Shown: positions 1 through 64,000 of the stretch, piece after piece
How the letters are laid out: each line of letters begins with the position of its first letter
Position numbering within the stretch: the stretch's first letter is position 1
Assembly (NCBI GenBank): GCA_905213265.1
Contig: CAJMHR010000003.1
Coordinates: 5,411-69,410 of the forward strand
DNA: 64,000 nt
Direction: 5' to 3'
Origin: an uncultured Collinsella sp.
GTDB lineage: Bacteria; Actinomycetota; Coriobacteriia; Coriobacteriales; Coriobacteriaceae
Position numbers and translations under genes: made by a program
Notes under the pieces: generated by a model
The model's input: the letters and a program-made list of their open reading frames with translations, nothing else
What the model was told of the DNA's origin: nothing
Databases searched by the model: none

Positions 1-177
1 CATTTACCTGCTTAAAGACCGATTAGTCGGGGGATTAATAACAATCGGCCCTCGCTGTACAAAAACTTGCCGCTTGCGTACCAAAAGACAACCTAAAACA
101 CAAGGTCGCTCTATTCATAGCGCGGCTTGTATGGTCTTGCGGCTACAGTGTCCATACGGTCGAGTTGAGGAGCGGGC

Positions 178-3177
178 ATGGTAAACGATTTGAGCAGTAT
201 AGACGAGCTCGAGCTGATGCCGCTGGGCGGAGGCTATATGGTGCGACGCGAACGCTTGATGAATGAGCTTATCGCCAAGGGCAGAAAGGCCGGCATCGTG
301 GTTCTTTATGCGCCCGATGGGTTTGGGAAGACCTCGGTGCTGCTGCAGTACACCCATGAGGTTAAATGCGACCCGACGCGAGGCCCCGTGCGGATTATCG
401 AGGCCGATCGCGCCATTGGGCGTGAGGTGTTTATGCAGCTCGAGGTGGTTACCGAAGAACTCAAAGACAAGCCGCACTCCCTTATCGCGATTGATAATGT
501 GCCAAACCTCGATCAGCACGATACCGAAGACCTTATCGACAGGATTCGCGGCCTGCGCGCTATGGGGGTAGGGGTCTTTATCTCCTGCCGTCCTTCAAAT
601 CGTCAGCTGATTCATGGGCTGGGCGATTCGGTTAAGATCAATGCGCAGATGCTCAAGGTGCATGCCTATGAGTATTCGGCGTGGGCATCGGCGTTTTCGA
701 TCAGCACATCGCTCGATTTTTATCAGCTCACGCAGGGCGTGCCCGAGCTCGTTTCGGCATTGCAGACGGGTCCGTATGGCCAAGGCGACGTAGCCGGCCT
801 GCTCGAAAACGAGATTGTCAACGTATATGGCGCGGCACTTGTCGATCTGGCTTCGCTCGACAATAATGCGCTGTTTTGCGTGGCATGTCTCATGATTTTG
901 ATGGGCGAGGGCAATATCGCAGAACTCGAGGCCTGTGGGGTGAGGCTGTCGATGGTCGACCAGTCCTACTTTGTACGCGACTACCCGATCTTTGGCTTGG
1001 ATCCCGCCGAGCGGAGTTTTACGTGTCTGGGCACGGAGGATAACGGACGCTTGCGCTTGCGTAAGTTGGTGGCCGAGGTTCGCCCCGAACTTGTTCCGAG
1101 AGCGGCCCGGATTTTGCTTAAGGCGGGCCGATGCGATGCGGCGATGGGCCTGGCGGACGCCTTTTTGGACCGTGAAGCGGTCCTTGAACTTGCTGGGCAG
1201 TATGGAGTCGATCTTGCTCTGACCGGGCACGGTGCCGATATCTGCCGAGCGGCGCTGGGCACGATCGATGCCGACGATCCGGCTCCAGAGCCAACGCCTG
1301 CCGAAGCGCTTGGCGTATATCTGGCAGCGGTCAGCGTGTCCAATACAAAGCTCGCTCGCTATATGGCATCGGTTATCGAGCGCGGGGGCGAACGGGCGGC
1401 CTGCGAAATAGACCCTGTTTCATGGAGGGTGGCCCAGACACTGACGGCTGTTTGCTATGGGGACAACGGACTTGGGCTTCCTACGAACCTGGCCGTGCCA
1501 GAAATCGAGACGTCCCATACCGCACTCGATATGTTGTCTGCGCATATCGAGATCAAGCGCTGCCTGACCGAACGGGGAGATGACGGCGGCGTTCTACAGC
1601 AGCTCAAAACGAGCAAGGCCTATGACTGCGAGCTCGACATCGCGGGGATTATTATACGGGCCGATAGTATGCTGGTGGAGCTCTTTGACGGGTCGTTTGC
1701 GGGAACCGACGAGCGCGACGACGAGATGACAGTGGTGCGGGAGGCGCTCGACGTACGTGGGCTTAAGGCGATGGCTATCTGGGTGCGCATGGTGTTGGCG
1801 GCACGGCGGCTCCTTTCCGGCTTGCCGGTAACCGACGACGCGGCGTTCAACGAGCTCGATCGTTTTGCCGTGCGCATGCGCGACAACCATATTCAGCTGT
1901 TTGGCCTGTTGCTAGAAGGCTGGCAGTCGCTGGCAGAGGGACGACCGGTTAATGCAAAGTTCCGTGCGGTCCAAGTGCTCAAACTTGCCGAGGAGTCGAT
2001 TGCGTACATGCGCGATAACGCATTGCTGCTGGAGCGCGCGGCATATCTGCGTAACACTTCGATGGTTTCGGTACGCGAGGAAGCGGAGTTGCTCGATATA
2101 AGCCAGACGCAGGTTGGTGGAGCGGAGGCCTGGATGGTGGCGCTGCATTTGGCCTGTGCGGGCCGAGACAGCGACCTTGCGGCCTGGATGTCCATGAATC
2201 GCGCGGGGGTTCTAGAGCCATCGTATCGGCTCTTTGCGCGCCTTGCCATGCATTGTCTGGGCGAGCCGGCGGGCAGGATACGCAAGAAGCTTCCCGTGCG
2301 CGAGCTGTCGCGGTACTCGCTGCGCGACGATTTGGAAGGAGAGGGCGAGCGCCTGTTCCAGGCCGGCGAGGTTGAAGCCGTTGATACCATCGACCATATC
2401 GAGATTCGCATGTTTGGTGCGTTTCGCGCCGAGCGCGATGGGTTTCCCATCACGGACAAAATGTGGCGTCGCAAGAAGGCGGCGACGCTTGCCGAGCGGC
2501 TTGCGCTGGGCATGGATGCGCTCGTCGATCGTGAGACGCTGGCCATGGAGCTGTGGCCCCATGCCGAGTTTAATAGCGCCCGCAACAACCTGTACTCGAC
2601 GATATCGCGCTTGCGGTCGGCTTTGGGACCGACGCCGGATGGCAAGTCGTGCGTGCTCATCCAAAATGAATGCATTGGGCTCAACGGCGACTACGTCAAG
2701 ACCGATGTACGGCTGTTTGATCAGATAAGCCGCGAGGTTTTGGGAAATCGGACGGGTGCGCGCGGGCCCCATTTAGTTGAGCTGTGCCTTAAGATTGAGC
2801 AGCTTTATGCCGGACCGCTGTATGTTCCCAATGGCTGTAATCCCACCTACTTTTTGCGTATGCGACGCATTATGCAGTCAAAGTACATCGATTGCATGAT
2901 TAAGGGAGCAAATGCCGCTCTAGAAGAAAACGATCTGCAGTCGGCGATTTGGCTGGCGGAGTCGGGGCTTCGGCAGGAAACGGCGCGCGAGGATATGGTG
3001 CGCTGCGCCATGCGCGTCTACAGTGCGGCGGGGCGGCGGCGCGATATTGTCGAGCTGTACAGCGGGCATATGCACCATCTGAGGGAGCAGGTCAATGGCG
3101 TGCCCGAGCCCGAGACGCGGCGTCTATACGAGCGCTTGGTGGAGGGACGGCTCAATCGCGTGCTTGTCGAGCGATAA
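178..3177 (+). CDS. Large ATPase-domain transcriptional regulator. It has a C-terminal winged-helix (OmpR/SARP-type) DNA-binding domain followed by a BTAD/TPR-like domain.
   Basis: 999-aa ORF. N-terminal P-loop-like GFGKTS. The C-terminal segment (aa ~800-999) has an OmpR/PhoB-type motif (MFGAF...LGPTPDGKSCV...GYxLN) followed by helical repeats typical of AfsR/SARP BTAD. Confidence 0.55.
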   Translation: MVNDLSSIDELELMPLGGGYMVRRERLMNELIAKGRKAGIVVLYAPDGFGKTSVLLQYTHEVKCDPTRGPVRIIEADRAIGREVFMQLEVVTEELKDKPHSLIAIDNVPNLDQHDTEDLIDRIRGLRAMGVGVFISCRPSNRQLIHGLGDSVKINAQMLKVHAYEYSAWASAFSISTSLDFYQLTQGVPELVSALQTGPYGQGDVAGLLENEIVNVYGAALVDLASLDNNALFCVACLMILMGEGNIAELEACGVRLSMVDQSYFVRDYPIFGLDPAERSFTCLGTEDNGRLRLRKLVAEVRPELVPRAARILLKAGRCDAAMGLADAFLDREAVLELAGQYGVDLALTGHGADICRAALGTIDADDPAPEPTPAEALGVYLAAVSVSNTKLARYMASVIERGGERAACEIDPVSWRVAQTLTAVCYGDNGLGLPTNLAVPEIETSHTALDMLSAHIEIKRCLTERGDDGGVLQQLKTSKAYDCELDIAGIIIRADSMLVELFDGSFAGTDERDDEMTVVREALDVRGLKAMAIWVRMVLAARRLLSGLPVTDDAAFNELDRFAVRMRDNHIQLFGLLLEGWQSLAEGRPVNAKFRAVQVLKLAEESIAYMRDNALLLERAAYLRNTSMVSVREEAELLDISQTQVGGAEAWMVALHLACAGRDSDLAAWMSMNRAGVLEPSYRLFARLAMHCLGEPAGRIRKKLPVRELSRYSLRDDLEGEGERLFQAGEVEAVDTIDHIEIRMFGAFRAERDGFPITDKMWRRKKAATLAERLALGMDALVDRETLAMELWPHAEFNSARNNLYSTISRLRSALGPTPDGKSCVLIQNECIGLNGDYVKTDVRLFDQISREVLGNRTGARGPHLVELCLKIEQLYAGPLYVPNGCNPTYFLRMRRIMQSKYIDCMIKGANAALEENDLQSAIWLAESGLRQETAREDMVRCAMRVYSAAGRRRDIVELYSGHMHHLREQVNGVPEPETRRLYERLVEGRLNRVLVER

Positions 3178-3235
3178 AAAACGGGCGCCCGAATCAATCG
3201 GACGCCCGCAGACTACTCGGTATGGCCAGTCAGTT

Positions 3236-3535
3236 TTAGACGAGCTTGATCTTCTCGATGTCCTTGCGCGAGGACTCGCGATACAGCGAGAACTTGCGGC
3301 CGATGACCTGGACGACCTCGGCGTGGCAACGCTCGGCGAGCTCCTCGGCGGCTTCGCGGGCGGAAAGGCTGGAGCCATCGAGCACGGAGCACTTAACGAG
3401 CTCGTGCTTCTCCAGGTAGGCGACCGTCTGCTCGACGGTGCCCTCGTTGACATCGGACTTGCCGATGATGATGGCGGGGTTGAGGTGATGGGCCATGCTG
3501 CGAAGCTGCTTGACCTGGGCTCCTGTCAGTGCCAT
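3236..3535 (-). CDS. yhbY: YhbY/CRS1 (CRM-domain) RNA-binding ribosome-assembly protein
   Basis: 99-aa ORF. It carries the conserved LTGAQ(K)xLRxxAHHLxP...GKxGV and LEKHELVKxxVL motifs characteristic of YhbY. Confidence 0.7.
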   Translation of the reverse strand: MALTGAQVKQLRSMAHHLNPAIIIGKSDVNEGTVEQTVAYLEKHELVKCSVLDGSSLSAREAAEELAERCHAEVVQVIGRKFSLYRESSRKDIEKIKLV

Positions 3536-3716
3536 GGGTTCTCGCTTTCTATGTATGGGGCGCCCCGCGACGGGGCCTTAATCTACGTGAGCTGTCCCAC
3601 GATAGCGCAGGAACGGCGCGGTGTGGACCGCGTTTGCCCAGTTCAAAAAGAATGCGGATGCCGAGTGAGTGGGCGGTGCGGGCTGCAAGCGGGTAGGCGG
3701 CGCGGGTGCAATTGGG

Positions 3717-4664
3717 CTACAGGCGGTTCGCAGAAACTGGCGTCCAGGCAATAAAGGCCCAGCGGACCTTACGGATATGGTCGAGCATGTAGCGTCCCTG
3801 CGGCACGCCCTTGGACCCCGGCTCGCCGGCATGGGGATTCTCGACCATGTGCTGGGCGATGTAGTCGCGCAGACGGTCGATTTTATCCTCGTTGCCATGT
3901 TCGAGCATACGGGAGAAGTCCGCTACGCCCGCCTCAAGGCTATCGAAGGTGTCGCGACGAGGCGATTCAAAGTACGTAACCTGCGGCAGGGCACCCATCT
4001 GAATGAGAATGTTAAAGGCATACACAAAGCCATTACTGCAGGTAACCGAGGCGCCGATGGCGTTCATCACGTGCAGGTCATAGCGCGGGCTGGAGTTGGC
4101 GACCATTGTGACAGCACAACGCCGGCGAGCCGTGCGGTCGAGCTTGGCAAGCGCGCCTTTTAGGTCATTTGTGGTGACGGAACGACTGGCAAAGGCAACA
4201 TCCACAGTCTTGGCAACCGGCCCAACCAAATCCCAATCATCGTCCCAAGCAAGCTCAAGCGGCGTAATCAGGTCCTCGAGCCCATAGTACTCAATGCCAG
4301 CATCTAGGGTGCCCAACATGGCAGGGGAAAAGTCAGCGGCAATCACGGGATGCCCGTCTTGCGCAAGCGGAATAGCAATCGATCCAGCCCCACACCCCAT
4401 ATCAAGCACCGACTCACCAGGTTCAAGCGCCAACAGCTTTATAAAATCCCGAGCATACGGGGCAGTCTCCAATGGCCGAAAATGCCGAGCACGCTTATCC
4501 CATTCAAAAGAATCATCAGCCCGATGCCGAGCGGCCTGCAGACGCATCCATTCGCCATTCCAATCAGCAGAAAGAAGCTCAGAGCGAGCATCCCCATCAA
4601 CCACGGGCCAACCTCCTAGCAACAAAAAAGCGACCCCTCCCAAAAGAAGAGCCGCAACCAGCAT
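3717..4664 (-). CDS. Class I SAM-dependent methyltransferase. The start is uncertain and may be the internal M near 4547.
   Basis: Motif I VLDMGCGAGSIA and the following acidic D (AADFS) of the Rossmann MTase fold. The N-terminal 39 aa are hydrophobic and may not be translated. Confidence 0.6.
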   Translation of the reverse strand: MLVAALLLGGVAFLLLGGWPVVDGDARSELLSADWNGEWMRLQAARHRADDSFEWDKRARHFRPLETAPYARDFIKLLALEPGESVLDMGCGAGSIAIPLAQDGHPVIAADFSPAMLGTLDAGIEYYGLEDLITPLELAWDDDWDLVGPVAKTVDVAFASRSVTTNDLKGALAKLDRTARRRCAVTMVANSSPRYDLHVMNAIGASVTCSNGFVYAFNILIQMGALPQVTYFESPRRDTFDSLEAGVADFSRMLEHGNEDKIDRLRDYIAQHMVENPHAGEPGSKGVPQGRYMLDHIRKVRWAFIAWTPVSANRL

Positions 4665-4760
4665 ATATCAGAAAAGAATCGTTCCAACACCAAACCGCCC
4701 TCACAACCAAGGCGGGCAGGAGCGAAGCGACTGCCATACGGGATAGAACTCAACTGAGGC

Positions 4761-4895
4761 CCCGTTGTGCGGGAGCCCCGGGGAGGGCAAATATATAAGG
4801 TCGATCGCGAGTTCCGCACGAGCCGGAGAGCACTTAATGTGCTCTCCGTGCGAGTCAGGACTGTTCGAGCGATCGACCTTATATATTTGCCCTCC
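4761..4895. repeat. Perfect ~37-bp inverted repeat around a 60-bp spacer that contains an inner palindrome. The arms are 4761-4798 and 4859-4895.
   Basis: Arm 1 GGGAGCCCCGGGGAGGGCAAATATATAAGGTCGATCGC is the exact reverse complement of arm 2. The spacer holds GGAGAGCACTTAATGTGCTCTCC. It lies between the DUF711 gene and the methyltransferase gene. Confidence 0.8.
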
Positions 4896-4922
4896 CCGGG
4901 GCTCCTCGCCAGTCCCCCTCAG

Positions 4923-6287
4923 CTAGTTCTTGAGCGAGTTCAGCGGCGCCGGGAAGCGTCCACCACGGTGGGCAAGCACGGTGCCGGCGTTGGGGTTCAC
5001 CGGCATGATGGGTGCACGGCCAAACAGGCCGCCATACTCGACGCAGTCGCCCACGCCCTTGCCGATGGCAGGAATCACGCGCACGGCCGTGGTCTTGTTG
5101 TTGATGACGCCAATGGCCATCTCGTCGGCGATGATGCCGGCGATGGTCTCGACCGGGGTGTCGCCGGGGATGGCGATCATGTCCAGGCCGACGGAGCACA
5201 CGCAGGTCATGGCCTCGAGCTTCTCGAGCGAAAGCGCGCCGGCCTCGACGGCGGCAATCATGCCGGCGTCCTCGGACACGGGGATAAAGGCGCCGGAGAG
5301 ACCGCCCACGCTGGAGCTGGCCATGACGCCGCCCTTCTTGACGGCATCGTTGAGCATGGCGAGCGCACAGGTCGTGCCGGGGCCACCGCAGGTGCCCACG
5401 CCGATGATCTCGAGGATGCGCGCGACGGAGTCGCCGATGGCGGGCGTGGGAGCCAGCGACAGGTCGACAATGCCCTTCTCGACACCCAGGCGATGGGCGG
5501 CCTCGCGGCTCATGAGCTCGCCGGCGCGGGTGATCTTAAAGGCGGTCTGCTTAATCTTCTCGGCGACTTCCATCATCGATGCGGAATCGGGCAGCGTCTC
5601 CAGGGCTGCGGCCATAACGCCGGGGCCCGAGACGCCTACGTTGATGACGGCGTCGGCCTCGCCACCGCCGTGGACGGCGCCCGCCATAAACGGGGAGTCC
5701 TCGACCATGTTGGCAAAGCAGACAAACTTGGAAGCGCCGACGGAATCCTGATCGGCCGTGAGCTTGGCGGCATCGATGATGGTCTGGGCGGCCATAAGCA
5801 CGGCGTCCATGTTGATGCCGGCGCGCAGGCTGGCGACGTTGACACTGGAGCAGACACGGCTGGTGGTAGCGAGCGCCTGGGGGATGGACTGGATGACGCG
5901 GCGGTCGGCGTCGCCGATGCCCTTCTGGACGAGTGCGGAGAAGCCGCCCAGGTAATCGATGCCGAGCGTCTCGGCCGCGCGGTCGAGGGCGTGCGCGATG
6001 GGGGTGAGGTCCTCATCCTTGCAGCACGCGGCGATCTGCGCCACCGGGGTGACGGAAACGCGCTTGTTGACGATGGGGATACCGTACTCGCGCTCGAGGT
6101 TCTCGGCGGTCTTGACCAAGTGCTCAGCCGTGTGCGTCACGTGGTCGTAGATCTTCGTGCACATGCGGTCGAGGTTCTCGTCGCCGCAACCCATGAGCGA
6201 AACACCCATGGTGATGGTCCTGATGTCGAGGTTCTGCTCCTCAACCATGCCGCGGGTTTCCGCGATTTCTGCGGGCGTGATCGCCAT
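4923..6287 (-). CDS. DUF711/UPF0210-family protein (PFL-like fold). The start is set at the internal [13 protein letters not shown], which has an AGGAG RBS.
   Basis: The N-terminal [25 protein letters not shown] and overall Gly-rich pattern match the UPF0210 family. The RBS AGGAGCG precedes the ATG at 6287. Confidence 0.6.
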
Positions 6288-6395
6288 CCTTGCGCTCCTA
6301 TCTGCCAAAACGAGCATAGTCTTTTCTATTTTAACGTGCCGCACGTGCCAAATGGCGCGCGCGGCACGTTTTGGTGCTCGGTTGTTTCCGTTGTG

Positions 6396-8954
6396 TTACT
6401 GTCCAAAGACCTCTTCGGCGATACGAGCGCTTTCGGCGGCGTCCTTGGCGTAGTAGTCCGCGCCGATTTGCTTGGCGTATTCGGGGGTGAGTACGGCGCC
6501 GCCCACGATGATCTTGACGCCCGGAACCTCGGCATGGAGCAGCTTGATGGTCTCCTCCATGGCCACGACGGTGGTGGTCATAAGCGCCGAGAGGCCGACG
6601 AGCTTAATGTCACGCTCCTGCACGGTCTTGAGCACCTCTTGCGGGTCGACGTCGCGGCCTAGGTCAAAGACGGTGTAGCCGTAGTTATCGAGCAGCATTT
6701 TGACGATGTTCTTGCCAATGTCGTGGATGTCGCCCTTGACGGTCGCCACGCAGATCTTGCCCTTGTCGGCAATCTCGCCGGCGGGCATCAGGCGCTTGAT
6801 GGTGTCGAAGCCCACGCGCGCGGCTTCGGCCGAGGCCATAAGCTGCGGCAAGAAGAACTTGCCCTGGTCAAAGAGGACGCCAACCTCGTCGAGGGCGGGG
6901 ATAAAGTGATTGTTGATGAGGTCCATAGCGTCGTGGTCTGTCAGCAGACGCTCGGTCTCGGCAGCGATCTCGCCTTTGCGGCCCGAGACGACCATGCGGC
7001 GAATCGGGTCGTCGTTGCCGTCGGTGCCGGGGGCGCTTGCGGCAGGTGCGGCGTCGCTCGATGCTGCCTGAGCTGCCGCCGGGTTCGCGGCGATCTTGTA
7101 CGGATCGGTCCAGCCGGCGTAACGCTCGATGTATCCGGTCGAGCCCTCGTCCTCAACGCTCAGGACGCGATAGCTGTAGACGGTATCCATAAAGCGCTTG
7201 GAGCCCGGGTTCATGATGGGGGCATCAAGACCTGCGCCAAAAGCGGCAGCCAAAAAGACCGAGCCCAGCAGCGGGCGGGCAGGCAGGCCAAAGCTGATGT
7301 TCGACACGCCGAGCGCGCATTTGACGCCCAGGCGCTCCTTGCACAGGGACATGGCGCGCAGGATCTGCTCGGCCTGGCGTTGATTGGTCGAGGCGGTCAT
7401 GACCAGGCAGTCAATGAGGATGCGGTCCGGTCCGATGCCGTAGCGGGCGGCCTCGGCCACGATGCGCTCAGCGATTGCGAAGCGAGCCTCGGCGGTATCG
7501 GGGATGCCGCCTTCGTCGAGCGTGAGACCGACAACGTTGGTGCCGTAGTGGGCGACCAGTGGAAAGATCTCATCCATGATCTGCTGCTTGCCATTGACCG
7601 AGTTGATGATGGGCTTGCCGGCGTAGCGGCGCACGGCGGCCTCGACAGCGGCGGGGTCGGTGGAGTCGATCTGCAGCGGCAGCAGCGTGGAGCCCTGGAG
7701 CTGTTCGGTTGCCTGTTGAATGATCTTGACCTCGTCGATCTCGGGCAGGCCCACGTTGACGTCCAGGATGTCGGCGCCCTGCTCCTGCTGGCTGATGCCC
7801 TGGCTCACGACGTAGTCCAGGTCGCCATCGCGCAGGGCCTGCTGCAGCCGCTTTTTGCCGGTGGGGTTGATGCGCTCGCCGATGACAGCGATCTTGTGGC
7901 CGTCGCAGGGAAGGTCCACGACCGTTTGGGCGCTCGTGACCGACATGCTGGGCTTGCGGCGGCGCGGGCTGGGCGTGTGGTTGTCGATGAGCGTGCGCAA
8001 GGCCGCCATGTGCGCCGGCGTGGTGCCGCAGCAGCCGCCCACGACGCTCACGCCGTCGGCGATCATGCCGGCAACGGCCTCGGCGTACTCGGGCGCCTGG
8101 ATATCAAAGACGGTGTTGCCGTCGTCGTCCACGTGGGGGAGTCCCGCATTGGCCTGCACCATAACGGGTTTGTCGGTAACGGTGAGCATACGTGCGGCGA
8201 GTCCTCGGAGCTCGGCCGGTCCCTGGCTGCAGTTGATGCCCAAAACGTCGGCGCCGATGGCATCGAGCGTGATGGCGGCCACCTCGGGACTCGTGCCCAG
8301 GAAGGTGCGACCGTCTTCCTCAAAGGTCATAGTGGCAAAGACGGGCAGGTCGGAGTTCTCGCGGCAGGCGAGGACGGCCGCCTTGATCTCGGCCAGGTCG
8401 GTCATAGTCTCGATAATAAAGAGGTCCACGCCTGCATCGACGCCGGCGCGCACCTCCTCGGCAAAGAGGTCATAGGCCTCGTCAAAGCTGAGGGTGCCCA
8501 AGGGGCGAAGCAGTGCGCCGATGGGGCCGATGTCACCGGCGACGTAGCGGGCGCCGGCCTCGCGGGCACAGGTGACGGCCGCGGCAAAGACGTCTGCCAC
8601 GGTGGCGGCACCGTCGAGCTTGTGGGCATTGGCGCCAAAGGTGTTGGCGGTGATCACATCGCAGCCGGCCTCGACGTATTGGCGCTGAATGTCGGTAATG
8701 ACCTGGGGCTCCTCAAAGTTGAGCAGCTCGGGCAGGGCGCCGGCCTTCATGCCGGCCGCTTGCAACATGGTGCCCATGCCGCCGTCGAACAGCAGGTGTC
8801 CCGTGCCCTCGATGGCGGCACGCAGGCGGTCATCCTTAATGCGCAGGTCGTCGATCGTTCGCGTCTTGTATGCGGCGCCGTTGCAGCGCGCGGCATCAAC
8901 GGGTGCCGCCAATGCAGTGCCGTCAGAATCATGAGTGATAAGCGGAGTAAACAT
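6396..8954 (-). CDS. metH: Cobalamin-dependent methionine synthase MetH. This is the short form, with Hcy-binding, pterin-binding and B12-binding domains but no C-terminal reactivation domain.
   Basis: 852 aa. The homocysteine S-methyltransferase N-terminus is LFDGGMGTML. The B12-binding motif is GDIHDIGKNIV (DxHxxG). It ends after the B12 domain. Confidence 0.8.
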   Translation of the reverse strand: MFTPLITHDSDGTALAAPVDAARCNGAAYKTRTIDDLRIKDDRLRAAIEGTGHLLFDGGMGTMLQAAGMKAGALPELLNFEEPQVITDIQRQYVEAGCDVITANTFGANAHKLDGAATVADVFAAAVTCAREAGARYVAGDIGPIGALLRPLGTLSFDEAYDLFAEEVRAGVDAGVDLFIIETMTDLAEIKAAVLACRENSDLPVFATMTFEEDGRTFLGTSPEVAAITLDAIGADVLGINCSQGPAELRGLAARMLTVTDKPVMVQANAGLPHVDDDGNTVFDIQAPEYAEAVAGMIADGVSVVGGCCGTTPAHMAALRTLIDNHTPSPRRRKPSMSVTSAQTVVDLPCDGHKIAVIGERINPTGKKRLQQALRDGDLDYVVSQGISQQEQGADILDVNVGLPEIDEVKIIQQATEQLQGSTLLPLQIDSTDPAAVEAAVRRYAGKPIINSVNGKQQIMDEIFPLVAHYGTNVVGLTLDEGGIPDTAEARFAIAERIVAEAARYGIGPDRILIDCLVMTASTNQRQAEQILRAMSLCKERLGVKCALGVSNISFGLPARPLLGSVFLAAAFGAGLDAPIMNPGSKRFMDTVYSYRVLSVEDEGSTGYIERYAGWTDPYKIAANPAAAQAASSDAAPAASAPGTDGNDDPIRRMVVSGRKGEIAAETERLLTDHDAMDLINNHFIPALDEVGVLFDQGKFFLPQLMASAEAARVGFDTIKRLMPAGEIADKGKICVATVKGDIHDIGKNIVKMLLDNYGYTVFDLGRDVDPQEVLKTVQERDIKLVGLSALMTTTVVAMEETIKLLHAEVPGVKIIVGGAVLTPEYAKQIGADYYAKDAAESARIAEEVFGQ

Positions 8955-8963
8955 CGAGGGCTC

Positions 8964-9752
8964 CTAATGGCTGGAATAGCAGGTGGTGTGGGCGGCGCGG
9001 AAGCGGCAGTGCTCGCGCATGCGGCAGATATTGCAGGTGGGGCGGCTCTGGGCGTCGTGGACCTCGCCGTCGAATAGGCCGATCACCGCGGTCACGCTTT
9101 TGGTGGGCATGAGCAGGCTGGTGGGTGTGACGGTAAGCCCGATGAGCCGCGTGGCGTTGAGCGCATTGACGATCGAGCGCTGGGCCGAGAGCGGGCAGTC
9201 GCCGTAACCGGGACTAAAGCGCCAGTTGCCGGCGAGCCCATGACCGTCGGCGTCCGTCTTGACCTGCTGGTCCATTTGCTCAACGGCGGCTTCCACGTAA
9301 GCGGAGCACGCGGCGTCGAGCACGGCGCCCTCCAGGGGATGTTGGGCTCCCGTGGTGCGCAGGCGACGCTCGGCGTCCATGCCGAGGGTGCATGCCATGA
9401 GCGCGGCAAAGCGGGCATCTTTGAGATGTCGATAGATATCGCGACCTCGCAGCTCAACGTTGGTTCCGACCAAGTGAATGCAAGGCTCACTTTGTTCGTC
9501 CACGCCCGTGGCATCGACGGCAAACACGCGGCGCACGCCACGGGGCTCAATGTCAAGTTCCAGACGCTCGACCACAAGCTCAATACGTCGTGACAGCTCG
9601 GGTTCAATCTGCTGGCCGCCGTAACCCAGATACCGCAGCATCTCGGCACGGTCGACACGGGGATGGTGCGCAGCATCGACACGGTAAAGCGCCGGCGACG
9701 CAAGGTCGGCCGGCACTTCGACAGCGGTTGTATCGATGTGCGGTTTTTCCAT
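8964..9752 (-). CDS. Stand-alone MetH reactivation (AdoMet-binding activation) domain protein
   Basis: 262 aa from MEKPHIDTT. Its position between metF and the truncated metH, and its size, fit the Met_synt_B12 activation domain. Its ATG overlaps the metF stop (TAATG). Confidence 0.55.
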   Translation of the reverse strand: MEKPHIDTTAVEVPADLASPALYRVDAAHHPRVDRAEMLRYLGYGGQQIEPELSRRIELVVERLELDIEPRGVRRVFAVDATGVDEQSEPCIHLVGTNVELRGRDIYRHLKDARFAALMACTLGMDAERRLRTTGAQHPLEGAVLDAACSAYVEAAVEQMDQQVKTDADGHGLAGNWRFSPGYGDCPLSAQRSIVNALNATRLIGLTVTPTSLLMPTKSVTAVIGLFDGEVHDAQSRPTCNICRMREHCRFRAAHTTCYSSH

Positions 9753-10624
9753 TACCCCAGGCGCTCCATAATGGTCGCGGCGATTGCAGGACGGTTCATA
9801 GTGTACAGGTGCAGGCCGTCGGCGCCGTGCTCCTTGAGGTCGCAAAGCTGGCGGGCGGCATAATCTACACCGGCTGCCTGCAGGCTCTCGGGGTCGTTCT
9901 CGTACTTGGCGAGAATCTTGATGACGGGGGAGGGCAGCGACGCGCCGCACATAAAGACCATGCGGCTGATCTGTGACTTGCCCATAAACGGCATGATGCC
10001 CGCGGTAATGGGCACGGTGATGCCGGCCTTGTCGGCAAGCTCGCGAAAACGGTAGAAGCACTCGTTATCAAAGAAGAGCTGTGTCACAAAGAAGCTCGCG
10101 CCGGCGTCCTGTTTTTGCTTGAGGTGTTCGACCGAGAGGTTGAGATCCTCACAGGCAATGTGGCCCTCGGGGTAGGCTGCGGCGCCCACGCAAAAGCCGG
10201 CGTCGACGAGCTCGGGGATGAGGTCGCGGGCGTAGGCGTAGTCCGAGGCGGGCTTGTCGTCCTCGGTCGCGCCAGCGGGAAGATCACCACGCAAGGCCAG
10301 GATGTTTTCAACGCCGACGGTGCGATACTCGTCGATCTTGGCGGCGATATCGGTGTGCGAGCGGCCCACGCAGGTGAGGTGCGCCACCGAGGGCGTATCG
10401 AATTCGCTCGTAATCATATGCGCGATGGGGGCGGTGGTGGCACCGTTGCCCGAGCCGCCGGCCGAGCAGGTGACCGAGACAAAGCTCGGCGAAAGCTTGC
10501 ACAGATTGCCTGCCACTTCGCGAGCCGTGTCGAGGGTGAGCTCGCCCTTGGGCGGGAACATCTCAAACGAAACGGGCGCGGTGCCCTGGGATGCTGCCTG
10601 CTTAAAAACCTCGTCGACGCGCAT
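9752..10624 (-). CDS. metF: 5,10-methylenetetrahydrofolate reductase MetF. The start is at the internal MRVDEV, which has a GAGGAG RBS.
   Basis: VSFEMFPPKGE...SVTCSAGGSG...LRGDLP motifs match the MTHFR family. The upstream ORF extension lacks an RBS. Confidence 0.8.
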   Translation of the reverse strand: MRVDEVFKQAASQGTAPVSFEMFPPKGELTLDTAREVAGNLCKLSPSFVSVTCSAGGSGNGATTAPIAHMITSEFDTPSVAHLTCVGRSHTDIAAKIDEYRTVGVENILALRGDLPAGATEDDKPASDYAYARDLIPELVDAGFCVGAAAYPEGHIACEDLNLSVEHLKQKQDAGASFFVTQLFFDNECFYRFRELADKAGITVPITAGIMPFMGKSQISRMVFMCGASLPSPVIKILAKYENDPESLQAAGVDYAARQLCDLKEHGADGLHLYTMNRPAIAATIMERLG

Positions 10625-11050
10625 ATCGTGCTCCTCTAGATACGTAATAGTGTGATGTGTTGTAAGGATTCTACAGCACCGCTGTGTCACGGTGGAGTTT
10701 CACTCGCTATTTGAGGATACCAATCAAAGATGCCTTGCTATCGGCATTCCCTATAACAGGGCGGTCAATCTAGGATGGGGCTATAAAGACTGGTATCTGA
10801 TGCAAAATACCAGTTAATAGAGCTCCATCCCAAATTGACTACCCTTAAACCATGGGGAGAGGTCTGCAATTTATGCAGTTGATTGGCTGTTGAGGGTGGC
10901 AACGCCGCCTCGATAGGGTAACCTCATTGATTGGTTTCGCGACAGCAACATAACGGTAATGTCGCGGAAACACGGCGAGTCTAAGCTATGACTCGTTCGT
11001 TAGTAATCAACACCGCTTCTCACGCGGTGCCGATACGAAGGGAGTTCCGT

Positions 11051-13138
11051 ATGGCCGAACTTACTGACCGCTTCGGGACCATGGTGTTCTCTGAGGAAGT
11101 CATGAAGGACTACCTCCCCAAGGACATTTGGAAGCGCCTTGCTGCAACCCTCGAGGGCGGTGAGCCGCTCGACCTGGATGTGGCCAACGCCGTTGCCCAT
11201 GCCATGAAGGTCTGGGCCATCTCCAAGGGTGCGACGCACTATGCGCACTGGTTCCAGCCGCTTTCGGGCATTACTTCCGAGAAGCACGACAGCTTCCTGG
11301 AGCCCAACCACGACGGCACCGCCATTACCAAGTTTACGGGCAAGAACCTCATCCAGGGCGAGCCCGATGCCTCGAGCTTCCCCAACGGCGGCCTGCGTGC
11401 TACCTTCGAGGCCCGTGGCTACACCGCTTGGGACCCCACTAGCCCCGCCTTTATCAAGGACGATGTCCTGTGCATCCCCACGGCTTTCTGCTCCTACACG
11501 GGCGAGGCCCTGGACAAGAAGACCCCGCTGCTGCGCTCCATGACCGCGCTCTCGCGTGAGTCTAAGCGCGTTTTGGCGCTGTTCGGTAAGACCCCCAAGA
11601 AGGTCGTTCCTTCCGTGGGCGACGAGCAGGAGTACTTCCTGATCAAGAAGGACGCTTACCGCAAGCGCAAGGACCTGGTCATTACCGGCCGCACCCTCTT
11701 TGGCGCCGCTCCCTGCAAGGGCCAGGAGCTCGAGGAGCACTACTTTGGCGCTATCCGCCCCACCGTCTCGGCCTATATGAAGGATCTGGACGACGAGCTG
11801 TGGGCGCTCGGTATTCCCGCCAAGACCAAGCACAACGAGGTCGCTCCCTGCCAGCATGAGCTCGCCCCCGTCTACGGTGAGGTCAACGAGGCCATCGACC
11901 AGAACCTGGTCATGATGGAGAAGATGAAGCTCATCGCCTCCCGCCACGACTTGGTCTGCCTGCTGCACGAGAAGCCCTTCGAGGGCATCAATGGTTCGGG
12001 CAAGCACAACAACTGGTCGCTTGGCACCGAGTCCGAGAACCTGCTCGATCCGGGCGACACCCCGCTCGACAACCTGCAGTTCATCGTCTTCCTCACCGCG
12101 GTGATCGAGGCCGTCGATAACTATCAGGAGCTCCTGCGTGCCTCCGTTGCCTCGGCCGGCAACGATCATCGTCTGGGCGCCAATGAGGCTCCTCCGGCGA
12201 TTATGTCCATCTTCCTGGGCGACCAGCTTACCGAGGTCGTCGAGAAGATTATCGATGGCAAGGCTTCCGTCCATGCCACGCGCGGCGTGCTCGATCTGGG
12301 CGCCGATACCCTGCCCAAGCTGATGCAGGACAACACCGATCGCAACCGCACCTCCCCGTTTGCCTTCACCGGCAACAAGTTCGAGTTCCGTGCCTGCGGC
12401 TCCGAGCAGAACGTCTCTGACTCCAACCTGGTGCTCGATGCCGCCGTGGCCAAGTCGCTCAAGTCCTTCGCCGACGCGCTTGAGGGTACGCCCGAGGATA
12501 AGTTCCAGGACGCCGCGCTCGAGTACTGCAAGAAGGTCCTGACCGACCACCAGCGCATCCTCTTCTCCGGCGATGGCTACTCCGATGAGTGGCCCGTCGA
12601 GGCCGAGAAGCGCGGCCTTGCCAACAACAAGACCACGGCCGATGCCCTGCCCGCCTTTGTTTCCGATAAGGCCATTGCGCTCTTTGAGGAGACGGGCGTC
12701 CTGACCAAGGCCGAGGCTCAGTGCCGCTACGACTGCAAGCTCGAGAAGTACAACAAGCTCATGAACATCGAGGCCACCACGATGGTTCGCGAGGCGCGTC
12801 GTACCTATCGCCCGGTCATTACCGCCTATGCCACCAAGGTCGCTAAGGGCCTTGAGACTATCCGCGCCGCCGGCGCCGAGGCCGCCATGCAGTGTGAGCA
12901 GAATACGCTCAACAAGCTTTGCAACGGCATCACCACCATCAACGACTCCATCAAGGCGCTCGACGCCGTGCATCAGAAGGCCGAGGGCCTCGATGGTCAG
13001 GAGCAGGCCAACGTGTACGCGCACGAGGTCGTTCCCGCTATGGATGCGCTGCGCGCCGCCGTGGATGCGATGGAGGAGATCGTGGCTGCCGACTACTGGC
13101 CGGTCCCGACTTACGACGACATCCTGTTCTACGTGTAG
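11051..13138 (+). CDS. glnN: Glutamine synthetase type III (GlnN)
   Basis: About 696 aa. The N-terminal [18 protein letters not shown]...[10 protein letters not shown] resembles Bacteroides GlnN. Size is typical of GS-III. A GGGAG RBS precedes the ATG at 11051. Confidence 0.7.
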
Positions 13139-13170
13139 AGCGTAACTGACATATCGTCACGGTATTGAGC

Positions 13171-13203
13171 CGGGGTCCGCATCATGCGGGCCCCGGTTTT
13201 TGT
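13171..13203 (+). terminator. Rho-independent terminator downstream of glnN
   Basis: CCGGGGTCCGCAtcaTGCGGGCCCCGG hairpin followed by TTTTTGTTT. Confidence 0.7.
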
Positions 13204-13266
13204 TTGCGAAGGACGTTTAGGAGTCCGTTTTGCAACTGATTCGCCCACGTAATAAGGGGCCGTGGG

Positions 13267-13475
13267 CAAAAAACGTCAAATATGAGTACTGTCACAAGTC
13301 CTGTAACATTATTTATTTGCAAAAAATGTAGTGTTACGCAACATATGTCCAAGTACTTAGCCGATAAACGTCTGCAATTCTTTCGCTGTAGGACACCTGA
13401 GGTCTAAATCGCCTTCTGAAGGCATGAAATCGCTGTTACTAAAATGGTAACAGTACTCATATTTGCTATTTTTTG
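13267..13475. repeat. AT-rich ~210-bp element bounded by imperfect 26-bp inverted repeats (13267-13292 and 13450-13475). Possibly MITE-like.
   Basis: The left arm CAAAAAACGTCAAATATGAGTACTGT matches the reverse complement of the right arm at 23 of 26 positions. The interior is AT-rich in an otherwise ~62% GC context. The 75-aa ORF inside looks non-coding. Confidence 0.5.
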
Positions 13476-13496
13476 TCCACAGGCCTTGCGATGATG

Positions 13497-13610
13497 CCGG
13501 GATCCGCACCCTGTCGGGTTCGAATCCCGGCACATGGGTATCAAAAAGCCCGCCACCGCGAGGGTAACGGGCTTCTCGTTTCAAATGGTGCCCCCAGCGG
13601 GATGTCCGCG
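13497..13610 (+). repeat. Copy 1 of a ~110-bp repeat. It contains a tRNA T-arm-like fragment (GTCGGGTTCGAATCCCGGC), a hairpin, and the prophage attL core.
   Basis: CCGCACCCTGTCGGGTTCGAATCCCGGC...AAAAAGCCCGCCACCG...GGTAACGGGCT...TGGTGCCCC. Copy 2 is at 13682-13795 with ~75% identity. Confidence 0.6.
13581..13603. repeat. attL: the 23-bp direct repeat TCAAATGGTGCCCCCAGCGGGAT, identical to the 3' end of tRNA-Glu at 51551-51573.
   Basis: Exact 23-bp identity at both prophage ends. The repeat includes the reverse complement of the tRNA acceptor 3' strand plus CCA. Confidence 0.75.
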
Positions 13611-13681
13611 TGCGGCTGGCGCCGCCCGCATTCGCTGCGTCGCTTCGCTCCTTGCGTGCTGCGCTGGAAAACGCTTGTGCG

Positions 13682-13795
13682 TTTCCTCAGCTCCGCACCC
13701 TGTCGGGTTCGAATCCCGGCGTTGGGGAAGAAAAAAGCCCGCTACCGAATTGGTAACGGGCTGCTCAGATTCTGTGGTGCCCCGTTTGCAAGAAT
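13682..13795 (+). repeat. Copy 2 of the tRNA-fragment/att-like repeat, diverged, inside the prophage next to attL.
   Basis: CCGCACCCTGTCGGGTTCGAATCCCGGCG...AAAAAAGCCCGCTACCG...GGTAACGGGCT...TGGTGCCCC aligns with copy 1. Confidence 0.5.
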
Positions 13796-13854
13796 ACTCG
13801 AACGATGATGACCGTCGTGAACGGGGCGGTCTACCTCATGATGCCGAGAGCGGC

Positions 13855-14763
13855 CTAAAGAAGCTGGTTAACGCGCGCCTGAACTGCGTCATACAAAGAA
13901 CCGAGGCGACGCTTGCGCTCCTCGCCGTTGCCGTAGTCGCCGCGAATGACCGCTCTGGCGAGCGCATCGATGTCGGCACCTCCGGTCGCGCTGCCGTCAG
14001 CGCCAAGAATCTCGTTGACGCGTGCCTGTACGGCGTTGTAGTTGGAGCCGAGCGCGGCCTTGCGGGCGTCTCCGTTGCCGTACTTTCCCGCGATCACGTC
14101 ACGGGCCATCTGGTCGATGTCAACCGAGGGCGAGGAGGACGAGCCGCCGATGATGCGGTTGACCTCAGCCTGAACCTCATCGTAGCGGCTGCCCAGCGCG
14201 GCCTTGCGGGCGTCTCCGTTGCCGAACTCGCCGGCGATTACGCGCTTGGCAAGCTCGGTGACGCTGCCGGACGGCGAGGAGCCGCTGGACGGAGCCGAAG
14301 CCGAGCTTCCGCCCGTGATGCGCGCCTTCAGGGCGGCCCACTTACCTGCGTCGACGTAGGGAGCGGGGCAGCGCTTGCCGGTCACGTCATAGTGGCGGAT
14401 CACGCGGGTGATGCCGTAGGTCGCCCGAAGATACTCGTAGATCTGCGCGAGCGCGTTAATCTGGGCGTCGGTGAAATCCTCGCCAGCGCTCACCACCTCG
14501 ACGGAGACGGTGCGCTGGTTCTGCGGGAAGTTGCCGACGGCCCACGCCGTGTCCTCGAAGCGCACGGACTGGCGGATGGTGCCGTCCTTGTCCACGAACA
14601 AGTGGGCGGACGCGTTCGCGCCCGCGCGGGAGAAGTACACGAGGTTGTTGTGCGCGCTCGCGGAGGTAGCGGTGTAGTGCACCGCCATTCCGTCAATCGC
14701 GTTACCACCGCGCCCCTTGGTGTAGTTTGAGGCGTGGCACTGGATGAACTCAGCGATGTTCAT
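13855..14763 (-). CDS. Phage endolysin: N-acetylmuramoyl-L-alanine amidase (amidase_2/PGRP) with three C-terminal CW_7 cell-wall-binding repeats.
   Basis: RHYDVTGKRCP amidase motif. Three repeats of GxxGNGDARKAALGSxYxxVQAxVN. Confidence 0.8.
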   Translation of the reverse strand: MNIAEFIQCHASNYTKGRGGNAIDGMAVHYTATSASAHNNLVYFSRAGANASAHLFVDKDGTIRQSVRFEDTAWAVGNFPQNQRTVSVEVVSAGEDFTDAQINALAQIYEYLRATYGITRVIRHYDVTGKRCPAPYVDAGKWAALKARITGGSSASAPSSGSSPSGSVTELAKRVIAGEFGNGDARKAALGSRYDEVQAEVNRIIGGSSSSPSVDIDQMARDVIAGKYGNGDARKAALGSNYNAVQARVNEILGADGSATGGADIDALARAVIRGDYGNGEERKRRLGSLYDAVQARVNQLL

Positions 14764-14868
14764 TGTTAGACCTCCTCAGGGTCGAAATCGTCGGGAGCGC
14801 CCTCGGCGCCCTCCTCGATGGCATCAAGCTGCTCGTCGGTCGGCTTGCCTTCCATTTCCGTCTCCCTT

Positions 14869-15471
14869 CTAAACAGAACGTCCGATTGAGATGAAGTAGT
14901 CCCATGCAACGGCGTTGAACTCGTCGCAGGTAAGCGAAACGGGTTTCGCCTCGCACGGGTCGTGGATGGTTATGCGGTCATGAAGGTTCTCCGTTATGAG
15001 CACGACGTGGCCTCCGTACTCGCGCCCTCCCTCGTGGAGCGCGCCCTCCATGGTTCCGAACACCAGACGCCCGGCGGCGGACTCCTCAAGCGCCCGCGAT
15101 CTGTCCTCGTAGAGAACCGTGTAGTCGAGCTTCGGGTCTTGCTGCGCCATCCACTCGCAGAAGCCGGGCATGTAGTTCTGCCCGTCCTGAACGTAGTCGT
15201 TGCCCACGAGGTTGAGCAGCATGGGCGGCGTGCACGTCTCGCCAGAAAGCCTCTCCCAAGCCATGGCCGCGCACGTGAGACCGCAGCCGGACGTGGCGAG
15301 GTCTGCGCCGGCGTAGGGCAGCCCGCCCCACCGCTCGTCCGTCTGCATGTAGAGCGGGACTTGCGGCTCGGCGGGTGTGTCGTACACGACGGGGAGCTGC
15401 TCCGGCTCCTCCTCGACGGGCTGCGGCTGAGTCCATACCACGAGCGCGCCGAAGAGGAACAGGGCCACGAG
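14869..15471 (-). CDS. Papain-like cysteine peptidase (C39-like) with an N-terminal signal-anchor. Likely a second lysis enzyme. The start is uncertain; a GTG near 15471 is proposed.
   Basis: Catalytic SGCGLTCAAM and GGHVVLI motifs. A hydrophobic VALFLFGALVVW segment lies right after the holin stop. The upstream ORF part overlaps the holin in another frame. Confidence 0.5.
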   Translation of the reverse strand, partial: LVALFLFGALVVWTQPQPVEEEPEQLPVVYDTPAEPQVPLYMQTDERWGGLPYAGADLATSGCGLTCAAMAWERLSGETCTPPMLLNLVGNDYVQDGQNYMPGFCEWMAQQDPKLDYTVLYEDRSRALEESAAGRLVFGTMEGALHEGGREYGGHVVLITENLHDRITIHDPCEAKPVSLTCDEFNAVAWDYFISIGRSV

Positions 15472-15479
15472 AAGGAGCG

Positions 15480-15713
15480 CTACTGCTGCTTGGAGAGCGG
15501 GCTTGTGCCCTCCTCCACCTCCGGCACGCCAACGATGCTCGTGAGCACCGACGCGACCGCAGCCGTGGCCGCGAGCGCCGCGATCTGCGGCCAGTCCAGC
15601 GCGGTAATGGAGACCACGGTCGTTCCCATGGCGGCGAGCGCCGTCTGGGCTGCGGTCTTGACGGCGCGGACGCCCGCCGCGACGAACCACTTCTTGATTC
15701 CGTCCTTGGTCAT
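15480..15713 (-). CDS. Holin
   Basis: 77-aa protein with two predicted TM helices and a charged C-terminus, immediately upstream of the peptidase/amidase. Confidence 0.55.
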   Translation of the reverse strand: MTKDGIKKWFVAAGVRAVKTAAQTALAAMGTTVVSITALDWPQIAALAATAAVASVLTSIVGVPEVEEGTSPLSKQQ

Positions 15714-15727
15714 GGTTGAACCCCTTT

Positions 15728-16258
15728 CTAACCTTCATCGCCCGCTCCCTTGCGTCGGACGACGATTGCGTGAACCTCGTCAATCTGCTTGGCCATGTGG
15801 GATGTCGTCTGGTCGATGCGCTGGGCAGTTGCCTCGGTGTGCTCCAAGCGCCCGCCCATCTCGTGGCTGCGCTCCTTGGAGTCACCGACCTGTGTGGACA
15901 GGACTTCGAGAATCCGCGTCTGTGTCTGCTGCCCTGTTGAAAGCGCCTCTATGACTCGCGTCTGCTCGTTTTGAGCGGCCACCTGCTGCTGGGTGGTCTT
16001 GATGCGCTCGCGCTCGCGTGAGTCGAGGGCCTTGTCCGCCGTCTCCTGCACCTCGATGCGGTAGCGCTCGATCTCAAGCTTCTTCTCCTCGATGGCGCGC
16101 TCGTTCTCAAGCTGCTTCTCCTTGAGGGCGCGGCGCTGGGGCATTCCCCACTTGACGACCACGAAGCAGATAGCCGCAACGGTGAAGGCGAGGAGGGCGG
16201 CAAGCGGCTCGGCTATGGCGGCGGCCTCGAACCCTCCCGCTAGGGCATCCCCGCTCAT
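15728..16258 (-). CDS. Hypothetical membrane-anchored coiled-coil protein
   Basis: The N-terminal TM is followed by a long Glu/Gln/Arg-rich coiled coil. No recognisable catalytic motif. Confidence 0.4.
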   Translation of the reverse strand: MSGDALAGGFEAAAIAEPLAALLAFTVAAICFVVVKWGMPQRRALKEKQLENERAIEEKKLEIERYRIEVQETADKALDSRERERIKTTQQQVAAQNEQTRVIEALSTGQQTQTRILEVLSTQVGDSKERSHEMGGRLEHTEATAQRIDQTTSHMAKQIDEVHAIVVRRKGAGDEG

Positions 16259-16473
16259 GCCTCCTCCGGCACATAAGCCGAGGGGGCCGTCTCAAGCTCG
16301 GCCTCGCAGGCGTTGATCTTGGCGCGAAGCTCCTCGCGCTGAGCCTTGACCGGCTCCCATTCCTCATCTGGCATAACGCCGTCAGCGTGCTTGAGGGCCT
16401 TGTAGTCGCTCTGCACGAGAAGCTGCTTGTAACCGTTGATCTCGGCCTCGATGGCCTCTCTGGTTCGCTCCAT
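16255..16473 (-). CDS. Hypothetical small phage protein
   Basis: 72-aa ORF, start-stop coupled (ATGA) with the downstream gene. Confidence 0.35.
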   Translation of the reverse strand: MERTREAIEAEINGYKQLLVQSDYKALKHADGVMPDEEWEPVKAQREELRAKINACEAELETAPSAYVPEEA

Positions 16474-16549
16474 GGCGCACTCCTTTCATAGGGTGCGCAC
16501 ATCGTATGGGCGGCGTGAGATTACGCGGCGGCCTTGAGCCTAGTCAGGG

Positions 16550-17698
16550 TCAGGATTTCCGCTCCGGGGGGGGGTATTCATTGCCGAACAGCTCCTTGTA
16601 GAGCCTGTCCATGCTGAGGACGGTTTCGTGCGCGTCGAGCCTGAGCATGCCGCCGCGCCAGCTCTGGTATGACTGGTTTATCTGTCTCAGCGTTATCTCG
16701 CCACGGTCTAGCATGCGGCGCATCGCCTTGAGCTTGCGGCGCTCGCGGGTTATGGCCTCGCGGCTCGGGCGCACGACGACCTTGCCCGTGGGGCCGTAGT
16801 AGAACCGCTTCTTGAGGAACCTGAAGCCGCGCGATAGCTTGACGATACGCGTCTTCTTCTTGTTGATTGTGATGCCGAGGTCATCGCACAGTATCTCGAT
16901 GCAGGCCAAGACCAGCTTGAGCTTGTCCTTGCTCATGTCGATGTAGTAGGAATCGTCCATGTAGCGGCCCGTCGCCTCAAGCCCCGCCATCTCCTCCGCC
17001 CAGTGGTCGATGGGGTTCGGGAGCGCAACCGCGAGTATCTGGTTCGGCTCGCTTCCGAGGCCGAGGCCCACGTCGCCGCATGCGTCTATGAGGCTGTTTG
17101 TCAGCGCCACGAGACGTTCGTCATCGAGGGCCTTCATCACGAGCCGCTTGGCCGCGTCGTGGTCGATGCGCGCGAAGTAGTCGCTGAAGTCCACGAGCAG
17201 CACGTAGCCATCGGTTCCGTGCCGCCGGTAGTGGCGCGCGAGCTGGTTCTTGAGCCGCGCTATAGCGTAGTCGACGCCCCTGCCCTTCATGTTGGCGGAG
17301 TTGCCGGCGGTGAGCGTCGGCATGATCGCGGGGACGAGCGCGTTCTGGCTCAGCGACTTGTGTACGACCCGCTCGCTGAAGTGCACGGACGATATGTGCC
17401 GCAGCTTGCCGCGCTCAATGAGGTCGAACTCGTGGAAGCCGCGCCGGATGTCCTCGCCGTTCAGCAGGTCTTGGCGTGCCTTGTAGACGTTGCCCAGAAC
17501 GTGGAGGCAGTAGCCCTGAACGGACGCCTTCCACGACACACCGCGCCTCGACTTCATGGCGGCGTCGTAGAGCGCGTCCATGTCGGCGATACGCTCAAGC
17601 GTGAGGCCGTCTATTCTCTCGGCCCTGTTGCGGGCGCGCTTTTCCTCGCGCCTAGCCCTGCGGGCAGCGCGCCTGTCGTCTGAGTTCATGGAGGGCAC
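16550..17698 (-). CDS. DGR reverse transcriptase
   Basis: RT motifs: RHISSVHFSERVVHKSL (motif 2), SLSQNAL...GNSANMKGRGVDYA, RYMDDSYYI (YMDD, motif 5), GFRFL (motif 7). Size of 382 aa and adjacency to TR/VR. Confidence 0.8.
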   Translation of the reverse strand: MPSMNSDDRRAARRARREEKRARNRAERIDGLTLERIADMDALYDAAMKSRRGVSWKASVQGYCLHVLGNVYKARQDLLNGEDIRRGFHEFDLIERGKLRHISSVHFSERVVHKSLSQNALVPAIMPTLTAGNSANMKGRGVDYAIARLKNQLARHYRRHGTDGYVLLVDFSDYFARIDHDAAKRLVMKALDDERLVALTNSLIDACGDVGLGLGSEPNQILAVALPNPIDHWAEEMAGLEATGRYMDDSYYIDMSKDKLKLVLACIEILCDDLGITINKKKTRIVKLSRGFRFLKKRFYYGPTGKVVVRPSREAITRERRKLKAMRRMLDRGEITLRQINQSYQSWRGGMLRLDAHETVLSMDRLYKELFGNEYPPPERKS

Positions 17699-17902
17699 CC
17701 CGCACGGCTAGCAGTGGCGCTCGAACAGCCGCTTTGCGGGGAGGCCATGAAACCGGGCTGAGCGCCGGAGCGCCCGGCCATGCAAGAAGCGTCCGGCTCC
17801 CCGCGCGGGGTGCATATTTACGGCGCTGAGGCCGATGGTCGCGCCTTCCTTCCTCTTTGCGCTCGGCTTTCGGCTCTCGCTTACTCGGTCTGGCATTGAA
17901 AG

Positions 17903-18031
17903 GGAATCCGGGGCGGGGCCGCACCCACGTGTTGCGAGGGGAGTTGTTGTTGGCGTTGCCGTTGTTGTTGCAATAGCAGACGTTGGACGCCGACCCACCC
18001 ACGACGGAGCGAAGCCACCAATTGACGCGAA
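17903..18031 (-). repeat. DGR template repeat (TR), ~129 bp, non-coding, between avd and the RT gene.
   Basis: It aligns to the VR with all 13 mismatches at TR-coding-strand adenines. If translated it would be AAC/Asn-rich (NVCYCNNNGNANNNSPRN). Confidence 0.85.
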
Positions 18032-18047
18032 TAACAAAGCGCAACCG

Positions 18048-18545
18048 CTACGCATTATAGCCGCCCGGCTGTTCGAGCACCACGGCCTCTAGGCGCTCGG
18101 CCTCGGCCCTCGCGGCGGCAAGCCTGTCCTCCGCCGACTCCCTGCCGATTATGCGCGTGTACTTGCGCTTTTTGGAGACCTTGTCCGCCTCGTCGCGGAT
18201 CATTCCGGAGATGCGCTCAAGCTCGCTCGCGGTGGTGCACTTCATGGCGATGAGGCACTGGAGGTCCTGCTCAAGCTGGTCGCAGTCGGCCAGAGCGAGG
18301 CCGAGGTAGCGCTTTCGCTCAAGGACGTTGTACGAGTTGCTCGGGTAGAAGCGGTTGGCCCTGTTGACGTTGTAGACGAGCGAGCGGGCGGTCTCCGCGA
18401 TCGGAGCGCCCAGTATGAGCCGCTTGCGCTTGGGGACTACGCTCTCGCGCATCACGAGGGAAAGAACCTCGATACGGATGTCCACGGCGAGGCTCAAGTA
18501 GTCGGAATCGGCCTCTTTCCTGTTTCGCTCGAATACTTGGCTCAT
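18048..18545 (-). CDS. avd: DGR accessory variability determinant (Avd-like)
   Basis: 165-aa basic helical protein starting MSQVFERNRKEAD with a GGAGG RBS. Its position between the target gene and the TR is canonical for bAvd. Confidence 0.55.
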   Translation of the reverse strand: MSQVFERNRKEADSDYLSLAVDIRIEVLSLVMRESVVPKRKRLILGAPIAETARSLVYNVNRANRFYPSNSYNVLERKRYLGLALADCDQLEQDLQCLIAMKCTTASELERISGMIRDEADKVSKKRKYTRIIGRESAEDRLAAARAEAERLEAVVLEQPGGYNA

Positions 18546-18649
18546 TTCGCCTCCAAAAATCGGCCCGCTTCGCGGGCATATAAAAACAAAAGCAAAGGGC
18601 GACCGCGCAAGGCGGTCGCCGTAAGTATAGCTATGGTTCAGCTGAAGTC

Positions 18650-19525
18650 TCAGCTGAGGAGGAAGCCGGGGCGGGGCCGCACCCACGTGTAGCGAGGGGA
18701 GTCGCTGGCGGCGCCGCCGTTGCCGTGGCAAGAGCAGACGTTGGACGCCGACCCACCCACGACGGAGCGAAGCCACCAATAGACGCGAACTTTCGCGCGG
18801 TCCTTGGTCTGGCGGAAGATGGGAAGCTGGCAGCTCTCGCCCACGGAGTAGCCCTTGGTTCCCCACACGGGGCAGCCGTAGACCTCCATCTCGTTGAGCG
18901 ACCAGACCTTGCCGAGGTTGGCCCAAGACCAGCCCGTGGACTCCTCGACGTTGCCGCTCGCGCTGTAGCGCTCCTCAAGCAGGCACCGGCGGTCGATGAT
19001 GCGGTTGCGGAGCGCCTGCGGGAGCTTCGGGAAAAGCCACTCGGTCTCCCACTTGTGCAGGTTGCTGTTGAGGTACGGGTGCTTCTCCTCCGCCGTGCCC
19101 TGATTGCTCTCGGTGTCTCCCCAGTATAGGTACTGCCCGTCCGTCGTCTGCCAGTCCGGGTCGGTGATTGCGATGGGATCGAACAGGCACACGAGGTGAT
19201 GCTGGGTGAGCTGCGTGTCCATGGCGTTGAGGTAGGTGTCCATGCCCGCGATGCGCGCCGTGAGGTTGTTGCTCTCGACGGGAACGGTGAAGTAGTCGCC
19301 GATGCGCAGGTTGCCGAAGCCAGAGTCGCACAGCCCGCCGAGGTACGCGTAGAGGTCGGACTGCCCGGAGAACAGCGAGTTGAGGTTGCGGCCCGCGTAG
19401 ATGCCGTTGAACTCCTTGCGGTTGGTCTCAGCGTCAGCCGACGCCTGCGTTGCGGCGTCTCGCGCTACTTGGTCGATGATCGTGTAGTTGGTGCCCTTCA
19501 CGTTCATTGTCTTTGCGTCTGCCAT
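18650..19525 (-). CDS. DGR target protein (putative receptor-binding tail protein) with a C-terminal CLec/FGE-like variable region.
   Basis: 291 aa from MADAKTMNV (GGAAGGA RBS). The C-terminal ...VYWWLRSVVGGSASNVCSCHGNGGAASDSPRYTWVRPRPGF is encoded by the VR. It sits after the tail-fibre gene. Confidence 0.7.
   Translation of the reverse strand: MADAKTMNVKGTNYTIIDQVARDAATQASADAETNRKEFNGIYAGRNLNSLFSGQSDLYAYLGGLCDSGFGNLRIGDYFTVPVESNNLTARIAGMDTYLNAMDTQLTQHHLVCLFDPIAITDPDWQTTDGQYLYWGDTESNQGTAEEKHPYLNSNLHKWETEWLFPKLPQALRNRIIDRRCLLEERYSASGNVEESTGWSWANLGKVWSLNEMEVYGCPVWGTKGYSVGESCQLPIFRQTKDRAKVRVYWWLRSVVGGSASNVCSCHGNGGAASDSPRYTWVRPRPGFLLS
18661..18789 (-). repeat. DGR variable repeat (VR), at the 3' end of the target gene. 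An IMH-like G/C-rich end (GGCCCCGCCCCGGC) and hairpins follow downstream.
   Basis: ~90% identical to the TR. Differences occur only where the TR has A on the coding strand. Downstream are CAGCTGA-AGTCT-CAGCTGA and GCGACCGC-GCAA-GGCGGTCGC hairpins. Confidence 0.85.
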
Positions 19526-19538
19526 TGCGGTTTCCTTC

Positions 19539-20432
19539 CTATGCGAGGGTGATGGTCGTGCCGCTTGCCGAGCACGTCTGTCCGAATGTGAGGGTGCTGC
19601 CCTCGACCGTGACCTTCGATGCCGGGCAGTAGATCGTGCCGTCCATGTAGAAGAAGTCGTCGGTTGCGTCGGCGAGCATCGAGCCAAGCGTGTCGATCTG
19701 CCCGCGCATCTCTGCAACGTCCTCGTCTCCGACCACGCTCGATTGCAGGTTGTCCGCGACGCTGCGGGCGTAGGCGGCTGCGGTGTTGGCGTTCGATGCC
19801 GCGCCGTTCGCGGAGTTGATGCCGTTCTGAAGCTGCGTCTTGAGGCTCTGGTACTCGCTGACGCGCTGCTCCTCGGCCTCTACGCGCGCGGTCTCCTGCT
19901 CGACGCGGGTGTTCTCTGCGTTCTGGCGGGCCGTCTCGTTGCTCTTGCGGGTGTTTTCCGCGCTCACGCGCGCGGCCTCCTGCTTCTCCGCCTGCTTCTC
20001 GTAGGCGTCCCACTTCTCGTAGAGCTTGGTGAGCATGTCGTCGTAGAACCCGGCGGCCTCCTCCGGGTCGGAGGTGTCCACCGCAGGGAGCACGCGAAGC
20101 TCGAAGCCCTCGGTAGACTCGGCCTTGGTCGAGCCGCTGTAGAGCACGAAGTGCGCGAGCCTCGCGAGGCCCGGCGAGGACACAGCCTGAGACGGCAGCG
20201 TGCAGCTGACCGTGCTGCCGGAGACTGACGCAGTGCAGCGCGCCCACGTGCCGTCGGCCTTGAGGATGTCGAGGCGCGCCGTCATGTTGCTCGGCGTGTA
20301 GGCCGCTCCGTCGTTCATCAGCTGCGCCTTGATGGTCTGCGTTGAGACGTCCCCCTCGCGCACCACGACGCGGGGCGGGACTAGCGCCGTGGTCTTGTTT
20401 ACCTCAAGGATTATGTTGTGGGTTACGGCCAT
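19539..20432 (-). CDS. Phage tail fibre / receptor-binding protein with a central coiled coil
   Basis: 297 aa. ENTR-type heptad repeats (AENTRKSNETARQNAENTRVEQETARVEAEEQRV). Located after Tal. Confidence 0.45.
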   Translation of the reverse strand: MAVTHNIILEVNKTTALVPPRVVVREGDVSTQTIKAQLMNDGAAYTPSNMTARLDILKADGTWARCTASVSGSTVSCTLPSQAVSSPGLARLAHFVLYSGSTKAESTEGFELRVLPAVDTSDPEEAAGFYDDMLTKLYEKWDAYEKQAEKQEAARVSAENTRKSNETARQNAENTRVEQETARVEAEEQRVSEYQSLKTQLQNGINSANGAASNANTAAAYARSVADNLQSSVVGDEDVAEMRGQIDTLGSMLADATDDFFYMDGTIYCPASKVTVEGSTLTFGQTCSASGTTITLA

Positions 20433-20435
20433 ACG

Positions 20436-20813
20436 CTACTCGCCCCCATGTTCCATCATCCAGTCGATTGCCATGATCTCCTCACCGCTGAGCACTCCTA
20501 TAACGTCATCGGGGGTCGCCTTCATGATCTCGACATCGCGCTCGACCTCGGACACCTCACCCAGACGGCGAAGGAACTCTTGGTATCCCTCGCACTCAGG
20601 CGTTACGGCGAAGTTGACGACGTTTCCGCTGTCGTCCCTCACCTCCGTACCGTACTCGTGGATAAGCTCGTTTCTGAAGGCCTCGTAGTCGGCGATTGAA
20701 TCCATGATTGCGCGCATGTTCACGGCGGCCTTGTATCCGACGAGTGTCCTGCTCTTCATCACCGGCTCTAGCGATTTGGCCATCGCTTCAAGCTGAGCGT
20801 TCGTGTATGTCAT
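20436..20813 (-). CDS. Hypothetical phage protein
   Basis: 125-aa ORF in the tail module. No motif recognised. Confidence 0.35.
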   Translation of the reverse strand: MTYTNAQLEAMAKSLEPVMKSRTLVGYKAAVNMRAIMDSIADYEAFRNELIHEYGTEVRDDSGNVVNFAVTPECEGYQEFLRRLGEVSEVERDVEIMKATPDDVIGVLSGEEIMAIDWMMEHGGE

Positions 20814-20989
20814 TTCGCGTTCACCTCGTTCATGTCGATTCCAAGGGCTGAAAGAATCAAGTCGAGCTTTGCGTCCATGGCTGTCAGGCTTGCCCCGGTG
20901 CTTTCCGCAGGTGTCTCGTCAACGGGGTCTGAAGGGTGGTTAGGCCCCTCCTTGGCTTGGATAAGGATTTCGTCCATGTCGTTCCTTCC

Positions 20990-23599
20990 CTAAATGATCA
21001 CGCCGTTTTTCACGTTCACGTCCCAGTAGGTTCCGCTTGGGGACGTGAGCCGCACCGTTCCCATGCTGCTGCCCGATACGAGCGTCTTGCCTCCAGAGAC
21101 GCCTCCGCTGTTGGGGTCAATCCAGAAGTTGCGTGCCTTGTAGTTCCTTCCGTCGAGATCGCACCCGATTGCGACCGTATCGGCAGTAAAGCCTCCGAAC
21201 GCCTTGTTGATGTACGAGAGCTTCATCGTGTACGAGTCGTCGGATGCTGCCTCTCTAACCGACCAAGTCATGTACGCGCCCTCGTCTTCGAGGTTGAACA
21301 CGAGGCCCCTCTTTGACGAGTCGCCCGTGTATCGGTTCGTGCCGATCTTGCCGATCTCGTAATCGGAGTAATAGAAATGGATGCCGTTGCTCATGAGCTT
21401 GAACGTGCTGTTTCCGATGTAGGAGTTCTCTATCGTGAGGCCGCCGATGTAGCCCGATGTGGTTCGCAGGTACCCGCTCGATAGGTTCCAGTAGTTCCTT
21501 CCTGAAGCGTCCGATATGGTTCCGGTCGCGATGTACGAGGCGTTGATGTAGAGCCTTTTGTTCGACAGGTATATTCCTTGCGTCTGCCCGTTGTTCGTGA
21601 GCCTGTTGAAGACCTCCTGCTGCGTGAGGTTGTCGTCAAGATCGTCGGTTGACTGGTTTCCAGACGTGAGCGCACGTGCGAGCGTAGGCGTTGTGTACGT
21701 CACCGTTCCGTCAGACCACGTTATGCGGCTGCGCGTCCAGTAGTAGCGCCCCTTGACCCAAGTCGGCTGCGCGCTCTGCCAAGAGCCGCCCGTCTGGGCG
21801 GTTTGGCTCGTTGAGAGGTAGTACTGCTCAACGACCTCAGCCGCGCCGATGCCCTTGTCGTTGGTTATGCGGCGCGGGGTCGTGTACTGCACCGAGCCGT
21901 CCGCGAGCGTCATCTTCACGCGCGTCCACATGTGCTTGCCCTGCTGCCAGAGGGCCGTGGTAGTCCAGCTCGTGGGCTGGGCCGAGGCGCTGTCGGAAAG
22001 ACCGTACTGCACGTCAGTAGACACAACCATCTCGCCGGCGGTCTTGTTGCCGACCGACGCCGTTGCGGATATGACCACCTCGCCGGAGTCGAAGTCGGCC
22101 ATGAAAACGGGGTCGTTGGGGTCTCCCACGAGCAGACGCCCGGCCTTGATGAGGTTGGCGAGCAGCGTTCCCGTGGTGATCCAGTCCGCCACGAAGCCCG
22201 CGCCGGTGCCGAAGGTGCGCCAGTCGTAGGAGCCGTCCGCCTTGGTGCCGTCCGCGATCCTGAAACCGAGCGAGCAGAGCTGCATCGCGGTTCCGCCCGT
22301 GGCCGTGGGCTGGCCGTCCTCGTCAAGCGGAACGCTTGAGAAGATGAAACCGTTCTGGTAGCTCACGTGCATGTAGCTCATGCCGTTCATGTTGAACTGC
22401 TCGTTGAGCGAGTCGATGAGCTGCTGGAGGAACGCGGGCGTGGTGCTCGCAACCGCGTCCCAGCTGCCGGACTGGTTCTGAAGGTTGGTGATCTGCTGCT
22501 GTTGCTGCTGCAAGATGTCGGCGATGCTCTCGGTGACGTTGCCAAGCGTGACCGTCCGCGTCTTGCCAAGCATGTCGATGACCTGCTTGGTGACGCGGCC
22601 CTGACAGCGCAGGGTCGGCTCGAAGCTTCCGTCTACCATCTGGGTATCGTCGCCGACGCCCACGCCCTCCCACGGGCGGCCCATGGCCACGAGGTCAACC
22701 ACGTCGGCCTCGTAGGTCACGCCCGGAATCTTGTGCTCGTCAAGGTAGGCCTGCGTCTCGCTTTTGAGCTGGCCCGCGTCCTCGCAGCTTGAGTTCTCGT
22801 ACTTGCCGAACACGTGGGCGAAGCCGCCCTTCCCGTCGGGACGGCCGTAGGTCTTGAGCGCGGTTGCGTCCTCAACGTAGTCCTTGCCTCCGTTGATGTC
22901 GCCGAACGTGAGCTTGCGCCCGTAGCCGCCCGTGTCGGTCTCGACGCCCTTGCCGTAGCCGTAGCACGCCGTGATAGCTCCCCAGTGCTCGGTGCGCTTG
23001 ATGCTGTTGATGTCCTTGCCATAGCTGAACCTGCGGTGCCCGTTGGCCTCGCCACGGTGCTTGAGTATCGAGACGCTGCGGCCCGTCACGCCGTTCGCCC
23101 CGACGGTGATGGAGGTCTCAAGCTCGCCGCCGCACGCAAGGATGTCGTTAAGGGCCGTTCGGCAGTCCGTATGGTAGAAGGTGAGGCCGCTTGAGACGGT
23201 TCCCGGCTGGTCTACCGTGCCGACATCCCAGCGGGTCGGCTTAAGGCACACCTCAAGCGCGCGCTGGAAGCTGTAGCCGTAGGGGCGCTTGTCCTCTATG
23301 TAGTCGCCGAAAAGCTCGCAGATGGAGTTGAGCGCCGTGTCGCTGTAGATGGGGAGGCCCGCCGCGCTCGCGCCCTTCGGGTCTTGGCACACGTGCTCGT
23401 GCGGCACGCCGTTCAGGTCTTGCCACACGAGGCGGTAGCCCTCCTTGAGCGGGAAGGTCGTGGTTATGTCTACGGTGTCCTCGCCGTTGAGGCAGTCCGT
23501 CCACACGAAGCCGAGGAGCTGGCGCGAACCGATGGTTCCGACGTAAGCGTCATGGCGGCTGTACACGTCAACCCTCATCACAGCCACCTCTCGTCCCAC
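20990..23599 (-). CDS. Tail-associated lysin / tail tip protein (Tal; prophage-tail endopeptidase-type minor structural protein)
   Basis: 869 aa directly after Dit. The N-terminal region resembles siphovirus gp/Tal structural domains. Typical size and position. Confidence 0.55.
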   Translation of the reverse strand: MGREVAVMRVDVYSRHDAYVGTIGSRQLLGFVWTDCLNGEDTVDITTTFPLKEGYRLVWQDLNGVPHEHVCQDPKGASAAGLPIYSDTALNSICELFGDYIEDKRPYGYSFQRALEVCLKPTRWDVGTVDQPGTVSSGLTFYHTDCRTALNDILACGGELETSITVGANGVTGRSVSILKHRGEANGHRRFSYGKDINSIKRTEHWGAITACYGYGKGVETDTGGYGRKLTFGDINGGKDYVEDATALKTYGRPDGKGGFAHVFGKYENSSCEDAGQLKSETQAYLDEHKIPGVTYEADVVDLVAMGRPWEGVGVGDDTQMVDGSFEPTLRCQGRVTKQVIDMLGKTRTVTLGNVTESIADILQQQQQQITNLQNQSGSWDAVASTTPAFLQQLIDSLNEQFNMNGMSYMHVSYQNGFIFSSVPLDEDGQPTATGGTAMQLCSLGFRIADGTKADGSYDWRTFGTGAGFVADWITTGTLLANLIKAGRLLVGDPNDPVFMADFDSGEVVISATASVGNKTAGEMVVSTDVQYGLSDSASAQPTSWTTTALWQQGKHMWTRVKMTLADGSVQYTTPRRITNDKGIGAAEVVEQYYLSTSQTAQTGGSWQSAQPTWVKGRYYWTRSRITWSDGTVTYTTPTLARALTSGNQSTDDLDDNLTQQEVFNRLTNNGQTQGIYLSNKRLYINASYIATGTISDASGRNYWNLSSGYLRTTSGYIGGLTIENSYIGNSTFKLMSNGIHFYYSDYEIGKIGTNRYTGDSSKRGLVFNLEDEGAYMTWSVREAASDDSYTMKLSYINKAFGGFTADTVAIGCDLDGRNYKARNFWIDPNSGGVSGGKTLVSGSSMGTVRLTSPSGTYWDVNVKNGVII

Positions 23600-24294
23600 T
23601 CGACGGTTGCGGTTCCGCCCGACACCATGAGGGATACGTCTCCCTCGATTGAGAAGAAGTCGCTCGTGATGTCAACGGCGTGGTCTGTCCCGTTGACCGT
23701 GCAGCGCTCAAGGCCCATATCGAGCACTACTGACTGCGACCCGGTGAAGCTCGCGAGCACCCGAACGTACTCGCCGGTGTCCACGTTGGTCAACTGCCAC
23801 TGGCTGCCCTTCGGCGGCTTGACCGTGACGACCGGGCGCGCCGGGTAGTTCCCGCCGACGCGCAGGCGCTTGGTTCCGCTCACGCTGGCGCTCCTGTGCT
23901 GGCCGTAGCTCACGGGATCGGCGCAGAGAAAAACGAGGTCGACGTCCGGCACGTGTGCGAGTTTGCTCGGCTCGGCCCCTCCCTCGTAGAGCGCCATGAG
24001 GTATGTGGTGGGGTCGTCCGGCAGGACAAGAGGCGCAGGCTGCTTGGCGCTCAGGCACGTTGCGAGGGCCTTGCGGGCGTCCGCGACGTCGCACATGAGG
24101 CGGCGGGTTATGCACCCGCTCACCGTGATCTCAACGGCGTCAAGCTCGACGGAGGACACGAGCGCGCCGTCCATGCCGGGAACCTGCGTCTGGGTGATGC
24201 GCCGCTTGGGGGCCACCTGCCGCTTCACGTCGGTCACCAGCATGTAGGGCGAGAGGTCGTGCCCGTCGAAGGCTATCCTCTGGTCGATGCTCAT
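23578..24294 (-). CDS. Distal tail protein (Dit, Sipho_tail family)
   Basis: 238 aa immediately downstream of the TMP, overlapping the Tal start. Canonical position. Confidence 0.55.
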   Translation of the reverse strand: MSIDQRIAFDGHDLSPYMLVTDVKRQVAPKRRITQTQVPGMDGALVSSVELDAVEITVSGCITRRLMCDVADARKALATCLSAKQPAPLVLPDDPTTYLMALYEGGAEPSKLAHVPDVDLVFLCADPVSYGQHRSASVSGTKRLRVGGNYPARPVVTVKPPKGSQWQLTNVDTGEYVRVLASFTGSQSVVLDMGLERCTVNGTDHAVDITSDFFSIEGDVSLMVSGGTATVEWDERWL

Positions 24295-27200
24295 ACGGCG
24301 TACCCCCTTCCGCGTGCCGTGATCTTGGAGTTCTGCGCGAGCGCGGCGGAAACCGCGTCAACGCCGATGTAGGCGTTGGTGTCCTTGGATGCTATCTCCC
24401 GCAGAAGATTCACCATCTCGCCCAGCATGGCGCGGAGCTGCGCGTCGTCATACGAGCCGGACGAGGCACCCGTGCCGTAGCCCACCGTGCGCACGCCGGA
24501 GGAGAAGCCGCCGCCGTTGGCCTCGAAGTACGAGGCGCTCGCGAGCCTTCTGGCCGCGTCGGAAACGGTTCCCTCGCCCTTGAGCATGCCGCTCGCGAAG
24601 TTCTGCGCGAGGTGCAGGCCGGAGGTCTCGCCGCCCCTCTCAGATCCCGCCCACGGGCCTTCCTTCGGCACGGAGAAGCCCATGGCGTTCTTCGCGGCCT
24701 GCACGACGCTCCACGCGGCGTTCGAGACCCACGTGATGCCCGCGCGGATGCCGCTCGCGAAGTTGCTCGCGAGGTGGCTGCCCCACCCGTAGGAGTTGCC
24801 CGCGTTCTGCATGTTGCTCGCCGCGCTGGCGAGGCTCCGCGCGTTGCTGCGGGTGGAGCCGACGCCGGAGCCGATGCCGCTGGCGAAGTTGCTTGAGGCG
24901 CTGCGGCCCTTGCTCGAAAGGTCTGAGGGCGTGCCGGAGACGCCGGACGAGGCGCTGCTGGCGAGGCTGCGGGCGCTTGAGGACACCGCGCCGATTCCCG
25001 CCGCGAGGCCGGACGAGAGGCCGCTTGAGGCCCTGCTGCCCGTGCTCTGCGCGTCCCCCGGAAGCCCGCTGATTCGGTCGATGAGCTGCTGACCGAGCTG
25101 CGCGATGGAGCTGAGCGGGCCGGACGTGTTGCCGCTGATGCCGTTTGACAGACCCGCGTCGACGTCGGAGCCGATGCGGTAGAACGCCTGAGACGGCGAG
25201 TGGGACTCCAGCGTGTCCTTGGCCTTGCTTATGACGTCCTCGCCGAGTAGCGCCGCCTGCTCCTCCGAGAGCGTCCCGTTTGCGATGCCGTCTGCAAGCC
25301 CCTGGTCGATGTCGTGGCCGAGGAGCTGTGCCGCCGCCGGAACGTCCCCGCCGGTGAGCTGAAGCGCGATCATCGACAGCATGGTGTTGGTCGCGCCGGA
25401 TGCCGTGAAGCTGTTGGCGGTGATCCCGTCCGCCACGCTCTGCGGGAGGCTGATTCCCGCGTTGCTCATCTGGGTGGAGACGCTAGACCAGTCGCCGGTC
25501 GCCGCTGCCTTGAGGATGCTCGTCGCGGTGTCCACGTTCACCGTGCCGCTCTGCATGCCGTTGGCCAAGGCGGTGGCGGCGTTCAGGCCCGCGTCGTTCA
25601 TCTCGATGCCCATGGTGTCGAGCGTCGTGATGATGCTCTGCGAGGTGCCGTCCCACGACGCCACCAGCTGCGTGAGCTGCTGGTCGTTCAAGCTGCGGAA
25701 CGTCTCGACCGAGACGCCCGCGTTGCTCAAGTCGTTGGCGAAGTCGTTGATGTCGCCGCCCACGGCGTTCATGGCCGTCGAGACCGTGGAGCTGGACAGC
25801 ACGAGGTTCTGCATGCTGAATGCGTTGCCGTCGGCTATGGCGGCCTGCGCCGTCATGGACGATGACACGTTGTTGATCGAGGTGTTGGTCGCGTCGAGGG
25901 CCGCCTGCGCGTCCTTCACCGCCTGCCCGTACTTGGAGTTCTCGGCGGATGCCTCCATGGTTGCGCGCGCCTGCTCCATGGTGATGGGAACCCCTTGCGC
26001 AGCCATGGTGTTGTAGTAGTTCTGCGCCATGGTGTCCATGTCGCCGTATACGTTGTTGTACTCCTGATGCGCTTGCGTCAGTGCGGTGATGTTCTCTGCC
26101 TGCTGCTGGTAGAGCGCGGAGAGGTTCTGCTGCTGCGCGTCGACCTGAATCTGCTGCATCTTCTGGTCGATGTAGCCGCCGAGCGACGCCGTGACGTCCT
26201 GAATGGCACCGTTCTCGTCCGCCAGCTTGCCGTTGGCGGCGTCCGTGACCTGAATCTGCGTGCCGCACAGGTCGTTCACCGTATCGACGGCGGTGCGGAG
26301 CCGCGCCTGCGCGTCGTTGGCGAGGTCGGTGTGGTTGGCGTACTGCTGGATGGTCGAGTAGGCCTGCTGAAGCTGCGCCATCTGGGCCGAGGCGCTGGTG
26401 TTGGTGTCGCTGATCGTCTGGGCGAGCTGGGCTTGGGACTCAAGCATCTCGTCAATGTCGACCTTGGCGACACCGGCGGAGGCCCCGTAGCCCTCCAAGG
26501 CGTCGGCCCCGGCGTTCGAGGCGCTCACGCCCTTCTCGGTCGCTGCGGTAAGGCCCTCCGTTGCCGCCTTCAGGTTGTCCTCGTGCTCCTTGGCCTCTTG
26601 GAACACTCCAACGAGGGCGGTTATTCCCGCGATGATCGCGAGCGGCGCGATGGTTGCCAGCGCGAGCTTGAGGCCGGTGGCCGCTACGGATGCGGCCTTC
26701 ATGGCCACGCTCTGAGCGGTCACGGCGGTGGTGCTCGCCTGCGCTGCGGTGGCCGAGGCCTTGTACCCCTCGACGGTGCCTTTGGCGGCGTCCATGGCGC
26801 TCTTGCGCTCGGACACCTCCTTCTGAAGGCTCTCAACAAGCTCTGAGTTGGCCTTGCTGCCCTTCTTCTGCTCGCGCTCAAGATCGCGCACGGAGGCGTT
26901 GTACCTTGACTGCGCCGTGTTGGCCTCGGTAACGGCGTCGATGTACTTCTGCACGCCGCCCGCCGCCTTGGCCGCCGGGTTCTTCTCAAGCGCCTTCGAC
27001 AGCTTCTCGTTGCCCTGATACGCCTTGAGTGATGCGACGTTGGTCGTCGTGAGCGCGTCGGCGTATGTGGCCACGTCCTGCTTGGCCCTGCCGAACGCCG
27101 TGACCATGGAGCCTACGCCCTTGGTTATGCGCCCGGTGACGGACAGCACGGGGCCTGCCGCCGCCGCTACGAGGCCGAAGCCGATGACGGTCTGCTGCGT

Positions 27201-28412
27201 ACCCTCGTCCATCTGGCTGAAGGCGTCGGCAGCGCCGCCCACGGCCTCTGCGGCGTCGGTCACCGCCGGTGCGAGCGCGCTGCCGACTTGGATGGAGGCG
27301 GTCTCGATTGCGCCGTTCATCTCCTCGATGCTGCGCTCGGTCTCGCCCATCTGGGAATCGGCGAGGCGCTGGGCCGCCGTCTGGTCGTTGGTCGCTGCGG
27401 TGTAGCGCTGTATGCCCTCGGTGCCTTGGTTCATCATCACGAGGGCGGCGCGGGAAGCGTCAGCTCCGAAGATGGTCTGGATAGCGGCGTCGCGCGTCGC
27501 GGAGTCGAGGCCGCTCAGCTTGGCCTGAAGCTCACCAGCGACCCCGGCGGCGTCGAGCATGTTGCCGTTCGCGTCGCGGACGTTGATGCCAAGGCTCTCC
27601 ATCATGGCGGCGGACTTGTCCGTTGGAGCCGCGAGGCGCTGAAGCATCGTCTTGAGCGAGGTGCCCGCGTCGCTTCCACGGATGCCGGCGTCGGCGAAGG
27701 CACCGAGCACGGCGGTGGTGTCCTGAATCGACCACCCGGCGCTGTGCGCCTGAGCGGACACCTGAGAGAGACCCTGCGTGAGGTCTGCAACGTCCGCAGA
27801 CGATGCGGCGGCTGCACCCGCTAGGGCGTTGGCCGCCTCGCCGGTCTCGTCGGCGGTGAGGCCGAACGCGCCCATGGCCTGAACGGTCACGTTGGCCGCC
27901 TCGGCGAGCTGAAGGCTTCCGGCGGCTGCCAAGTCCATGGTTGTCTTGAGCGCGCCGCCCTTGATGTCGGCTGCGGTCAGTCCGCCCTTGGCAAGCTCCT
28001 CCATGGCGGCACCGGCCTCGGACGCGCTGAAAACGGTGTCAGCGCCCATGTCCAAGGCGAGCTGTCGCAGCTCCTCCATGTTGGCCGAGGGGTCGTTGAG
28101 CGCGCCGGAAACGCGGCTCATGCTGCTCTCGAAGTCGATGGCCGTCTTGGTGGCAGCCGTGCCGATCGCGGCGAGCGGAACGGTCACCCCGGCGGTCATG
28201 GCGTCGCCCGCGTCTGCGACCTGCTGCCCGGCGCTGTAGATGCGACCGCCAGCCTCGGCGGCCTTGGAGCCTGCCTCGACCCAGCTCTTGGACATGGAGC
28301 CCTCTGCCGCTGCGGTCTTCACCGCGAGGCGGTCTAGGGACTTCTCGGCCCTCTCGACCGCAGAGGCGTTGTAGGAGCCGGATATGGCGATGGAGATGCT
28401 TGCCTTACCCAT
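24291..28412 (-). CDS. Tail tape measure protein
   Basis: 1373 aa, Ala/Gly/Ser-rich, highly helical with periodic repeats. The start is coupled to the upstream gene stop (AATGGGTAA). Confidence 0.8.
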   Translation of the reverse strand: MGKASISIAISGSYNASAVERAEKSLDRLAVKTAAAEGSMSKSWVEAGSKAAEAGGRIYSAGQQVADAGDAMTAGVTVPLAAIGTAATKTAIDFESSMSRVSGALNDPSANMEELRQLALDMGADTVFSASEAGAAMEELAKGGLTAADIKGGALKTTMDLAAAGSLQLAEAANVTVQAMGAFGLTADETGEAANALAGAAAASSADVADLTQGLSQVSAQAHSAGWSIQDTTAVLGAFADAGIRGSDAGTSLKTMLQRLAAPTDKSAAMMESLGINVRDANGNMLDAAGVAGELQAKLSGLDSATRDAAIQTIFGADASRAALVMMNQGTEGIQRYTAATNDQTAAQRLADSQMGETERSIEEMNGAIETASIQVGSALAPAVTDAAEAVGGAADAFSQMDEGTQQTVIGFGLVAAAAGPVLSVTGRITKGVGSMVTAFGRAKQDVATYADALTTTNVASLKAYQGNEKLSKALEKNPAAKAAGGVQKYIDAVTEANTAQSRYNASVRDLEREQKKGSKANSELVESLQKEVSERKSAMDAAKGTVEGYKASATAAQASTTAVTAQSVAMKAASVAATGLKLALATIAPLAIIAGITALVGVFQEAKEHEDNLKAATEGLTAATEKGVSASNAGADALEGYGASAGVAKVDIDEMLESQAQLAQTISDTNTSASAQMAQLQQAYSTIQQYANHTDLANDAQARLRTAVDTVNDLCGTQIQVTDAANGKLADENGAIQDVTASLGGYIDQKMQQIQVDAQQQNLSALYQQQAENITALTQAHQEYNNVYGDMDTMAQNYYNTMAAQGVPITMEQARATMEASAENSKYGQAVKDAQAALDATNTSINNVSSSMTAQAAIADGNAFSMQNLVLSSSTVSTAMNAVGGDINDFANDLSNAGVSVETFRSLNDQQLTQLVASWDGTSQSIITTLDTMGIEMNDAGLNAATALANGMQSGTVNVDTATSILKAAATGDWSSVSTQMSNAGISLPQSVADGITANSFTASGATNTMLSMIALQLTGGDVPAAAQLLGHDIDQGLADGIANGTLSEEQAALLGEDVISKAKDTLESHSPSQAFYRIGSDVDAGLSNGISGNTSGPLSSIAQLGQQLIDRISGLPGDAQSTGSRASSGLSSGLAAGIGAVSSSARSLASSASSGVSGTPSDLSSKGRSASSNFASGIGSGVGSTRSNARSLASAASNMQNAGNSYGWGSHLASNFASGIRAGITWVSNAAWSVVQAAKNAMGFSVPKEGPWAGSERGGETSGLHLAQNFASGMLKGEGTVSDAARRLASASYFEANGGGFSSGVRTVGYGTGASSGSYDDAQLRAMLGEMVNLLREIASKDTNAYIGVDAVSAALAQNSKITARGRGYAV

Positions 28413-28848
28413 TGAGGTACTTCCTTATGGTCTGCTCGATACGGGTCTCAACCGCGTCCACAACGGCGTCCTCGTTGTCCAGTACGGCCTTCACGAGGGC
28501 GCGGGGAGGGTTGCCCTGCGGGACTCCGACGGGGAGGCCCCTGCGCCTGCCCGAAAGGTAGACGGCCCCGGCGTTGGCGAACTCGATGGTTCCCGCGCCG
28601 GGGTCGGTGCTCTGTATGCGTATTCCGTTCGAGATCGCGCGCATGGCCATGCTCGACGCGTAAGCGCCGGTTTTGGCGATTGACTGGGCGTTGTTTCGCG
28701 CGTCGGTGAGGATGGGCTTGGCGTCCTGCTTCAGGCCCTTCTTGAACTCGCGGGGAAGCTCCTTGTTGATCGAGCGCAGGGCCTTGATGGTCTCCTGAAG
28801 CCCCTTGGCCTCGATGCGGACGCCGCCGCCGTGAGTGAACGCCATCAT
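28405..28848 (-). CDS. Hypothetical protein, placed unusually between the tail chaperone G/GT pair and the TMP.
   Basis: 147-aa ORF. Its ATGATG start overlaps the TGA of the frameshift product. Its stop overlaps the TMP start. Confidence 0.4.
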   Translation of the reverse strand: MMAFTHGGGVRIEAKGLQETIKALRSINKELPREFKKGLKQDAKPILTDARNNAQSIAKTGAYASSMAMRAISNGIRIQSTDPGAGTIEFANAGAVYLSGRRRGLPVGVPQGNPPRALVKAVLDNEDAVVDAVETRIEQTIRKYLNG

Positions 28849-29057
28849 TTCCTCCCGCGATTGAAAATCCTGTTTACCCTCGCCCTTCGCGCCTCCATGT
28901 CGGCCTTGCGCCCCCGCTCCTCCTGAGCGTCGTAGAACATGTCCACGTACTCATCGAAAACAGCGGGGTACTCGTCGCACAGCCTCGCTAGGTCATACGG
29001 CGAGCACCCCGTTCTCAGGCTCAGCGCGGCTATTCGGGGCGCGCGTCCGCTAAAGGG
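28845..29057 (-). other. -1 programmed ribosomal frameshift extension (gpGT-like). The slippery site is CCCTTTA at 29051-29057 on the minus strand. The -1 frame stays open for ~67 codons to the TGA at 28845.
   Basis: X XXY YYZ heptamer in the zero frame (CCT TTA). The -1 frame reads FSGRAPRIAALSLRTGCSPYDLARLCDEYPAVFDEYVDMFYDAQEERGRKADMEARRARVNRIFNRGRK and stops exactly at the next gene's start. Confidence 0.6.
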
Positions 29058-29332
29058 GCGTCGGGCTTGTTGTCCTTGATGAGCACGTCGTAGGTGTCCG
29101 CAAGCGCCTCGACGGCCTCATCGAACTCCATGCCGTCAAGGCCAAGCTCCTTGAGCTTCCCGGCGCGAGCCGCCGCGACGTAGGCCCACGCGAAGTCGAG
29201 GCGGTTCTGGTTGGTGACGCGATCCGGCCAGCCTGCGGCCTTCTCCTGCGCCTCCCAGAGGGCGGAGCGGCCGCCCTCGATCTCGAAGCTGGTGCCGTCC
29301 TCCGGCTTGGTGAACACGAAGGCGTATTTCAT
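29030..29332 (-). CDS. Tail assembly chaperone (gpG-like), zero-frame product
   Basis: 100-aa acidic protein after the major tail protein. It contains the slippery heptamer CCCTTTA near its 3' end. Confidence 0.6.
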   Translation of the reverse strand: MKYAFVFTKPEDGTSFEIEGGRSALWEAQEKAAGWPDRVTNQNRLDFAWAYVAAARAGKLKELGLDGMEFDEAVEALADTYDVLIKDNKPDAPLADARPE

Positions 29333-29341
29333 AGCTGCTCC

Positions 29342-30358
29342 TTACTCGGTGATGTAGCTCTCTGTCTTGTTGACGATGGTCACGGTGACGGGGGTGCCGT
29401 CGGCGGAGTCGATGCCGATGTCATCGGCGCTGAACTCGACCTCTGCGGCGTTGCCCTCGGGGTCGACCTCCGGCATCTCGAAGTTCCACGGCACGTTGGT
29501 GAACGCGACTTCGAGCGTGCAGTTGGCGTCGGCGGAGTGGGTGAACTTCCACAGCGCGGAGCCGTACACGATCTTGGAGGAGACCTTGGTGCCGTCGGCG
29601 GCGCCGGTGAGGCACTTGCGCATGAGCGCGAAGTCCTCCGGAACGACGGTCATGTTCACGGAGGTGGTCAGCTTGCCCTCGGCGAGGATGGTGGGCACGA
29701 CCTGCCCCGCCGCGCGCTTCGCCTCAAGGCTGTTGGACATCTCGAAGCTGCCCTGCGTCACGGTCACGTCAACGGGGGTCTGGCTCGCGGTGTCGATCTT
29801 GAAGTCGCCGCCGGTGGGCACGAAGTAGCCGTCGAAGCACGAGGGGTTGACCACGTCGCCCCAAGACTGGAAGAGCGTCGCGTCGACGCCCGCTGCGGTA
29901 ACGCTGATGTCGAGCGGGGCGTTGCCCTCGAAGGTGAGGCCAAGCGTGTCGATCTTGCAGCCGTCCACCTTGTGCACGGTCTGCTGGGCGGTGTCTCCGA
30001 TCTGGCCCCAGAAGGTCAGGAGCGGCAGCACCGAGCCGAGCGTGATGACGTGCTTGTGGTAGCCGGACTTCCCTTCAACGGGCGTGGAGACGATGTTGCC
30101 CATTGCGGCGAGGCAGTAGAGCGCGAGCGAGTCCGCGTAAGCGAGCGTCTCGAAGTCGACGCCCATGTTGACCTCGGAGACGTAGGCACCGTTGGCGGCG
30201 TTGGCGCGCAGGCCGCACGCCACGGCCTTCTGCTCGATGGTGCGCTCGGGGTTGACGAGGCCGCCGCCAGTCAGGCCGTGCTTGATGGTGGGCTGGGTGG
30301 CCGGGGTGTCTCCGTCCTGAAGCGCCACGCCCAGCATGCCGATGGAAACGTTAATCAT
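29342..30358 (-). CDS. Major tail protein (putative)
   Basis: 338 aa located immediately upstream of the G/GT pair. Beta-rich composition. Confidence 0.5.
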   Translation of the reverse strand: MINVSIGMLGVALQDGDTPATQPTIKHGLTGGGLVNPERTIEQKAVACGLRANAANGAYVSEVNMGVDFETLAYADSLALYCLAAMGNIVSTPVEGKSGYHKHVITLGSVLPLLTFWGQIGDTAQQTVHKVDGCKIDTLGLTFEGNAPLDISVTAAGVDATLFQSWGDVVNPSCFDGYFVPTGGDFKIDTASQTPVDVTVTQGSFEMSNSLEAKRAAGQVVPTILAEGKLTTSVNMTVVPEDFALMRKCLTGAADGTKVSSKIVYGSALWKFTHSADANCTLEVAFTNVPWNFEMPEVDPEGNAAEVEFSADDIGIDSADGTPVTVTIVNKTESYITE

Positions 30359-30500
30359 CGTTGGTCTCCTTCTTCCGTGCGGCGGCGCGAACCGCCCCCT
30401 GCTCCTTGAGCGCCCTCACGAGCGCATCGGGCGCTTTCACCTGCGCGCCCTTCTTGAACCGATACGGGTGCCCGTTGAAGAACACCGCTACATCCTTGGT
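30351..30500 (-). CDS. Small phage protein (49 aa). GTG start with a GAGGTAG RBS; its stop overlaps the major tail ATG (ATGATTAA).
   Basis: Translational coupling at both ends. VIATKDVAVFFNGHPYRFKKGAQVKAPDALVRALKEQG... Confidence 0.35.
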   Translation of the reverse strand, partial: TKDVAVFFNGHPYRFKKGAQVKAPDALVRALKEQGAVRAAARKKETNDD

Positions 30501-30505
30501 GGCGA

Positions 30506-30979
30506 TCACTGCACTACCTCCCTGAACTTCTGCGGGCACTTGGCGAAAACGGAGCACTGCACGCCCACGGATGCAGCGGCCATGTGGTACTTGGAGCTGT
30601 CGCCGGAAACCCCGGCGGCCTCGATGGACGGGAACGAGTTGTCCACGGTCATGCGGAGGCGCTGGTCTGCCATGACCGCGTTGAAGACCGCGTCCACGTA
30701 GGCGAGCAGCGTGGCTGATGCCGTCGCTTGGTCGGAGTGCCGCGCGAAGCACATCACGTGAACGGTGAAGTCGAGCTGACCGTCACCGGGAACGGCGCGC
30801 CCGCCCATGGTCGCGGTGTCAACGATGGAATCGACCGCGATGTAGAACGGCGGCTCGCTGGTCGGGAACCCGTCGTAGACCTTCGGTGCCTGCACGCCGG
30901 GGTAGAGGTCGGCGAAGCCCTCGGCTACCTTGGCCATGCGCCGGTACAGCTCGTCGCGCGCCTCCTTGAACGTCACCAT
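30506..30979 (-). CDS. Phage head-tail joining / tail-terminator-like structural protein
   Basis: 157 aa from MVTFKEARDELYRR. Positioned between the capsid and tail genes. The upstream ORF extension overlaps the neighbouring gene. Confidence 0.4.
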   Translation of the reverse strand: MVTFKEARDELYRRMAKVAEGFADLYPGVQAPKVYDGFPTSEPPFYIAVDSIVDTATMGGRAVPGDGQLDFTVHVMCFARHSDQATASATLLAYVDAVFNAVMADQRLRMTVDNSFPSIEAAGVSGDSSKYHMAAASVGVQCSVFAKCPQKFREVVQ

Positions 30980-31731
30980 ACGAGGTTCGCCCCCCGTCCG
31001 AACTGCTCGATTGCCGCGTTTACCTCCGGGATGTCGGTGGCGCCGTCCTGCCCTGCGGTCGTGAAGCGGATGAACCCGGCGTCGGTGCTCTCGCCCGTGG
31101 CCCCGATGGGGCGGTTGGACGGTCGCAGCATGTAGGCCGCAAGCTCCAAGACCGCGCGGGACACCTGAGCCGGAAGCTCCTCGTAGCCGTAGACGTACTC
31201 GACCCAGCACGGGCGCGGGAAGCACGCCACGGGCACCGCTTGGCAGTCGCTCGCAAGCTCGTAGCCCTCGGTGAGCAGCTCCCGCACGTCGCCGTGTTCG
31301 AGGGTCACGCACCGCTCGCGCCCGTAGTCCTTGGTGCGCCCGATCCGTGCCACGAAGGAGCGGCGGGCGTTGCGCTCGAACACGTCGGTCGCGGCCTGAC
31401 GCGCTTGGAAGAGCGTCTCCTCGGGGAGTTTGTCGAACTCGTCCTGACCGTCGCCGTAGCCCTTGAGCGCGTCGAGCCTGAAGTAGTGGCGGGACACCAC
31501 CTCGATGTAGGTGGTGAAAAGCGTCTCGCCGCCCTTCTTCCAGTCGATGCGGGCGGTGTCCGGGGCCTTGAGCGTCGGCAGCGTGACGGCGTTGTCCTCA
31601 ACGGGAAGACCCTGCTCCCCGCCGAAGCGGGGGCGCAGGGTCGCGGAGTCGATCGAGGCGTCTGCCTCAAGCTGCAAGACGGCGGTCTCCGATGCCGCGA
31701 CGCGGACGGTTGAATCCGGCGCTACGAGCAT
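30973..31731 (-). CDS. Hypothetical phage head-tail connector region protein
   Basis: 252-aa ORF in the connector module. Confidence 0.35.
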   Translation of the reverse strand: MLVAPDSTVRVAASETAVLQLEADASIDSATLRPRFGGEQGLPVEDNAVTLPTLKAPDTARIDWKKGGETLFTTYIEVVSRHYFRLDALKGYGDGQDEFDKLPEETLFQARQAATDVFERNARRSFVARIGRTKDYGRERCVTLEHGDVRELLTEGYELASDCQAVPVACFPRPCWVEYVYGYEELPAQVSRAVLELAAYMLRPSNRPIGATGESTDAGFIRFTTAGQDGATDIPEVNAAIEQFGRGANLVW

Positions 31732-31958
31732 CAGGCCTCCTCGTCCTCGTCATAGCCCTCGTCGTCCTCGTCCTCGTCCTCAACGGGTTCGGGCTTCGGC
31801 TTGGGCTTGGCCTTGCGGCGGGTAGTCTTGGCCTTGGGCTTCTCCTCAGGCTCCGGGTCGAGCAGGCCGCGCGCTGCTGCCTCCTCGTCGGACATGACCT
31901 CGCCCTCGAAGGCAACGAGGAAACCGTTCCGGATGACGCGCTTCTTGCTGGTGAACAT
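31731..31958 (-). CDS. Small acidic phage protein
   Basis: 75 aa with a highly acidic C-terminus (EDEDEDDEGYDEDEEA). Confidence 0.35.
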   Translation of the reverse strand: MFTSKKRVIRNGFLVAFEGEVMSDEEAAARGLLDPEPEEKPKAKTTRRKAKPKPKPEPVEDEDEDDEGYDEDEEA

Positions 31959-31967
31959 GACTCCTCC

Positions 31968-33119
31968 TTACGCGCCCACGCCAGCGGCGGCGGGAGCCTT
32001 GTCGAGTTCGGTCTTGGTGGCGAGGCAGAAGGCGTCCGGGTAGCGCACCTGAAGCGCCTTGGTGTGCTCGCCGAGGATGGAAAGCTCGTTCTTGATGAAC
32101 TGGTCGTTGTAGTAGCCGATCTCAACCGTGGTGCCTCCGTGGATGGCGCGGCGGCGGGCTGCGAAGGAGTCGTACACGAGGATGCCGGGGCAGCTCGCGT
32201 CCTCGACCACCTGCATGCCCCAGTACACATCGGAGCCGAGCGTCTGGTACAGGCCGGTCTCGGTCTTGTACAGGTCGATGGCCTCGCGCACCTCCGGGCT
32301 GACGGCCACGTGGGTGGGGATGCGGCGGGCGTTGCGCATGACCTTGGTTCGCATCATGCGGATGGCGTCGAAGTACATGCCGCCCATGGCCTCGGTGAAG
32401 GTCTGGATACCGGTGACGTTGGTGATTCCCACGATGTGGGTGGAGTCGGAGCCGTTCCAGTACTTGCCGTTGGTGATCTCGTCAAGGTCGAGCAGGAGGT
32501 CGTGCTCGATGAGGTCAAGCAGCTCGTCGTAGTCCATCAGGGTGTCCTTGGAGATGGGCACGTAACCCGCGATGGTCTCCTTGTTGGCGACGGCGTCCTT
32601 AAACGCGTAGATGACCTGAGCCTTGGTGGCGCTGGTGCCGGAGGTGACGCCAGCCCACGTAGCGGGCGCGCCGCTCTCGTTGGTCTTGTCGCGCTGCTTG
32701 TAGGTTACGGAGCCTGCGGCGGGCGTCTCGATCAGGGTGCTCGCGAAGTTCTGGAACACGCCGGGGAGCTTCGCGGGAAGCTCAAGCTCGATCTCGGTGG
32801 GAGCGCCCACGGTCACGACGCTGGCGGCGTTGCGCGGGCCGACCTCGGCGGAGTTCTTGAAGCCGACCTGAAGGCCGTGGAACTCGTCGCGGGCACCGAG
32901 GATGCGCACGCCGAAGGATTCGTTGTGCGGCTTGGGCTTGGGCGCGTTGCGGAGCGCGTCCTCCTCCTCGATGACGTGGCCGATGGTGATGTCCAGCTGC
33001 TCGATCTGGCCCTGGATGACGAGCGCCTTGCTCTCGTCCTTGTCATCCACGGCGCGGCGCTGCTCCTCGGCGAGGCGGTTGCGCTCCGTCCAGAGCTGCT
33101 TGGAATTGAGGATTGCCAT
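31968..33119 (-). CDS. HK97-family major capsid protein
   Basis: 383 aa. An N-terminal coiled-coil delta-like region is followed by the capsid domain. Follows the prohead protease. Confidence 0.7.
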   Translation of the reverse strand: MAILNSKQLWTERNRLAEEQRRAVDDKDESKALVIQGQIEQLDITIGHVIEEEDALRNAPKPKPHNESFGVRILGARDEFHGLQVGFKNSAEVGPRNAASVVTVGAPTEIELELPAKLPGVFQNFASTLIETPAAGSVTYKQRDKTNESGAPATWAGVTSGTSATKAQVIYAFKDAVANKETIAGYVPISKDTLMDYDELLDLIEHDLLLDLDEITNGKYWNGSDSTHIVGITNVTGIQTFTEAMGGMYFDAIRMMRTKVMRNARRIPTHVAVSPEVREAIDLYKTETGLYQTLGSDVYWGMQVVEDASCPGILVYDSFAARRRAIHGGTTVEIGYYNDQFIKNELSILGEHTKALQVRYPDAFCLATKTELDKAPAAAGVGA

Positions 33120-33122
33120 GTT

Positions 33123-33860
33123 CTACTCCTTTGTCCGGTAGACCCTGTTTCCCAACACGAGGAGGTGGCACCCCTCGTTTTGCTGCATGGTATTTGCGGC
33201 GTGAGATTTGCCCGGCTCGTCCTCCGGCTCGGCGGGCTTGGGGGTGGAAAGCGCCTCGATTGCCGCCTTCGGGGCATGCTTGTAGCGGGCCAGCATGGCC
33301 GGGTCGATGCAGGCCGCCACGCGCTGCTCGGTCTGGATGATCTCGTCCGCGAGGCCCGCGTCAACTGCGGCCTGCGCGTCGTACCATGTCTCGGCGTCCA
33401 TGGCGGAACGCACGTCCTCAACGTCCATGCCGGAGCGTGCGGCGATGATGCCCGCAATGGTTCCGTCCACGGCCTCAAGGCGCTCTGCGGCCACAAGAAG
33501 CTCTGCCGCGTTGCCGCTCGTGTAGGTCCATGCGTCATGAATCATCAGCTGCGCGAAGTCGCTCATGATGACCTTGTCCGCCATGACGGCGATGTAGGAG
33601 GCCGCCGAGGCCGCGATGCCGTCAACGTATGCGGTGGTCTCGCCCTCGTAGCGCTGGATGGCCGAGGCGATGCCGAAGCCCTCGTACACGTCGCCGCCGC
33701 AGCTGTCGATGCGGATGTCGAGCGGCTTGGGACTCAGCTCGTCAAGCGTCGCGGCGAAGTCCTTGGCCGTGTTGCTCGAATCCATGTCCCAGAAGTCGCT
33801 CCCGATGGTGCCGTAGAGGTACACCGTCGCGCGCTGGGCCTCATTCTTGATTTGAAACAT
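33123..33860 (-). CDS. ClpP-like prohead (head maturation) protease
   Basis: YLYGTIG...IDSCGGDVYEGFGIASAI...AASAASYIAVMADKVIMS matches the ClpP/S14 serine protease fold. The catalytic triad is Ser, His (HDAW), Asp. Confidence 0.75.
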   Translation of the reverse strand: MFQIKNEAQRATVYLYGTIGSDFWDMDSSNTAKDFAATLDELSPKPLDIRIDSCGGDVYEGFGIASAIQRYEGETTAYVDGIAASAASYIAVMADKVIMSDFAQLMIHDAWTYTSGNAAELLVAAERLEAVDGTIAGIIAARSGMDVEDVRSAMDAETWYDAQAAVDAGLADEIIQTEQRVAACIDPAMLARYKHAPKAAIEALSTPKPAEPEDEPGKSHAANTMQQNEGCHLLVLGNRVYRTKE

Positions 33861-35139
33861 TCGTGCCTCCTACTCCCGTCTGGCTCCCGTCTCCGGGTTC
33901 CTTCGGCTTCTCTGCGTTGGACGAGTTGAAAACGTTCACGGTTCCATCAGGGTTGACGGTTCCGTAGTTCAGCGGGAACAGCGGAAGCCCGATGCCCTCA
34001 AGCGGGTCGAAGTCCTCAAGGTCGCGGACGTCCTCGCGCGTGATCGCGCCCAGATAGCCCATCTCGCGGTAGTACTGGGTGCGGGTGGCGTCGTCACCGC
34101 GCATGAGGCCCTGAACGCGGAACTTGGCCTGCGCGTTCGGAAGCCCGCAGGACGCGAGAACCGGCTGCAACGCGATCTCGATGCACCGCACGTCGGGCAC
34201 GATGGTGTCAGTCACGTAGTCGATGTTGGACTGCTGCCCGCCGGCGTAGGTCGTCTGGTCTCCGTCGTAGACCTTCCAAGGCGGCACGTTGCAGGCGCGG
34301 CACACCTGATGCAGCACCCACTTCTGCTGCTCGATGACCGACGCGTCCTTCATGGTCTGCTGGTCGGCGACCCACTTGGCCCCGTAGCCGAAGATGGGCG
34401 CGCGCCCCGCCTCGGTGATGCCGCTCTTCATATCGATGGCCGTGCGCAGGGCGCTCAGCTTCTTCTCGTCGTTGATGACGTTCCCGGCTGGTAGCTCGAC
34501 GTGGCCCAGATGGTGGTTCCCGTTGCGGAGCATCGAGCGGTAGAAGCGCTCAAGGTCGAGGCTCAGGCCGATCTCCTCGGCTGCCAGCTTCGCGAGCGAC
34601 TTGCCCTTGATGCCGTCCTTGGTCACGTGCGTGCAGATGTTGACGACCTCGTGGTTGAAGTACGTCCCTGCGGGCACGTGGTCATCGCCCGGCGCTACGG
34701 TGTAGGTGGTGCGGTAGCCCTTCGGCGCGTCGCGGTCGTAGTTGTGCTGGACGGTCGCGGTGATGGGCCAGATGGCCTCGATGCGCCCACGGTTCCACTC
34801 GATGAACCAGTAGGCGTTGCCGAACGTGTCACGGCGCAGCACCGTCCACGCCATGAGCGCCGGGGCGGTCATCTCCTCGTTGGCCATGCCGTTGAGGAGC
34901 TTCGCGAGCGGATGGTTGGCCAGGCGCTCCGATCCGCTGCGCCTGTGGTTGACCACGCTGAACGGAAGAGACGCCATTGAGCGCGCCTTGGTCTGCTCGC
35001 AAGCGGCGTAGTCGATTGACATGAGCGCGCCGTATCCAGCCGGTGTGGGAGCGAACCCCGGCGGAAGGTTGACGCGCACCACGTCTGAAAGCTCTGGCTC
35101 CTCGCCGCGCTTGTAGAACATGTCGTAGAAACGTCCCAT
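33841..35139 (-). CDS. Portal protein (HK97 family)
   Basis: 432 aa between TerL and the protease. Portal-like conserved core. Confidence 0.7.
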   Translation of the reverse strand: MGRFYDMFYKRGEEPELSDVVRVNLPPGFAPTPAGYGALMSIDYAACEQTKARSMASLPFSVVNHRRSGSERLANHPLAKLLNGMANEEMTAPALMAWTVLRRDTFGNAYWFIEWNRGRIEAIWPITATVQHNYDRDAPKGYRTTYTVAPGDDHVPAGTYFNHEVVNICTHVTKDGIKGKSLAKLAAEEIGLSLDLERFYRSMLRNGNHHLGHVELPAGNVINDEKKLSALRTAIDMKSGITEAGRAPIFGYGAKWVADQQTMKDASVIEQQKWVLHQVCRACNVPPWKVYDGDQTTYAGGQQSNIDYVTDTIVPDVRCIEIALQPVLASCGLPNAQAKFRVQGLMRGDDATRTQYYREMGYLGAITREDVRDLEDFDPLEGIGLPLFPLNYGTVNPDGTVNVFNSSNAEKPKEPGDGSQTGVGGTNVSNQE

Positions 35140-35181
35140 GCTGCCCCTTTCTTCTGGCGGAATGGTACGGGCGGCGTGAGA

Positions 35182-36609
35182 TTAGTAGATTTCCGGGGCG
35201 TCCTCGCTTCCAGACACGAGCTTGTTGTAGGCGAGCGCGGCTATAGCCAAGGCGATAGCGCCGTCTATCTTGGACTTGCGGGAGTCCTTGCCGAATCGCG
35301 TTCCGTATGGCTCGCGCTCCTCCTCCACGGTGTTCTCCAAGTGCTGCCGAAGCTTCCTCTCTCCCTTGAGCTTGAGCCGCCTGTCCTTCACGAGGTTCAT
35401 CACGATCGAGGTCGCTTGGCACATGGTGGCGTTGTTCTGGGCGAAGGACACGGTCTCGATGCCGTACACGTCGTTGAGCTGGCTGCTCATGACTATCATG
35501 CGGTTCGGGTCGATGCCAACGACCTCCGGGTAGTGCTCTTGGCACACGCCCGCCACAAGCTCCATGATCTGGTTGAGCGGGTAGTGCCCGGTGTCCTCGT
35601 CCGGCGTGTCGAATATCCAGCTTTTCGTGTAGCCGACCATGGTTCCGCGCTTGTTCTTGCGCTCCTGATAGGCCACGATCGCATAGGAGTCGCCAGCCGT
35701 AGCGCCGTCGATGCCGATGGTGAACGGACTGTCGAAGTCGAGCTTGTTCGGCCCGCGCTCGCATCGGTCGAGCTGCGCCGTGGTGAAGCACGAGTACGCG
35801 TCCCTGTCGGACGGGAAGCGGTTGGCGGTGTAGCGCTCGAACGACCTCTTGGACGTGGCCATTCCGCGCTGGTCTTGGATGCTCTCCCACGTGACCCAAG
35901 AGGCGCACATGAGCGGTTCCCAGCTCTCGCGCTTGTCGATGTCCGCGCCGTCATCGAGGCCCAGCCAGTAGAGGTACATGCCGGGGTCGTCGTCGGCTTT
36001 CTGCAAGGTGTCCCAAAGGAAGCCCTCGCGCGCGTCGCCTGCGGTGGTGATGCCGATTGAAAGCGGGTTCCAAAGAACCTTCTGGCCCTTCAGCCCGGCG
36101 TCCCACACCTTGCTGTCCTTGTAGACGTGCAGCTCGTCAAAGATGAGCACGTTGAAGTGCCAAGACTCAAGGGCGTCCGGCTTGTTGGGAAGCACCATGA
36201 TCTTCGCGCCGGTCTCGTTGTGGGTGATGACGTCCTTGCCGATGTCCCACTGGCTCTTCCACGTGTCGTTGAGCTTTATCATGGTGGCGATCTTCTCGAA
36301 GATGTTGCGCACCTGATCCTTGGAGCTTGCGACCACGCCGTACTGCCCGTTGTGGATGACCTCCATCGTTGCGACGGTGAGAACGGTCGCTGCGGCAAGC
36401 TCGGTCTTGCCGTAGCCGGAAGGCAGGCCGATGATCACGCGGCGGAAGCGGCGCTTGAACCTTCCGCCCTCCATGCTCCCCGTTGCGAATATCGGCTTCC
36501 AGATGTTCTCGCGCTGGAAGGGTTCGAGCAGGAAGGGCTTGCCGTAGTAGCTGTCGTTGGAGACGTGGTGGCACATGGAGGAGAGGCACTTCTCGTAGTC
36601 GCGCGCCAT
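35182..36609 (-). CDS. Terminase large subunit (Terminase_1 family). The start is at MARDYEK; the alternative is 36651.
   Basis: Walker A GLPSGYGKT and an ATPase-plus-nuclease architecture. Confidence 0.75.
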   Translation of the reverse strand: MARDYEKCLSSMCHHVSNDSYYGKPFLLEPFQRENIWKPIFATGSMEGGRFKRRFRRVIIGLPSGYGKTELAAATVLTVATMEVIHNGQYGVVASSKDQVRNIFEKIATMIKLNDTWKSQWDIGKDVITHNETGAKIMVLPNKPDALESWHFNVLIFDELHVYKDSKVWDAGLKGQKVLWNPLSIGITTAGDAREGFLWDTLQKADDDPGMYLYWLGLDDGADIDKRESWEPLMCASWVTWESIQDQRGMATSKRSFERYTANRFPSDRDAYSCFTTAQLDRCERGPNKLDFDSPFTIGIDGATAGDSYAIVAYQERKNKRGTMVGYTKSWIFDTPDEDTGHYPLNQIMELVAGVCQEHYPEVVGIDPNRMIVMSSQLNDVYGIETVSFAQNNATMCQATSIVMNLVKDRRLKLKGERKLRQHLENTVEEEREPYGTRFGKDSRKSKIDGAIALAIAALAYNKLVSGSEDAPEIY

Positions 36610-36637
36610 GATTAGGCCCTCGCGCGAGTACGTGGTC

Positions 36638-37186
36638 TCAGTCCTCCGCATCCTCTATCACCACCTCTGATTCCGGCAGCTCGTATGCCGCGTCGATGCT
36701 CTTGAACATGGCTGCTGTGTCCGCCGCCGTCTTGGTCGCGGTCGCGTCCATGAGGCCGATGCGCGAGCGCGCCAAGGGCGATAGGCCAAGCATGTCGGAC
36801 AGCGCGCGAATCTCTGAGCTTGCCTCCTTGAGGATCGTGAGCGCCGGGTTCTTGCGCACCAAGGGAATCTCGCGCCCGTCGGCGTTCTTGAAGGGCTTGA
36901 CGCCTATCTTGTCGAAGATGGCTATCTTGCCGTCCTCGGAGTGGATTGCCTGCTCGGCCTGACGCGCCACGGCGTGCCAGTAGGTCAGGAGCCGAAGCGT
37001 CGGGATGTCCTGATCGGTGAAGCTGTTCACCGGGGGCGCGAGCCACGCCCATATCTCGCTCTGCACGGGGTCTTCGGCTATGTCCTGCGGCATGAGCACG
37101 CCCGAGGAACCCTCGCGCACGGCGAGGCCGTAGGAGTCCGAGAGGCCCCGGCGTATGGCGTTGTGCTTCGGCTTCGCGCCCTTCAC
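36638..37186 (-). CDS. Terminase small subunit (P27 family)
   Basis: 182 aa directly upstream of TerL. Typical P27-family size and a helical N-terminus. Confidence 0.55.
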   Translation of the reverse strand: MKGAKPKHNAIRRGLSDSYGLAVREGSSGVLMPQDIAEDPVQSEIWAWLAPPVNSFTDQDIPTLRLLTYWHAVARQAEQAIHSEDGKIAIFDKIGVKPFKNADGREIPLVRKNPALTILKEASSEIRALSDMLGLSPLARSRIGLMDATATKTAADTAAMFKSIDAAYELPESEVVIEDAED

Positions 37187-37482
37187 AGGCCCTCACCCCT
37201 CAGTTCGTCCTCGATCTTCTTGGCAGCCCTGCGCAGCTTCAGGCACAGGGGCGATGACGTGAGCATGGAGGCGCGGGAAAGGTCGCTCGCCGCCACGTGG
37301 GCGCGCTGCAAGACCTCAAGCACCTCGTCATAGGTCATGGATGCGGACGGGGCGGGAGCCTGAAGCTCGCCGGTGTAGGCGTAGCCTCTGGCCGCGCGCG
37401 AGCGGCACGTGGCGGAGCAGTACCGCGCCGTGCTTCGCTGGGCCTTGAACTCCCGCCCGCATATCTCGCACCGCTTAATCAT
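37183..37482 (-). CDS. Hypothetical zinc-ribbon protein
   Basis: The N-terminal CEICGREF...CSATC Cys4 motif. Confidence 0.35.
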   Translation of the reverse strand: MIKRCEICGREFKAQRSTARYCSATCRSRAARGYAYTGELQAPAPSASMTYDEVLEVLQRAHVAASDLSRASMLTSSPLCLKLRRAAKKIEDELRGEGL

Positions 37483-37520
37483 CGCTATCGCCCGCTATTC
37501 CGAACCGCGCGGCAAGGAAC

Positions 37521-38765
37521 CTAGCGGTATCTGCGGAACCCCCCCCCGTACACGATTCGGAGGATGTAATCGGGCACGTTGCGCAGCTTCGGGCTTCGCC
37601 TCAGTTTCGCGAAGTGCTCTTCAGTTGGAACCGCCGTCTGTCCTCCCGGCGTCGTGCACAGGTAGTGCGATGCCATCTGGGTTCCGGTAAGCTCGTTGAC
37701 CTCCTTGGCCCTTATCCCGGTTGACTTGAGCCAGCGGGTGAAGGCAAGGGTCTCCTCCTCGGTGTGGTAGCGCGTGTCGCGTTCGTAAACGGCGGCCTCT
37801 TTGACCATCTGAGAGGCGAAGGACTCCTTTGCGAGCATCGAGGTAGAGCCGGGAGACTGGTGAATCGCCTTGAAGCAGTGCGCTGTCCCAACCTCGCGCA
37901 TTCGCTCGGTCGGTCTGCACTCTATTCCGTTGAGCATCGAGACCGCGTTGAAGCTGTTCCCCCTGAAGCCGGGAAGATCGCCGCAGCCGCAGCATGCGGT
38001 GCTGTCACCCATGGGGCGAAGGCGGTTCTCGGCGCAGAAGAATGCTAGGCCGTTTTCGTGGCAGGCGTCACGGATAAGCGCGTAGTGAGCCTCAAGCAGG
38101 TCCTCCGTGTAGCAGAAGTCGCCGCGAACCTTCACGAGCCCTTTCTTCCCGCGCTTGAACTTCATCCCCTCGACGGTAACGCCGTAGGCACCGGCCTCGG
38201 CGAAGCGTGGTATGTTCGCAAGGAACTCGCGCTTTACTCCGGTGATGTACGGTTGCGCCCTCACGATCACGCGGCGGCAGTTCCCCGCAAGCTTCGAGAC
38301 CATCGAAAGCCGCTCCTCGAACGTTGGCGCGCCCGGCTCCATCTTGTCGTATGAGGAGCAGACCATCGAGATTTGAACGACGGCGTTGCACTTGCGAAGG
38401 AGCGAGATGTACGGCTCCTCGGTTATGAGCTTGCCCTTGGTCGATATGATGACCGGGTGGCCGGTCTCTGCGAACACCTTGAGGCATTCGAGCGAGGCCC
38501 CGGCCTTGCGCTCGATGGGTTGGAAGGGATCGGAAAGCCCGCCCCAGTGCAGCGGTATCTTCCAGTCGCACCACTTGGTGACCGCCGTGCGCTTTCCCTC
38601 GATGAAGCTCCTGAGCTGCTTAGCGCAGTTCTTCATCGTCACCTTCTCGATGTCCACCTTTGTGCGGGCGAAGCAGTACTTGCAACCATGCGAACAGCCG
38701 GAATACGTGTCGAGCCTGATGGGGTACTCGCACAGGACGGCCTGAGAACCGCACTCTACTCCCAT
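37521..38765 (-). CDS. Radical SAM-like protein. Either SplB/DNA-photolyase-like or phage Gp37/Gp68-like.
   Basis: N-terminal CSHGCKYCF (CX3CX2C) cluster motif. 414 aa. Confidence 0.45.
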   Translation of the reverse strand: MGVECGSQAVLCEYPIRLDTYSGCSHGCKYCFARTKVDIEKVTMKNCAKQLRSFIEGKRTAVTKWCDWKIPLHWGGLSDPFQPIERKAGASLECLKVFAETGHPVIISTKGKLITEEPYISLLRKCNAVVQISMVCSSYDKMEPGAPTFEERLSMVSKLAGNCRRVIVRAQPYITGVKREFLANIPRFAEAGAYGVTVEGMKFKRGKKGLVKVRGDFCYTEDLLEAHYALIRDACHENGLAFFCAENRLRPMGDSTACCGCGDLPGFRGNSFNAVSMLNGIECRPTERMREVGTAHCFKAIHQSPGSTSMLAKESFASQMVKEAAVYERDTRYHTEEETLAFTRWLKSTGIRAKEVNELTGTQMASHYLCTTPGGQTAVPTEEHFAKLRRSPKLRNVPDYILRIVYGGGFRRYR

Positions 38766-39355
38766 TCCTCCGCCTCCTTGATGATCCGGGCGGAAAGCTC
38801 GTCGCGACCGATTGCCTTCACGTAGGCCTCAACGCTGTCTTTCACGTCGATGGGAAACACGAGCGAGAACGAGAACGTGTCGCCGTTCCCCTTTGTGGCG
38901 TTGGTGGCGAAGTCCTCCGTCATGAGGTCTTCGATTGCATCGACGCTTGCTCCCTTGTACAGGTACTCATCGAAGCCGAAGGACTCCCAGTCGGCGTTCA
39001 GGTTGTCCATGTCCTCGGTAAGGGTCTCGTAGTCGAAGCCGCTTGAAAGCGTCGTCTGGTTGTGGACGTGCGTGTAGGCGCGCCGCTGCTCGTCCGAGAG
39101 GTGGTCAAGGGAGATGACGGGGGCCGTTTCGATGCCCAGCTGCTTCAGCGCTAGCACTCGCCCGTGGCCCTCAACGATCTCAGGCTCTCCGTTCTCGTTG
39201 TGCCACACGGCAATGGGGTCGCAGTTGCCGAACTCGCTTATCGAGGCGGCTATCTGGTCTACTTGCTTCCTCGTGTGGATTTTCGCGTTGTTTGCGTACG
39301 GAACGAGGGTTTCTACGGGCGTTTCCTCGATCTTTAGGTCTGGCATAGGGCGCAA
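38756..39355 (-). CDS. ParB-like nuclease domain protein
   Basis: N-terminal ParB/Srx motifs (VPYANNAKIHT..., IVEGHGRVLA). Common upstream of phage terminases. Confidence 0.55.
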   Translation of the reverse strand: MRPMPDLKIEETPVETLVPYANNAKIHTRKQVDQIAASISEFGNCDPIAVWHNENGEPEIVEGHGRVLALKQLGIETAPVISLDHLSDEQRRAYTHVHNQTTLSSGFDYETLTEDMDNLNADWESFGFDEYLYKGASVDAIEDLMTEDFATNATKGNGDTFSFSLVFPIDVKDSVEAYVKAIGRDELSARIIKEAEEWE

Positions 39356-39533
39356 AACGGCCTCCTTTCGTAGGGTGAAAGGAGGCTATCGCGGGTGTGA
39401 GATTTAGCGTTGCGTTTTTTGGCGTCTTAGCGTTGCGCCCTCGCTCAGGCCCCCCGAACCTCCAATTTCGTGGCGATAGACGCCGGGGGGTTGCGCGCGG
39501 GGTATGAGGAGGCGTTTCGGGTTTTCCAAGGGG

Positions 39534-39923
39534 TTAGGGGGTCTTGCGCCTGAGCTTGGCGTCCTTCAGGCCGTGGCAGCTCTTGCAGCGCAGGGCTAGG
39601 TTGGCCGGGTCGTTCGTGCCTCCCTTGCACAGCGGCACGATGTGGTCGACCTCTCCTCCCATGCCCGCAGTCCTCCACCGCTTGCCGTCGTGCCATGCGC
39701 ATACCCTGCCGCAGTCGGTGCACCTGCCCTTGGTTCTCGCTATCGCCTGCTGCCTCGCGGCTTGGTACTCGGCGCTTGAGTAGTTGCGCCTCCACGGCTC
39801 GCGCTTGGCTCTGGCCTTGTCGCCTTGTGTCGGCTTGCGCTTGGGCCTCGGCCTGCATGCGCAGCGCTGGCCCGCCGGTACGATGCGCCCGCAGTGCGGG
39901 CAGTAGGTGCGCATGCGGCTCAT
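39534..39923 (-). CDS. HNH endonuclease
   Basis: CPHCG...CTDCG...EVDHIVPLCKGGTNDPANLALRCKSCH, a canonical HNH motif with zinc ligands. Confidence 0.8.
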   Translation of the reverse strand: MSRMRTYCPHCGRIVPAGQRCACRPRPKRKPTQGDKARAKREPWRRNYSSAEYQAARQQAIARTKGRCTDCGRVCAWHDGKRWRTAGMGGEVDHIVPLCKGGTNDPANLALRCKSCHGLKDAKLRRKTP

Positions 39924-40066
39924 TGCCCGGCCTCCTTCAGCAGCTTCTTGGTCTCGTGTATCGTGATCTCTAGCGCCCGCGCTATCTCGCCCAAGGTGCA
40001 GCCTATGCGCCGCATCCTCTGGGCGTGCTTGGCCAGCTGCTCGCGCGTCCTCTGCTCGTTATCCAT
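39920..40066 (-). CDS. Small HTH protein
   Basis: 48 aa from MDNEQ. IGCTLGEIARALEITIHETKKLL is a helix-turn-helix. Confidence 0.35.
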   Translation of the reverse strand: MDNEQRTREQLAKHAQRMRRIGCTLGEIARALEITIHETKKLLKEAGQ

Positions 40067-40262
40067 GGCGCTCTCCCGGCTGCGTGTTCTTGCTCGTGAG
40101 GTGCCACGCATGGCAGTAGGGGCAGCGGTACCAGTCCTGCCCGTACCGTGCCCCTACCCTCATCGCCGCAAGCTCGCTGTAGAACGCGACCTTCTGCGTG
40201 CATGTGCGGCGCTTGCGCTTGGTGCGCCTTCTCTTGTGGTGCCTGCTGTTTCCCATGGCCAT
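40059..40262 (-). CDS. Small basic Cys-containing protein
   Basis: 67 aa from MAMGNSRHHKRRR with a perfect AAGGAGG RBS. CPYCH motif. Confidence 0.35.
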   Translation of the reverse strand: MAMGNSRHHKRRRTKRKRRTCTQKVAFYSELAAMRVGARYGQDWYRCPYCHAWHLTSKNTQPGERHG

Positions 40263-40298
40263 GCCTCCTTTGGCTGGATGGTATGGCCAGCGCAAGAC

Positions 40299-40634
40299 CT
40301 AGAACCTTCCGCGCCTTCGGTTGCGCTCCTCGCAAGCCCGCATGATCGGCTCCATGTCGTGCACGCCCAGAGCTGCAACGAGGTTGAGCGTCGCCTGTAT
40401 GACATCTGCGCACTCGTCTATGACGTCTCCTGTCGCAGCCTTTACGGAAGGCTTGAACGGTACCGCTCTCGGGTCTTCGTCGGTGCGGTCGTAGAAGACG
40501 AGCTCCTCGTTGAGCCTCTGCCAAGCGCCGAAGACCTCGGCAGCCTCCTCCAATGGTTTGAGCGCCTGTGCCTTACTTGCATCCAAGTCCTTGAACACCG
40601 CCACGCTTCCAACGTTCACCGATTCCATACGCAC
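40299..40634 (-). CDS. MazG-like nucleotide pyrophosphohydrolase
   Basis: EEAAEVFGAWQRLNEE...DECADVIQATLNL has the EExxE...D spacing of the all-alpha NTP-PPase family. Confidence 0.45.
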   Translation of the reverse strand: MRMESVNVGSVAVFKDLDASKAQALKPLEEAAEVFGAWQRLNEELVFYDRTDEDPRAVPFKPSVKAATGDVIDECADVIQATLNLVAALGVHDMEPIMRACEERNRRRGRF

Positions 40635-40813
40635 CCCTTGCAGCCCTCGTCTTCATCGTTCTGCATGTCGATAAGATGCTCGTTGATCCAGTTGGCGCAC
40701 TGCGCCGTTCCGCACGTCTCGCCCAACTCGTCCAGCATCTGGTTCTGGCACACGCCGTAGTCGCAGCACACCTCAATGAAGCGGCATTCGCTCCAGTTCT
40801 CTCCCTTGGCCAT
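40616..40813 (-). CDS. Small Cys-rich protein
   Basis: 65 aa from MAKGENW with a GGAGG RBS. Eight Cys residues. Confidence 0.3.
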   Translation of the reverse strand: MAKGENWSECRFIEVCCDYGVCQNQMLDELGETCGTAQCANWINEHLIDMQNDEDEGCKGCVWNR

Positions 40814-40815
40814 GG

Positions 40816-41706
40816 CTACGCCTCCAAAGCCTTGAGCGCCCGGCGGGCGTTGTCCGTGAGCTGCCGCTGCCACGCGCCGTTCTTGGGCGACCACCTGAAC
40901 CCGTTGGCCTTGAGCCTTTCGCGCGTGCCGTCCTTAGGCTTTCCGCCGAACACGAGCTGAAGCCGCATGATGTCGGCGTTCTCCACCACGGTGCAAGGCT
41001 CGCCGTTGATCTCGGTCTCGCGGTCTTCGGTGCCGGCCTCCTTCTCGCGCTGAAGCTCGGCGATGCGCGCGCGGGTGCGCTTGATCGTGGCGAGGTTGTT
41101 CGACAGCTGCCACGACGGGAAGGGCTGGCTCATGCCGAAGCGCTCCATGTCGTGCCTGACGTGCTCGGCCTCGTCGTGGTCTACGCCGTCGAAGCCCTCA
41201 AGCGTGCCGTGCTTGCGGTAGTGGGCGTTGGCGCGCTTCATCATGTCCTGACGATCCTCTAGCCGCTTCGCCTTGGCCTCAAGCCTTTCGAGCGCGTTCG
41301 GGTCGCCCGCTTGTATGCCGCCGGTTCCGATGGACGCGATGCGGCGCTTGATGCCCATGACCTTCTCGTAGCGCTCCATGTGCGAGCTTCGGCGGGCGTT
41401 CTGGCGCTCCTTCTTGCGAACAGGGAAGTTCCCGCCGCCCGAAACGAGGATGCTGGGGCACATCGCGTCGATGCGGTAGCCCTCGTTCAGCCACTCTGCG
41501 TACTTGCGGGCGAACCTGTCTGCGAGCGCGTAGGCCTTCTCCGCAAGCTCGGGGAACCGCTCGGCCTGCTCCTCGGCCATTCGGTAGGCCTCGTCCACCT
41601 GCGCGCGGTAGCCCTCGGTCTCGCTGCCGGCCTTGAACTCGCGCATGCTGTTGGCATCGTGGGCCATGCGCGCATCCGCCTCGTTTATCTCGTAGTACCT
41701 TGCCAT
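40816..41706 (-). CDS. Hypothetical phage protein
   Basis: 296 aa from MARYYEINEAD (AAAGGA RBS). No motif recognised. Confidence 0.4.
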   Translation of the reverse strand: MARYYEINEADARMAHDANSMREFKAGSETEGYRAQVDEAYRMAEEQAERFPELAEKAYALADRFARKYAEWLNEGYRIDAMCPSILVSGGGNFPVRKKERQNARRSSHMERYEKVMGIKRRIASIGTGGIQAGDPNALERLEAKAKRLEDRQDMMKRANAHYRKHGTLEGFDGVDHDEAEHVRHDMERFGMSQPFPSWQLSNNLATIKRTRARIAELQREKEAGTEDRETEINGEPCTVVENADIMRLQLVFGGKPKDGTRERLKANGFRWSPKNGAWQRQLTDNARRALKALEA

Positions 41707-41769
41707 GATAGAATCCTTTCGTCCGGCGGGGCCTAGCCGCCAAGCTCTCGGCCCCGCCCGCATTGTCAA

Positions 41770-41940
41770 CTCAGCCGGCGATGATGTCTCTGACGAGCAT
41801 CACGATCTGGTAGCCCAAGAACACCGTCAGCCCGTCGAGCGCCAAGCACGCCAGAACGAGGAAGAGGCACCCCATGCAGCCCATGGGCTTGCTATCCTCG
41901 GTGACCCCGGCCTTCCACTCGTCCTTGCTCAGGCTCATCG
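41770..41940 (-). CDS. Small membrane protein (about 56 aa)
   Basis: MSLSKDEWKAGVTEDSKPMGCMGCLFLVLACLALDGLTVFLGYQIVMLVRDIIAG. It is ATGA-coupled to the upstream ORF. Confidence 0.3.
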
Positions 41941-42253
41941 CGGCTCACCTTCGATTACCGTCGGCAGCACGTCGCTCGCCATGTCCATGCAGGCCTCGCA
42001 CCTCGCCCAGTCCGGTTCCGGCCCGCTGATGGCCTCAAGGGCCTCGGTGAGGTGCTTGCGCGCGGCTTCGATGCGGATGCGCGCCTTCTCCGCCTTGACG
42101 TCTTTCATCGTGTCTCCTTTCACGCTGCGAGCGACAGAAAGCAAAGGAACGCAAGCCCGAGGGCGAGAAGCTTCAACGCCCTCAGCACCGCGTAGACGAT
42201 GGCTGCCGGAACGCTCACGGCGGCAGCTATCGCGATTGCGAAAAGCAGCCTTC

Positions 42254-42862
42254 TCACTCGTTTTCCTCGTCCTTCTCGGCCTCGGCGTCCAGCTTGTCGG
42301 CGTACTCGATGAGCCGCTTCTTGAGCAGGTCGAGGCCGAACCTCTCAAGCTCATCCGCGCGGTATGCCGGGAAGTACTGCCCCGTGCACGCCTTCTCGGA
42401 GTCCTTGGCCACGCGGGCCTCGGCGAGGTTGCGCCCGTTGTCCCAAACGTCCATGACGAACGTCTGGGTTCCGGTACGGAGCTGGCAGGGCCAGATGCGC
42501 GTCTCAACGCTCATGGCCTCGTTCCTGCTCCAACCGACGCGCTTGCGGGCCACCTCGCGCAGGCCCTCATCGCTTGCGGCCTTCTCGCGCGCCTCCTCAG
42601 CCGTAAGCCCAAGCCCGTTCTCGCTGTGCTTGAAGTCGTAGACTTCCTTCACCGTGAGATAGGCCGTCTCGAACGGCTCGTTGAGCTTGACGATCTGCAC
42701 CTGCCTCGGCTCGATCTCGCCGTCGGGGCTTTCAGCCTTCTTGGCGTCCGCCTCGCTCTTCTCGCGCTCAAGCTCCGCGATCTTTCCGCGAAGCACCTCG
42801 TTCGCTTCCTCAGCCGCATGAAGCTTGGCAAGCACGTACTCCTCGCAAGTCCTGATTTCCAT
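42254..42862 (-). CDS. Hypothetical phage protein
   Basis: 202 aa from MEIRTCEEYV with a GGGAAAGGG RBS. Confidence 0.4.
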   Translation of the reverse strand: MEIRTCEEYVLAKLHAAEEANEVLRGKIAELEREKSEADAKKAESPDGEIEPRQVQIVKLNEPFETAYLTVKEVYDFKHSENGLGLTAEEAREKAASDEGLREVARKRVGWSRNEAMSVETRIWPCQLRTGTQTFVMDVWDNGRNLAEARVAKDSEKACTGQYFPAYRADELERFGLDLLKKRLIEYADKLDAEAEKDEENE

Positions 42863-42863
42863 T

Positions 42864-43326
42864 TCAAACCCTTTCCCTGATGGTGATGATCCTGCCGGTA
42901 TCCCGGTCTTCAATCTCCCAGCGCCCGTAGTCGTAGAGGCCGGGATGGTGCGGGGGGAACAGCTTCAGAAGAAGCCCGTCCCACCACTGCTGCTCGAACT
43001 GGATGTTGTCCCACACCCAGCGGGTAACGAAGCGCGCCGCGCCGTGGAACCCGTCGTGGCACCCCGTGGTGCCCGAGCCGCATAGGGCGAACAGCGGGCT
43101 TCTCAGGCTCCACTTGCCGTTCGGCGTGACGAGGTTGAAGCGCTCGCCGCGCCCCCTCGGTATCACGTGGTGGCAGCTCATGGCTGGCTTTCCGCAGATG
43201 CAGCACCACTCCTGCGTGCGCTCGTAGTCCCTCGCGCCCTTGCCGGTGTATCGCGCGCCCACGTGGGGCTTTCCGTAAAGCTCGGCCCTCTCCAAGGAGT
43301 GGCCCTGAAGCTGTCCCATCGAGATC
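42864..43326 (-). CDS. HNH-like endonuclease
   Basis: About 154 aa from MISMGQ (AGGAGG RBS). CCICGKP...CHHVIPRGRG motif. Confidence 0.5.
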
Positions 43327-43975
43327 ATCGGAGCCTCCTGTCCGGCCCAGTCACCTCGATGCGCTCGCAGGCCCCGCCGAGCCTTGAGGCGATGCGAGCT
43401 CCGGGCATGCCGCCCCAAAGCTCGCGCAGCTGCCCGAGGCTGTAGTTGCTCGTGACGATGGTCGGAAGCCCCTCGGCGGTTCTGGCGTCTATGAGGCCCG
43501 TGAGCGTCTCGATGGCCCAATCCGTGGGGCGCTCGGCCCCCAGATCGTCAAGCGCCAGAAGCGGAACGGTCTCGGCCCTTCTCAGGGCGTCGCGGTCTCC
43601 TCCGTTGAAGCCGTCGCGGATGCTGTCCAGCAGGTGCTTGGCGCTCACGAGCTTCGCGGGCGGCTTGGTGCCCTTGGAGCGCTCGACGGCGACGCGCACC
43701 GCATGGGCCGCCGCGTAGGTCTTGCCGCGCCCCGGCTCGCCCCAGAGGTACGCGCCACGGCCCCGCTCCACGATCCTGCACACGCGCTCGCCGATGTCGC
43801 TCTGGGCGCGCATGTAGCCGCCTCGAAGCCCGGCCTTGCGCAGCCTGCACTCGCGGGCCTTGCGCATCATCTGGCGGTACTCGTCGGTCTGCTCGAAGGG
43901 CACGGGCTTGGCCGGTTCGATGCCCTCCGGCACGTCGAGGCCCTTGAGCGCGTCAGAGATTCGAGTACTCGTCAT
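43325..43975 (-). CDS. DnaC/IstB-like AAA+ helicase loader
   Basis: Walker A GEPGRGKTY, Walker B LLALDDLGAE. Ends with TSNYS... Confidence 0.7.
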   Translation of the reverse strand: MTSTRISDALKGLDVPEGIEPAKPVPFEQTDEYRQMMRKARECRLRKAGLRGGYMRAQSDIGERVCRIVERGRGAYLWGEPGRGKTYAAAHAVRVAVERSKGTKPPAKLVSAKHLLDSIRDGFNGGDRDALRRAETVPLLALDDLGAERPTDWAIETLTGLIDARTAEGLPTIVTSNYSLGQLRELWGGMPGARIASRLGGACERIEVTGPDRRLR

Positions 43976-44573
43976 GGCTGGCCTCCTTCCTGTCGCCCTG
44001 CCGCTTCTGCCATGTGGTGCAAGCCGCCTGCCACGACTTCATGGGGTTGCGCCCGACCTTCCAGCCCTTCGACTCGTAGAACGCCACGAAAGCCTCCGGG
44101 TCGAACGTGTAGCCCTTCTCCGCGCAGTAGGCGCGAACCTCGTCAACTGAGGGCGGGACGAACCTCTTCTTTGGCTTGGTATGGTTTGGCTTGGTATGGT
44201 TTGGTTTGGGTTCGGCATCTTCCAAACCCCCGTTTTCGGTTTCCAAAACCCCCGTTTCGATGTAATCGCAAGCGAGGTTTGAGAACTCGGAAAGGGGGGT
44301 TTCGCTGTTTGCAAAGGGGTCTTTCGAGTCGCTTGAAGCACCCTTATTGTTTCCGCGTCCCCCCGTTCTACCGCTCGAAATGGCGCGCTTGGAGTTGTCG
44401 ATGTCCTCGCGCAGGCTCTCGAAGATGGCATCAAGCGGCCACTCAAGCTCAGGCTCGATGCCGTAGGTGCCGTACTGGGCCAAGGCCCAGAGGATCGCTC
44501 CTCGCTGCTCCTCCGGCACCTTGGCCACCGTTGCGGTGAGCTTCGGAAACCATGTGAACTTGGCTTCCTGCAT
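43953..44573 (-). CDS. Phage replisome organiser / replication initiation protein with a C-terminal DnaD-like domain
   Basis: The C-terminal VDEVRAYCAEKGYTFDPEAFVAFYESKGWKVG is like phage replication protein C-terminal domains. Internal KPNHTKPNHTKP is encoded by a 15-bp tandem repeat. Confidence 0.45.
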   Translation of the reverse strand: MQEAKFTWFPKLTATVAKVPEEQRGAILWALAQYGTYGIEPELEWPLDAIFESLREDIDNSKRAISSGRTGGRGNNKGASSDSKDPFANSETPLSEFSNLACDYIETGVLETENGGLEDAEPKPNHTKPNHTKPKKRFVPPSVDEVRAYCAEKGYTFDPEAFVAFYESKGWKVGRNPMKSWQAACTTWQKRQGDRKEASHDEYSNL

Positions 44574-44576
44574 GAC

Positions 44577-44921
44577 CTAACGCTCCCAGTAGTAAGCGCC
44601 CTCAAGCGCGTTGACGGACACGGTTGCGCCGGTGCCGATAAGCGCCTCGATGACATCAAAGCGGAGCGCGTCCACCTCGGGGTGCTCAACGAGGAAGCAC
44701 ATGGCGATGTGCTGCAAGCGCTTGTAGCTGAACTCCGGTTCCTTGACCTCGCCGCGCTGGCGCTTCGCCGTCACGATCACGAGTACGGTCACCTCGCCGT
44801 CCTTCACAACGACGTCGGCGGTTCCCTCGTCGCACACGTACTTGCAAGCGCCATCGGCCTTGAGGCCCTTGGAGTTCAGGTGCGCGATGGCTGCGAGGTG
44901 CGCGATTGAATAGGTGTTCAT
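44577..44921 (-). CDS. Hypothetical protein, possibly a YraN/UPF0102-like restriction-endonuclease-fold nuclease
   Basis: 114 aa. GEVTVLVIVTAKRQRG resembles the E-x-K core of the UPF0102 fold. Weak. Confidence 0.3.
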   Translation of the reverse strand: MNTYSIAHLAAIAHLNSKGLKADGACKYVCDEGTADVVVKDGEVTVLVIVTAKRQRGEVKEPEFSYKRLQHIAMCFLVEHPEVDALRFDVIEALIGTGATVSVNALEGAYYWER

Positions 44922-44930
44922 GGTCTCCTC

Positions 44931-45317
44931 CTAGAACGGGCAGTCGTCGTCGTAGACGTCTGCGGGCTGATCCTCTGCGGCCTGCCCCGTGCGCTTGCCG
45001 CCTTGGAAGTCGATGTCCTCGCCGATGACCTCAAGCTTGCTGCGCTTCTGGCCCTCCTTGGTCTCCCACGTGTTCTGGCTCAGCCTTCCGGCAATGGTCA
45101 CGTGGGAACCCTTGGCGAGGTACTTGGCGATGCTCTCGGCGCGGTTGCCGAAGAAGATCACGTCGACCCAGTTGGCCTTGTCCGACCACTCGCCGTTGAC
45201 CTTCTGGCGCGTGTTCACGCACACCGCGAGGCTGCACACCTGCGTGCCCAACGCGGTTACGCGAAGCTCCGGGTCGCGCCCGAGGTTGCCGCTAATCGTC
45301 ACTCGATTGATGCTCAT
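44931..45317 (-). CDS. ssb: Single-stranded DNA-binding protein
   Basis: OB-fold N-terminus (VTISGNLGRDPELR). Acidic C-terminal tail ending DDDCPF. Confidence 0.8.
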   Translation of the reverse strand: MSINRVTISGNLGRDPELRVTALGTQVCSLAVCVNTRQKVNGEWSDKANWVDVIFFGNRAESIAKYLAKGSHVTIAGRLSQNTWETKEGQKRSKLEVIGEDIDFQGGKRTGQAAEDQPADVYDDDCPF

Positions 45318-45993
45318 CCGTCTCCTCCTTGCTGTGGTCTGAGTCCTTGGCGATCTGCGCGAGGTACTTGCCCCACTCGGTCACCTGCCCAAGGGTCAGG
45401 TCGCCGGGCTGCACGTCCCCGAAGCTGGCCTTGTACCAGCTGTCAAGACCGCTTTCCTTCACGCCCTGAGCCATGCACTGGGCCTTGAGCTGCAAGCAGC
45501 GCGTGAGCCACTTCTTCTTGTCGGGAGCGGCCTGAGCCTTGCCGGTTGTGTTCCCCAGCGGGTGGTTGCGCGGGTTTGCCGGAGGCGTTGTGCCGCCCGC
45601 TCCGGTGTCTCCGTCCGTGTCGTCATCGCCAGCGAGGCCGAAAGCCTTGAGCAGCGAATAGCGGCGGGCATATGTCTCGCGCTTGCCGAACTCCTGCGGG
45701 TCGCTGTCGTACTGGTATGGGGTCACATCGAGAACCTGCTTGGTTTCCCCGTACATGACCGCCGTGTGGAGCAACATGCCGTTCTCCACCACCTCTGAGT
45801 ACTGCGAGAGGAAAACGCCGTTCTCGTTGAGTGCGGGGCGAACCACATCGAGCACCGCGTCAAGCGTGGTGTAGTTGTAGGTGTACTCGCCGCCGGTGCG
45901 GGTGCGAACCTTCGCGGTCTTGTCCTTCTTGGGGTTCTGCATCATCTTCTGCGCGGCACACAGGGCCTCCGCGAGCGTCTTGGTCTCGGCCAT
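45292..45993 (-). CDS. ERF-family single-strand annealing recombinase
   Basis: GEYTYNYTTLDAVLDVVRPAL...TYARRYSLLKAFGLAGDDD parallels P22 Erf (GKYKYRSCEDILEGVKPLL...SYARKYCLNGLFGIDD). Confidence 0.6.
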   Translation of the reverse strand: MAETKTLAEALCAAQKMMQNPKKDKTAKVRTRTGGEYTYNYTTLDAVLDVVRPALNENGVFLSQYSEVVENGMLLHTAVMYGETKQVLDVTPYQYDSDPQEFGKRETYARRYSLLKAFGLAGDDDTDGDTGAGGTTPPANPRNHPLGNTTGKAQAAPDKKKWLTRCLQLKAQCMAQGVKESGLDSWYKASFGDVQPGDLTLGQVTEWGKYLAQIAKDSDHSKEETDEHQSSDD

Positions 45994-46898
45994 CACTGCA
46001 CCTCCGTGAGCTTCCTGTAGTGGTCGCAGAACTGGCAGGCGGAGCAGTAGTCCATGCACTTGGGGTCTTCGCCGGGGCGGTGAACCACGTAGAACTTGCC
46101 CTTGCCGTTGGCGCTCTCCTGCTCCATGCGGGCTTTCGCCTCATCCTCGCTGTCAAAGAGGCGGATGGCGGTCTTGCGGCCCTCCTTCATGACGGCCCAC
46201 TTGTCGGCGCGGTGCCAGCGCTCGCTCTCGGTGCACATGGGCAGCTGGTCGTCTGGAAGCTTCTCGGCTTCCTCGATCTCCTCGAAGCGCTTGGCGAGCC
46301 ACTCGCCGCACCGCTCTATCTGCTCGTCGGTGAAGTCCCACCCCACGCGCCAGACGGGGTGCTTCGGGTAGTCGGCCTTGTTCTTGGCGTCGCTCTTCTT
46401 GTGATCCTTGAGCAGCGCAACGATCTCGCCGCGATGGGCGTCGAAGCCTATCTGCCGAAGCATCCAGCAGTAGATGAGGGTCTGCTTGCGCCAGTCCCCA
46501 AGCTCCTCGTCATCCTTTGCGCCGAAGACGGCCTTCCAAGCCGATGCCGTCTTGTAGTCCGTGACGGTGCCCGTCGCATCGTCGTAGAGGTCGAATATGC
46601 CGCTCAGCTGGTAGCCGTTGGGCATGTCGATGACGAGGTGGTTCTCCTTGAGCTGGGTCTTGGTCTCCTTGGCGTTCTGGAGAATCTGGTGCACCGCCGA
46701 GCCGAAGACGGCCCACACCATGTCCGCCACGTCCTGAGTGATCTCGTCGTCGTGGCGGCGCTGAAGGATGGCCTCGCGTGTGCCCTTCAGAAGGGCGGTC
46801 ACGCTGTAGCGCTTGGGCGTGTACTTGTAGTCGCTCTCCGCAGCCGAGACGAACGGGCGCGGGAGGTTAAGGGAGTTGGTGAGGTTCACGCCTAGCAC
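45993..46898 (-). CDS. PD-(D/E)XK exonuclease (Cas4/RecB-like) with a C-terminal Cys cluster
   Basis: IFDLYDD...VTDYKT nuclease motifs. The C-terminal CMDYCSACQFC is a Fe-S-type cluster. Confidence 0.6.
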   Translation of the reverse strand: MLGVNLTNSLNLPRPFVSAAESDYKYTPKRYSVTALLKGTREAILQRRHDDEITQDVADMVWAVFGSAVHQILQNAKETKTQLKENHLVIDMPNGYQLSGIFDLYDDATGTVTDYKTASAWKAVFGAKDDEELGDWRKQTLIYCWMLRQIGFDAHRGEIVALLKDHKKSDAKNKADYPKHPVWRVGWDFTDEQIERCGEWLAKRFEEIEEAEKLPDDQLPMCTESERWHRADKWAVMKEGRKTAIRLFDSEDEAKARMEQESANGKGKFYVVHRPGEDPKCMDYCSACQFCDHYRKLTEVQ

Positions 46899-47209
46899 CC
46901 CCCGAACAGAATGCCAAAGATGGCCTTCAGCTCGTCGCGCCGTTCCTCGATCTTCTGCATGTCGCTGCGCACGTTAGCCAGCGCCTTCTCGACAACGTCC
47001 TCGGGGTACTTGGCGATGATCGCCTCGCAGATGGCGATGGTGTTGTACGCGGACTGGCACATGTCCACGTCTGCGCTGCGGGTCTCGTCCGCATCGTGGG
47101 TGAGCATGAACACGATGTTGCTCTCCACAACGCCTGCGGCCTTGTGCAGGTTGTCGTGAAGGTCGTGCAGGTCGACGCCGTTCATGATGTTGCGCTCAAA
47201 GTACTTCAT
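46892..47209 (-). CDS. Hypothetical phage protein
   Basis: 105-aa ORF. Confidence 0.35.
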   Translation of the reverse strand: MKYFERNIMNGVDLHDLHDNLHKAAGVVESNIVFMLTHDADETRSADVDMCQSAYNTIAICEAIIAKYPEDVVEKALANVRSDMQKIEERRDELKAIFGILFGGC

Positions 47210-47211
47210 GG

Positions 47212-47509
47212 TTAGTTGCTCCCTTCGGTGAGCATGTGGTCTTCGTCTTCAATGGGGTCGTAGATTTCGCCGGTCTCGGCGTCCACGTTGGCGGGGCGCT
47301 CATCGTCAAACGGCAGCGGCTCGGCCTCGTACTCGTTGCCGAAGTCAAGCTCCTGCTGCTCGCTCTCGATGGTCAGAACCACGGTGCGGCCCGCCTGCTT
47401 GATGACGTCGAAGGCACCAGCCGCTTCGGTAAGCACCTCGAGCTGAAGGACGGCGACGCCGCCCTTGACCGTGGCCTGCTTGAAATGGGCCTTGATGGTG
47501 GTGTTCATC
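47212..47509 (-). CDS. Hypothetical acidic phage protein
   Basis: 98 aa from MNTTIKAHF with an AGGAGG RBS. Confidence 0.35.
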
Positions 47510-47965
47510 TGGCCTCCTTCTCGTATTTCTCGCTGTAGTACTCGACGCGCACCCGGATAAGGCACTCGTCGCTGTAGGGGGTTCTGGGGTCGAAGGTCAC
47601 GCCGAGCTGCGTGATCTGGCAGTCATCGCGGTAGGCCAGCCCGTTCAGGCTGTCGCAGATGACCTTGGCCAAGTTGTCCGCATCCGGCTTCATGAGGTCG
47701 GGACGCCCCGCCCAGTACTTGGGGTTGCTCTTGGCCAAGGGGCGCTGAACCTCGATGAACACGCGCACCTCGGTGGCGAAGTCCTTCCAGCGGTCGCCCG
47801 CTGCGGCCTCCCACTGGCGCTTGATGGACTTCTCGGCGTGCCGGGTCTTGTCCGGCGTGTAGGTGCGGAAGCGCTTCGTGTCGAACTTCGGTCGCTGCTT
47901 GGTGGGAACCTCCGGAAAGCACATGACGCACTCGGCCACGCCGACGCGCTTGGTCTTCCAGCTCA
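47505..47965 (-). CDS. rusA: RusA-family Holliday junction resolvase
   Basis: KPDADNLAKVICDSLNGLAYRDDCQI is the canonical RusA catalytic Asp motif. Confidence 0.75.
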
Positions 47966-48288
47966 TCGGAGCACCGCCGTCGTGTAGCCGTCGGCGTCGC
48001 TGCGCGCGACCCTCATGCGGATGGTCTTGTCCTGCTCCATGGCGATGCGTGCGAGGTACGGCGCGAGGTGGTTGGGCAGCTCGATGCTGAACTTGATGCG
48101 CATGCCGTAGAGCGCGCGGTTGGGGCTTGCCTTGCCGTCGTGGGTGCGGGCGCACTCCGCGCGGGCGTTGTCCTTGTACCATCCGAACTCGACGGGATGG
48201 GCCTTCACCCAAGCCCTAGCGTCAGCCATCCGCTGCTCGCCCTTGGGGTCTAGCCCCGGAAGGGCCATCTGGTTGTCCGGGGTCTCCA
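47963..48288 (-). CDS. Hypothetical phage protein
   Basis: 108 aa from METPDNQ (GAGGAAG RBS). The longer ORF upstream overlaps the neighbour. Confidence 0.35.
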
Positions 48289-48294
48289 TCTTCC

Positions 48295-48576
48295 TCATGC
48301 GACCATCCCCTGTGCGGTCGCAACCGCAGCGTCCATGGTGGGGATGACCCAGAGCCACAGGATCAGCCCGCACACGAGCGCCGCGACGCCGATGCCCAGA
48401 AGAAGCCCGGCCTTGAACGCCCGCATCTGGTTTTCCCGCTCGATTTCGGCAGGTATGCGCATCGTATGAGCCGGCATGCGCGTCTGGCGTGTTACGCTGT
48501 TCGTGGCCTGTCGGCCGTTCCGGGCGCTCAAGTTGTGGTAGACGGGGGTGCCCGGATATTTCTTTTGCTTGGTCAC
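48295..48576 (-). CDS. Small membrane protein
   Basis: 93 aa with a C-terminal TM helix (AGLLLGIGVAALVCGLILWLWVI). Confidence 0.35.
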   Translation of the reverse strand: MTKQKKYPGTPVYHNLSARNGRQATNSVTRQTRMPAHTMRIPAEIERENQMRAFKAGLLLGIGVAALVCGLILWLWVIPTMDAAVATAQGMVA

Positions 48577-48618
48577 GTTCTCTCCTTTCCGATGTTTCCG
48601 CAGGTAACTGAACGGTTC

Positions 48619-48984
48619 TCATTTACTTCTCAGTTTCTTGAGCGTTTTCTTGTGCCTATGCTTGGCGCTGTATAGGCGCTGGCGCTCGCGGTTGACCCTC
48701 TCCTCCCGCCTCACCTCCTCTTCCAACTCGCGCACCTCTTCCGCGATCTCCTCGTTCCGCAGCTCCTTCGAGCAGGACGCGCACCACCCCGTCTTCGGGG
48801 AGAGAGGCTTCCTGACGCGCATGCCGCACTTCGGGCACTGCCAGACCTTGCGGAGGGAGATTCCGTATCGGCTGGCCTGAACCTCGACGGCGTGGGGCGA
48901 GCACCCTAGGGCCTCGGCTACTGCCTCCGCCCCCTCGTCTGCGTGGTCGCTGAGGTACTTGAGCTTTTTGGTGGTCCACTTCAC
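48619..48984 (-). CDS. Hypothetical HTH/zinc-ribbon protein
   Basis: CPKCGMRVRK...CASCSKEL Cys4 motif. Basic coiled-coil C-terminus. Confidence 0.4.
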   Translation of the reverse strand: MKWTTKKLKYLSDHADEGAEAVAEALGCSPHAVEVQASRYGISLRKVWQCPKCGMRVRKPLSPKTGWCASCSKELRNEEIAEEVRELEEEVRREERVNRERQRLYSAKHRHKKTLKKLRSK

Positions 48985-49079
48985 CTGACCGGCTCACCTT
49001 CTTCGAGCCACCTCAGGTAGAGCGCAATGAGGGCTTCGCGCATGTACTCGATGCGTTCGCTTGATTCCATGGCGAGTTC

Positions 49080-49295
49080 CTAGCAAGGCAGCTGAACGAC
49101 CGCGAGCTGATAGAACTCGTCAAGGGACATGCCGAGGGCGCGCGACAGGTTGAAAGCCTCTGAAAGGCTGAACTCATTCGAGCCGCGCATCTTGTTAAAC
49201 AACGAAGAACGGCTCATGCCGAGCTTGTCGGCAAAAGCTCCCATCGTCATCTGGTTGGCCTCGACATACTGGCCTACCTTCTCTTGCAGGGTCAT
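49080..49295 (-). CDS. Cro-like XRE-family HTH regulator
   Basis: 71 aa from MTLQEKVGQY (AGGAGAAG RBS). MGAFADKLGMSRSSLFNKMRG is an HTH. Confidence 0.65.
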   Translation of the reverse strand: MTLQEKVGQYVEANQMTMGAFADKLGMSRSSLFNKMRGSNEFSLSEAFNLSRALGMSLDEFYQLAVVQLPC

Positions 49296-49299
49296 GCTT

Positions 49300-49372
49300 C
49301 TCCTTTCTCTCGCGTACAAAACTTTGTACGCCCTTTAGTATTGTACAAAGTTTTGCACCGTGCAATACTTTG
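49300..49372. promoter_or_regulatory. Genetic-switch operator region with two to three palindromic GTACAAA-n2-TTTGTAC sites between the divergent cro-like and cI-like genes
   Basis: GTACAAAACTTTGTAC, GTACAAAGTTTTGCAC, CAATACTTTGTAC. Confidence 0.6.
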
Positions 49373-49408
49373 TACGTGTAAATAATTGGACTCTAGGAGA
49401 GGCGTGTA

Positions 49409-49633
49409 ATGGAGTACCGGGATGTGCTAGCGCACTACCTTGAGCAGAAGGGGATGACGCCCGCCGAGCTTGCGCACGCCATTGGCTCGCCACGGTCTAC
49501 GATCAACGCGCTTTTGAAGGGAAGGGCAAAGGAGCCAACGCTGGGAAAAGCGAAGGCTATAGCAGACGCCCTTGGTGTTTCTCTTGAGGAGATGGCGCAA
49601 ATGACATACGGCGGTGATGGCAAAGATGCTTGA
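49409..49633 (+). CDS. cI-like XRE-family HTH repressor
   Basis: 74 aa. MTPAELAHAIGSPRSTINALLKG is an HTH. Divergent from cro. Confidence 0.6.
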   Translation: MEYRDVLAHYLEQKGMTPAELAHAIGSPRSTINALLKGRAKEPTLGKAKAIADALGVSLEEMAQMTYGGDGKDA

Positions 49634-50072
49634 TGAAAAGTTCGCAGTTGAGTGGTGGTTTGAGGACAAAAGCCCTTGGGTCAATTGTGGTGATCGCCTG
49701 TTTGAAAGCAGCTGTACGAGGTCTGTTTACGATGATGAGAGCAGAAGCTTTAGTGATGTGGTTGCCCTCGGCCTTTTTACGCCAGATAACGAGCTGGTTG
49801 GATATGTCCCTAAAGAACTAGAGGCTTCAGCACGAGACGCAATGTCATCAGGCCTTGAAACGGTCGTTGTTGAGGAATACGACGGTGAGCTGAACTATGC
49901 CCCTGTTGTTCGCATGACAGACTCAGAAGCAAGAAGCGCCGAGCTAAAGCAAAGTGAAGACGCTTCAAAGAAAGGCACCAGAAGCGCTTATCTTTTTGCC
50001 GCGCTTGTCACCCTTGCCATATGCGCCGTTATCGGAGTTGTTCTTGGGAACCTGATAAGCGCCATAGGATAA
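49614..50072 (+). CDS. Hypothetical membrane-anchored protein between the repressor and the integrase
   Basis: 152 aa with a C-terminal TM (AYLFAALVTLAICAVIGVVLGNLI). Moron position. Confidence 0.4.
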   Translation: MMAKMLDEKFAVEWWFEDKSPWVNCGDRLFESSCTRSVYDDESRSFSDVVALGLFTPDNELVGYVPKELEASARDAMSSGLETVVVEEYDGELNYAPVVRMTDSEARSAELKQSEDASKKGTRSAYLFAALVTLAICAVIGVVLGNLISAIG

Positions 50073-50140
50073 AACGAAAGCCCCGGTGCGTCCGCCAAGA
50101 CACATCACCGGGGCTGCAAACAAAGGCCTCGAAAGGAGGC

Positions 50141-51595
50141 ATGAACATTATGTCACAGAAGACCGCCGTTCTCTACGCGCGGTTCTCGTGCTCCAAGCAG
50201 CGCGAGGCGTCCATCGAAGACCAGCTGAGGGTCTGCCGTGACTGGTGCTCCCGCGAGGGCTACGCCATCGTCGCCGAGTACTGCGACTATGCGATTTCAG
50301 GGCGCACGGACGACCGCCCGCAGTTCCAGAAGATGATCGCCAACGCGGGTGAGTCAGACATCGTCCTCGTCTACATGATGGACAGGTTCAGCCGCGATCC
50401 GTTCGACGCCCCCATATACAAGCGCGAGCTTCAGGCCCACGGGGTGAAGCTGGTTTCCGCCCTTGAGGCCATACCCGATTCCCCCGAGGGCATCATCTAC
50501 GAGAAGCTCCTTGAGGGCCTTGCCGCGTGCGAGTCCCGCAAGACCTCGATACGCTCGCGCCGTGGCATGGAGGGCAACGCGCTTCAGTGCAAGACCAACG
50601 GCGTGCGGTGCTTCGGGTACCGGACGGGCGATGACGGGCGCTATGAGATCGTGCCGGAGGAGGCGGAGATAGTCCGCGAGGTCTTCCGTCGCAGGACGCA
50701 CGGCGAGTCCGTCAACTCGATAGCGATGGACTTGCGGCAGCGCGGCGTCGTGTCGAGGGCGGGCAACCCCATAAAGGACACGTTCGTGAACAACATGCTC
50801 CACAACGACAAGTACCGGGGCATCTACTCGTGGGGTGGGATAACCCAGAAGGACGGCATGCCGAGGATAATCAGCGAGGAGGTCTTCATGAAGGCTCAGA
50901 GGGTGAAGGGCAAGAAGCAGCGCCAGAACGAGCAGTGGGGGGACTTCGCGCTTTCCGGGCGCGTGATCTGCTCGGCGTGCGGGCGCAACATGCGCGGGGT
51001 GTCGGGGCGCGGCTCCTCGAAGCGGAAGTACGAGTACTACGCCTGCGGCAGCTGCAAAGAGGTGAAGCCCGTCCGCCGCGACTGGCTTGAGGGGCAGATC
51101 GTGAAGGCGCTGAGGGAGCTGCTGTCGCAGCCGGAGGAGGCGCGCAGAATCGCCGAGATGTGCGTTGACGGCGGTGAGCCTAAGGAGATAGCCGAGGGGC
51201 GCAAACGGGCCGCAGCGGCGCTGAGAGCCGCCCAGACGGGCCTTTCCAACATCCTCAAGGCGGTGGAGCAGGGCATCGTGGTTCCCGGAACCAAGGAGAG
51301 GGCCGAGGAGCTTGAGGCGCAGAAGGATCGCGCCGAGCGCGAGCTGGCCATGTACGACCGCAAGCGGATAGACCCGGAGAACTTCGCGCGGTTCCTTCAG
51401 TTCGGGGCCACGCTCACCGACGAGCTTCTCCTTGACGCCTTCGTGTATCAGGTGATGGTGTCGGACGATGCCGTTGTGGTGACGATGAACTTCGACGCAG
51501 AAAGCAACGAACCCGCAAGACTTGAGGTCTCACGGGTTCGTACTTTTTTCAAATGGTGCCCCCAGCGGGATTCGAACCCGCGATATCCACCTTGA
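50141..51595 (+). CDS. Large serine recombinase (phage integrase)
   Basis: N-terminal resolvase catalytic domain (AVLYARFSCSKQ), recombinase domain, zinc-ribbon (CSACGRN...YYACGSC) and coiled coil. A GGAGG RBS precedes it. The C-terminus overlaps the tRNA 3' end. Confidence 0.8.
   Translation: MNIMSQKTAVLYARFSCSKQREASIEDQLRVCRDWCSREGYAIVAEYCDYAISGRTDDRPQFQKMIANAGESDIVLVYMMDRFSRDPFDAPIYKRELQAHGVKLVSALEAIPDSPEGIIYEKLLEGLAACESRKTSIRSRRGMEGNALQCKTNGVRCFGYRTGDDGRYEIVPEEAEIVREVFRRRTHGESVNSIAMDLRQRGVVSRAGNPIKDTFVNNMLHNDKYRGIYSWGGITQKDGMPRIISEEVFMKAQRVKGKKQRQNEQWGDFALSGRVICSACGRNMRGVSGRGSSKRKYEYYACGSCKEVKPVRRDWLEGQIVKALRELLSQPEEARRIAEMCVDGGEPKEIAEGRKRAAAALRAAQTGLSNILKAVEQGIVVPGTKERAEELEAQKDRAERELAMYDRKRIDPENFARFLQFGATLTDELLLDAFVYQVMVSDDAVVVTMNFDAESNEPARLEVSRVRTFFKWCPQRDSNPRYPP
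51551..51573. repeat. attR: a 23-bp direct repeat identical to attL
   Basis: TCAAATGGTGCCCCCAGCGGGAT. Confidence 0.75.
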
Positions 51596-51632
51596 AAGGG
51601 TGGCGTCCTTGGCCGCTAGACGATGGGGACAG
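51556..51632 (-). tRNA. tRNA-Glu (anticodon UUC)
   Basis: GTCCCCATCGTCTAGCGGCCAAGGACGCCACCCTTTCAAGGTGGATATCGCGGGTTCGAATCCCGCTGGGGGCACCA. 7-bp acceptor stem, anticodon loop CTTTCAA, T-loop GGTTCGAATCC, encoded CCA. Confidence 0.85.
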
Positions 51633-51728
51633 CGGGAAAGAGTATAGCAGACTTTTTTAGCCGTTCACATATCGTTGGCAAACTGAAAAACCACCACAAA
51701 GGTGCCTGTCCCCTGTGGTGGTGGGGTG

Positions 51729-53906
51729 CTAGGGGAGGAGCTTCATGGCGGCGTCGTGGGCGGCGTGCTCGTAGGCGTCGTCGAGAGGCTTGAGCGGCAG
51801 CAGGGCGTTGGCCTGCGCGTCGCCACGGCGCTCGAGGGCGTGCGCGATCAGCCAGTCGGCGAGCTCGGGGTTCTTGGGTAGTGCCGGTCCGTGCAGGTAC
51901 GTGCCGATGACGCTCTTGTAGATGAGGCCCTCAAGGCCATCATCGCCGTTGTTGCCGGTGCCCGTGACGACGGACGTTCCGAGCGGCGTGGCATCGGCGT
52001 CCAAAAGCGTGCGGCCGCCATGGTTCTCGAATCCCACAAAGGGCTCAGGTGCCAGGTCGGTTTTGACGGCTACGTTGCCGATCAGGCGGTCGGAGCCGCG
52101 TACGGTTTCGGCGGCAATGACCCCCAGACCCTCGATGCGATCCTCGCCCATATAGTACGAACGGCCGAGCAGCTGATAGCTGCCACAGATGGCAAGCAGC
52201 GAGCCGCCATCCTCAACATAGGCCGCGACCTTGTCTTTTTGGGCGAGCAGCTCGTGTGCCACGGCTAGCTGGTCGCGGTCGGAGCCGCCACCCATCATGA
52301 CGATGTCGGCGTCGGTGAGATCGAGCGCCTCGCCCATGCGGACCTCGTCCACGCGCACGGGAATGCCACGCCAGGCGCAACGGCGCTCGAGCGCGATAAC
52401 ATTGCCGCCGTCGCCGTAGAGGTTAAGGGCATCGGGATACAGGTAGACGATGCGCAGCGGGCGCGAAAGCTCGACTGGCGCGATGCTGACAGGAAGAGCG
52501 CTGCCGTCGGCACGGGCTACGGCGCGCCCGGCAACAGCGTCGGCGGTGGCGCCTTTCAGCCCGTCGAGCTCCTTGACCAGCGGCGGGAAGGCCGTGTAGT
52601 TGGCGACGGCGTAGAAGGTGTCATCGGTGGCCTCGTCTGCCACGGCGCCAATTGCCTGCGCGACGTCCGAGATAATCGCGGCATCGATGCCGGCGTACTT
52701 GAGGCGCACCTGCATGTCGTGCGCGCGCGTGCCGCCGGCAAAGGCGACAAGACCCGGCGTGTCGGCGATGCGCTCAAAGTCGACGTCGTAGATCCACGAT
52801 ACATCGTGGCCGTCGGCATCGTTGTCGTTCAGGAAGAAGGCGCAGAGCCTGCCGCCCGCCGTCTTAATGGACTGGATCTGGCGATCGAAGCCCACGGGAT
52901 TCTTAGCCAGGTTGGCCTCGACGGTGCGGCCGGCGATATCCCAGCGGCCCATGCGTCCGCCGGCGGGGACGTAGGCATCGAGCGTGGGCTGCAGGTGCGC
53001 CATATCCACGCCTAACTCATGTGCGGCAAAGAATGCGGCGGCAACGTTGTAGACCATATATAAGCCGTTGTAGCGCGTGGCGATGTGCGCGGCTGGCGCG
53101 CTGGAATCAGATCCAAACACCAGGTCAAAGCCGTAACCGTCGCAGCCGAGTTCCACGTCCGTCACGCGACGGACCAGCGCGGGGCGACTCCAGCCGCACG
53201 AAGGACAATGATAGGCACCGAGCTGGCCGTACTGTACGTAGTCGTACTCCAGCGGTGCATTGCACTGTGAGCAAAAGCGCGAGTCGCTAATGCGGTCGGA
53301 CTCGGTGCCCGTGGCGCCGTCGATGCCAAAGGCGATGCTCGTGTTGGGGACGCGCGCGGCGATCGAGGTGCACAGCGGATCGTCGGCGTTGTAGATGAGC
53401 GTTGTCGTCGGAGAGAGCTCCAACGCATGGGCGATGACGTCTTGGGTATGGTCGATCTCGCCGTAGCGGTCTAGCTGGTCGCGGAACAGGTTGAGCAGCA
53501 CAAAGTACGTCGGTTTGAGCTTGGGCAGAACGCGTACGGTGTAGAGCTCGTCGCACTCAAAAACGCCCACGCGCTTGCCGCTGCTGGTGTGCTTAAGGCC
53601 GCCGCGGGCCTCGAGCAGAGCACCCACCACACCAGGCTCCATATTGTTGCCAGCGCGGTTGCATACCACGGTGGCGCCGCTGGCGGCAACGGCGTCGGCG
53701 ATGAGGTTGGAGGTGGTGGTCTTGCCATTAGTACCGGTGATCACCACGCTGCGGTCGACCAGGCTCGCGAGGTCGCTCAGCAACTCGGGGTCGATCTTCA
53801 TGGCGATGCGGCCGGGGAGTACGCCGCCCTGGCGCTTAAGGACAGAGCGCAGCCCCCAGCGAGCGATATCACTCGAGGTGCAGGCAAGAGATGAGCGGAG
53901 GTTCAT
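51729..53906 (-). CDS. Fused MurT-GatD lipid II isoglutaminyl synthase (Mur-ligase domain plus CobQ-type glutamine amidotransferase)
   Basis: N-terminal ITGTNGKTTT (Mur ligase P-loop) and a CxxC...C zinc ribbon (HCPSCGW). The C-terminal 240 aa are GatD-like, with ICGSYQ (catalytic Cys) and YLHGP. Confidence 0.65.
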   Translation of the reverse strand: MNLRSSLACTSSDIARWGLRSVLKRQGGVLPGRIAMKIDPELLSDLASLVDRSVVITGTNGKTTTSNLIADAVAASGATVVCNRAGNNMEPGVVGALLEARGGLKHTSSGKRVGVFECDELYTVRVLPKLKPTYFVLLNLFRDQLDRYGEIDHTQDVIAHALELSPTTTLIYNADDPLCTSIAARVPNTSIAFGIDGATGTESDRISDSRFCSQCNAPLEYDYVQYGQLGAYHCPSCGWSRPALVRRVTDVELGCDGYGFDLVFGSDSSAPAAHIATRYNGLYMVYNVAAAFFAAHELGVDMAHLQPTLDAYVPAGGRMGRWDIAGRTVEANLAKNPVGFDRQIQSIKTAGGRLCAFFLNDNDADGHDVSWIYDVDFERIADTPGLVAFAGGTRAHDMQVRLKYAGIDAAIISDVAQAIGAVADEATDDTFYAVANYTAFPPLVKELDGLKGATADAVAGRAVARADGSALPVSIAPVELSRPLRIVYLYPDALNLYGDGGNVIALERRCAWRGIPVRVDEVRMGEALDLTDADIVMMGGGSDRDQLAVAHELLAQKDKVAAYVEDGGSLLAICGSYQLLGRSYYMGEDRIEGLGVIAAETVRGSDRLIGNVAVKTDLAPEPFVGFENHGGRTLLDADATPLGTSVVTGTGNNGDDGLEGLIYKSVIGTYLHGPALPKNPELADWLIAHALERRGDAQANALLPLKPLDDAYEHAAHDAAMKLLP

Positions 53907-53951
53907 GAAACCGTTCCTAACGTAAACGACATGGTCGGGTCGAGTGCGTCA

Positions 53952-54995
53952 CTAGAATCCGTAGCGGCGCGCAAATTCCTGGGCGAGCTGCGATACATCT
54001 TCGCAGGCGTTGGCCCAGGGGGCAAAGTCGGGGGTGTCCGAGATAATGCCGTCGGCCTCCCAAACTGCCTGGTGCGAAAGGTCCCAGGGGTCGCGCGGCT
54101 CGGGTCGGCAGGGAAGATACGGCGTCTGGTACATGGGGTTCAGCAAGAAGAACGCGCCACCCTCGCAACGGTTAGCGAACTCACGCAGCGCGCGCGTCGC
54201 CGGGCGCATCTTGTTCGTTTTGAACAGCAAGATCGTGCGGGCGAGCAGGTACCAAGGAGAGTTTTCGAGTGCGTCTGCCCCCATCTGCTCCTCGAGCTGG
54301 TGGGCCAGGGCAAAAAAGCCGTCCTGGTCTTCTAGGCGGGCGAGGGCGAGCAGCACGGTGCCGGCGGCCCGGGTGGGATAGCCTTCCGCCTTAAGAACGC
54401 GGCGAGCATAGTTGGCGGCAGCACGGTAGCGGGCGCTCGCCATGCACAGCTGCGAGATGGCCTCGAGCGTGTGGAGCCACCCGATAAGGGCCGGCTCGCT
54501 TACGGTGAGGTCTGCTGCGGTGACACCGTCGGCCAAAACATTATTGGCCCAGTAGTGCGGGGCCTCCATATCAAACCCGGGCACGCCCTGTTGCAGGTAG
54601 TCGGCCGTGCTCGTCTCGAGCTTCATCAGGTCGCCCAGGCAGGCGTCGACGGGCGTGTCCGCCAAAATGATGGCGAGCAGCTGGGCATCGACGGCCAGCG
54701 CATCGATGCGGACGATCTTGAGCAGCTCATCACGCATATCGTCGAACAGGCGGTTGCGCGTCTGCTCAAACTCCTCGTCGCTGCCCATGTCCTCGATGCG
54801 ATGGAGCTCGTCGAGCAGGTGGCGATGAACACCGGCATAGGACAGCAGCGCCTGAGCATGCTCGGACTGCGCATACTTTTGGGGATTCGCGCTAATGTCG
54901 TTATGGACAAGCTCGCGTGCTGCATCGGTGAGCTCGGGGTGCGACGCCAGATAGGTGCGCTCCAGGTAGGCGGGGATGTAGACGCTCGGATCCAT
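53952..54995 (-). CDS. Hypothetical protein (paralog A)
   Basis: 347 aa helical protein. Its C-terminal region is similar to the downstream paralog. Confidence 0.4.
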   Translation of the reverse strand: MDPSVYIPAYLERTYLASHPELTDAARELVHNDISANPQKYAQSEHAQALLSYAGVHRHLLDELHRIEDMGSDEEFEQTRNRLFDDMRDELLKIVRIDALAVDAQLLAIILADTPVDACLGDLMKLETSTADYLQQGVPGFDMEAPHYWANNVLADGVTAADLTVSEPALIGWLHTLEAISQLCMASARYRAAANYARRVLKAEGYPTRAAGTVLLALARLEDQDGFFALAHQLEEQMGADALENSPWYLLARTILLFKTNKMRPATRALREFANRCEGGAFFLLNPMYQTPYLPCRPEPRDPWDLSHQAVWEADGIISDTPDFAPWANACEDVSQLAQEFARRYGF

Positions 54996-56070
54996 TAGAG
55001 GTCTCCTCCCTTAAACGGCAAGCCCTGCTCGGCCGCCCGCAGTATGCGCTCGTCGATCTGGGAGCGCACGATGTCGTTGGTGGCGACCCAGGCGGCAAAG
55101 CTGGCGTTGTCGGGCGCGCCCAGGCCCTCCTGCAGTACCGGCGTCGCCTCGGAGAGTGCAAGGACGAGCTCGTCGGTGGAGCCTGCACTCACGTTGACGC
55201 GGGCATAGACGCCATCGGGAAACTCGGTTTGGAAGTAGAGCGCCTCGGCTGCGTGCAGGCACGAGCGCGCAAGGATACGCAGGTAGTGCTCGGCACCCTC
55301 GTAGTCCAGCTCGCGCCAGGCTGCGCTCATCAGCGCGATGAGCGTCCACGGGTCCAAGTCGCGTTCTGCATCCTTGGGACGACGGCGCAGCGGCGTGTTG
55401 GCGAGATAGGGGACGGAGTGGGCAGAGCGAAAGCGCTTGAGCTCCTCAGCGGGGTATTCGAGCTTTGCCATGGCGAGCATTGCGGTGTGGCGGACGCCGG
55501 CAGGATCGTTGGGGGCAAAGTCGAGGCTGCGGTTTGCGGCTTCGAGCGACATGCGGTAGCGGCCGCTAATGAGCGCGCGCGATGCCAAGGCGGCAAGCCA
55601 GCGCAGGTAGGGACGGCGGGTCAGGTCGCCTGCGGCCTCGCGCTCGTAGGGGTCCTGCGCCGAGGCAATCTTGAGCGCCAGATCGTGCTCCACCTCGTCG
55701 CACTTGGACACCAGATATTGCACGTATTCCTCGTTGGAGTCAGCGGTGAGGGCGCACAACATGCGCTGCGCATCCCAGTTGGCCGGATCGAGTGCGGCGG
55801 CCTCGCGAAGCATGTTCTCGGCAGCGGCCTCTTCTTGCTCGGCCTGGGTATCGTCAGGGATAAAGGGAATGCGGTAGTCGACGGCCTCGACCACCTTGGC
55901 AATGAGATGCCCGGCGCGGTCGCGGTCGTGCACGATGAGCGGTGCGGGGTTGCGGGTGAATTGTTCCATCAGACGCTCTACGGCGGCAGCGTCGGTGAGC
56001 GGGATATTGTCGCGGCGCAAAGCCTCAAGAACGAGGCGATGGCAATCCTCTTGAATGGGATCGAATGCCA
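54995..56070 (-). CDS. Hypothetical protein (paralog B)
   Basis: About 358 aa from MAFDPIQEDC (GGAGG RBS). The stop/start is adjacent to paralog A. Confidence 0.4.
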
Positions 56071-56568
56071 TGGGGCCTCCTTTGCTGCGGTTAGGGTTCA
56101 AATATCTCTATATAAGGTTCTAGTTTACCCGCATGTGGCACACCGGGGGTGCCGCACTTGGACTTGCACCTTTGCACCACGAAGACGGATGTCGCACAAA
56201 TGTCGGCACCTTGGACGACCGAGTGGTATCACGGTGCCGCAAACGGTCGATTTTTGGCGGCGAACGGTGCATATTTTGGAGGGGCACGGTCCTGCCCGGG
56301 ATATGTAGTCAACCTTGATAAAACGTTTGCCCAGCTTGGGAGTATGGATGCCGCACAAGGGTCTTCAGGGATAGAAAAAACGTTTCATCATTGGCGGCTT
56401 TAGGTGAATAACTGACCAACCAGAACGGTAAAATAGTGTTTGTCTGAGCGTTGAGACGTTTAGACATCGCGCATTGTCATCGCCGGCAACGCGCAAACCG
56501 GTCCTAACGGAGCCAATTGGGTGCTCCGTTATATACGCAAGTCTAAGAGGGGCTTGTTTAGGAGGCAC

Positions 56569-57795
56569 AGTATGGGACGTTTTACCAATCCTCGCGATCT
56601 GTACTTTGGTGAGGGCGCTCGCCACGAGGTGAAGAACCTCAAGGGTAAGAAGGCCATCATCGTTTCTGGCGGCAGCTCTATGCGCCGCGGCGGGTTCCTG
56701 CAGGACGTTGAGGCCGACCTCAAAGAGGCCGGCATGGAGGTCAAGCTGTTCGAGGGCGTCGAGTCCGATCCCTCCATCGAGACCGTCATGAAGGGCGCAG
56801 CCGCTATGCGCGACTTCGAGCCCGACTGGATTGTTGCTATCGGCGGCGGTTCGCCCATCGATGCCGCTAAGGCCATGTGGGTCTTCTACGAGTATCCCGA
56901 GGAGTCCTTCGACAACATTATCCAGCCGTTCAGCTTCCCCGAGCTGCGTCAGAAGGCTCACTTCTGCGCCATTTCCTCTACCTCCGGCACTGCTACCGAG
57001 GTCACCGCATTCTCCGTCATCACGGATTACGAAAAGGGCATCAAGTACCCGCTGGCCGACTTCAACATCACCCCTGATGTCGCCATCGTCGACCCCGAGC
57101 TCACCTACACCATGCCCGCCAAGCTGTGCGCTCACACCGGCATGGATGCTCTGACCCACTGCATGGAGGCCTACGTTTCCACCTGCGCCTCTATGTTCAC
57201 CGACGCCAACGCTCTGCACGGCATCCGCGAGATCGTCGAGTGGCTGCCCAAGTCCTATGCTGGCGACCATGAGGCCCGTCAGCACATGCACGAGGCTCAG
57301 TGCATCGCCGGTATCGCCTTCTCCTCGGGCCTGCTCGGCATCGTTCACTCCATGGCTCACAAGACCGGTGCTGCCTTCGAGAACGGCCACATCATCCACG
57401 GTGCCGCTAACGCCATGTACCTGGGCAAGGTCATCCAGTGGAACTCCAAGGATCCCCGTGCTGCCGAGCGTTACGCTTACGTGGCCAAGGAGATCCTGCA
57501 CCTTCCCGGCGAGACCAACGAGGAGCTCATCGCTGCGCTCGTCCAGAAGATCCGCGACCTCAACGACCAGCTCAACATTCCGCAGTCCATCAAGGATTAC
57601 GCGAATGGTGGCGTGAAGGTCGACGCCGAGAACCCGCAGATGGTTTCCGAGGAGGAGTTCCTCGCCAAGCTGCCCGAGATTGCCGCGAACGCCGAGCAGG
57701 ACGCCTGCACGCCCGAGAACCCGCGTGAGACCAAGGCTGCCGACTTCGAGAAGATCCTCAAGGCCTGCTACTACGACACCGACATCGATTTCTAA
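56569..57795 (+). CDS. Iron-containing alcohol dehydrogenase
   Basis: GGGSPIDAAK and the His-rich metal site (HCMEAY...HSMAHK...HG). A GGAGG RBS precedes it. Confidence 0.8.
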   Translation, partial: SMGRFTNPRDLYFGEGARHEVKNLKGKKAIIVSGGSSMRRGGFLQDVEADLKEAGMEVKLFEGVESDPSIETVMKGAAAMRDFEPDWIVAIGGGSPIDAAKAMWVFYEYPEESFDNIIQPFSFPELRQKAHFCAISSTSGTATEVTAFSVITDYEKGIKYPLADFNITPDVAIVDPELTYTMPAKLCAHTGMDALTHCMEAYVSTCASMFTDANALHGIREIVEWLPKSYAGDHEARQHMHEAQCIAGIAFSSGLLGIVHSMAHKTGAAFENGHIIHGAANAMYLGKVIQWNSKDPRAAERYAYVAKEILHLPGETNEELIAALVQKIRDLNDQLNIPQSIKDYANGGVKVDAENPQMVSEEEFLAKLPEIAANAEQDACTPENPRETKAADFEKILKACYYDTDIDF

Positions 57796-57822
57796 TCGAC
57801 TCTTGTTATCGTAACGAGGGGC

Positions 57823-57862
57823 TCCGCACGTATCTGTACGGAGCCCCTTTCTTTTTTCTTTT
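57823..57862 (+). terminator. Rho-independent terminator
   Basis: GAGGGGCTCCGcacgtatctgtaCGGAGCCCCTTTTCTTTTTTCTTTT. Confidence 0.8.
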
Positions 57863-57878
57863 AGAGAATGGGATAGTT

Positions 57879-58979
57879 ATGGCTGCAATTTTCAATAGCC
57901 CCAGCAAGTACATCCAGGGTCCGGACGAGCTGGCCAAGCTCGGCTCCTATGTCGAGCCGCTCGGCGCTAAGGCCCTCGTCATCGTGACGCCTTCGGGCAA
58001 GAAGCGCGTCGGTGCCAAGATCGAGGGCGGCTTTGCCGAGGCTAAGGCCGAGCTGCTGTTTGAGGATTTTAACGGCGAGTGCTCCAAGGGCGAGGTCGAT
58101 CGCCTGGTTGCGCTCGCTCGCGACAACGGTTGCGATATCGTCGTCGGCGTCGGTGGCGGCAAGATCCTCGACACCGCGAAGGCCGTCGCCTACTACCTGG
58201 AGTCCCCGGTTATCATTTGCCCCACCATTGCTTCGACCGATGCCCCGTGTTCGGCGCTTTCGGTGCTTTATACCGATGACGGCCAGTTCGACAAGTACCT
58301 CTTCCTTAAGGCAAACCCCAATATTGTCCTTATGGATACGACGGTTATCGCGGCGAGCCCGGTGCGCCTGACGGTTTCCGGCATGGGCGATGCGCTCGCA
58401 ACCTATTTCGAGGCCCAGGCAACGCACGATGCCGACGGCGGCACCTGCGCTGGCGGCAAGGGCGGCATGGCCGGTCTGGCGCTTGCCAAGCTCTGCTACG
58501 AGACGCTTATGGCCGATGGCGTTAAGGCCAAGGTCGCGCTGGAGAAGGGTGCGCTCACGCCTGCCGTCGAGCATATCATCGAGGCAAACACGCTGCTCTC
58601 CGGCATCGGCTTTGAGAGCTCGGGCCTTGCTGCTGCTCATGCCATCCACAATGGCCTGACGATGCTGCCCGAGTGCCACGGCATGTATCACGGCGAGAAG
58701 GTCGCCTTTGGCACTATCGTCCAGCTGGTACTCGAGGATGCTCCGACTGAGAAACTCGAGGAAGTCTTGGGCTTCTGCATTGAGCTGGGCCTGCCGGTCA
58801 CGATGAAGGAACTTGGCGTTGCCGAGCTTACGCGCGAGCAGGCCATGATTGTTGCCGAGGCCGCCTGCGCACCCGATGACACCATGTGCAACATGCCGTT
58901 TGAGGTGACGCCCGAGATGGTTGCAAACGCCATTCTGGGTGCCGACGCACTGGGTCACTACTATCTCATGGATGAGTAA
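57879..58979 (+). CDS. gldA: Glycerol dehydrogenase (GldA family)
   Basis: GGGKILDTAKA, PTIASTDAP, GMGDALATYFEA motifs of the Fe-ADH/GldA family. 366 aa. Confidence 0.75.
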   Translation: MAAIFNSPSKYIQGPDELAKLGSYVEPLGAKALVIVTPSGKKRVGAKIEGGFAEAKAELLFEDFNGECSKGEVDRLVALARDNGCDIVVGVGGGKILDTAKAVAYYLESPVIICPTIASTDAPCSALSVLYTDDGQFDKYLFLKANPNIVLMDTTVIAASPVRLTVSGMGDALATYFEAQATHDADGGTCAGGKGGMAGLALAKLCYETLMADGVKAKVALEKGALTPAVEHIIEANTLLSGIGFESSGLAAAHAIHNGLTMLPECHGMYHGEKVAFGTIVQLVLEDAPTEKLEEVLGFCIELGLPVTMKELGVAELTREQAMIVAEAACAPDDTMCNMPFEVTPEMVANAILGADALGHYYLMDE

Positions 58980-58992
58980 ATCAAGCTAAGGA

Positions 58993-59027
58993 AGGGGCAA
59001 AGCCAACAGATGGCTTTGCCCCTTTTT
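58993..59027 (+). terminator. Rho-independent terminator
   Basis: AGGGGCAAAGCCaacagatGGCTTTGCCCCTTTTTGC. Confidence 0.8.
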
Positions 59028-59092
59028 GCTATGGTGCAAAGGGGTCAGGTTACTTTGCACCAATCGTTGTTTGATGAAGGGCGGATTCTCGT

Positions 59093-60160
59093 ATGGCGCT
59101 TCCTGTGGTTTACGGCGGTCCCGGCCGGTATGTTCAGGGGCCGGGCGAACTGTCGCGTCAAGGCAAGTATTTGTCATGGTTGGGCTGCGCTGCCTATGTC
59201 TTGTTTGACCAGGGCACCGAGGATCGGCTGTGCAGACAGATCGTCGATGGATTTCTGGACGACGATCTAAGCGAGCCGTTCTTTAAGATTTATGACGGTC
59301 CGTGTACGGAAGAGGCCGTTTTCGAAATGGCTAAGGAAGCCCAGGCCGAGTATTGCGACATGGTAGTGGGTATTGGCGGCGGCAAAATGCTCGATATCGC
59401 CAAGGCCGTTGCGTTTTATACCGAGTTGCCGTTGTGCGTATGCCCCACGGCGGCTTCGATGGACGGTCCGTGCAGCGCGATTTCGGTGCTGTATCACGAG
59501 GATGGGTCGTTCGACCGCTATCTGATGCTCGAGAAGAATCCAGACCTGGTCGTGGTCGATACCAACGTGGTCGCGTCAGCCCCGCTGCGCATGACGGTCG
59601 CTGGTATGGGCGATGCGCTGGCAACGTACTTCGAGGCGCGTTCGTGCGCCGCGGCGCACGGCGCCAACGAGCACGGTGGCGCACCGGGACACTTGGCCTT
59701 GGTTGCGGCTCGTGCCTGCTATGACACGCTTATGGAGTGCGGCGTCGCTGCCAAGCGCGATCTCAAAAAGGGCCGTATATCGCCGGCGGTTGAGCGCCTG
59801 ATCGAGTGCAATATTCTGCTCTCGGGCGTCGGCTTTGAGAGCGGCGGCTTGGCGTTGGCGCATGCTATCGCCAACGGCCTGACGATTCTGCCCGAGTGCA
59901 AGGCCATGCATGGTGAGGCCGTGGCATTTGGCCTGGTGGTGCAGCTGCGCCTGGAGCGTGCGCCCGAGCTTGATCAGGTGCTCGAGTTTTGCCAGCGCGT
60001 TGGTCTGCCGACGACGCTCGAGGAGCTGGGTCTTGGCGAGATTTCCGATGCCGATCTGCAGGGTGTTGCAAATGCGGTCTTTAGAAACGAGCGCAATATG
60101 GCTAACGAACAGGCCAAGGTGACCAAACAAAAACTCGTGCAGCTCATGTGCGAGGCATAG
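59093..60160 (+). CDS. Glycerol dehydrogenase paralog (GldA family)
   Basis: GGGKMLDIAKA, PTAASMDGP, GMGDALATYFEA. 355 aa; about 45% identical to the upstream gldA by eye. Confidence 0.7.
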   Translation: MALPVVYGGPGRYVQGPGELSRQGKYLSWLGCAAYVLFDQGTEDRLCRQIVDGFLDDDLSEPFFKIYDGPCTEEAVFEMAKEAQAEYCDMVVGIGGGKMLDIAKAVAFYTELPLCVCPTAASMDGPCSAISVLYHEDGSFDRYLMLEKNPDLVVVDTNVVASAPLRMTVAGMGDALATYFEARSCAAAHGANEHGGAPGHLALVAARACYDTLMECGVAAKRDLKKGRISPAVERLIECNILLSGVGFESGGLALAHAIANGLTILPECKAMHGEAVAFGLVVQLRLERAPELDQVLEFCQRVGLPTTLEELGLGEISDADLQGVANAVFRNERNMANEQAKVTKQKLVQLMCEA

Positions 60161-60311
60161 TTTGGCGCTTGATTGACCTTGTGCAATCGAGACGGCGATA
60201 GGCCATGGGCTATTTGCTGCAAAGATGCTCCGCGTGTAATTTGCCCGAGGCGTGGGCCGATAGCGTATCATTATCTCTTGCTTGTTTGCACTGCTCAGGG
60301 AGGGGCCGCGC

Positions 60312-61565
60312 ATGGCGCAGGAACACGATCTGTTTGATGACATTATCGAGATCAGCAAGGGTTTCGACTTTCTTAAAAACCCGCTTGGCGGTGTGACCGA
60401 TGCACTCGATCCGTCGGCGCCGCAGTGGAATCCTGCCGACTACAAGGAGCGTCCGCGCGGTAACACCATTCCGTGCCTGACCTGCAAAAACGAAAAGAGC
60501 GGCTGCACCGCGTGCATGGACGTGTGCCCGGTCAACGCTATCGAGGTCGAGGAAGACGCCATCGAGATCCTCGACTCCTGTCGCAAGTGCGGCCTGTGCG
60601 CCGCTGCCTGTCCGACCGAGGCAATCATCTCGCCGCGCTTGGCGCCCAAAAACGTCTACGACGACATTGTCTCGGCGGCTACGAGCCACGAGACCGCCTA
60701 CGTCACCTGCACGCGTGCCCTTAAGCGCATGCCGCGCGAGAACGAAGTCGTCGTTGCCTGCGTGGGCGATATTACGGCCGAGACCTGGTTCTCGGTACTG
60801 GCAGACTATCCCAACGTGAGTGTGTACCTGCCGTTGGGCGTGTGCGATAAATGCCGCAACACCGGCGGTGAGGACATTCTGGGCGAGGCGATTGCGAAGG
60901 CCGAGGAGTGGTCCGGCACGGGTATGGGCTTGGAGGTCGACTCCAAGAGCCTCAAATGCCATAAGCGCCGCGAGTACGAGCGCAAGGAGTACATGGAAAA
61001 GATCGCCCGCACCACGGGCCTGACGGTGACCAAGCTCAATCCGGCGACGGCGGCGCTGGCCTCGGTGACGCAAAAGCTCAAGGCCCATCGCCATCAGATT
61101 ACCCAGCTGGAGCGCACGCTCAACACCATGTGCGGCACCACGACGACCAAGCGTCGCCGTTCGCTCACGCACGGGCGGCAGCTGGTGCTCTCGACGCTGC
61201 AAAACCACCCCGAGCTTGCCCAGAACATGCAGGTGAGCACGCCGGAGTGCGATTTTGACAAGTGCACGTCGTGCGGCGAGTGCGTCAATGTATGCCCCAC
61301 GTTCGCCTGCGATTTGGTGGGAAGCGGTCGCTTTGCACTGGAGTCCACGTATTGCCTAGGTTGCGGAGCTTGCGTCAAGGTGTGTCCCGAGCATGCGCTT
61401 AAGTTGGTTGAGCATGATGCATCCAACCTGGTGGTCGTCGATCCCGAGGCCGAGGAAAAGGCCGCCCAGAAGGCGAAGGCTCATGAAGAAGCTGAGAAGG
61501 TCAAGGCCGAAGCAAAGGCCAAGCTCGACAAGATGCTCGATCAGGTGGAGAAGCTCGCAGACTAG
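60312..61565 (+). CDS. 4Fe-4S multi-cluster ferredoxin-domain protein with a C-terminal coiled coil
   Basis: Four CxxCxxC...CP motifs. GGAGGGG RBS. Confidence 0.6.
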   Translation: MAQEHDLFDDIIEISKGFDFLKNPLGGVTDALDPSAPQWNPADYKERPRGNTIPCLTCKNEKSGCTACMDVCPVNAIEVEEDAIEILDSCRKCGLCAAACPTEAIISPRLAPKNVYDDIVSAATSHETAYVTCTRALKRMPRENEVVVACVGDITAETWFSVLADYPNVSVYLPLGVCDKCRNTGGEDILGEAIAKAEEWSGTGMGLEVDSKSLKCHKRREYERKEYMEKIARTTGLTVTKLNPATAALASVTQKLKAHRHQITQLERTLNTMCGTTTTKRRRSLTHGRQLVLSTLQNHPELAQNMQVSTPECDFDKCTSCGECVNVCPTFACDLVGSGRFALESTYCLGCGACVKVCPEHALKLVEHDASNLVVVDPEAEEKAAQKAKAHEEAEKVKAEAKAKLDKMLDQVEKLAD

Positions 61566-61579
61566 CTAAAAGAACGTAA

Positions 61580-61690
61580 ATGATGGCCGGTGGGACAGGT
61601 ACTGCCCCACCGGCCAAAAAAGTTGCGGTGGAATAGTTCCTGTTTTGCCCTTAAGCTGGCCATTCTAGGAACTATTCCACCGCAACTAAT
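61580..61690. terminator. Bidirectional terminator region
   Basis: A 10-bp GC stem-loop plus A-run at 61582-61618 (GGCCGGTGGGacaggtactgCCCACCGGCCaaaaaag), and a perfect 21-bp inverted repeat at 61619-61686 (AGTTGCGGTGGAATAGTTCCT...AGGAACTATTCCACCGCAACT). Confidence 0.7.
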
Positions 61691-61696
61691 AAATGG

Positions 61697-62452
61697 TTAG
61701 TTCATGCTGCTTTGGTGGCCGGTTCGACCGGTACCGTTGCGCGTCACGGTTTCATGGAGCAAAAAGAACCCGGGGACCTGTTTTGTCTCGGTGTATTCCA
61801 TAAGGATGCCGTCGGCGTTGTAGGTCTGCCCGCGTATAACGGCGAGTGCGTTAAAGTCGTCGAGATCGAGCACGCGCGCATCTTCGGGCGTGGGGTGCTC
61901 AATCGTTACATCGCGTTTGCCCGTGGCAATCTTAATGCCAAGGTCTTCTTCGAGGTAACGATAAATCGAATCGTTGACAATCTCGGGTGTCAGTCCCGGT
62001 ACCTGTGAGCTTAGGTAATAGGAGTCGTCGGAGCACACGGCATGTCCGTCTGCATAACGAATGCGTTTGGCGCGTGTGAGCTCACAGCCTTCGGGAAACC
62101 CGGTAATCCCGGAGAGTGCCTTGCTACAGACGAGGAGCTCAAAGACGGTGGTGACAGTCTTGAGCTCAAAGCCTCGGCTGGTCGCGATTTCCTTAAAGGT
62201 CTCGAGTCCGCCGCCACCACGACTCTTCTCGTCACTGATGTTGCGAATGACGCGCATGCCTTTGCCTTGCTGGGGGAGCACGTAACCATCTGCCGCAAGC
62301 ATCGAGATGGCGCGACGGACCGTCATGCGTGAACAGTCAAACAGCTGCGTGAGCTCAGTCTCCGAAGGCAGATAACTCTGATAGGCGTATGTGCCGTCGT
62401 CAATCGACTGCTTCACGTTGTCATAAATAGTTTGGAAGATGGCTCGCGCCAT
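61697..62452 (-). CDS. GntR/HutC-family transcriptional regulator (HTH plus UTRA effector domain)
   Basis: N-terminal LPSETELTQLFDCSRMTVRRAISML is a GntR HTH. 251 aa. Confidence 0.75.
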   Translation of the reverse strand: MARAIFQTIYDNVKQSIDDGTYAYQSYLPSETELTQLFDCSRMTVRRAISMLAADGYVLPQQGKGMRVIRNISDEKSRGGGGLETFKEIATSRGFELKTVTTVFELLVCSKALSGITGFPEGCELTRAKRIRYADGHAVCSDDSYYLSSQVPGLTPEIVNDSIYRYLEEDLGIKIATGKRDVTIEHPTPEDARVLDLDDFNALAVIRGQTYNADGILMEYTETKQVPGFFLLHETVTRNGTGRTGHQSSMN

Positions 62453-62517
62453 GACGGTCTCCTAGAGCTGGGCGCGTGAACGACGGATGAGGGCCGCCCG
62501 CGCAGGTGTCAATCGAT

Positions 62518-63543
62518 TTACTTGCTGGGGTCGATTATATATTTGCCCATGGCACGCAGGGCCGGGTCTGACAGGATGGCGCCGAGTTCATCGAGGGAAG
62601 CTACCTTTGCGACCATCGAGGATACGTCGAGCCTGCCAGAGTCGATGAGCTCGAGCGCGCGACGCTGCGTATAAGGGTTGATGTAGGACGAGGTGAGCAC
62701 AAGCTCCTTCTGGAAGACCTCGAAGGGCTTGACGGTGATTGTCTCATCGGGCTTGGTGAGGCCGAACATCATGACCGTAGCCTTGTGGCCGGCGATCTGG
62801 ATGGCCTGCTCGATGGTGACGGGCTTGCCAACACACTCGATAACGACATCGACGTTGCCGACGCCCTCCTGCTTCAGGCGGGCCGGGACGTCCTCGTGGA
62901 TGGAGTCGATCGTCAGATCGGCGCCGAGCTTGAGTGCAACCTCGCGTTTGCCCTCGACAGGCTCGAGCAAGACGACTTTGGTGGCGCCGGCGTTTTTGGC
63001 AAGCTGCATCATGAGCAGGCCGATCATGCCGCCGCCGATAACGACAACTGTGCTGCCGGGCTTGATGCTGCACATATCGATGCCGTGCAGGCAGCAGGCG
63101 ACGGGCTCGGTCATAGCACCCTGCTCAAAGCTGGTGTGATCGCCCAACTTGTAGACTTGCTGCATATCGACGGAGCAGTACTCCGCAAAGCCGCCGTTAA
63201 CGGTGGTGCCGTAGCCGGTCATATGCTCGCAGTAGTGGTTGATTCCGTCACGGCAGGGTTCGCAGCAGCCGCAGGGATGGTTTGGGTCAATGCACACGCG
63301 ATCGCCCGGTTTAAAGTCGGTGACGTCGCTGCCTACGGCCTCGACAACGCCCGCAAACTCATGACCAAGGATCGTAGGCGGGGTAACGTCGGCTGCACCC
63401 TTGTCGCCTTCATAGATATGAACGTCGGTACCGCAGACGCCGCAAGCTTTGACGTTGATCAGAACGTCGCGCCTGCCCACGGCCGGCTTTGCCGATTCCT
63501 CGACTCTGAGGTCGTGCTTTCCATAGAAGACCGCGCTTTTCAT
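62518..63543 (-). CDS. Zn-dependent alcohol/polyol dehydrogenase (MDR family, sorbitol/threonine dehydrogenase-like)
   Basis: GVCGTDVH...GHEFAGVV catalytic zinc motif. A structural-zinc Cys cluster. GGGMIGL NAD motif. Confidence 0.8.
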   Translation of the reverse strand: MKSAVFYGKHDLRVEESAKPAVGRRDVLINVKACGVCGTDVHIYEGDKGAADVTPPTILGHEFAGVVEAVGSDVTDFKPGDRVCIDPNHPCGCCEPCRDGINHYCEHMTGYGTTVNGGFAEYCSVDMQQVYKLGDHTSFEQGAMTEPVACCLHGIDMCSIKPGSTVVVIGGGMIGLLMMQLAKNAGATKVVLLEPVEGKREVALKLGADLTIDSIHEDVPARLKQEGVGNVDVVIECVGKPVTIEQAIQIAGHKATVMMFGLTKPDETITVKPFEVFQKELVLTSSYINPYTQRRALELIDSGRLDVSSMVAKVASLDELGAILSDPALRAMGKYIIDPSK

Positions 63544-63900
63544 GGTGACTCCTTAACGTGGCGGTGAATGTTGTAATGAAGTATAGGTATGCAAACATCC
63601 TTATACAAGCCTATCTAGACAAGTCGATAAATATTTTGTTTTAGAAGTTTTAGACAAACAGGCAATAACAGGCAAAACCTTTGAAATAAACCGTTCACCG
63701 TCAAATATCGACCGCTGACCGAACATGGAAACCGTATTAACTTGTCTAGATAAGTGATATGATAAAAATAGAAGCGCAAGAAGTCAGGGAAGCGGGCCCA
63801 CCCGTCCTATTGCACGAGGTACACGCAAACGGCGCGTCTGCGGTCTCGAGTGAAGCCAAAACCGCAGCCGCTCCGAATGAAGAGAGGGGGATTCCCCGTC

Positions 63901-64000
63901 ATGATGCAAAAGATACAACGTTTCGGCGGTGCAATGTACACGCCTGCAATTCTTTTCGCATTTTCCGGAATCGTCGTCGGCCTGGGTACGTTGTTTACCA
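63901..64000 (+). CDS. Partial (5' end) membrane transporter, possibly a PTS EIIC component
   Basis: MMQKIQRFGGAMYTPAILFAFSGIVVGLGTLFT is hydrophobic. It follows a 360-bp AT-rich leader and is truncated by the window end. Confidence 0.3.
   Translation, partial: MMQKIQRFGGAMYTPAILFAFSGIVVGLGTLFT

Follow-up and report, generated by a model that had tools for sequence, protein, structure and literature searches.

A prophage of about 38 kb at the tRNA-Glu(UUC) gene of an uncultured Collinsella sp. raises the question of how a phage that encodes a large serine recombinase (LSR) is inserted at a tRNA gene, an unusual combination since tRNA sites are atypical for large serine integrases, and of where precisely the inserted DNA begins and ends. 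The window, that is, the whole stretch of 64,000 nucleotides analysed here, very likely carries a temperate Collinsella phage of siphovirus type, 37,779 bp long, placed by its own LSR at the extreme 3′ end of tRNA-Glu(UUC). As a prophage it is ordinary and intact-looking, and its LSR integration system is uncommon and sparsely described in the literature searched.

Empty sites and true junctions of the prophage

An earlier note on this DNA had described a ~38-kb prophage at tRNA-Glu(UUC), flanked by 23-bp direct repeats regarded as attL and attR, and had proposed a comparison with related genomes to look for an empty attB. This comparison located an empty site in the same species (L003-L005), where GSIII, with a protein identical to that of the window, is followed by 624 bp and then by murT/gatD, in colinearity with window positions 13139-13603 plus 51572-51728. 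The prophage itself is thus borne out and is strain-variable, the tRNA-Glu sequence being identical in lysogens and non-lysogens. From the same empty sites and from three contigs in phage form (attP), the true junctions can be set at 13783|13784 and 51553|51554, and the phage genome of 37,779 bp corresponds to window positions 13784-51553 plus one copy of a 9-bp core. The attP sequences come from relatives 94-99% identical to the window copy, and not from the window strain's own copy. The elements of the site are as follows:

13775-13783, plus strand: attL core TGGTGCCCC, 9 bp in common with attR
13784-13858, plus strand: P′ arm of attP, the 3′ end of int in its phage form, now orphaned (24 codons VCKNTRTMMTVVNGAVYLMMPRAA and stop)
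51507-51553, plus strand: P arm of attP, within the int 3′ end, including a hairpin with a 15-bp stem, now after the tRNA
51554-51562, plus strand: attR core TGGTGCCCC, complement of the tRNA 3′ end GGGGCACCA
51554-51630, minus strand: intact tRNA-Glu(UUC), B′ arm of attB (ARAGORN, only tRNA found)

A host repeat array outside the left junction

To the left of the prophage, the host DNA contains a repeat array with the following parts, listed without strand:

13496-13603: host repeat unit 1, outside the phage and shared by non-lysogens L006-L009, L011 and L002
13496-13531: 36-bp palindrome of unit 1
about 13543-13575: terminator hairpin of unit 1
13581-13603: 23-bp pseudo-attB in unit 1, a tRNA-Glu 3′ fragment (the 'attL' of the earlier note)
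13604-13691: 88-bp spacer of the host 189-bp repeat array, in host flanks only
13692-13774: host repeat unit 2 (half palindrome and terminator), with 78% identity to unit 1; it served as B arm of the attB actually used

The window contains the 23-mer TCAAATGGTGCCCCCAGCGGGAT at exactly two places; there is no further match at up to three mismatches, and none is expected from shuffled sequences. Its left copy lies at 13581-13603, as previously noted, and its right copy at 51549-51571, 2 nt to the left of the 51551-51573 given before. The right copy is indeed the 3′ end of an intact tRNA-Glu: because the gene occupies 51554-51630 on the minus strand, the repeat spans its last 18 nt, including the encoded CCA, and 5 nt downstream. 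An exact repeat, unexpected by chance, that runs from the T-loop to 5 nt beyond the 3′ end in the manner of a classical tRNA att core would invite its reading as attL and attR, with a prophage of 13581-51571 that includes the 88-bp segment and repeat unit 2. This reading is practically untenable, as the left copy and positions 13604-13783 are host DNA in prophage-free strains, the latter segment is missing from three independent attP-form contigs, and the other prophages at tRNA-Glu with the 189-bp unit upstream (L010, L059-L062) all join at the unit nearest the tRNA. Of the two copies, the right one does lie at a synteny breakpoint, whereas the left one sits 180-200 bp outside the true left junction.

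The left 23-bp repeat is instead an older host relic, some 200 bp outside the real junction and part of a pre-existing array, whose 189-bp unit is found in one to three copies downstream of tRNA-Glu in Collinsella strains without the prophage (L006-L009 and L011, and twice in L002). A decayed 3′ fragment of tRNA-Glu, without the TCGAAC motif, closes every unit, and in unit 1, which folds into two strong hairpins (z = -4.5), the identity to the tRNA ends exactly before this T-loop motif. The 88-bp spacer is present once in two-unit strains, twice in L002 and in none of the attP-form phage contigs, and the arrangement of unit 2 before the tRNA is also seen in two-unit non-lysogens.

Gene content of the prophage

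Matches to PHROG and Pfam recover the complete gene set of a temperate siphovirus (packaging, head, tail, lysis, replication and lysogeny):

13855-14763, minus strand: endolysin (Amidase_2 and three CW_7 repeats; Pfam)
16550-19717, minus strand: diversity-generating retroelement (DGR; RVT_1 and phrog_1423 matches), with RT at 16550-17698, TR at 17903-18031 and VR at 18661-18789
19539-30358, minus strand: tail module (PHROG and Pfam)
20990-23599, minus strand: tail fibre/Tal
23578-24294, minus strand: Dit
24291-28412, minus strand: tape measure
29332 to about 28870, minus strand: tail chaperone G/GT, slippery site 29057-29051
29342-30358, minus strand: tail tube
30351-37482, minus strand: head and packaging module, including connectors (PHROG)
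31968-33119, minus strand: major capsid
33123-33860, minus strand: protease
33841-35139, minus strand: portal
35182-36651, minus strand: TerL
36638-37186, minus strand: TerS
37183-37482, minus strand: HNH of the packaging module
37521-48984, minus strand: early and replication genes (radical-SAM-like, ParB-like, HNH, SSB, Erf, exonuclease and others; PHROG and Pfam)
40816-41769, minus strand: primase
43325-43975, minus strand: DnaC-like
47505-48212, minus strand: RusA
49080-50072, no single strand: lysogeny switch (Pfam HTH_3)
49080-49319, minus strand: Cro-like HTH
49409-49633, plus strand: CI-like HTH
49614-50072, plus strand: 152-aa ORF in the lysogeny switch

The phage modules had been described as intact, with only a programmed frameshift, and the gene map agrees: head, tail, lysis, replication and lysogeny genes are present, the ORFs are uninterrupted, and in the tail chaperone, frame analysis points to C CCT TTA (29057-29051) as a plausible site of -1 frameshifting. 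The 37,779 bp compare with 38,571 bp, including a 55-nt overlap, in a relative (IMG/VR contig 150580) that can be regarded as circularly assembled because of this terminal overlap, and with which the window is colinear over 12.7 kb at 94% identity. The gene order of the lysogeny switch before int is the same in L065 and L066.

The DGR comprises an RT and a TR/VR pair of 129-nt repeats that differ only at TR adenines (13 of 13 differences), and its VR ends the target ORF at the 3′ end (DUF6273).

The attachment core and the crossover

The bases flanking the 9-bp core differ between attL and attR (g/a on the left, G/C on the right), and the attP contigs match the window from 13775 or 13784 onward. 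Such a short core fits a serine integrase, because these enzymes need only a 2-bp match at the crossover. The phage-form contigs join window position 51562 straight to 13784: in IMG/VR contig 150580, attP reads ...TTTTTTCAAA-TGGTGCCCC-GTTTGCAAGAATACTCGAACG, which is window 51508-51562 followed by 13784 onward, and the P′ arm is contiguous with int in L012 and L066. In Logan contig L066 this junction falls mid-contig; int (495 aa) and the endolysin gene converge there and overlap by 4 nt. A mid-contig attP could also come from a tandem lysogen, and its sequence would not differ. A second phage type, with an Int 63% identical, has the same 9-bp core both in attP (L019, L021, L025, L027) and in attR at tRNA-Glu (L020, L022-L024, L047-L054).

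The comparison of three phage types that use tRNA-Glu narrows the crossover to TGGTGC: attL of the third type is TGGTGC|ACC, and therefore the exchange falls left of position 7, while the flanks left of TGG differ, and therefore it falls right of position 0. The core measures 6 bp in the T-type phage versus 9 bp here. The dyad axis of attP lies at G5/C6; the GC dinucleotide at this axis is palindromic and would not fix orientation, which makes it no more than a candidate for the exact crossover within TGGTGC. Farther out, TCGAAC lies at +18 in three P′ arms (+18 to +23 in 13784-13858), while four tRNA B′ arms have it at +13, a distance from the centre that is 5 bp greater in attP than in attB, where the motif is the T-loop of the tRNA. 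Rutherford et al. 2013 (PMC3783163) reported a 5-bp shift of this kind for a motif of the LSR zinc-ribbon domain, and the whole layout, with short sites, hardly any identity between attP and attB and an outer motif that in attB is nearer the centre by 5 bp, fits the LSR pattern. In the P arm, GGGTTCG(T/C)AC keeps a constant distance from TGG in all family members, and a terminator-like site occupies 51541-51507 on the minus strand. No clear mirror of TCGAAC is seen in the B arm, which lies downstream of the tRNA, is poorly symmetric and varies among strains. The roles given to these att motifs, as well as any exact crossover dinucleotide, are putative and read from the sequence.

Integration would then proceed as a conservative attP x attB exchange at the tRNA-Glu(UUC) 3′ end, presumably catalysed by Int, with a 2-bp crossover inside TGGTGC, which is complementary to GCACCA, the final six bases of the tRNA. 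The site design would follow the published LSR scheme, with the TCGAAC motif offset by 5 bp. The tRNA remains intact because the phage carries identical bases at the crossover; its own terminator has been shifted to attL, and the hairpin of the phage P arm now stands 3′ of the tRNA gene.

The integrase and its two C-terminal forms

50141-51595, plus strand: large serine integrase, prophage form, with a likely start at ATG 50141 or 50150

As the earlier note had proposed, the integrase is a large serine recombinase, the sole recognisable integrase in the element, and its C-terminus overlaps the tRNA: the ORF (50021-51595, plus strand; Pfam domains Resolvase, Recombinase and Zn_ribbon_recom) enters the gene on the opposite strand with its last 42 nt. 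The catalytic domain, with the serine nucleophile (PF00239, E = 3e-28), shows a motif Y-A-R-F-S (Y9 A10 R11 F12 S13) invariant in 48 homologues and aligns with 9iu2 ('Integrase'), TP901-1 integrase and gamma-delta resolvase. It is accompanied by a recombinase domain (PF07508, E = 1.1e-14) and a zinc ribbon (PF13408, E = 3.2e-8), with C274, C277 and C299 invariant in the 48 homologues, and the protein matches the C-terminal domain of A118 integrase (4kis). The protein shows low sequence identity to its PDB relatives (E about 1e-8), and no cultured phage gives a match above 35%. The AlphaFold2 model comprises NTD, RD and ZD plus a coiled coil, predicted in the phage form (P0001) as two long antiparallel helices (345-373, 381-404) that follow the zinc-ribbon strands (pLDDT about 84-92). 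About 55 ORFs of the element were scanned with Pfam and PHROG, and none matched tyrosine recombinases (Phage_integrase, PF00589).

As attP sits inside the 3′ end of int, integration swaps a conserved 24-residue tail for 10 tRNA-antisense codons. Int of the free phage has 495-498 aa and carries this C-terminal tail, whereas prophage Int has 481-484 aa, the last 10 of which (QRDSNPRYPP) derive from the tRNA antisense strand. The tail is conserved across 48 homologues of 53-99% identity; W469, R477 and A495 never vary in them, and R493 and A494 hardly do. Of the 120 best protein clusters, 55 have the phage-form tail and at least 40 have tRNA-antisense 'DSN' tails of more than 20 kinds. In genomes, the Int relatives at least 62% identical and with a recovered downstream flank abut a tRNA 3′ end (Glu, Arg-CCG, Arg-CCU, Asn), with the single exception of L037, where a 100%-identical Int is followed by non-tRNA sequence. 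Apart from L037, relatives as distant as 53% identity also sit against a tRNA CCA end (Glu, Arg, Asn and others). Homologues with E below 1e-40 number 829, from Collinsella, Atopobium and Olsenella. The P0001 cluster contains 95 member sequences, with phage-form Int at 99% identity, and metagenomes often contain near-identical phages in excised form.

The serine recombinase might still be regarded as a bystander (e.g. a resolvase or invertase), with integration due to another enzyme or to homologous recombination with tRNA-like repeats, which the host repeats could support; tRNA sites are typical of tyrosine integrases, for which t(m)RNA genes account for 44.5% versus 4.9% for S-Ints (PMC7192596). 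Such a scenario is very improbable for an element with no tyrosine integrase in any scanned ORF, an LSR gene that abuts the junction and an ORF that crosses it in all flank-resolved relatives but L037, at several tRNAs, and a 9-bp core and attP/attB layout with LSR geometry. The window copy could be a cryptic, non-inducible prophage despite its intact look. Nothing specific favours this state; a recombination directionality factor (RDF) was not identified for the phage, and the prophage-form Int is devoid of the conserved tail. Phage LSRs integrate unaided and require an RDF for excision; RDFs are not known to share a common sequence family. With all modules present, uninterrupted ORFs, the length of a complete phage genome, colinearity with a circularly assembled one and a phage-form Int common in metagenomes, a cryptic copy seems rather unlikely. 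As for the tail swap, the chances are about even that it is a neutral by-product of an attP inside int, with no regulatory meaning: AlphaFold2 confidence for the tail is only 54-71, and excision evidently happens in nature though prophage-form Int lacks it. On the other hand, the tail length and the pattern R/Q-T ... V-(F/Y)-(L/I)-R-x-x-R-A-A-stop persist in homologues as distant as 53% identity, also where the DNA bears no relation to the window phage (L055), and the conservation reaches 70-78 bp from the crossover, past the attP sites of about 50 bp in the searched literature, so that the swap may have a functional effect.

Relation to known integration systems

The Collinsella integrase has the domain set of the A118/LI, Bxb1, phiC31 and TP901-1 LSRs (resolvase catalytic, recombinase, zinc ribbon and coiled coil), with likewise a short att core and an int gene adjoining attP, and it shares with LI integrase the same 5-bp shift of the outer motif between attP and attB. 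The characterised phage LSRs are known to target protein-coding genes (comK, groEL1, SCO3798 and others), whereas this enzyme targets the CCA end of a tRNA and has attP within its own ORF. In myxophage Mx8 (intP/intX), attP also lies in the integrase coding sequence and integration alters the C-terminus of the prophage enzyme; that Int is a tyrosine recombinase, whereas here an LSR receives its replacement residues from the tRNA antisense strand. Prophages with tyrosine integrases at tRNA 3′ ends have the same target class, with the tRNA intact and the element downstream, but the Collinsella element has no tyrosine recombinase, its crossover falls at the CCA end and not at the anticodon or T loop, and Y-Int cores are typically longer (PMC13626063) than the 9-bp core found here.

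The computational TIGER survey (Mageeney et al. 2020, PMC7192596) found S-Int at t(m)RNA genes in 14/297, a use that it describes as not reported earlier and in need of experimental proof. The Collinsella locus is very probably of the same kind; the survey gives the count only, with no site anatomy, clade-level pattern or change in the int C-terminus. As summarised there, the filamentous Ralstonia phage phiRSM (Askora et al. 2011, cited in PMC7192596) uses a serine-family recombinase with attB at a tRNA-Ser 3′ end, its Int being a resolvase-like 'S-core' without the recombinase and zinc-ribbon domains. Both are serine-family systems at a tRNA 3′ end, but the Collinsella enzyme is a full LSR.

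A tentative and somewhat doubtful extension is that the Int clade is specialised on tRNA genes, with the crossover in the complement of the universal CCA end and the zinc ribbon reading the likewise universal T-loop, and that the loss of the tail on integration, which makes the phage and prophage forms of Int, could bias directionality. If so, the clade could switch tRNA species by altering only the bases between the CCA end and the T-loop, and the tailed Int might, for example, be integration-competent, the tail-less Int being excision-only or RDF-dependent.

Prophage gene content and chromosomal flanks

The stretch from ~13.8 to 51.6 kb is a real prophage that looks intact, and it is a member of a lineage active in the human gut. 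Its host is Collinsella, the phage genome comprises 37,779 bp, and its genes, almost all of them on the minus strand, form a typical siphovirus set, with no tyrosine integrase among the scanned ORFs of the prophage.

Features of the prophage and its chromosomal flanks
10988-13138: type III glutamine synthetase (GSIII), chromosomal flank
Endolysin with Amidase_2 domain and CW_7 repeats
16550-17698, minus strand: reverse transcriptase, component of a diversity-generating retroelement (DGR)
Tail fibre, Dit and tape measure proteins
Tail chaperone pair, candidate -1 slippery site C CCT TTA at 29057-29051
Tail tube, connectors, major capsid protein, protease and portal
Large and small terminase subunits, HNH endonucleases
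ParB-like, primase, DnaC-like, SSB, Erf, exonuclease and RusA proteins
Divergent pair of HTH regulators, then the integrase gene (int)
51729-53906, minus strand: fused murT/gatD, chromosomal flank

The DGR occupies 16550-19717 on the minus strand and combines the reverse transcriptase with a template repeat (TR, 17903-18031) and a variable repeat (VR, 18661-18789), the latter situated at the 3' end of its target gene (DUF6273); at each of the 13 positions where TR and VR differ, the TR has an adenine, and the reverse transcriptase and repeat pair are likewise present in the relatives L010, L064 and L063. Between the packaging and replication modules, a 414-aa ORF (37521-38765, minus strand) gives a marginal Radical_SAM match (29.7 bits, cutoff 29.5). 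MurT and GatD are usually two separate proteins; in the right flank, MurT (Mur ligase middle domain and MurT_C) and GatD (GATase_3) are fused in one 725-aa ORF.

Position of the attachment sites

An exact look-up of the GSIII protein led to ten same-species metagenome or genome contigs. In the same-species loci L003-L005 the site is empty: GSIII is followed by 624 bp and then by murT/gatD, and the intergenic DNA is colinear with 13139-13603 plus 51572-51728, which indicates that the insertion proposed by the earlier note is real, and also that it is strain-variable. The 23-bp direct repeats that the note took for the att sites fared otherwise. This 23-mer (TCAAATGGTGCCCCCAGCGGGAT) has exactly two copies in the window, one at 13581-13603, as formerly placed, and one at 51549-51571, 2 nt to the left of the 51551-51573 first assigned; no further copy was found in the window at up to three mismatches, with 0 expected in shuffled sequence. 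ARAGORN detects a single tRNA in the window, tRNA-Glu(UUC) at 51554-51630 on the minus strand, and the right copy consists of the last 18 nt of this tRNA, encoded CCA included, plus 5 nt downstream.

The left copy and the 180 bp to its right are, on the other hand, host DNA. The loci L006-L009 and L011 have no prophage, yet carry one extra 189-bp unit, made up of a palindrome, a terminator hairpin, the 23-mer and 88 bp matching 13604-13691, after which a second half-palindrome, terminator and core run into the tRNA. Three units of this type are found in L002. The window shows the same two-unit arrangement as L006-L009 and L011, but its unit 2 ends ...GATTCTGTGGTGCCCC|GTTTGCAAG at 13783|13784. 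Moreover, L010 and four IMG/VR proviruses with host flank (L059-L062) hold other prophages, all joined at the tRNA-proximal unit and all with the 88-bp segment upstream. The presence of the same units in non-lysogens and upstream of other prophages thus assigns the left 23-mer and the adjoining 180 bp to the host. The 23-bp core was dropped as a working model after the alignment of same-species loci and the recovery of attP contigs, which move the left boundary from 13581 to 13775/13784 and reduce the core from 23 to 9 bp.

The 23-bp identity has two sources: 18 bases belong to the tRNA 3' end, which the live gene and the relic have in common, whereas the remaining five, TCAAA, are coincidentally common to the phage P arm and the usual host DNA downstream of the tRNA. 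The longest exact repeat flanking a prophage was therefore not the att site here, and relic tRNA fragments near an integration hotspot can shift boundary calls by about 200 bp.

Two other candidates in this region were discarded. The 88-bp segment 13604-13691, considered as a phage end, appeared only in host flanks by BLAST of all fetched loci and in the IMG/VR scan, and the 36-bp palindrome at 13496-13531, considered as the real attB of a large serine recombinase (LSR), coincides with no junction, every junction being at TGGTGC.

attP contigs and the 9-bp core

Scanning IMG/VR for the junction predicted under the alternative model (TTCAAATGGTGCCCCGTTTGCAAG) matched contig 3300045988_150580 (38,571 bp), which has 55 nt common to both ends, a signature of circular assembly. 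Its overlap region reads from the int 3' end through TTTTTTCAAA, TGGTGCCCC and GTTTGCAAGAATACTCGAACG to the endolysin; 13775-26499 of the window aligns to this contig as one block at 94% identity, and the remaining 55 nt correspond to 51508-51562. The same attP junction lies in the middle of an 18-kb Logan contig (L066), in which int (495 aa) converges on the endolysin with a 4-nt overlap. In a second phage type, whose integrase (Int) is 63% identical, four contigs contain attP as TTTTCGGGT-TGGTGCCCC-ATTTGCAAAGATAGTCGAACCC, and many lysogens show attR at tRNA-Glu. These junctions define the true core as TGGTGCCCC (9 bp), located at 13775-13783 and 51554-51562, with adjoining bases that differ on both sides. 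For the phage of the window, the predicted attP junction would be TTTTTTCAAATGGTGCCCCGTTTGCAAG, and the predicted restored attB, from ~13700 to ~51650, would read GATTCTGTGGTGCCCCCAGCGGGATTCG.

Two IMG/VR records of the window's phage, contigs 159933 and 141915 (L013/L064 and L015/L063), both begin and end inside the att core, one spanning GCCCCGTTTGC... to ...TGGTGC and the other ATGGTGCCCCGTTTGC... to ...ATGGTGCCCCCA. The tRNA is unchanged by integration, after which it is followed by a hairpin of the phage P arm with a 15-bp stem (51541-51507).

Crossover and site anatomy

A third phage type (L010, L059-L062) has the attL TGGTGC|ACCGTTTGC, and its phage-form Int tail starts WCT (TGG TGC ACC). 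The A at position 7 is phage-derived in this type, which places the exchange to its left, while the P arm of the second type differs from the host immediately left of TGG, which places the exchange right of position 0. If these orthologues share the register, TGGTGC, which is complementary to GCACCA, would contain the 2-bp crossover. Dyad symmetry of attP is best around C6 (G5/C6), with 13 of 24 positions matching; the GC at G5/C6 is palindromic, and the symmetry narrows the crossover no further than TGGTGC.

The motif TCGAAC is found at +18 to +23 after TGGTGC in all three P' arms, and at +13 to +18, as the T-loop, in the tRNA arms of Glu, Arg-CCG, Arg-CCU and Asn; a mirrored GTTCG stands at the matching distance in the P arm. 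This 5-bp inward shift in attB agrees with that of the zinc-ribbon-domain motif of the LI/A118 integrase (Rutherford et al., PMC3783163). Counted from the G5/C6 centre, the motif covers half-site positions 19-24 in attP and 14-19 in attB, in agreement with 16-24 and 11-19 in LI/A118 (PMC3783163). Downstream of the tRNA, the B arm differs from strain to strain and lacks a clear motif. Identity between the unit-1 relic 23-mer and the tRNA stops exactly before TCGAAC, whose absence may be a reason why no prophage uses this relic.

The host array downstream of tRNA-Glu comprises one to three units of 189 bp (13496-13783; L002, L006-L011, L059-L062), with relic cores decaying in some strains (TGGTGCTCCC, TGGTGTCCCC), and may be the remnant of an older integrative element whose core ran from the T-loop to the 3' end. 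The palindrome at 13496-13531, GCCGGGATCCGCACCC-TGTC-GGGTTCGAATCCCGGC, has equivalents in L002, L007 and L059 and arms resembling the tRNA T-arm. These arms vary compensatorily among strains (GCCGCGGT...ACCGCGGC, GTCGGGAT...ATCCCGAC, GCCGTGAT...ATCACGGC), which suggests a hairpin or a symmetric binding site under selection. The palindrome has no Rfam match, and a search of 13100-13900 for known RNAs gave only sub-threshold matches. In one strain (L002, 12200-12960), an IS200/IS605-type Y1 transposase insertion lies right after the GSIII terminator, beside the repeat array. In L008, L009 and L011, an extra insert of ~200 bp with repeated TGTAACA / TGTTACAGAT motifs, absent from the window, separates tRNA-Glu from murT/gatD.

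Integration exchanges the integrase C-terminus

Resolvase, Recombinase and Zn_ribbon_recom domains are present in the ORF at 50021-51595 (plus strand), which has a likely start at ATG 50141 or 50150 and shares its final 42 nt with the tRNA gene encoded on the other strand. The serine integrase at a tRNA and the overlapping C-terminus proposed by the earlier note are thus both upheld. The AlphaFold2 model has the expected LSR architecture, with a coiled coil at 345-404 and short strands predicted at low confidence in the tail (pLDDT 54-71). Judged by sequence and model, Int has the hallmarks of a large serine integrase, as far as these are open to in silico tests.

In the attP contigs the int ORF runs 24 codons past the core (VCKNTRTMMTVVNGAVYLMMPRAA), with the stop at 13856-13858 of the window, while the last residues of the prophage version, QRDSNPRYPP, come from the antisense strand of the tRNA. 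The C-terminal end is thus ...WCPVCKNTRTMMTVVNGAVYLMMPRAA in the phage form and ...WCPQRDSNPRYPP in the prophage form: since the ORF crosses attP, integration replaces the conserved Int tail. Other types keep the phage-form tail (ICKDSRTQVLALGRSVFIRFSRAA; TVCASPRTEVCAIGTIIFVRIPRAA), and a 55% relative has ...GSKVLVRVPLAA, its DNA here being unrelated to that of the window's phage. Among 48 aligned phage-form homologues (53-99% identity), W469, R477 and A495 never vary, and R493 and A494 hardly ever do. Serine-integrase attP sites measure ~50 bp in the papers searched; the tail conservation extends 70-78 bp from the crossover, beyond such sites, and hence reflects the protein and not the DNA site.

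This exchange of tails could serve as a built-in signal that the phage is integrated. In Mx8, whose integrase is a tyrosine recombinase, an att site within int alters the C-terminus of the enzyme; for a serine integrase, no such case was found described in the literature searched.

The integrase family and its tRNA targets

A protein search returned 829 Int homologues (E < 1e-40). All relatives of at least 62% identity found in genomes with the downstream flank recovered, except L037, border directly on the 3' end of a tRNA and extend into it, the targets being tRNA-Glu(UUC) in several contexts, tRNA-Arg(CCG), tRNA-Arg(CCU) and, in Atopobium, tRNA-Asn(GUU). The 120 top-ranking cluster representatives include 55 with the phage-form tail, at least 40 with tRNA-antisense tails that contain D/E-S-N, the T-loop backwards, in more than 20 distinct kinds, and 14 that are cut at a contig end directly after the Trp codon, TGG, the complement of CCA. 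The first two or three residues after this Trp co-vary between phage and prophage forms (WCP, WLP, WCA, WWA, WWT), as would fit a requirement for matching each particular tRNA near the crossover. Cluster P0001 of the phage form (99% identity) comprises 95 sequences, which means that the excised form is sampled often. Int has no close relative in a cultured phage, the best match being 35% identical.

In L065 (4340-4500), an Int 99% identical to that of the window adjoins a tRNA-Glu(UUC) gene other than that of the window (75 nt, T-loop TTCGATT); the genomic surroundings also differ, with a glycosyltransferase and GtrA alongside, and the integrase thus accepts at least two tRNA-Glu variants. In the Collinsella MAG contig L037 (4400-4506), a 100%-identical Int is followed by TGGTGC and then by non-tRNA sequence (GCCACACTGCGAACAGAAC...), with a tail that fits neither the phage nor the prophage form and a contig end 87 nt later; use of a secondary site, recombination or an assembly error may account for it.

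Comparison with known systems and implications

With the TIGER method, Mageeney et al. 2020 (PMC7192596) found t(m)RNA use by 44.5% of tyrosine-integrase elements, as against 14 of 297 serine-integrase elements; those 14 cases were computational and said to need proof. The small serine recombinase of phiRSM, which is without the LSR C-terminal domains, targets tRNA-Ser (PMC7192596), and a 2026 survey describes tyrosine integrases as having longer cores and preferring RNA genes (PMC13626063). The word 'tRNA' occurs nowhere in the LSR catalogue of Durrant et al. 2022, and the TIGER count and phiRSM were the only earlier descriptions of LSRs at tRNAs in the literature searched. Compared with known LSRs, the layout of the sites follows the LSR model, and the tRNA target is the unusual part.

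The prophage belongs to an LSR clade that is specialised on the CCA ends of tRNAs and has its attP within int. It supplies concrete examples, resolved at the sequence level, of tRNA genes used by large serine integrases: at a single tRNA, the attP, attB, attL and attR of three phage types are defined. The clade seems to recognise features general to tRNAs, namely the CCA end and the T-loop, and to have moved among many tRNAs. It is a natural series for how serine-integrase specificity changes, which is relevant to genome engineering.

What the first reader, a model, noticed from the sequence alone, without database searches (positions are those of the whole stretch)
16550..19525. Complete diversity-generating retroelement (DGR) in the prophage tail module
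Two ~129-bp repeats are ~90% identical. All 13 mismatches fall where the RT-proximal copy (TR, 17903-18031) has A on the coding strand. The gene-embedded copy (VR, 18661-18789) has C, G, T or A at those positions. This is the adenine-specific mutagenesis signature of DGRs. The TR is AAC-rich: it would encode NVCYCNNNGNANNNSPRN against the VR-encoded SCHGNGGAASDSPRY. A 382-aa RT with YMDD sits immediately downstream of the TR. An Avd-like 165-aa gene sits between the VR and TR. The VR forms the C-terminus of a 291-aa protein that follows the tail fibre gene, which suggests receptor-binding diversification. IMH-like GC-rich ends and two hairpins follow the VR.
Basis: seen in the sequence. Interest (0 to 1): 0.9.

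Follow-up and report, generated by a model that had tools for sequence, protein, structure and literature searches.

The report
Active diversity-generating retroelement in Collinsella prophage
This is a complete, ordinary-type diversity-generating retroelement in a Collinsella prophage that rewrites the tip of a tail protein at template adenines; it is a new member of a known gut-phage family, and its spacer turns out to be the orphan Rfam RNA "RT-2".

Summary
TR (17903-18031) and VR (18661-18789) are 129-nt repeats on the minus strand. All 13 mismatches fall at TR adenines (P about 5e-12).

The cassette is canonical: target gene, avd-like gene, TR, spacer RNA, RT. It lies between the baseplate genes and the lysis genes of a roughly 38-kb siphovirus-like prophage of Collinsella.
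- **RT:** its best solved relative is the Bordetella DGR RT, bRT.
- **Avd-like protein:** the 165-aa protein has no Pfam hit. It folds as an Avd-type four-helix bundle and is 33% identical to the annotated Avd of Roseburia phage Shimadzu.
- **Target:** a DUF6273 protein, a published DGR target class.

In 48 near relatives from metagenomes, protein variation piles up on the adenine-templated codons. Twenty-one related loci show the same adenine-only TR/VR pattern.

One addition: the TR-to-RT spacer is a full-length match to the orphan Rfam family RT-2 (138.5 bits). Across 49 non-redundant RT-2 loci, two covarying helices (TR 3' end:spacer, then upstream-of-TR:spacer, 2 nt apart) reproduce the BPP-1 template:primer plus 'cPRT Stop' geometry.

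Verdict: real, well supported, a new member of a known kind. Interest is modest.

The parts
18650..19525 (-). DGR target gene (291 aa, DUF6273 domain); probable receptor-binding or tail-tip protein
   Evidence: ORF. Pfam DUF6273 E 8.7e-9. 651 homologues, all DUF6273. BFVD fold hits to DUF6273, tail-collar fibre and RBP proteins. 34% identical to the Shimadzu tail fibre orf22.
18661..18789 (-). Variable repeat (VR), last 43 codons of the target
   Evidence: It differs from the TR only at TR adenines. Across relatives, variation is concentrated at these sites.
18666..18680 (-). G+C-only block at the VR 3' end (IMH-like); the same block is in the TR at 17908-17922
   Evidence: The fixed VR C / TR A difference at 18665/17907 follows it directly.
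18638..18657 (-). Hairpin H0 (8-bp stem, loop GACT) starting 3 nt after the VR homology and spanning the stop codon; candidate DGR target hairpin/cruciform
   Evidence: Folded (the 120-nt region has z -5.2). L015 has a 9-bp version with a compensatory A-T to G-C change and loop GAAT. The loop matches 3 of 4 positions of the published GRNA consensus (PMC3240598).
18598..18620 (-). Hairpin H1 (9-bp GC-rich stem, 5-nt loop, T-rich tail): terminator-like
   Evidence: Conserved in L015 with a 10-bp stem.
18563..18577 (-). Hairpin H2 (GCCCGC-GAA-GCGGGC followed by a T run): terminator-like, just upstream of the avd ribosome-binding site
   Evidence: Sequence identical in L015.
18048..18545 (-). avd-like accessory gene (165 aa), divergent from the Pfam Avd models, with an extra C-terminal helix
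18036..18046 (-). Upstream arm (GGTTGCGCTTT) of the upstream:spacer duplex ('cPRT Stop'-like), between the avd stop codon and the TR
   Evidence: Pairs with 17837-17847. G-C to A-T compensatory change in L015. The equivalent duplex covaries across 49 loci.
17903..18031 (-). Template repeat (TR): 23 adenines, including 10 AAY codons in the VR frame
   Evidence: Near-invariant among strains, while their VRs differ.
17900..17906 (-). TR-side strand (TTCCCTT) of the template:primer-like helix; TR A17907 lies immediately 5' of it
   Evidence: 6 of 7 pairs form in this genome. The helix covaries across 31 gap-free loci.
17675..17898 (-). Spacer RNA between TR and RT = Rfam RF03077 'RT-2 RNA', full length
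   Evidence: 138.5 bits against a gathering score of 40, model positions 1-222/222. Same position in L004, L013, L015-L021 and Shimadzu.
17850..17857 (-). Spacer-side strand (AAGAGGAA) of the template:primer-like helix; A17850 is the candidate priming nucleotide (inferred by analogy with BPP-1 Sp A56)
   Evidence: Analogy taken from bioRxiv 10.1101/2023.10.23.563531.
17837..17847 (-). Spacer-side strand (AAGGCGCGACC) of the 'cPRT Stop'-like duplex, 2 nt (GG) after the previous helix
16550..17698 (-). DGR reverse transcriptase (382 aa from GTG 17698; alternative ATG at 17689)
   Evidence: RVT_1. phrog_1423 E 8e-64. Best PDB hit is bRT 8ub7_A. YMDD present. bRT R74 equivalent conserved; I181 equivalent is L; Q187 equivalent conserved; motif reads LGSEPNQ.
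18066..18087 (-). 5' arm of a 22-nt long-range helix with 17710-17731, enclosing TR plus spacer; strain-cluster-specific, function unproven
   Evidence: I2. 0 of 200 shuffles reach its score. Absent in L015, and the changes in L007, L008 and L013 are non-compensatory.
17710..17731 (-). 3' arm of the long-range helix; lies in the last hairpin of RT-2
19539..20432 (-). Context: BppU_N-domain (baseplate upper protein-like) gene immediately upstream of the target

Best explanation
The region is a complete diversity-generating retroelement (DGR) carried by a roughly 38-kb siphovirus-like prophage of Collinsella. It diversifies the C-terminal 43 codons of a DUF6273 (C-type-lectin-like) protein encoded directly after the baseplate genes.

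**Shown here**
- The TR/VR pair has adenine-only differences.
- All genes are intact and in the canonical order: target(VR), avd, TR, spacer, RT.
- The RT is DGR-type and the accessory protein has the Avd fold.
- In related strains the TR stays nearly constant while the VRs differ at the adenine-templated sites about ten times more often than the rest of the gene.
- The spacer is a full-length RT-2 RNA.
- In this RNA family, two helices covary: TR 3' end with spacer, and upstream-of-TR with spacer, separated by 2 nt.

**Inferred by analogy with Bordetella phage BPP-1**
1. A transcript covering the avd 3' end, TR and spacer binds an RT-Avd complex.
2. The spacer strand 17850-17857 pairs with 17900-17906, so that A17850 primes cDNA synthesis in cis. 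Synthesis starts at or next to TR A17907.
3. The RT copies the TR faithfully except opposite adenines.
4. Synthesis stops at the duplex 18036-18046:17837-17847, just upstream of the TR.
5. The cDNA replaces the VR, guided by the G+C-rich IMH-like end and perhaps by hairpin 18638-18657.

With 10 AAY codons plus TAT and ACG, about 10^13 protein variants are accessible without stop codons (my arithmetic from the TR sequence). The likely benefit is a change of receptor specificity of the phage.
For: - **Adenine-specific mismatches:** 13 of 13 at TR adenines, P about 5e-12.
- **Same pattern in relatives:**
  - Six Collinsella genome loci show 58 of 61 TR/VR mismatches at TR-A.
  - The IMG/VR relatives, down to 39% RT identity, show the same pattern.
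  - So do 99 of 103 RT-2-bearing loci that have a detectable repeat (1515 of 1668 mismatches at A among the 103).
- **Protein entropy hot spots** in 48 near relatives: residues 249, 262, 265, 267-269, 271 and 273-275 exceed 1.5 bits, as does 279. These are exactly the A-containing codons.
- **VR versus the rest of the gene:** compared with the window, relatives with a fully aligned VR differ at 10-15 of 23 A sites and at 0-6 of 106 other VR sites. The rest of the gene differs by 4-7%.
- **Strain polymorphisms at non-A positions** are shared by the TR and VR of the same locus.
- **RT:** bRT is the best PDB hit. Phage DGR RTs are the nearest deposited relatives. Matches to defence-RT, retron and group II models are weak and sub-threshold.
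- **Avd:** fold and homology to an annotated Avd.
- **Target:** DUF6273, a published DGR target domain with a C-lectin-like fold (PMC11792537; PMC10743442).
- **Spacer RNA:** RT-2.
- **Covarying helices:** helix 1 scores 7.06 of 8 pairs against 5.53 +/- 0.16 for permuted partners. Helix 2 scores 11.44 against 7.62 +/- 0.18, and 44 of 49 start exactly 2 nt after helix 1. This matches the BPP-1 RNP geometry.
- **Prophage context:** tape measure, Dit, Tal, BppU_N, portal, terminase, major head protein, serine integrase, holin and lysin.
Against: - No experiment or read-level data for this genome were available. Activity is inferred from between-strain comparison, so this particular copy could be silent.
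- The RT motif 4 reads LGSEPNQ rather than the usual ...SQ.
- The Avd-like protein is not recognised by Pfam or NCBIfam. Only 2 of 42 family members touch the Avd models, and weakly.
- None of the three hairpins fits the published cruciform consensus completely (7-10 bp GC-rich stem, 4-nt GRNA loop).
- In this genome helix 1 has one C-A mismatch (6 of 7 pairs).
- The priming nucleotide and the cDNA limits are assigned by analogy only.
Confidence: 0.93

Rival explanations
1. The cassette is a real DGR by descent, but this copy is now inactive (a relic). The VR/TR differences were then inherited from an active ancestor.
For: No read-level or experimental data exist for this genome. The closest relatives still differ by 4-7% outside the VR, so the diversification cannot be dated to this strain. 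The RT motif reads NQ instead of SQ.
Against: All three ORFs are intact, with catalytic YMDD and the conserved bRT R74 and Q187 equivalents. The TR retains all its adenines and is identical to that of L005 and L011, whose VRs differ. RT-2 and both helices are intact. L015, the other member of the NQ clade examined (77% RT identity), also shows adenine-only mismatches.
Confidence: 0.08
2. The DGR is active, but the target is not a receptor-binding protein of the virion. It could, for example, be a lysogen surface or other ligand-binding protein expressed from the prophage.
Against: The gene sits directly after Dit, Tal and a BppU_N baseplate gene, on the same strand, and before the lysis module. 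It is 34% identical to the annotated tail fibre protein of Roseburia phage Shimadzu. BFVD fold hits include tail-collar fibre and receptor-binding proteins. DUF6273 DGR targets in other gut phages are interpreted as tail proteins.
Confidence: 0.1
3. The repeats are an ordinary duplication or gene-conversion tract next to an unrelated retroelement RT (group II intron, retron or defence RT).
For: NCBIfam gives only sub-threshold hits, the best to group II intron RT/maturase (50.8 bits against a cut-off of 300). PADLOC gives weak generic RT and DRT hits.
Against: The adenine-only mismatch pattern is essentially impossible by chance. It recurs in about 100 independent loci. bRT outranks group II RTs in the PDB search. 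No Rfam family other than RT-2 and tRNA-Glu, and so no intron or retron RNA family, matches anywhere in the window.
Confidence: 0.01

Closest known systems
Bordetella phage BPP-1 DGR (mtd-avd-TR-brt), the prototype
   Same: - Same gene order: target with a C-terminal VR, avd, TR, spacer, RT.
- Adenine-specific TR-to-VR differences and a G+C-rich IMH-like end.
- Hairpins downstream of the VR.
- RT closest to bRT among solved structures, and an Avd-fold accessory protein.
- Spacer RNA with a TR 3' end:spacer helix, a 2-nt linker and an upstream:spacer duplex, as in the bRT-Avd-RNA cryo-EM structure.
   Different: - The spacer belongs to Rfam RT-2, not RT-10 (BPP-1; PMC5737381). It is about 205 nt against 140 nt.
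- The nucleotide 5' of the template:primer helix is A, not G.
- Avd is 165 aa with an extra C-terminal helix and has no detectable sequence similarity to bAvd.
- The target is DUF6273 rather than Mtd.
- RT motif is NQ rather than SQ.
- The host is a Gram-positive gut actinobacterium.
Roseburia phage Shimadzu DGR (LR596903.1) and the Faecalibacterium phages Roos, Pioen and Lelie (PMC11792537)
   Same: Shimadzu has the same cassette in the same order, next to the tail genes and before the lysis genes:
- RT 47% identical
- annotated Avd 33% identical (E 2e-18)
- tail fibre protein 34% identical (E 3e-39)
- RT-2 RNA at 144.9 bits

The Faecalibacterium phage targets carry DUF6273 with the VR at its C-terminus.
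   Different: The host phylum differs (Actinomycetota against Bacillota). Shimadzu appears to have a contractile-tail module (baseplate J and P2_I proteins), whereas this prophage has Dit, Tal and BppU. The target here is shorter (291 against 431 aa). There is no DNA-level similarity to any deposited phage.
Rfam RF03077 RT-2 RNA (Weinberg et al. 2017, PMC5737381)
   Same: Full-length match far above the gathering score (138.5 against 40 bits). It lies upstream of an RT gene, as described for the RT-1 to RT-19 motifs.
   Different: The source paper assigns only RT-10 to a DGR and only speculates about the others. Here RT-2 is always found directly after a TR (99 A-biased TR/VR pairs). Its 'single-stranded' purine-rich segment pairs with sequences outside the Rfam model: the TR 3' end and the segment upstream of the TR.

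Membership tests
Diversity-generating retroelement (DGR) | TR/VR repeat pair whose differences fall (almost) only at TR adenines | tested here: met
   13 of 13 mismatches at TR-A, P about 5e-12. Same in related loci.
Diversity-generating retroelement (DGR) | VR lies inside a protein-coding target gene, typically at its 3' end, with AAY-rich TR codons | tested here: met
   The VR is the last 43 codons of ORF 18650-19525. The TR frame has 10 AAY codons. 12 of the 13 differences from the TR are at codon positions 1 or 2. The exception is the synonymous site 18665.
Diversity-generating retroelement (DGR) | RT of the DGR clade adjacent to the TR | tested here: met
   Best PDB hit is bRT 8ub7_A, E 9e-12, against 7e-5 for group II RTs. 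phrog_1423 E 8e-64. Nearest deposited relatives are RTs of DGR phages. No full phylogeny was built.
Diversity-generating retroelement (DGR) | RT motif 4 signature [I/L/V]GxxxSQ (as I recall it from the DGR literature; bRT IGSLTSQ seen) | tested here: inconclusive
   The motif reads LGSEPNQ. L, G and Q are kept; S is replaced by N in the window and in L015. Relatives at about 40% identity have LGSQVSQ. The adenine-only pattern persists in the NQ clade.
Diversity-generating retroelement (DGR) | Accessory variability determinant (Avd, four-helix bundle) or another accessory gene | tested here: met
Diversity-generating retroelement (DGR) | IMH: G+C-rich element at the VR 3' end, with a distinguishing IMH* in the TR | tested here: met
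   A 15-nt G+C-only block is present in both repeats. A fixed C/A difference at 18665/17907 follows it (C in 10 of 11 VRs). Sequence diverges completely after position 129. Function not tested.
Diversity-generating retroelement (DGR) | Hairpin/cruciform downstream of the VR (7-10 bp GC-rich stem, 4-nt GRNA loop, 4-34 bp from the VR; PMC3240598) | tested here: inconclusive
   Three hairpins are present. H0 has 8 bp, loop GACT and 50% GC, and is supported by one compensatory change in L015. H1 is GC-rich but has a 5-nt loop. H2 has 6 bp and a 3-nt loop. None fits every criterion.
Diversity-generating retroelement (DGR) | Hypervariability of the VR among closely related genomes, restricted to adenine-templated sites, with a stable TR | tested here: met
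   The target's clusters at 90% identity hold 107-313 distinct sequences.
Diversity-generating retroelement (DGR) | Structured RNA flanking the TR with a template:primer duplex and an upstream:spacer ('cPRT Stop') duplex (BPP-1 RNP, bioRxiv 10.1101/2023.10.23.563531) | tested here: met
   Both helices are present in the window. Both are supported by partner-permutation tests on 31 and 49 non-redundant loci.
Diversity-generating retroelement (DGR) | Target variable region displayed on a C-type-lectin (or Ig-like) fold | tested here: inconclusive
Diversity-generating retroelement (DGR) | Demonstrated RT-dependent mutagenic retrohoming (cDNA, RT-mutant dependence) | not testable with these tools
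   Requires experiments or read-level data.
Rfam RF03077 (RT-2 RNA) | Covariance-model score at or above the curated gathering score, full-length | tested here: met
   138.5 bits against 40, model positions 1-222 of 222, E 2.6e-32.

The most novel reading that the evidence does not exclude
The orphan Rfam family RT-2 (RF03077) may be the self-priming spacer RNA of a large clade of gut Gram-positive phage DGRs. It shares no family assignment with the BPP-1 spacer (RT-10), yet it keeps the same core geometry. A 7-bp helix joins the TR 3' end to the spacer. Two unpaired nucleotides follow, then an 8-13-bp helix between the spacer and the segment just upstream of the TR. On this reading A17850 is the branch-point primer, and the cDNA limits are set at about 17907 and about 18035. 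A more speculative extra concerns the TRs of some relatives, which carry their own VR's substitutions and even the VR-type IMH base. This could be real VR-to-TR back-conversion, that is, a template that evolves.
Probability: 0.7. Interest if true: 0.42.

Novelty: new member of a known kind. Interest (0 to 1): 0.3.

Why it matters
The element itself is a textbook DGR in a host genus (Collinsella, Coriobacteriia) where I found no published description of a DGR. It adds a clean, apparently active example with abundant natural VR variants for studying phage-host recognition in a common human gut actinobacterium.

The more useful by-product is functional. An Rfam RNA of unknown role (RT-2) can now be read as a DGR spacer RNA. 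Its two covarying long-range helices reproduce the priming and stop architecture seen in the BPP-1 cryo-EM structure.

This supports the idea that the cis-priming mechanism is conserved across distant DGRs. It also gives precise, testable nucleotide assignments for engineering or annotating these elements.

Tried and rejected
- **blastn of the cassette against deposited phages:** no match. Only protein-level relatives exist.
- **Exact look-up of the target protein's contig:** not on record, so the source record was not identified. The host is inferred from nine Collinsella genome loci with 97-99% identical RT.
- **Sequence searches of the Avd-like protein against PDB:** no meaningful hit, whether as a single sequence, a 14-sequence profile or a 42-sequence profile. 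Only fold comparison and the Shimadzu homologue linked it to Avd.
- **The 22-nt long-range helix 18066-18087 / 17710-17731:** at first it looked like the cPRT Stop duplex. I rejected that reading. The helix is missing in the 77%-identity relative L015, and its changes in L007, L008 and L013 are not compensatory. The conserved duplex is the shorter one, at 18036-18046 / 17837-17847.
- **Global RNAduplex of upstream region against spacer:** uninformative.
- **Naive helix scans of the TR 3' end against the spacer in five loci:** not significant. The helix became clear only after aligning 49 loci.
- **Cluster members of 371 aa (P0003, P0155) and 165 aa (P0135):** I considered them as target variants. 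They are VR/TR-collapsed chimeras and Avd proteins respectively, not variants.
- **Retron, group II intron and defence-RT readings:** considered and rejected.


Full report
**1. Observation**

The repeat finder reports one outstanding direct repeat in 15500-20500: 17903-18031 and 18661-18789, 129 nt, 90% identical. Read on the minus strand, the 13 differences are all A in the RT-proximal copy. In the gene-embedded copy they are G (7), C (4) or T (2).

The TR has 23 adenines in 129 positions. The chance that 13 random positions are all adenines is about 4.9e-12. Homology stops abruptly on both sides. No further copy exists in the 64-kb window, even when adenine positions are ignored.

Twelve of the 13 changes are at codon positions 1 or 2 of the ORF 18650-19525. 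The thirteenth (18665) is a synonymous third position.

**2. Anatomy**

All parts are on the minus strand, in this order.
- **BppU_N-domain gene:** 19539-20432.
- **Target gene:** 18650-19525, 291 aa, Pfam DUF6273, E 8.7e-9.
- **Three hairpins:**
  - H0, 18638-18657: 8-bp stem, loop GACT, spans the stop codon.
  - H1, 18598-18620: 9 bp, T-rich tail.
  - H2, 18563-18577: 6 bp, T tail.
- **avd-like gene:** a GGAGG ribosome-binding site, then the 165-aa ORF 18048-18545.
- **TR:** starts 17 nt after the avd-like ORF and runs 18031 to 17903.
- **Spacer:** 204 nt.
- **RT:** 382 aa, 16550-17698, RVT_1, phrog_1423 E 8e-64, YMDD.

The surroundings are a prophage.
- Tail and baseplate: tape measure 24291-28412, Dit 23578-24294, Tal-like Prophage_tail 20990-23599.
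- Head and packaging: major head protein, portal and large terminase.
- Integration: a large serine recombinase at 50021-51595, next to tRNA-Glu.
- Lysis, downstream of the RT: an r1t-type holin (15480-15713), a C39_2-like peptidase and an Amidase_2+CW_7 lysin (13855-14763).
- Host flanks: type III glutamine synthetase and MetH on one side, and a MurT/GatD-like fusion on the other.

Related IMG/VR viral contigs are 37-39 kb. That fits a prophage of about 38 kb.

**3. Host and relatives**

A genome scan with the RT found nine loci, all in Collinsella genomes or MAGs, with 97-99% identical RT. IMG/VR gave twelve more. These include a 77%-identity relative (L015) and a group at about 40% identity (L016-L021).

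No deposited phage matches at DNA level. At protein level the nearest is Roseburia phage Shimadzu (RT 47%), followed by unannotated phage sequences from human faecal samples and the Faecalibacterium phages Roos, Pioen and FP_Taranis. Shimadzu has the same cassette:
- tail fibre protein 34% identical to the target (E 3e-39)
- annotated Avd 33% identical to the 165-aa protein (E 2e-18)
- an RT-2 RNA
- the RT

**4. Is it a DGR? Tests of the defining features**

(a) *Adenine specificity recurs.*
- Six Collinsella loci with both repeats show 58 of 61 TR/VR mismatches at TR adenines.
- L015-L021 show 14 to 23 mismatches each, all but one at A.

(b) *Population variability.* The target's clusters at 90% identity contain 313, 293 and 107 distinct sequences.
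- In an alignment of 48 near relatives, entropy above 1.5 bits in the C-terminal half occurs only at residues 249, 262, 265, 267-269, 271, 273-275 and 279. These are precisely the codons that contain adenine in the TR.
- At DNA level, relatives with a fully aligned VR differ from the window at 10-15 of the 23 A sites, but at only 0-6 of the 106 other VR sites. The rest of the gene differs by 4-7%.
- TRs are nearly invariant. Those of L005 and L011 are identical to the window's, while their VRs differ.
- Non-adenine strain polymorphisms (positions 30 and 38) are shared by the TR and VR of the same locus. That is what TR-to-VR information transfer predicts.

(c) *RT.* The best solved relative is 8ub7_A (E 9e-12), ahead of group II intron RTs (7e-5).
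- The bRT residues reported to contact template and incoming nucleotide have equivalents here: R74 is R, I181 is L and Q187 is Q.
- The motif reads LGSEPNQ in the window and in L015 (77% RT identity). It reads LGSQVSQ in the relatives at about 40% identity. This is a lineage-specific S-to-N change that evidently does not abolish the adenine pattern.
- NCBIfam and PADLOC give only weak, sub-threshold hits to group II, retron and DRT models.

(d) *Avd.*
- Sequence models fail: no Pfam hit, and phrog_3206 'Avd protein of DGR' only at E 1e-3.
- PDB sequence searches are also empty.
- The family has 419 representatives at 50% identity. Only 2 of 42 sampled members touch PF05635 or PF22296.
- The AF2 model (pLDDT 82) is a four-helix bundle with an extra C-terminal helix.

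(e) *Target.*
- DUF6273 is a published DGR target domain with its VR at the C-terminus (Faecalibacterium phages). It is reported as C-type-lectin-like.
- My own model is mediocre: pLDDT 71, and below 50 for residues 250-261 within the VR-encoded region.
- BFVD hits are DUF6273, tail-collar fibre and receptor-binding proteins.

(f) *IMH and hairpin.*
- A 15-nt G+C-only block ends both repeats.
- The next base is A in the TR and C in 10 of 11 VRs, although the site is synonymous. This is most simply a fixed IMH*/IMH difference just outside the transferred segment.
- The published target hairpin has a 7-10-bp GC-rich stem, a 4-nt GRNA loop, and lies 4-34 bp from the VR.
- H0 has the right position, stem length and loop size, and one compensatory change in L015. 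Its stem is only 50% GC and its loop is GACT.
- H1 and H2 look like terminators.
- I leave this feature undecided.

**5. The spacer is the Rfam RT-2 RNA and carries BPP-1-like long-range helices**

A scan of the whole window against Rfam gave only tRNA-Glu and RF03077 (RT-2 RNA). The RT-2 match is at 17675-17898(-), 138.5 bits against a gathering score of 40, and full length. [quoted passage not shown]

The same holds in L004, L013, L015-L021 (132-156 bits) and in phage Shimadzu. The paper that defined the RT-1 to RT-19 motifs assigned only RT-10 to a DGR (BPP-1) and speculated that others might be DGR parts.

I used the invariant RT-2 core (CGGACGCTNCTTGCATGG, 17778-17795) to fish IMG/VR.
- 131 oriented loci had enough flank.
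- 103 of them had a repeat of the segment just upstream.
- 99 of those pairs were adenine-biased.
- Among the 103 pairs, 1515 of 1668 mismatches were at A.

So RT-2 is, in practice, a DGR spacer.

In 49 non-redundant loci, two helices that lie partly outside the Rfam model covary.
- **Helix 1** pairs the 7 nt that follow a conserved GGA/TGA at the TR 3' end with the 7 nt that precede a conserved GGAG in the spacer.
  - Examples: TTTTGCG:CGCAAAA, TTCCATA:TATGGAA, TTTCACA:TGTGAAA.
  - In fixed register, the 31 gap-free loci form 7.06 of 8 pairs.
  - Permuted partners form 5.53 +/- 0.16 (maximum 6.06 in 2000 permutations).
- **Helix 2** pairs the spacer strand that starts exactly 2 nt later (44 of 49 loci) with a segment 0-38 nt upstream of the TR.
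  - It has 8-13 bp and very diverse sequences. Examples: AGGTTATATTCC:GGAATATAACCT, CGGTTCCGTGCT:AGCGCGGGACCG.
  - Mean score is 11.44, against 7.62 +/- 0.18 for permuted partners under the same best-helix search.

This is the geometry described for the BPP-1 ribonucleoprotein. There, TR117-129 pairs with Sp47-56, with priming from Sp A56. Two nucleotides follow, then the 11-bp avd:Sp 'cPRT Stop' duplex at which cDNA synthesis ends.

In the window:
- Helix 1 is 17900-17906 (TTCCCTT) with 17850-17857 (AAGAGGAA). Six of 7 pairs form, with one C-A mismatch.
- The linker is GG, 17848-17849.
- Helix 2 is 18036-18046 (GGTTGCGCTTT) with 17837-17847 (AAGGCGCGACC). It has 11 pairs, and L015 carries a G-C to A-T compensatory change.

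By analogy, which is inference and not shown:
- A17850 is the priming nucleotide.
- TR A17907 is the first template position. This would explain why that position is not transferred to the VR.
- cDNA ends about 4 nt upstream of the TR/VR homology.

**6. Mechanism**

*Shown:* the sequence signature, the complete parts list, conservation and covariation, and the population-level outcome.

*Inferred from the BPP-1 literature:* an RT-Avd complex binds the TR-spacer RNA. It primes in cis, misincorporates opposite adenines, stops at helix 2, and the cDNA replaces the VR through the IMH-like end.

The TR design is 10 AAY codons, one TAT and one ACG. It gives about 15^10 x 4 x 4, or roughly 10^13, protein variants with no stop codons (my arithmetic).

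The position after Dit, Tal and BppU, together with homology to a tail fibre protein, makes receptor-binding diversification the likely purpose.

**7. Comparison and novelty**

This is a member of the DGR family by all features that could be tested in silico. It belongs to a clade already represented by described gut phages (Shimadzu, Roos, Pioen) whose targets carry DUF6273.

It is new as a Collinsella example. My literature searches found no description of a Collinsella DGR.

Three minor peculiarities are an Avd lineage invisible to Pfam, an NQ variant of RT motif 4, and a strain-specific 22-nt long-range helix.

The RT-2 assignment, and the two helices that extend beyond the Rfam model, are the only points I did not find stated in the papers I read. 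They confirm a published speculation and a published claim of conservation rather than overturning anything.

**8. Verdict**

The finding is real and correctly interpreted. It is a new member of a known kind, and interest is modest (0.3). Confidence that it is a DGR is about 0.93 or higher. Confidence in the detailed priming assignments is about 0.6-0.7.

Noticed in passing
window 17675-17898 (-): Full-length match to the orphan Rfam family RT-2 (RF03077, 138.5 bits), exactly filling the TR-to-RT spacer. In IMG/VR the RT-2 core motif is almost always preceded by an adenine-biased TR.
   Followed up: yes
window 18066-18087 and 17710-17731 (-): A 22-nt near-perfect long-range helix joins the avd 3' coding end to the last hairpin of RT-2, enclosing TR plus spacer (0 of 200 shuffles reach its score). 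It is present only in the near-identical Collinsella strains. It is deleted in L015, and its changes in L007, L008 and L013 are non-compensatory. Function unknown.
   Followed up: partly
L004/L010 5668-5796 and 3668-3796; L013 3668-3796; L003 and L009 5668-5796: In some relatives the TR itself differs from the window TR at adenine positions. In L004/L010 and L013 it carries the same bases as its own VR. In L004/L010 (Collinsella sp. An7) this includes the VR-type C at position 125. This is either short-read VR/TR chimerism or real VR-to-TR conversion. Conversely, the VR of L011 has the TR-type A at position 125.
   Followed up: partly
proteins P0003, P0155 (371 aa) and P0135/P0136 (165 aa) in the target's clusters: Some 'target' cluster members are fusions. 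The ORF runs from the target N-terminus through an unmutated NNN-type repeat into the frame downstream of the TR. This indicates assemblies or genomes in which VR and TR have collapsed and avd is deleted. The 165-aa members of cluster 2 are actually Avd proteins.
   Followed up: partly
window 16550-17698 (-), RT residues about 215-221: RT motif 4 reads LGSEPNQ in the window and L015 (77% RT identity). It reads LGSQVSQ in relatives at about 40% identity, and IGSLTSQ in bRT. This is a lineage-specific S-to-N substitution next to the conserved Q.
   Followed up: partly
window 50021-51630: The large serine recombinase ORF (50021-51595, +) overlaps by 42 nt the antisense tRNA-Glu(ttc) gene (51554-51630, -) at the prophage edge. 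The attachment site and exact prophage ends were not mapped.
   Followed up: no
window 14869-15885 (-): A Peptidase_C39_2-like domain protein lies between the r1t-type holin (15480-15713) and the Amidase_2+CW_7 lysin (13855-14763). It is possibly a second cell-wall hydrolase. The long ORF call overlaps the holin gene, so its true start is probably internal.
   Followed up: no
window 18624-18653 (-): The single sigma-70-like promoter match in the cassette lies right after the target's stop codon, upstream of hairpins H1 and H2 and of avd. It could drive avd-TR-RT transcription separately from the late operon. This is a consensus match only.
   Followed up: no
window 51729-53906 (-): A host gene encodes a single 725-aa protein that combines MurT-like (Mur_ligase_M, MurT_C) and GatD-like (GATase_3) domains. 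These are usually two separate proteins in Gram-positive peptidoglycan amidation.
   Followed up: no
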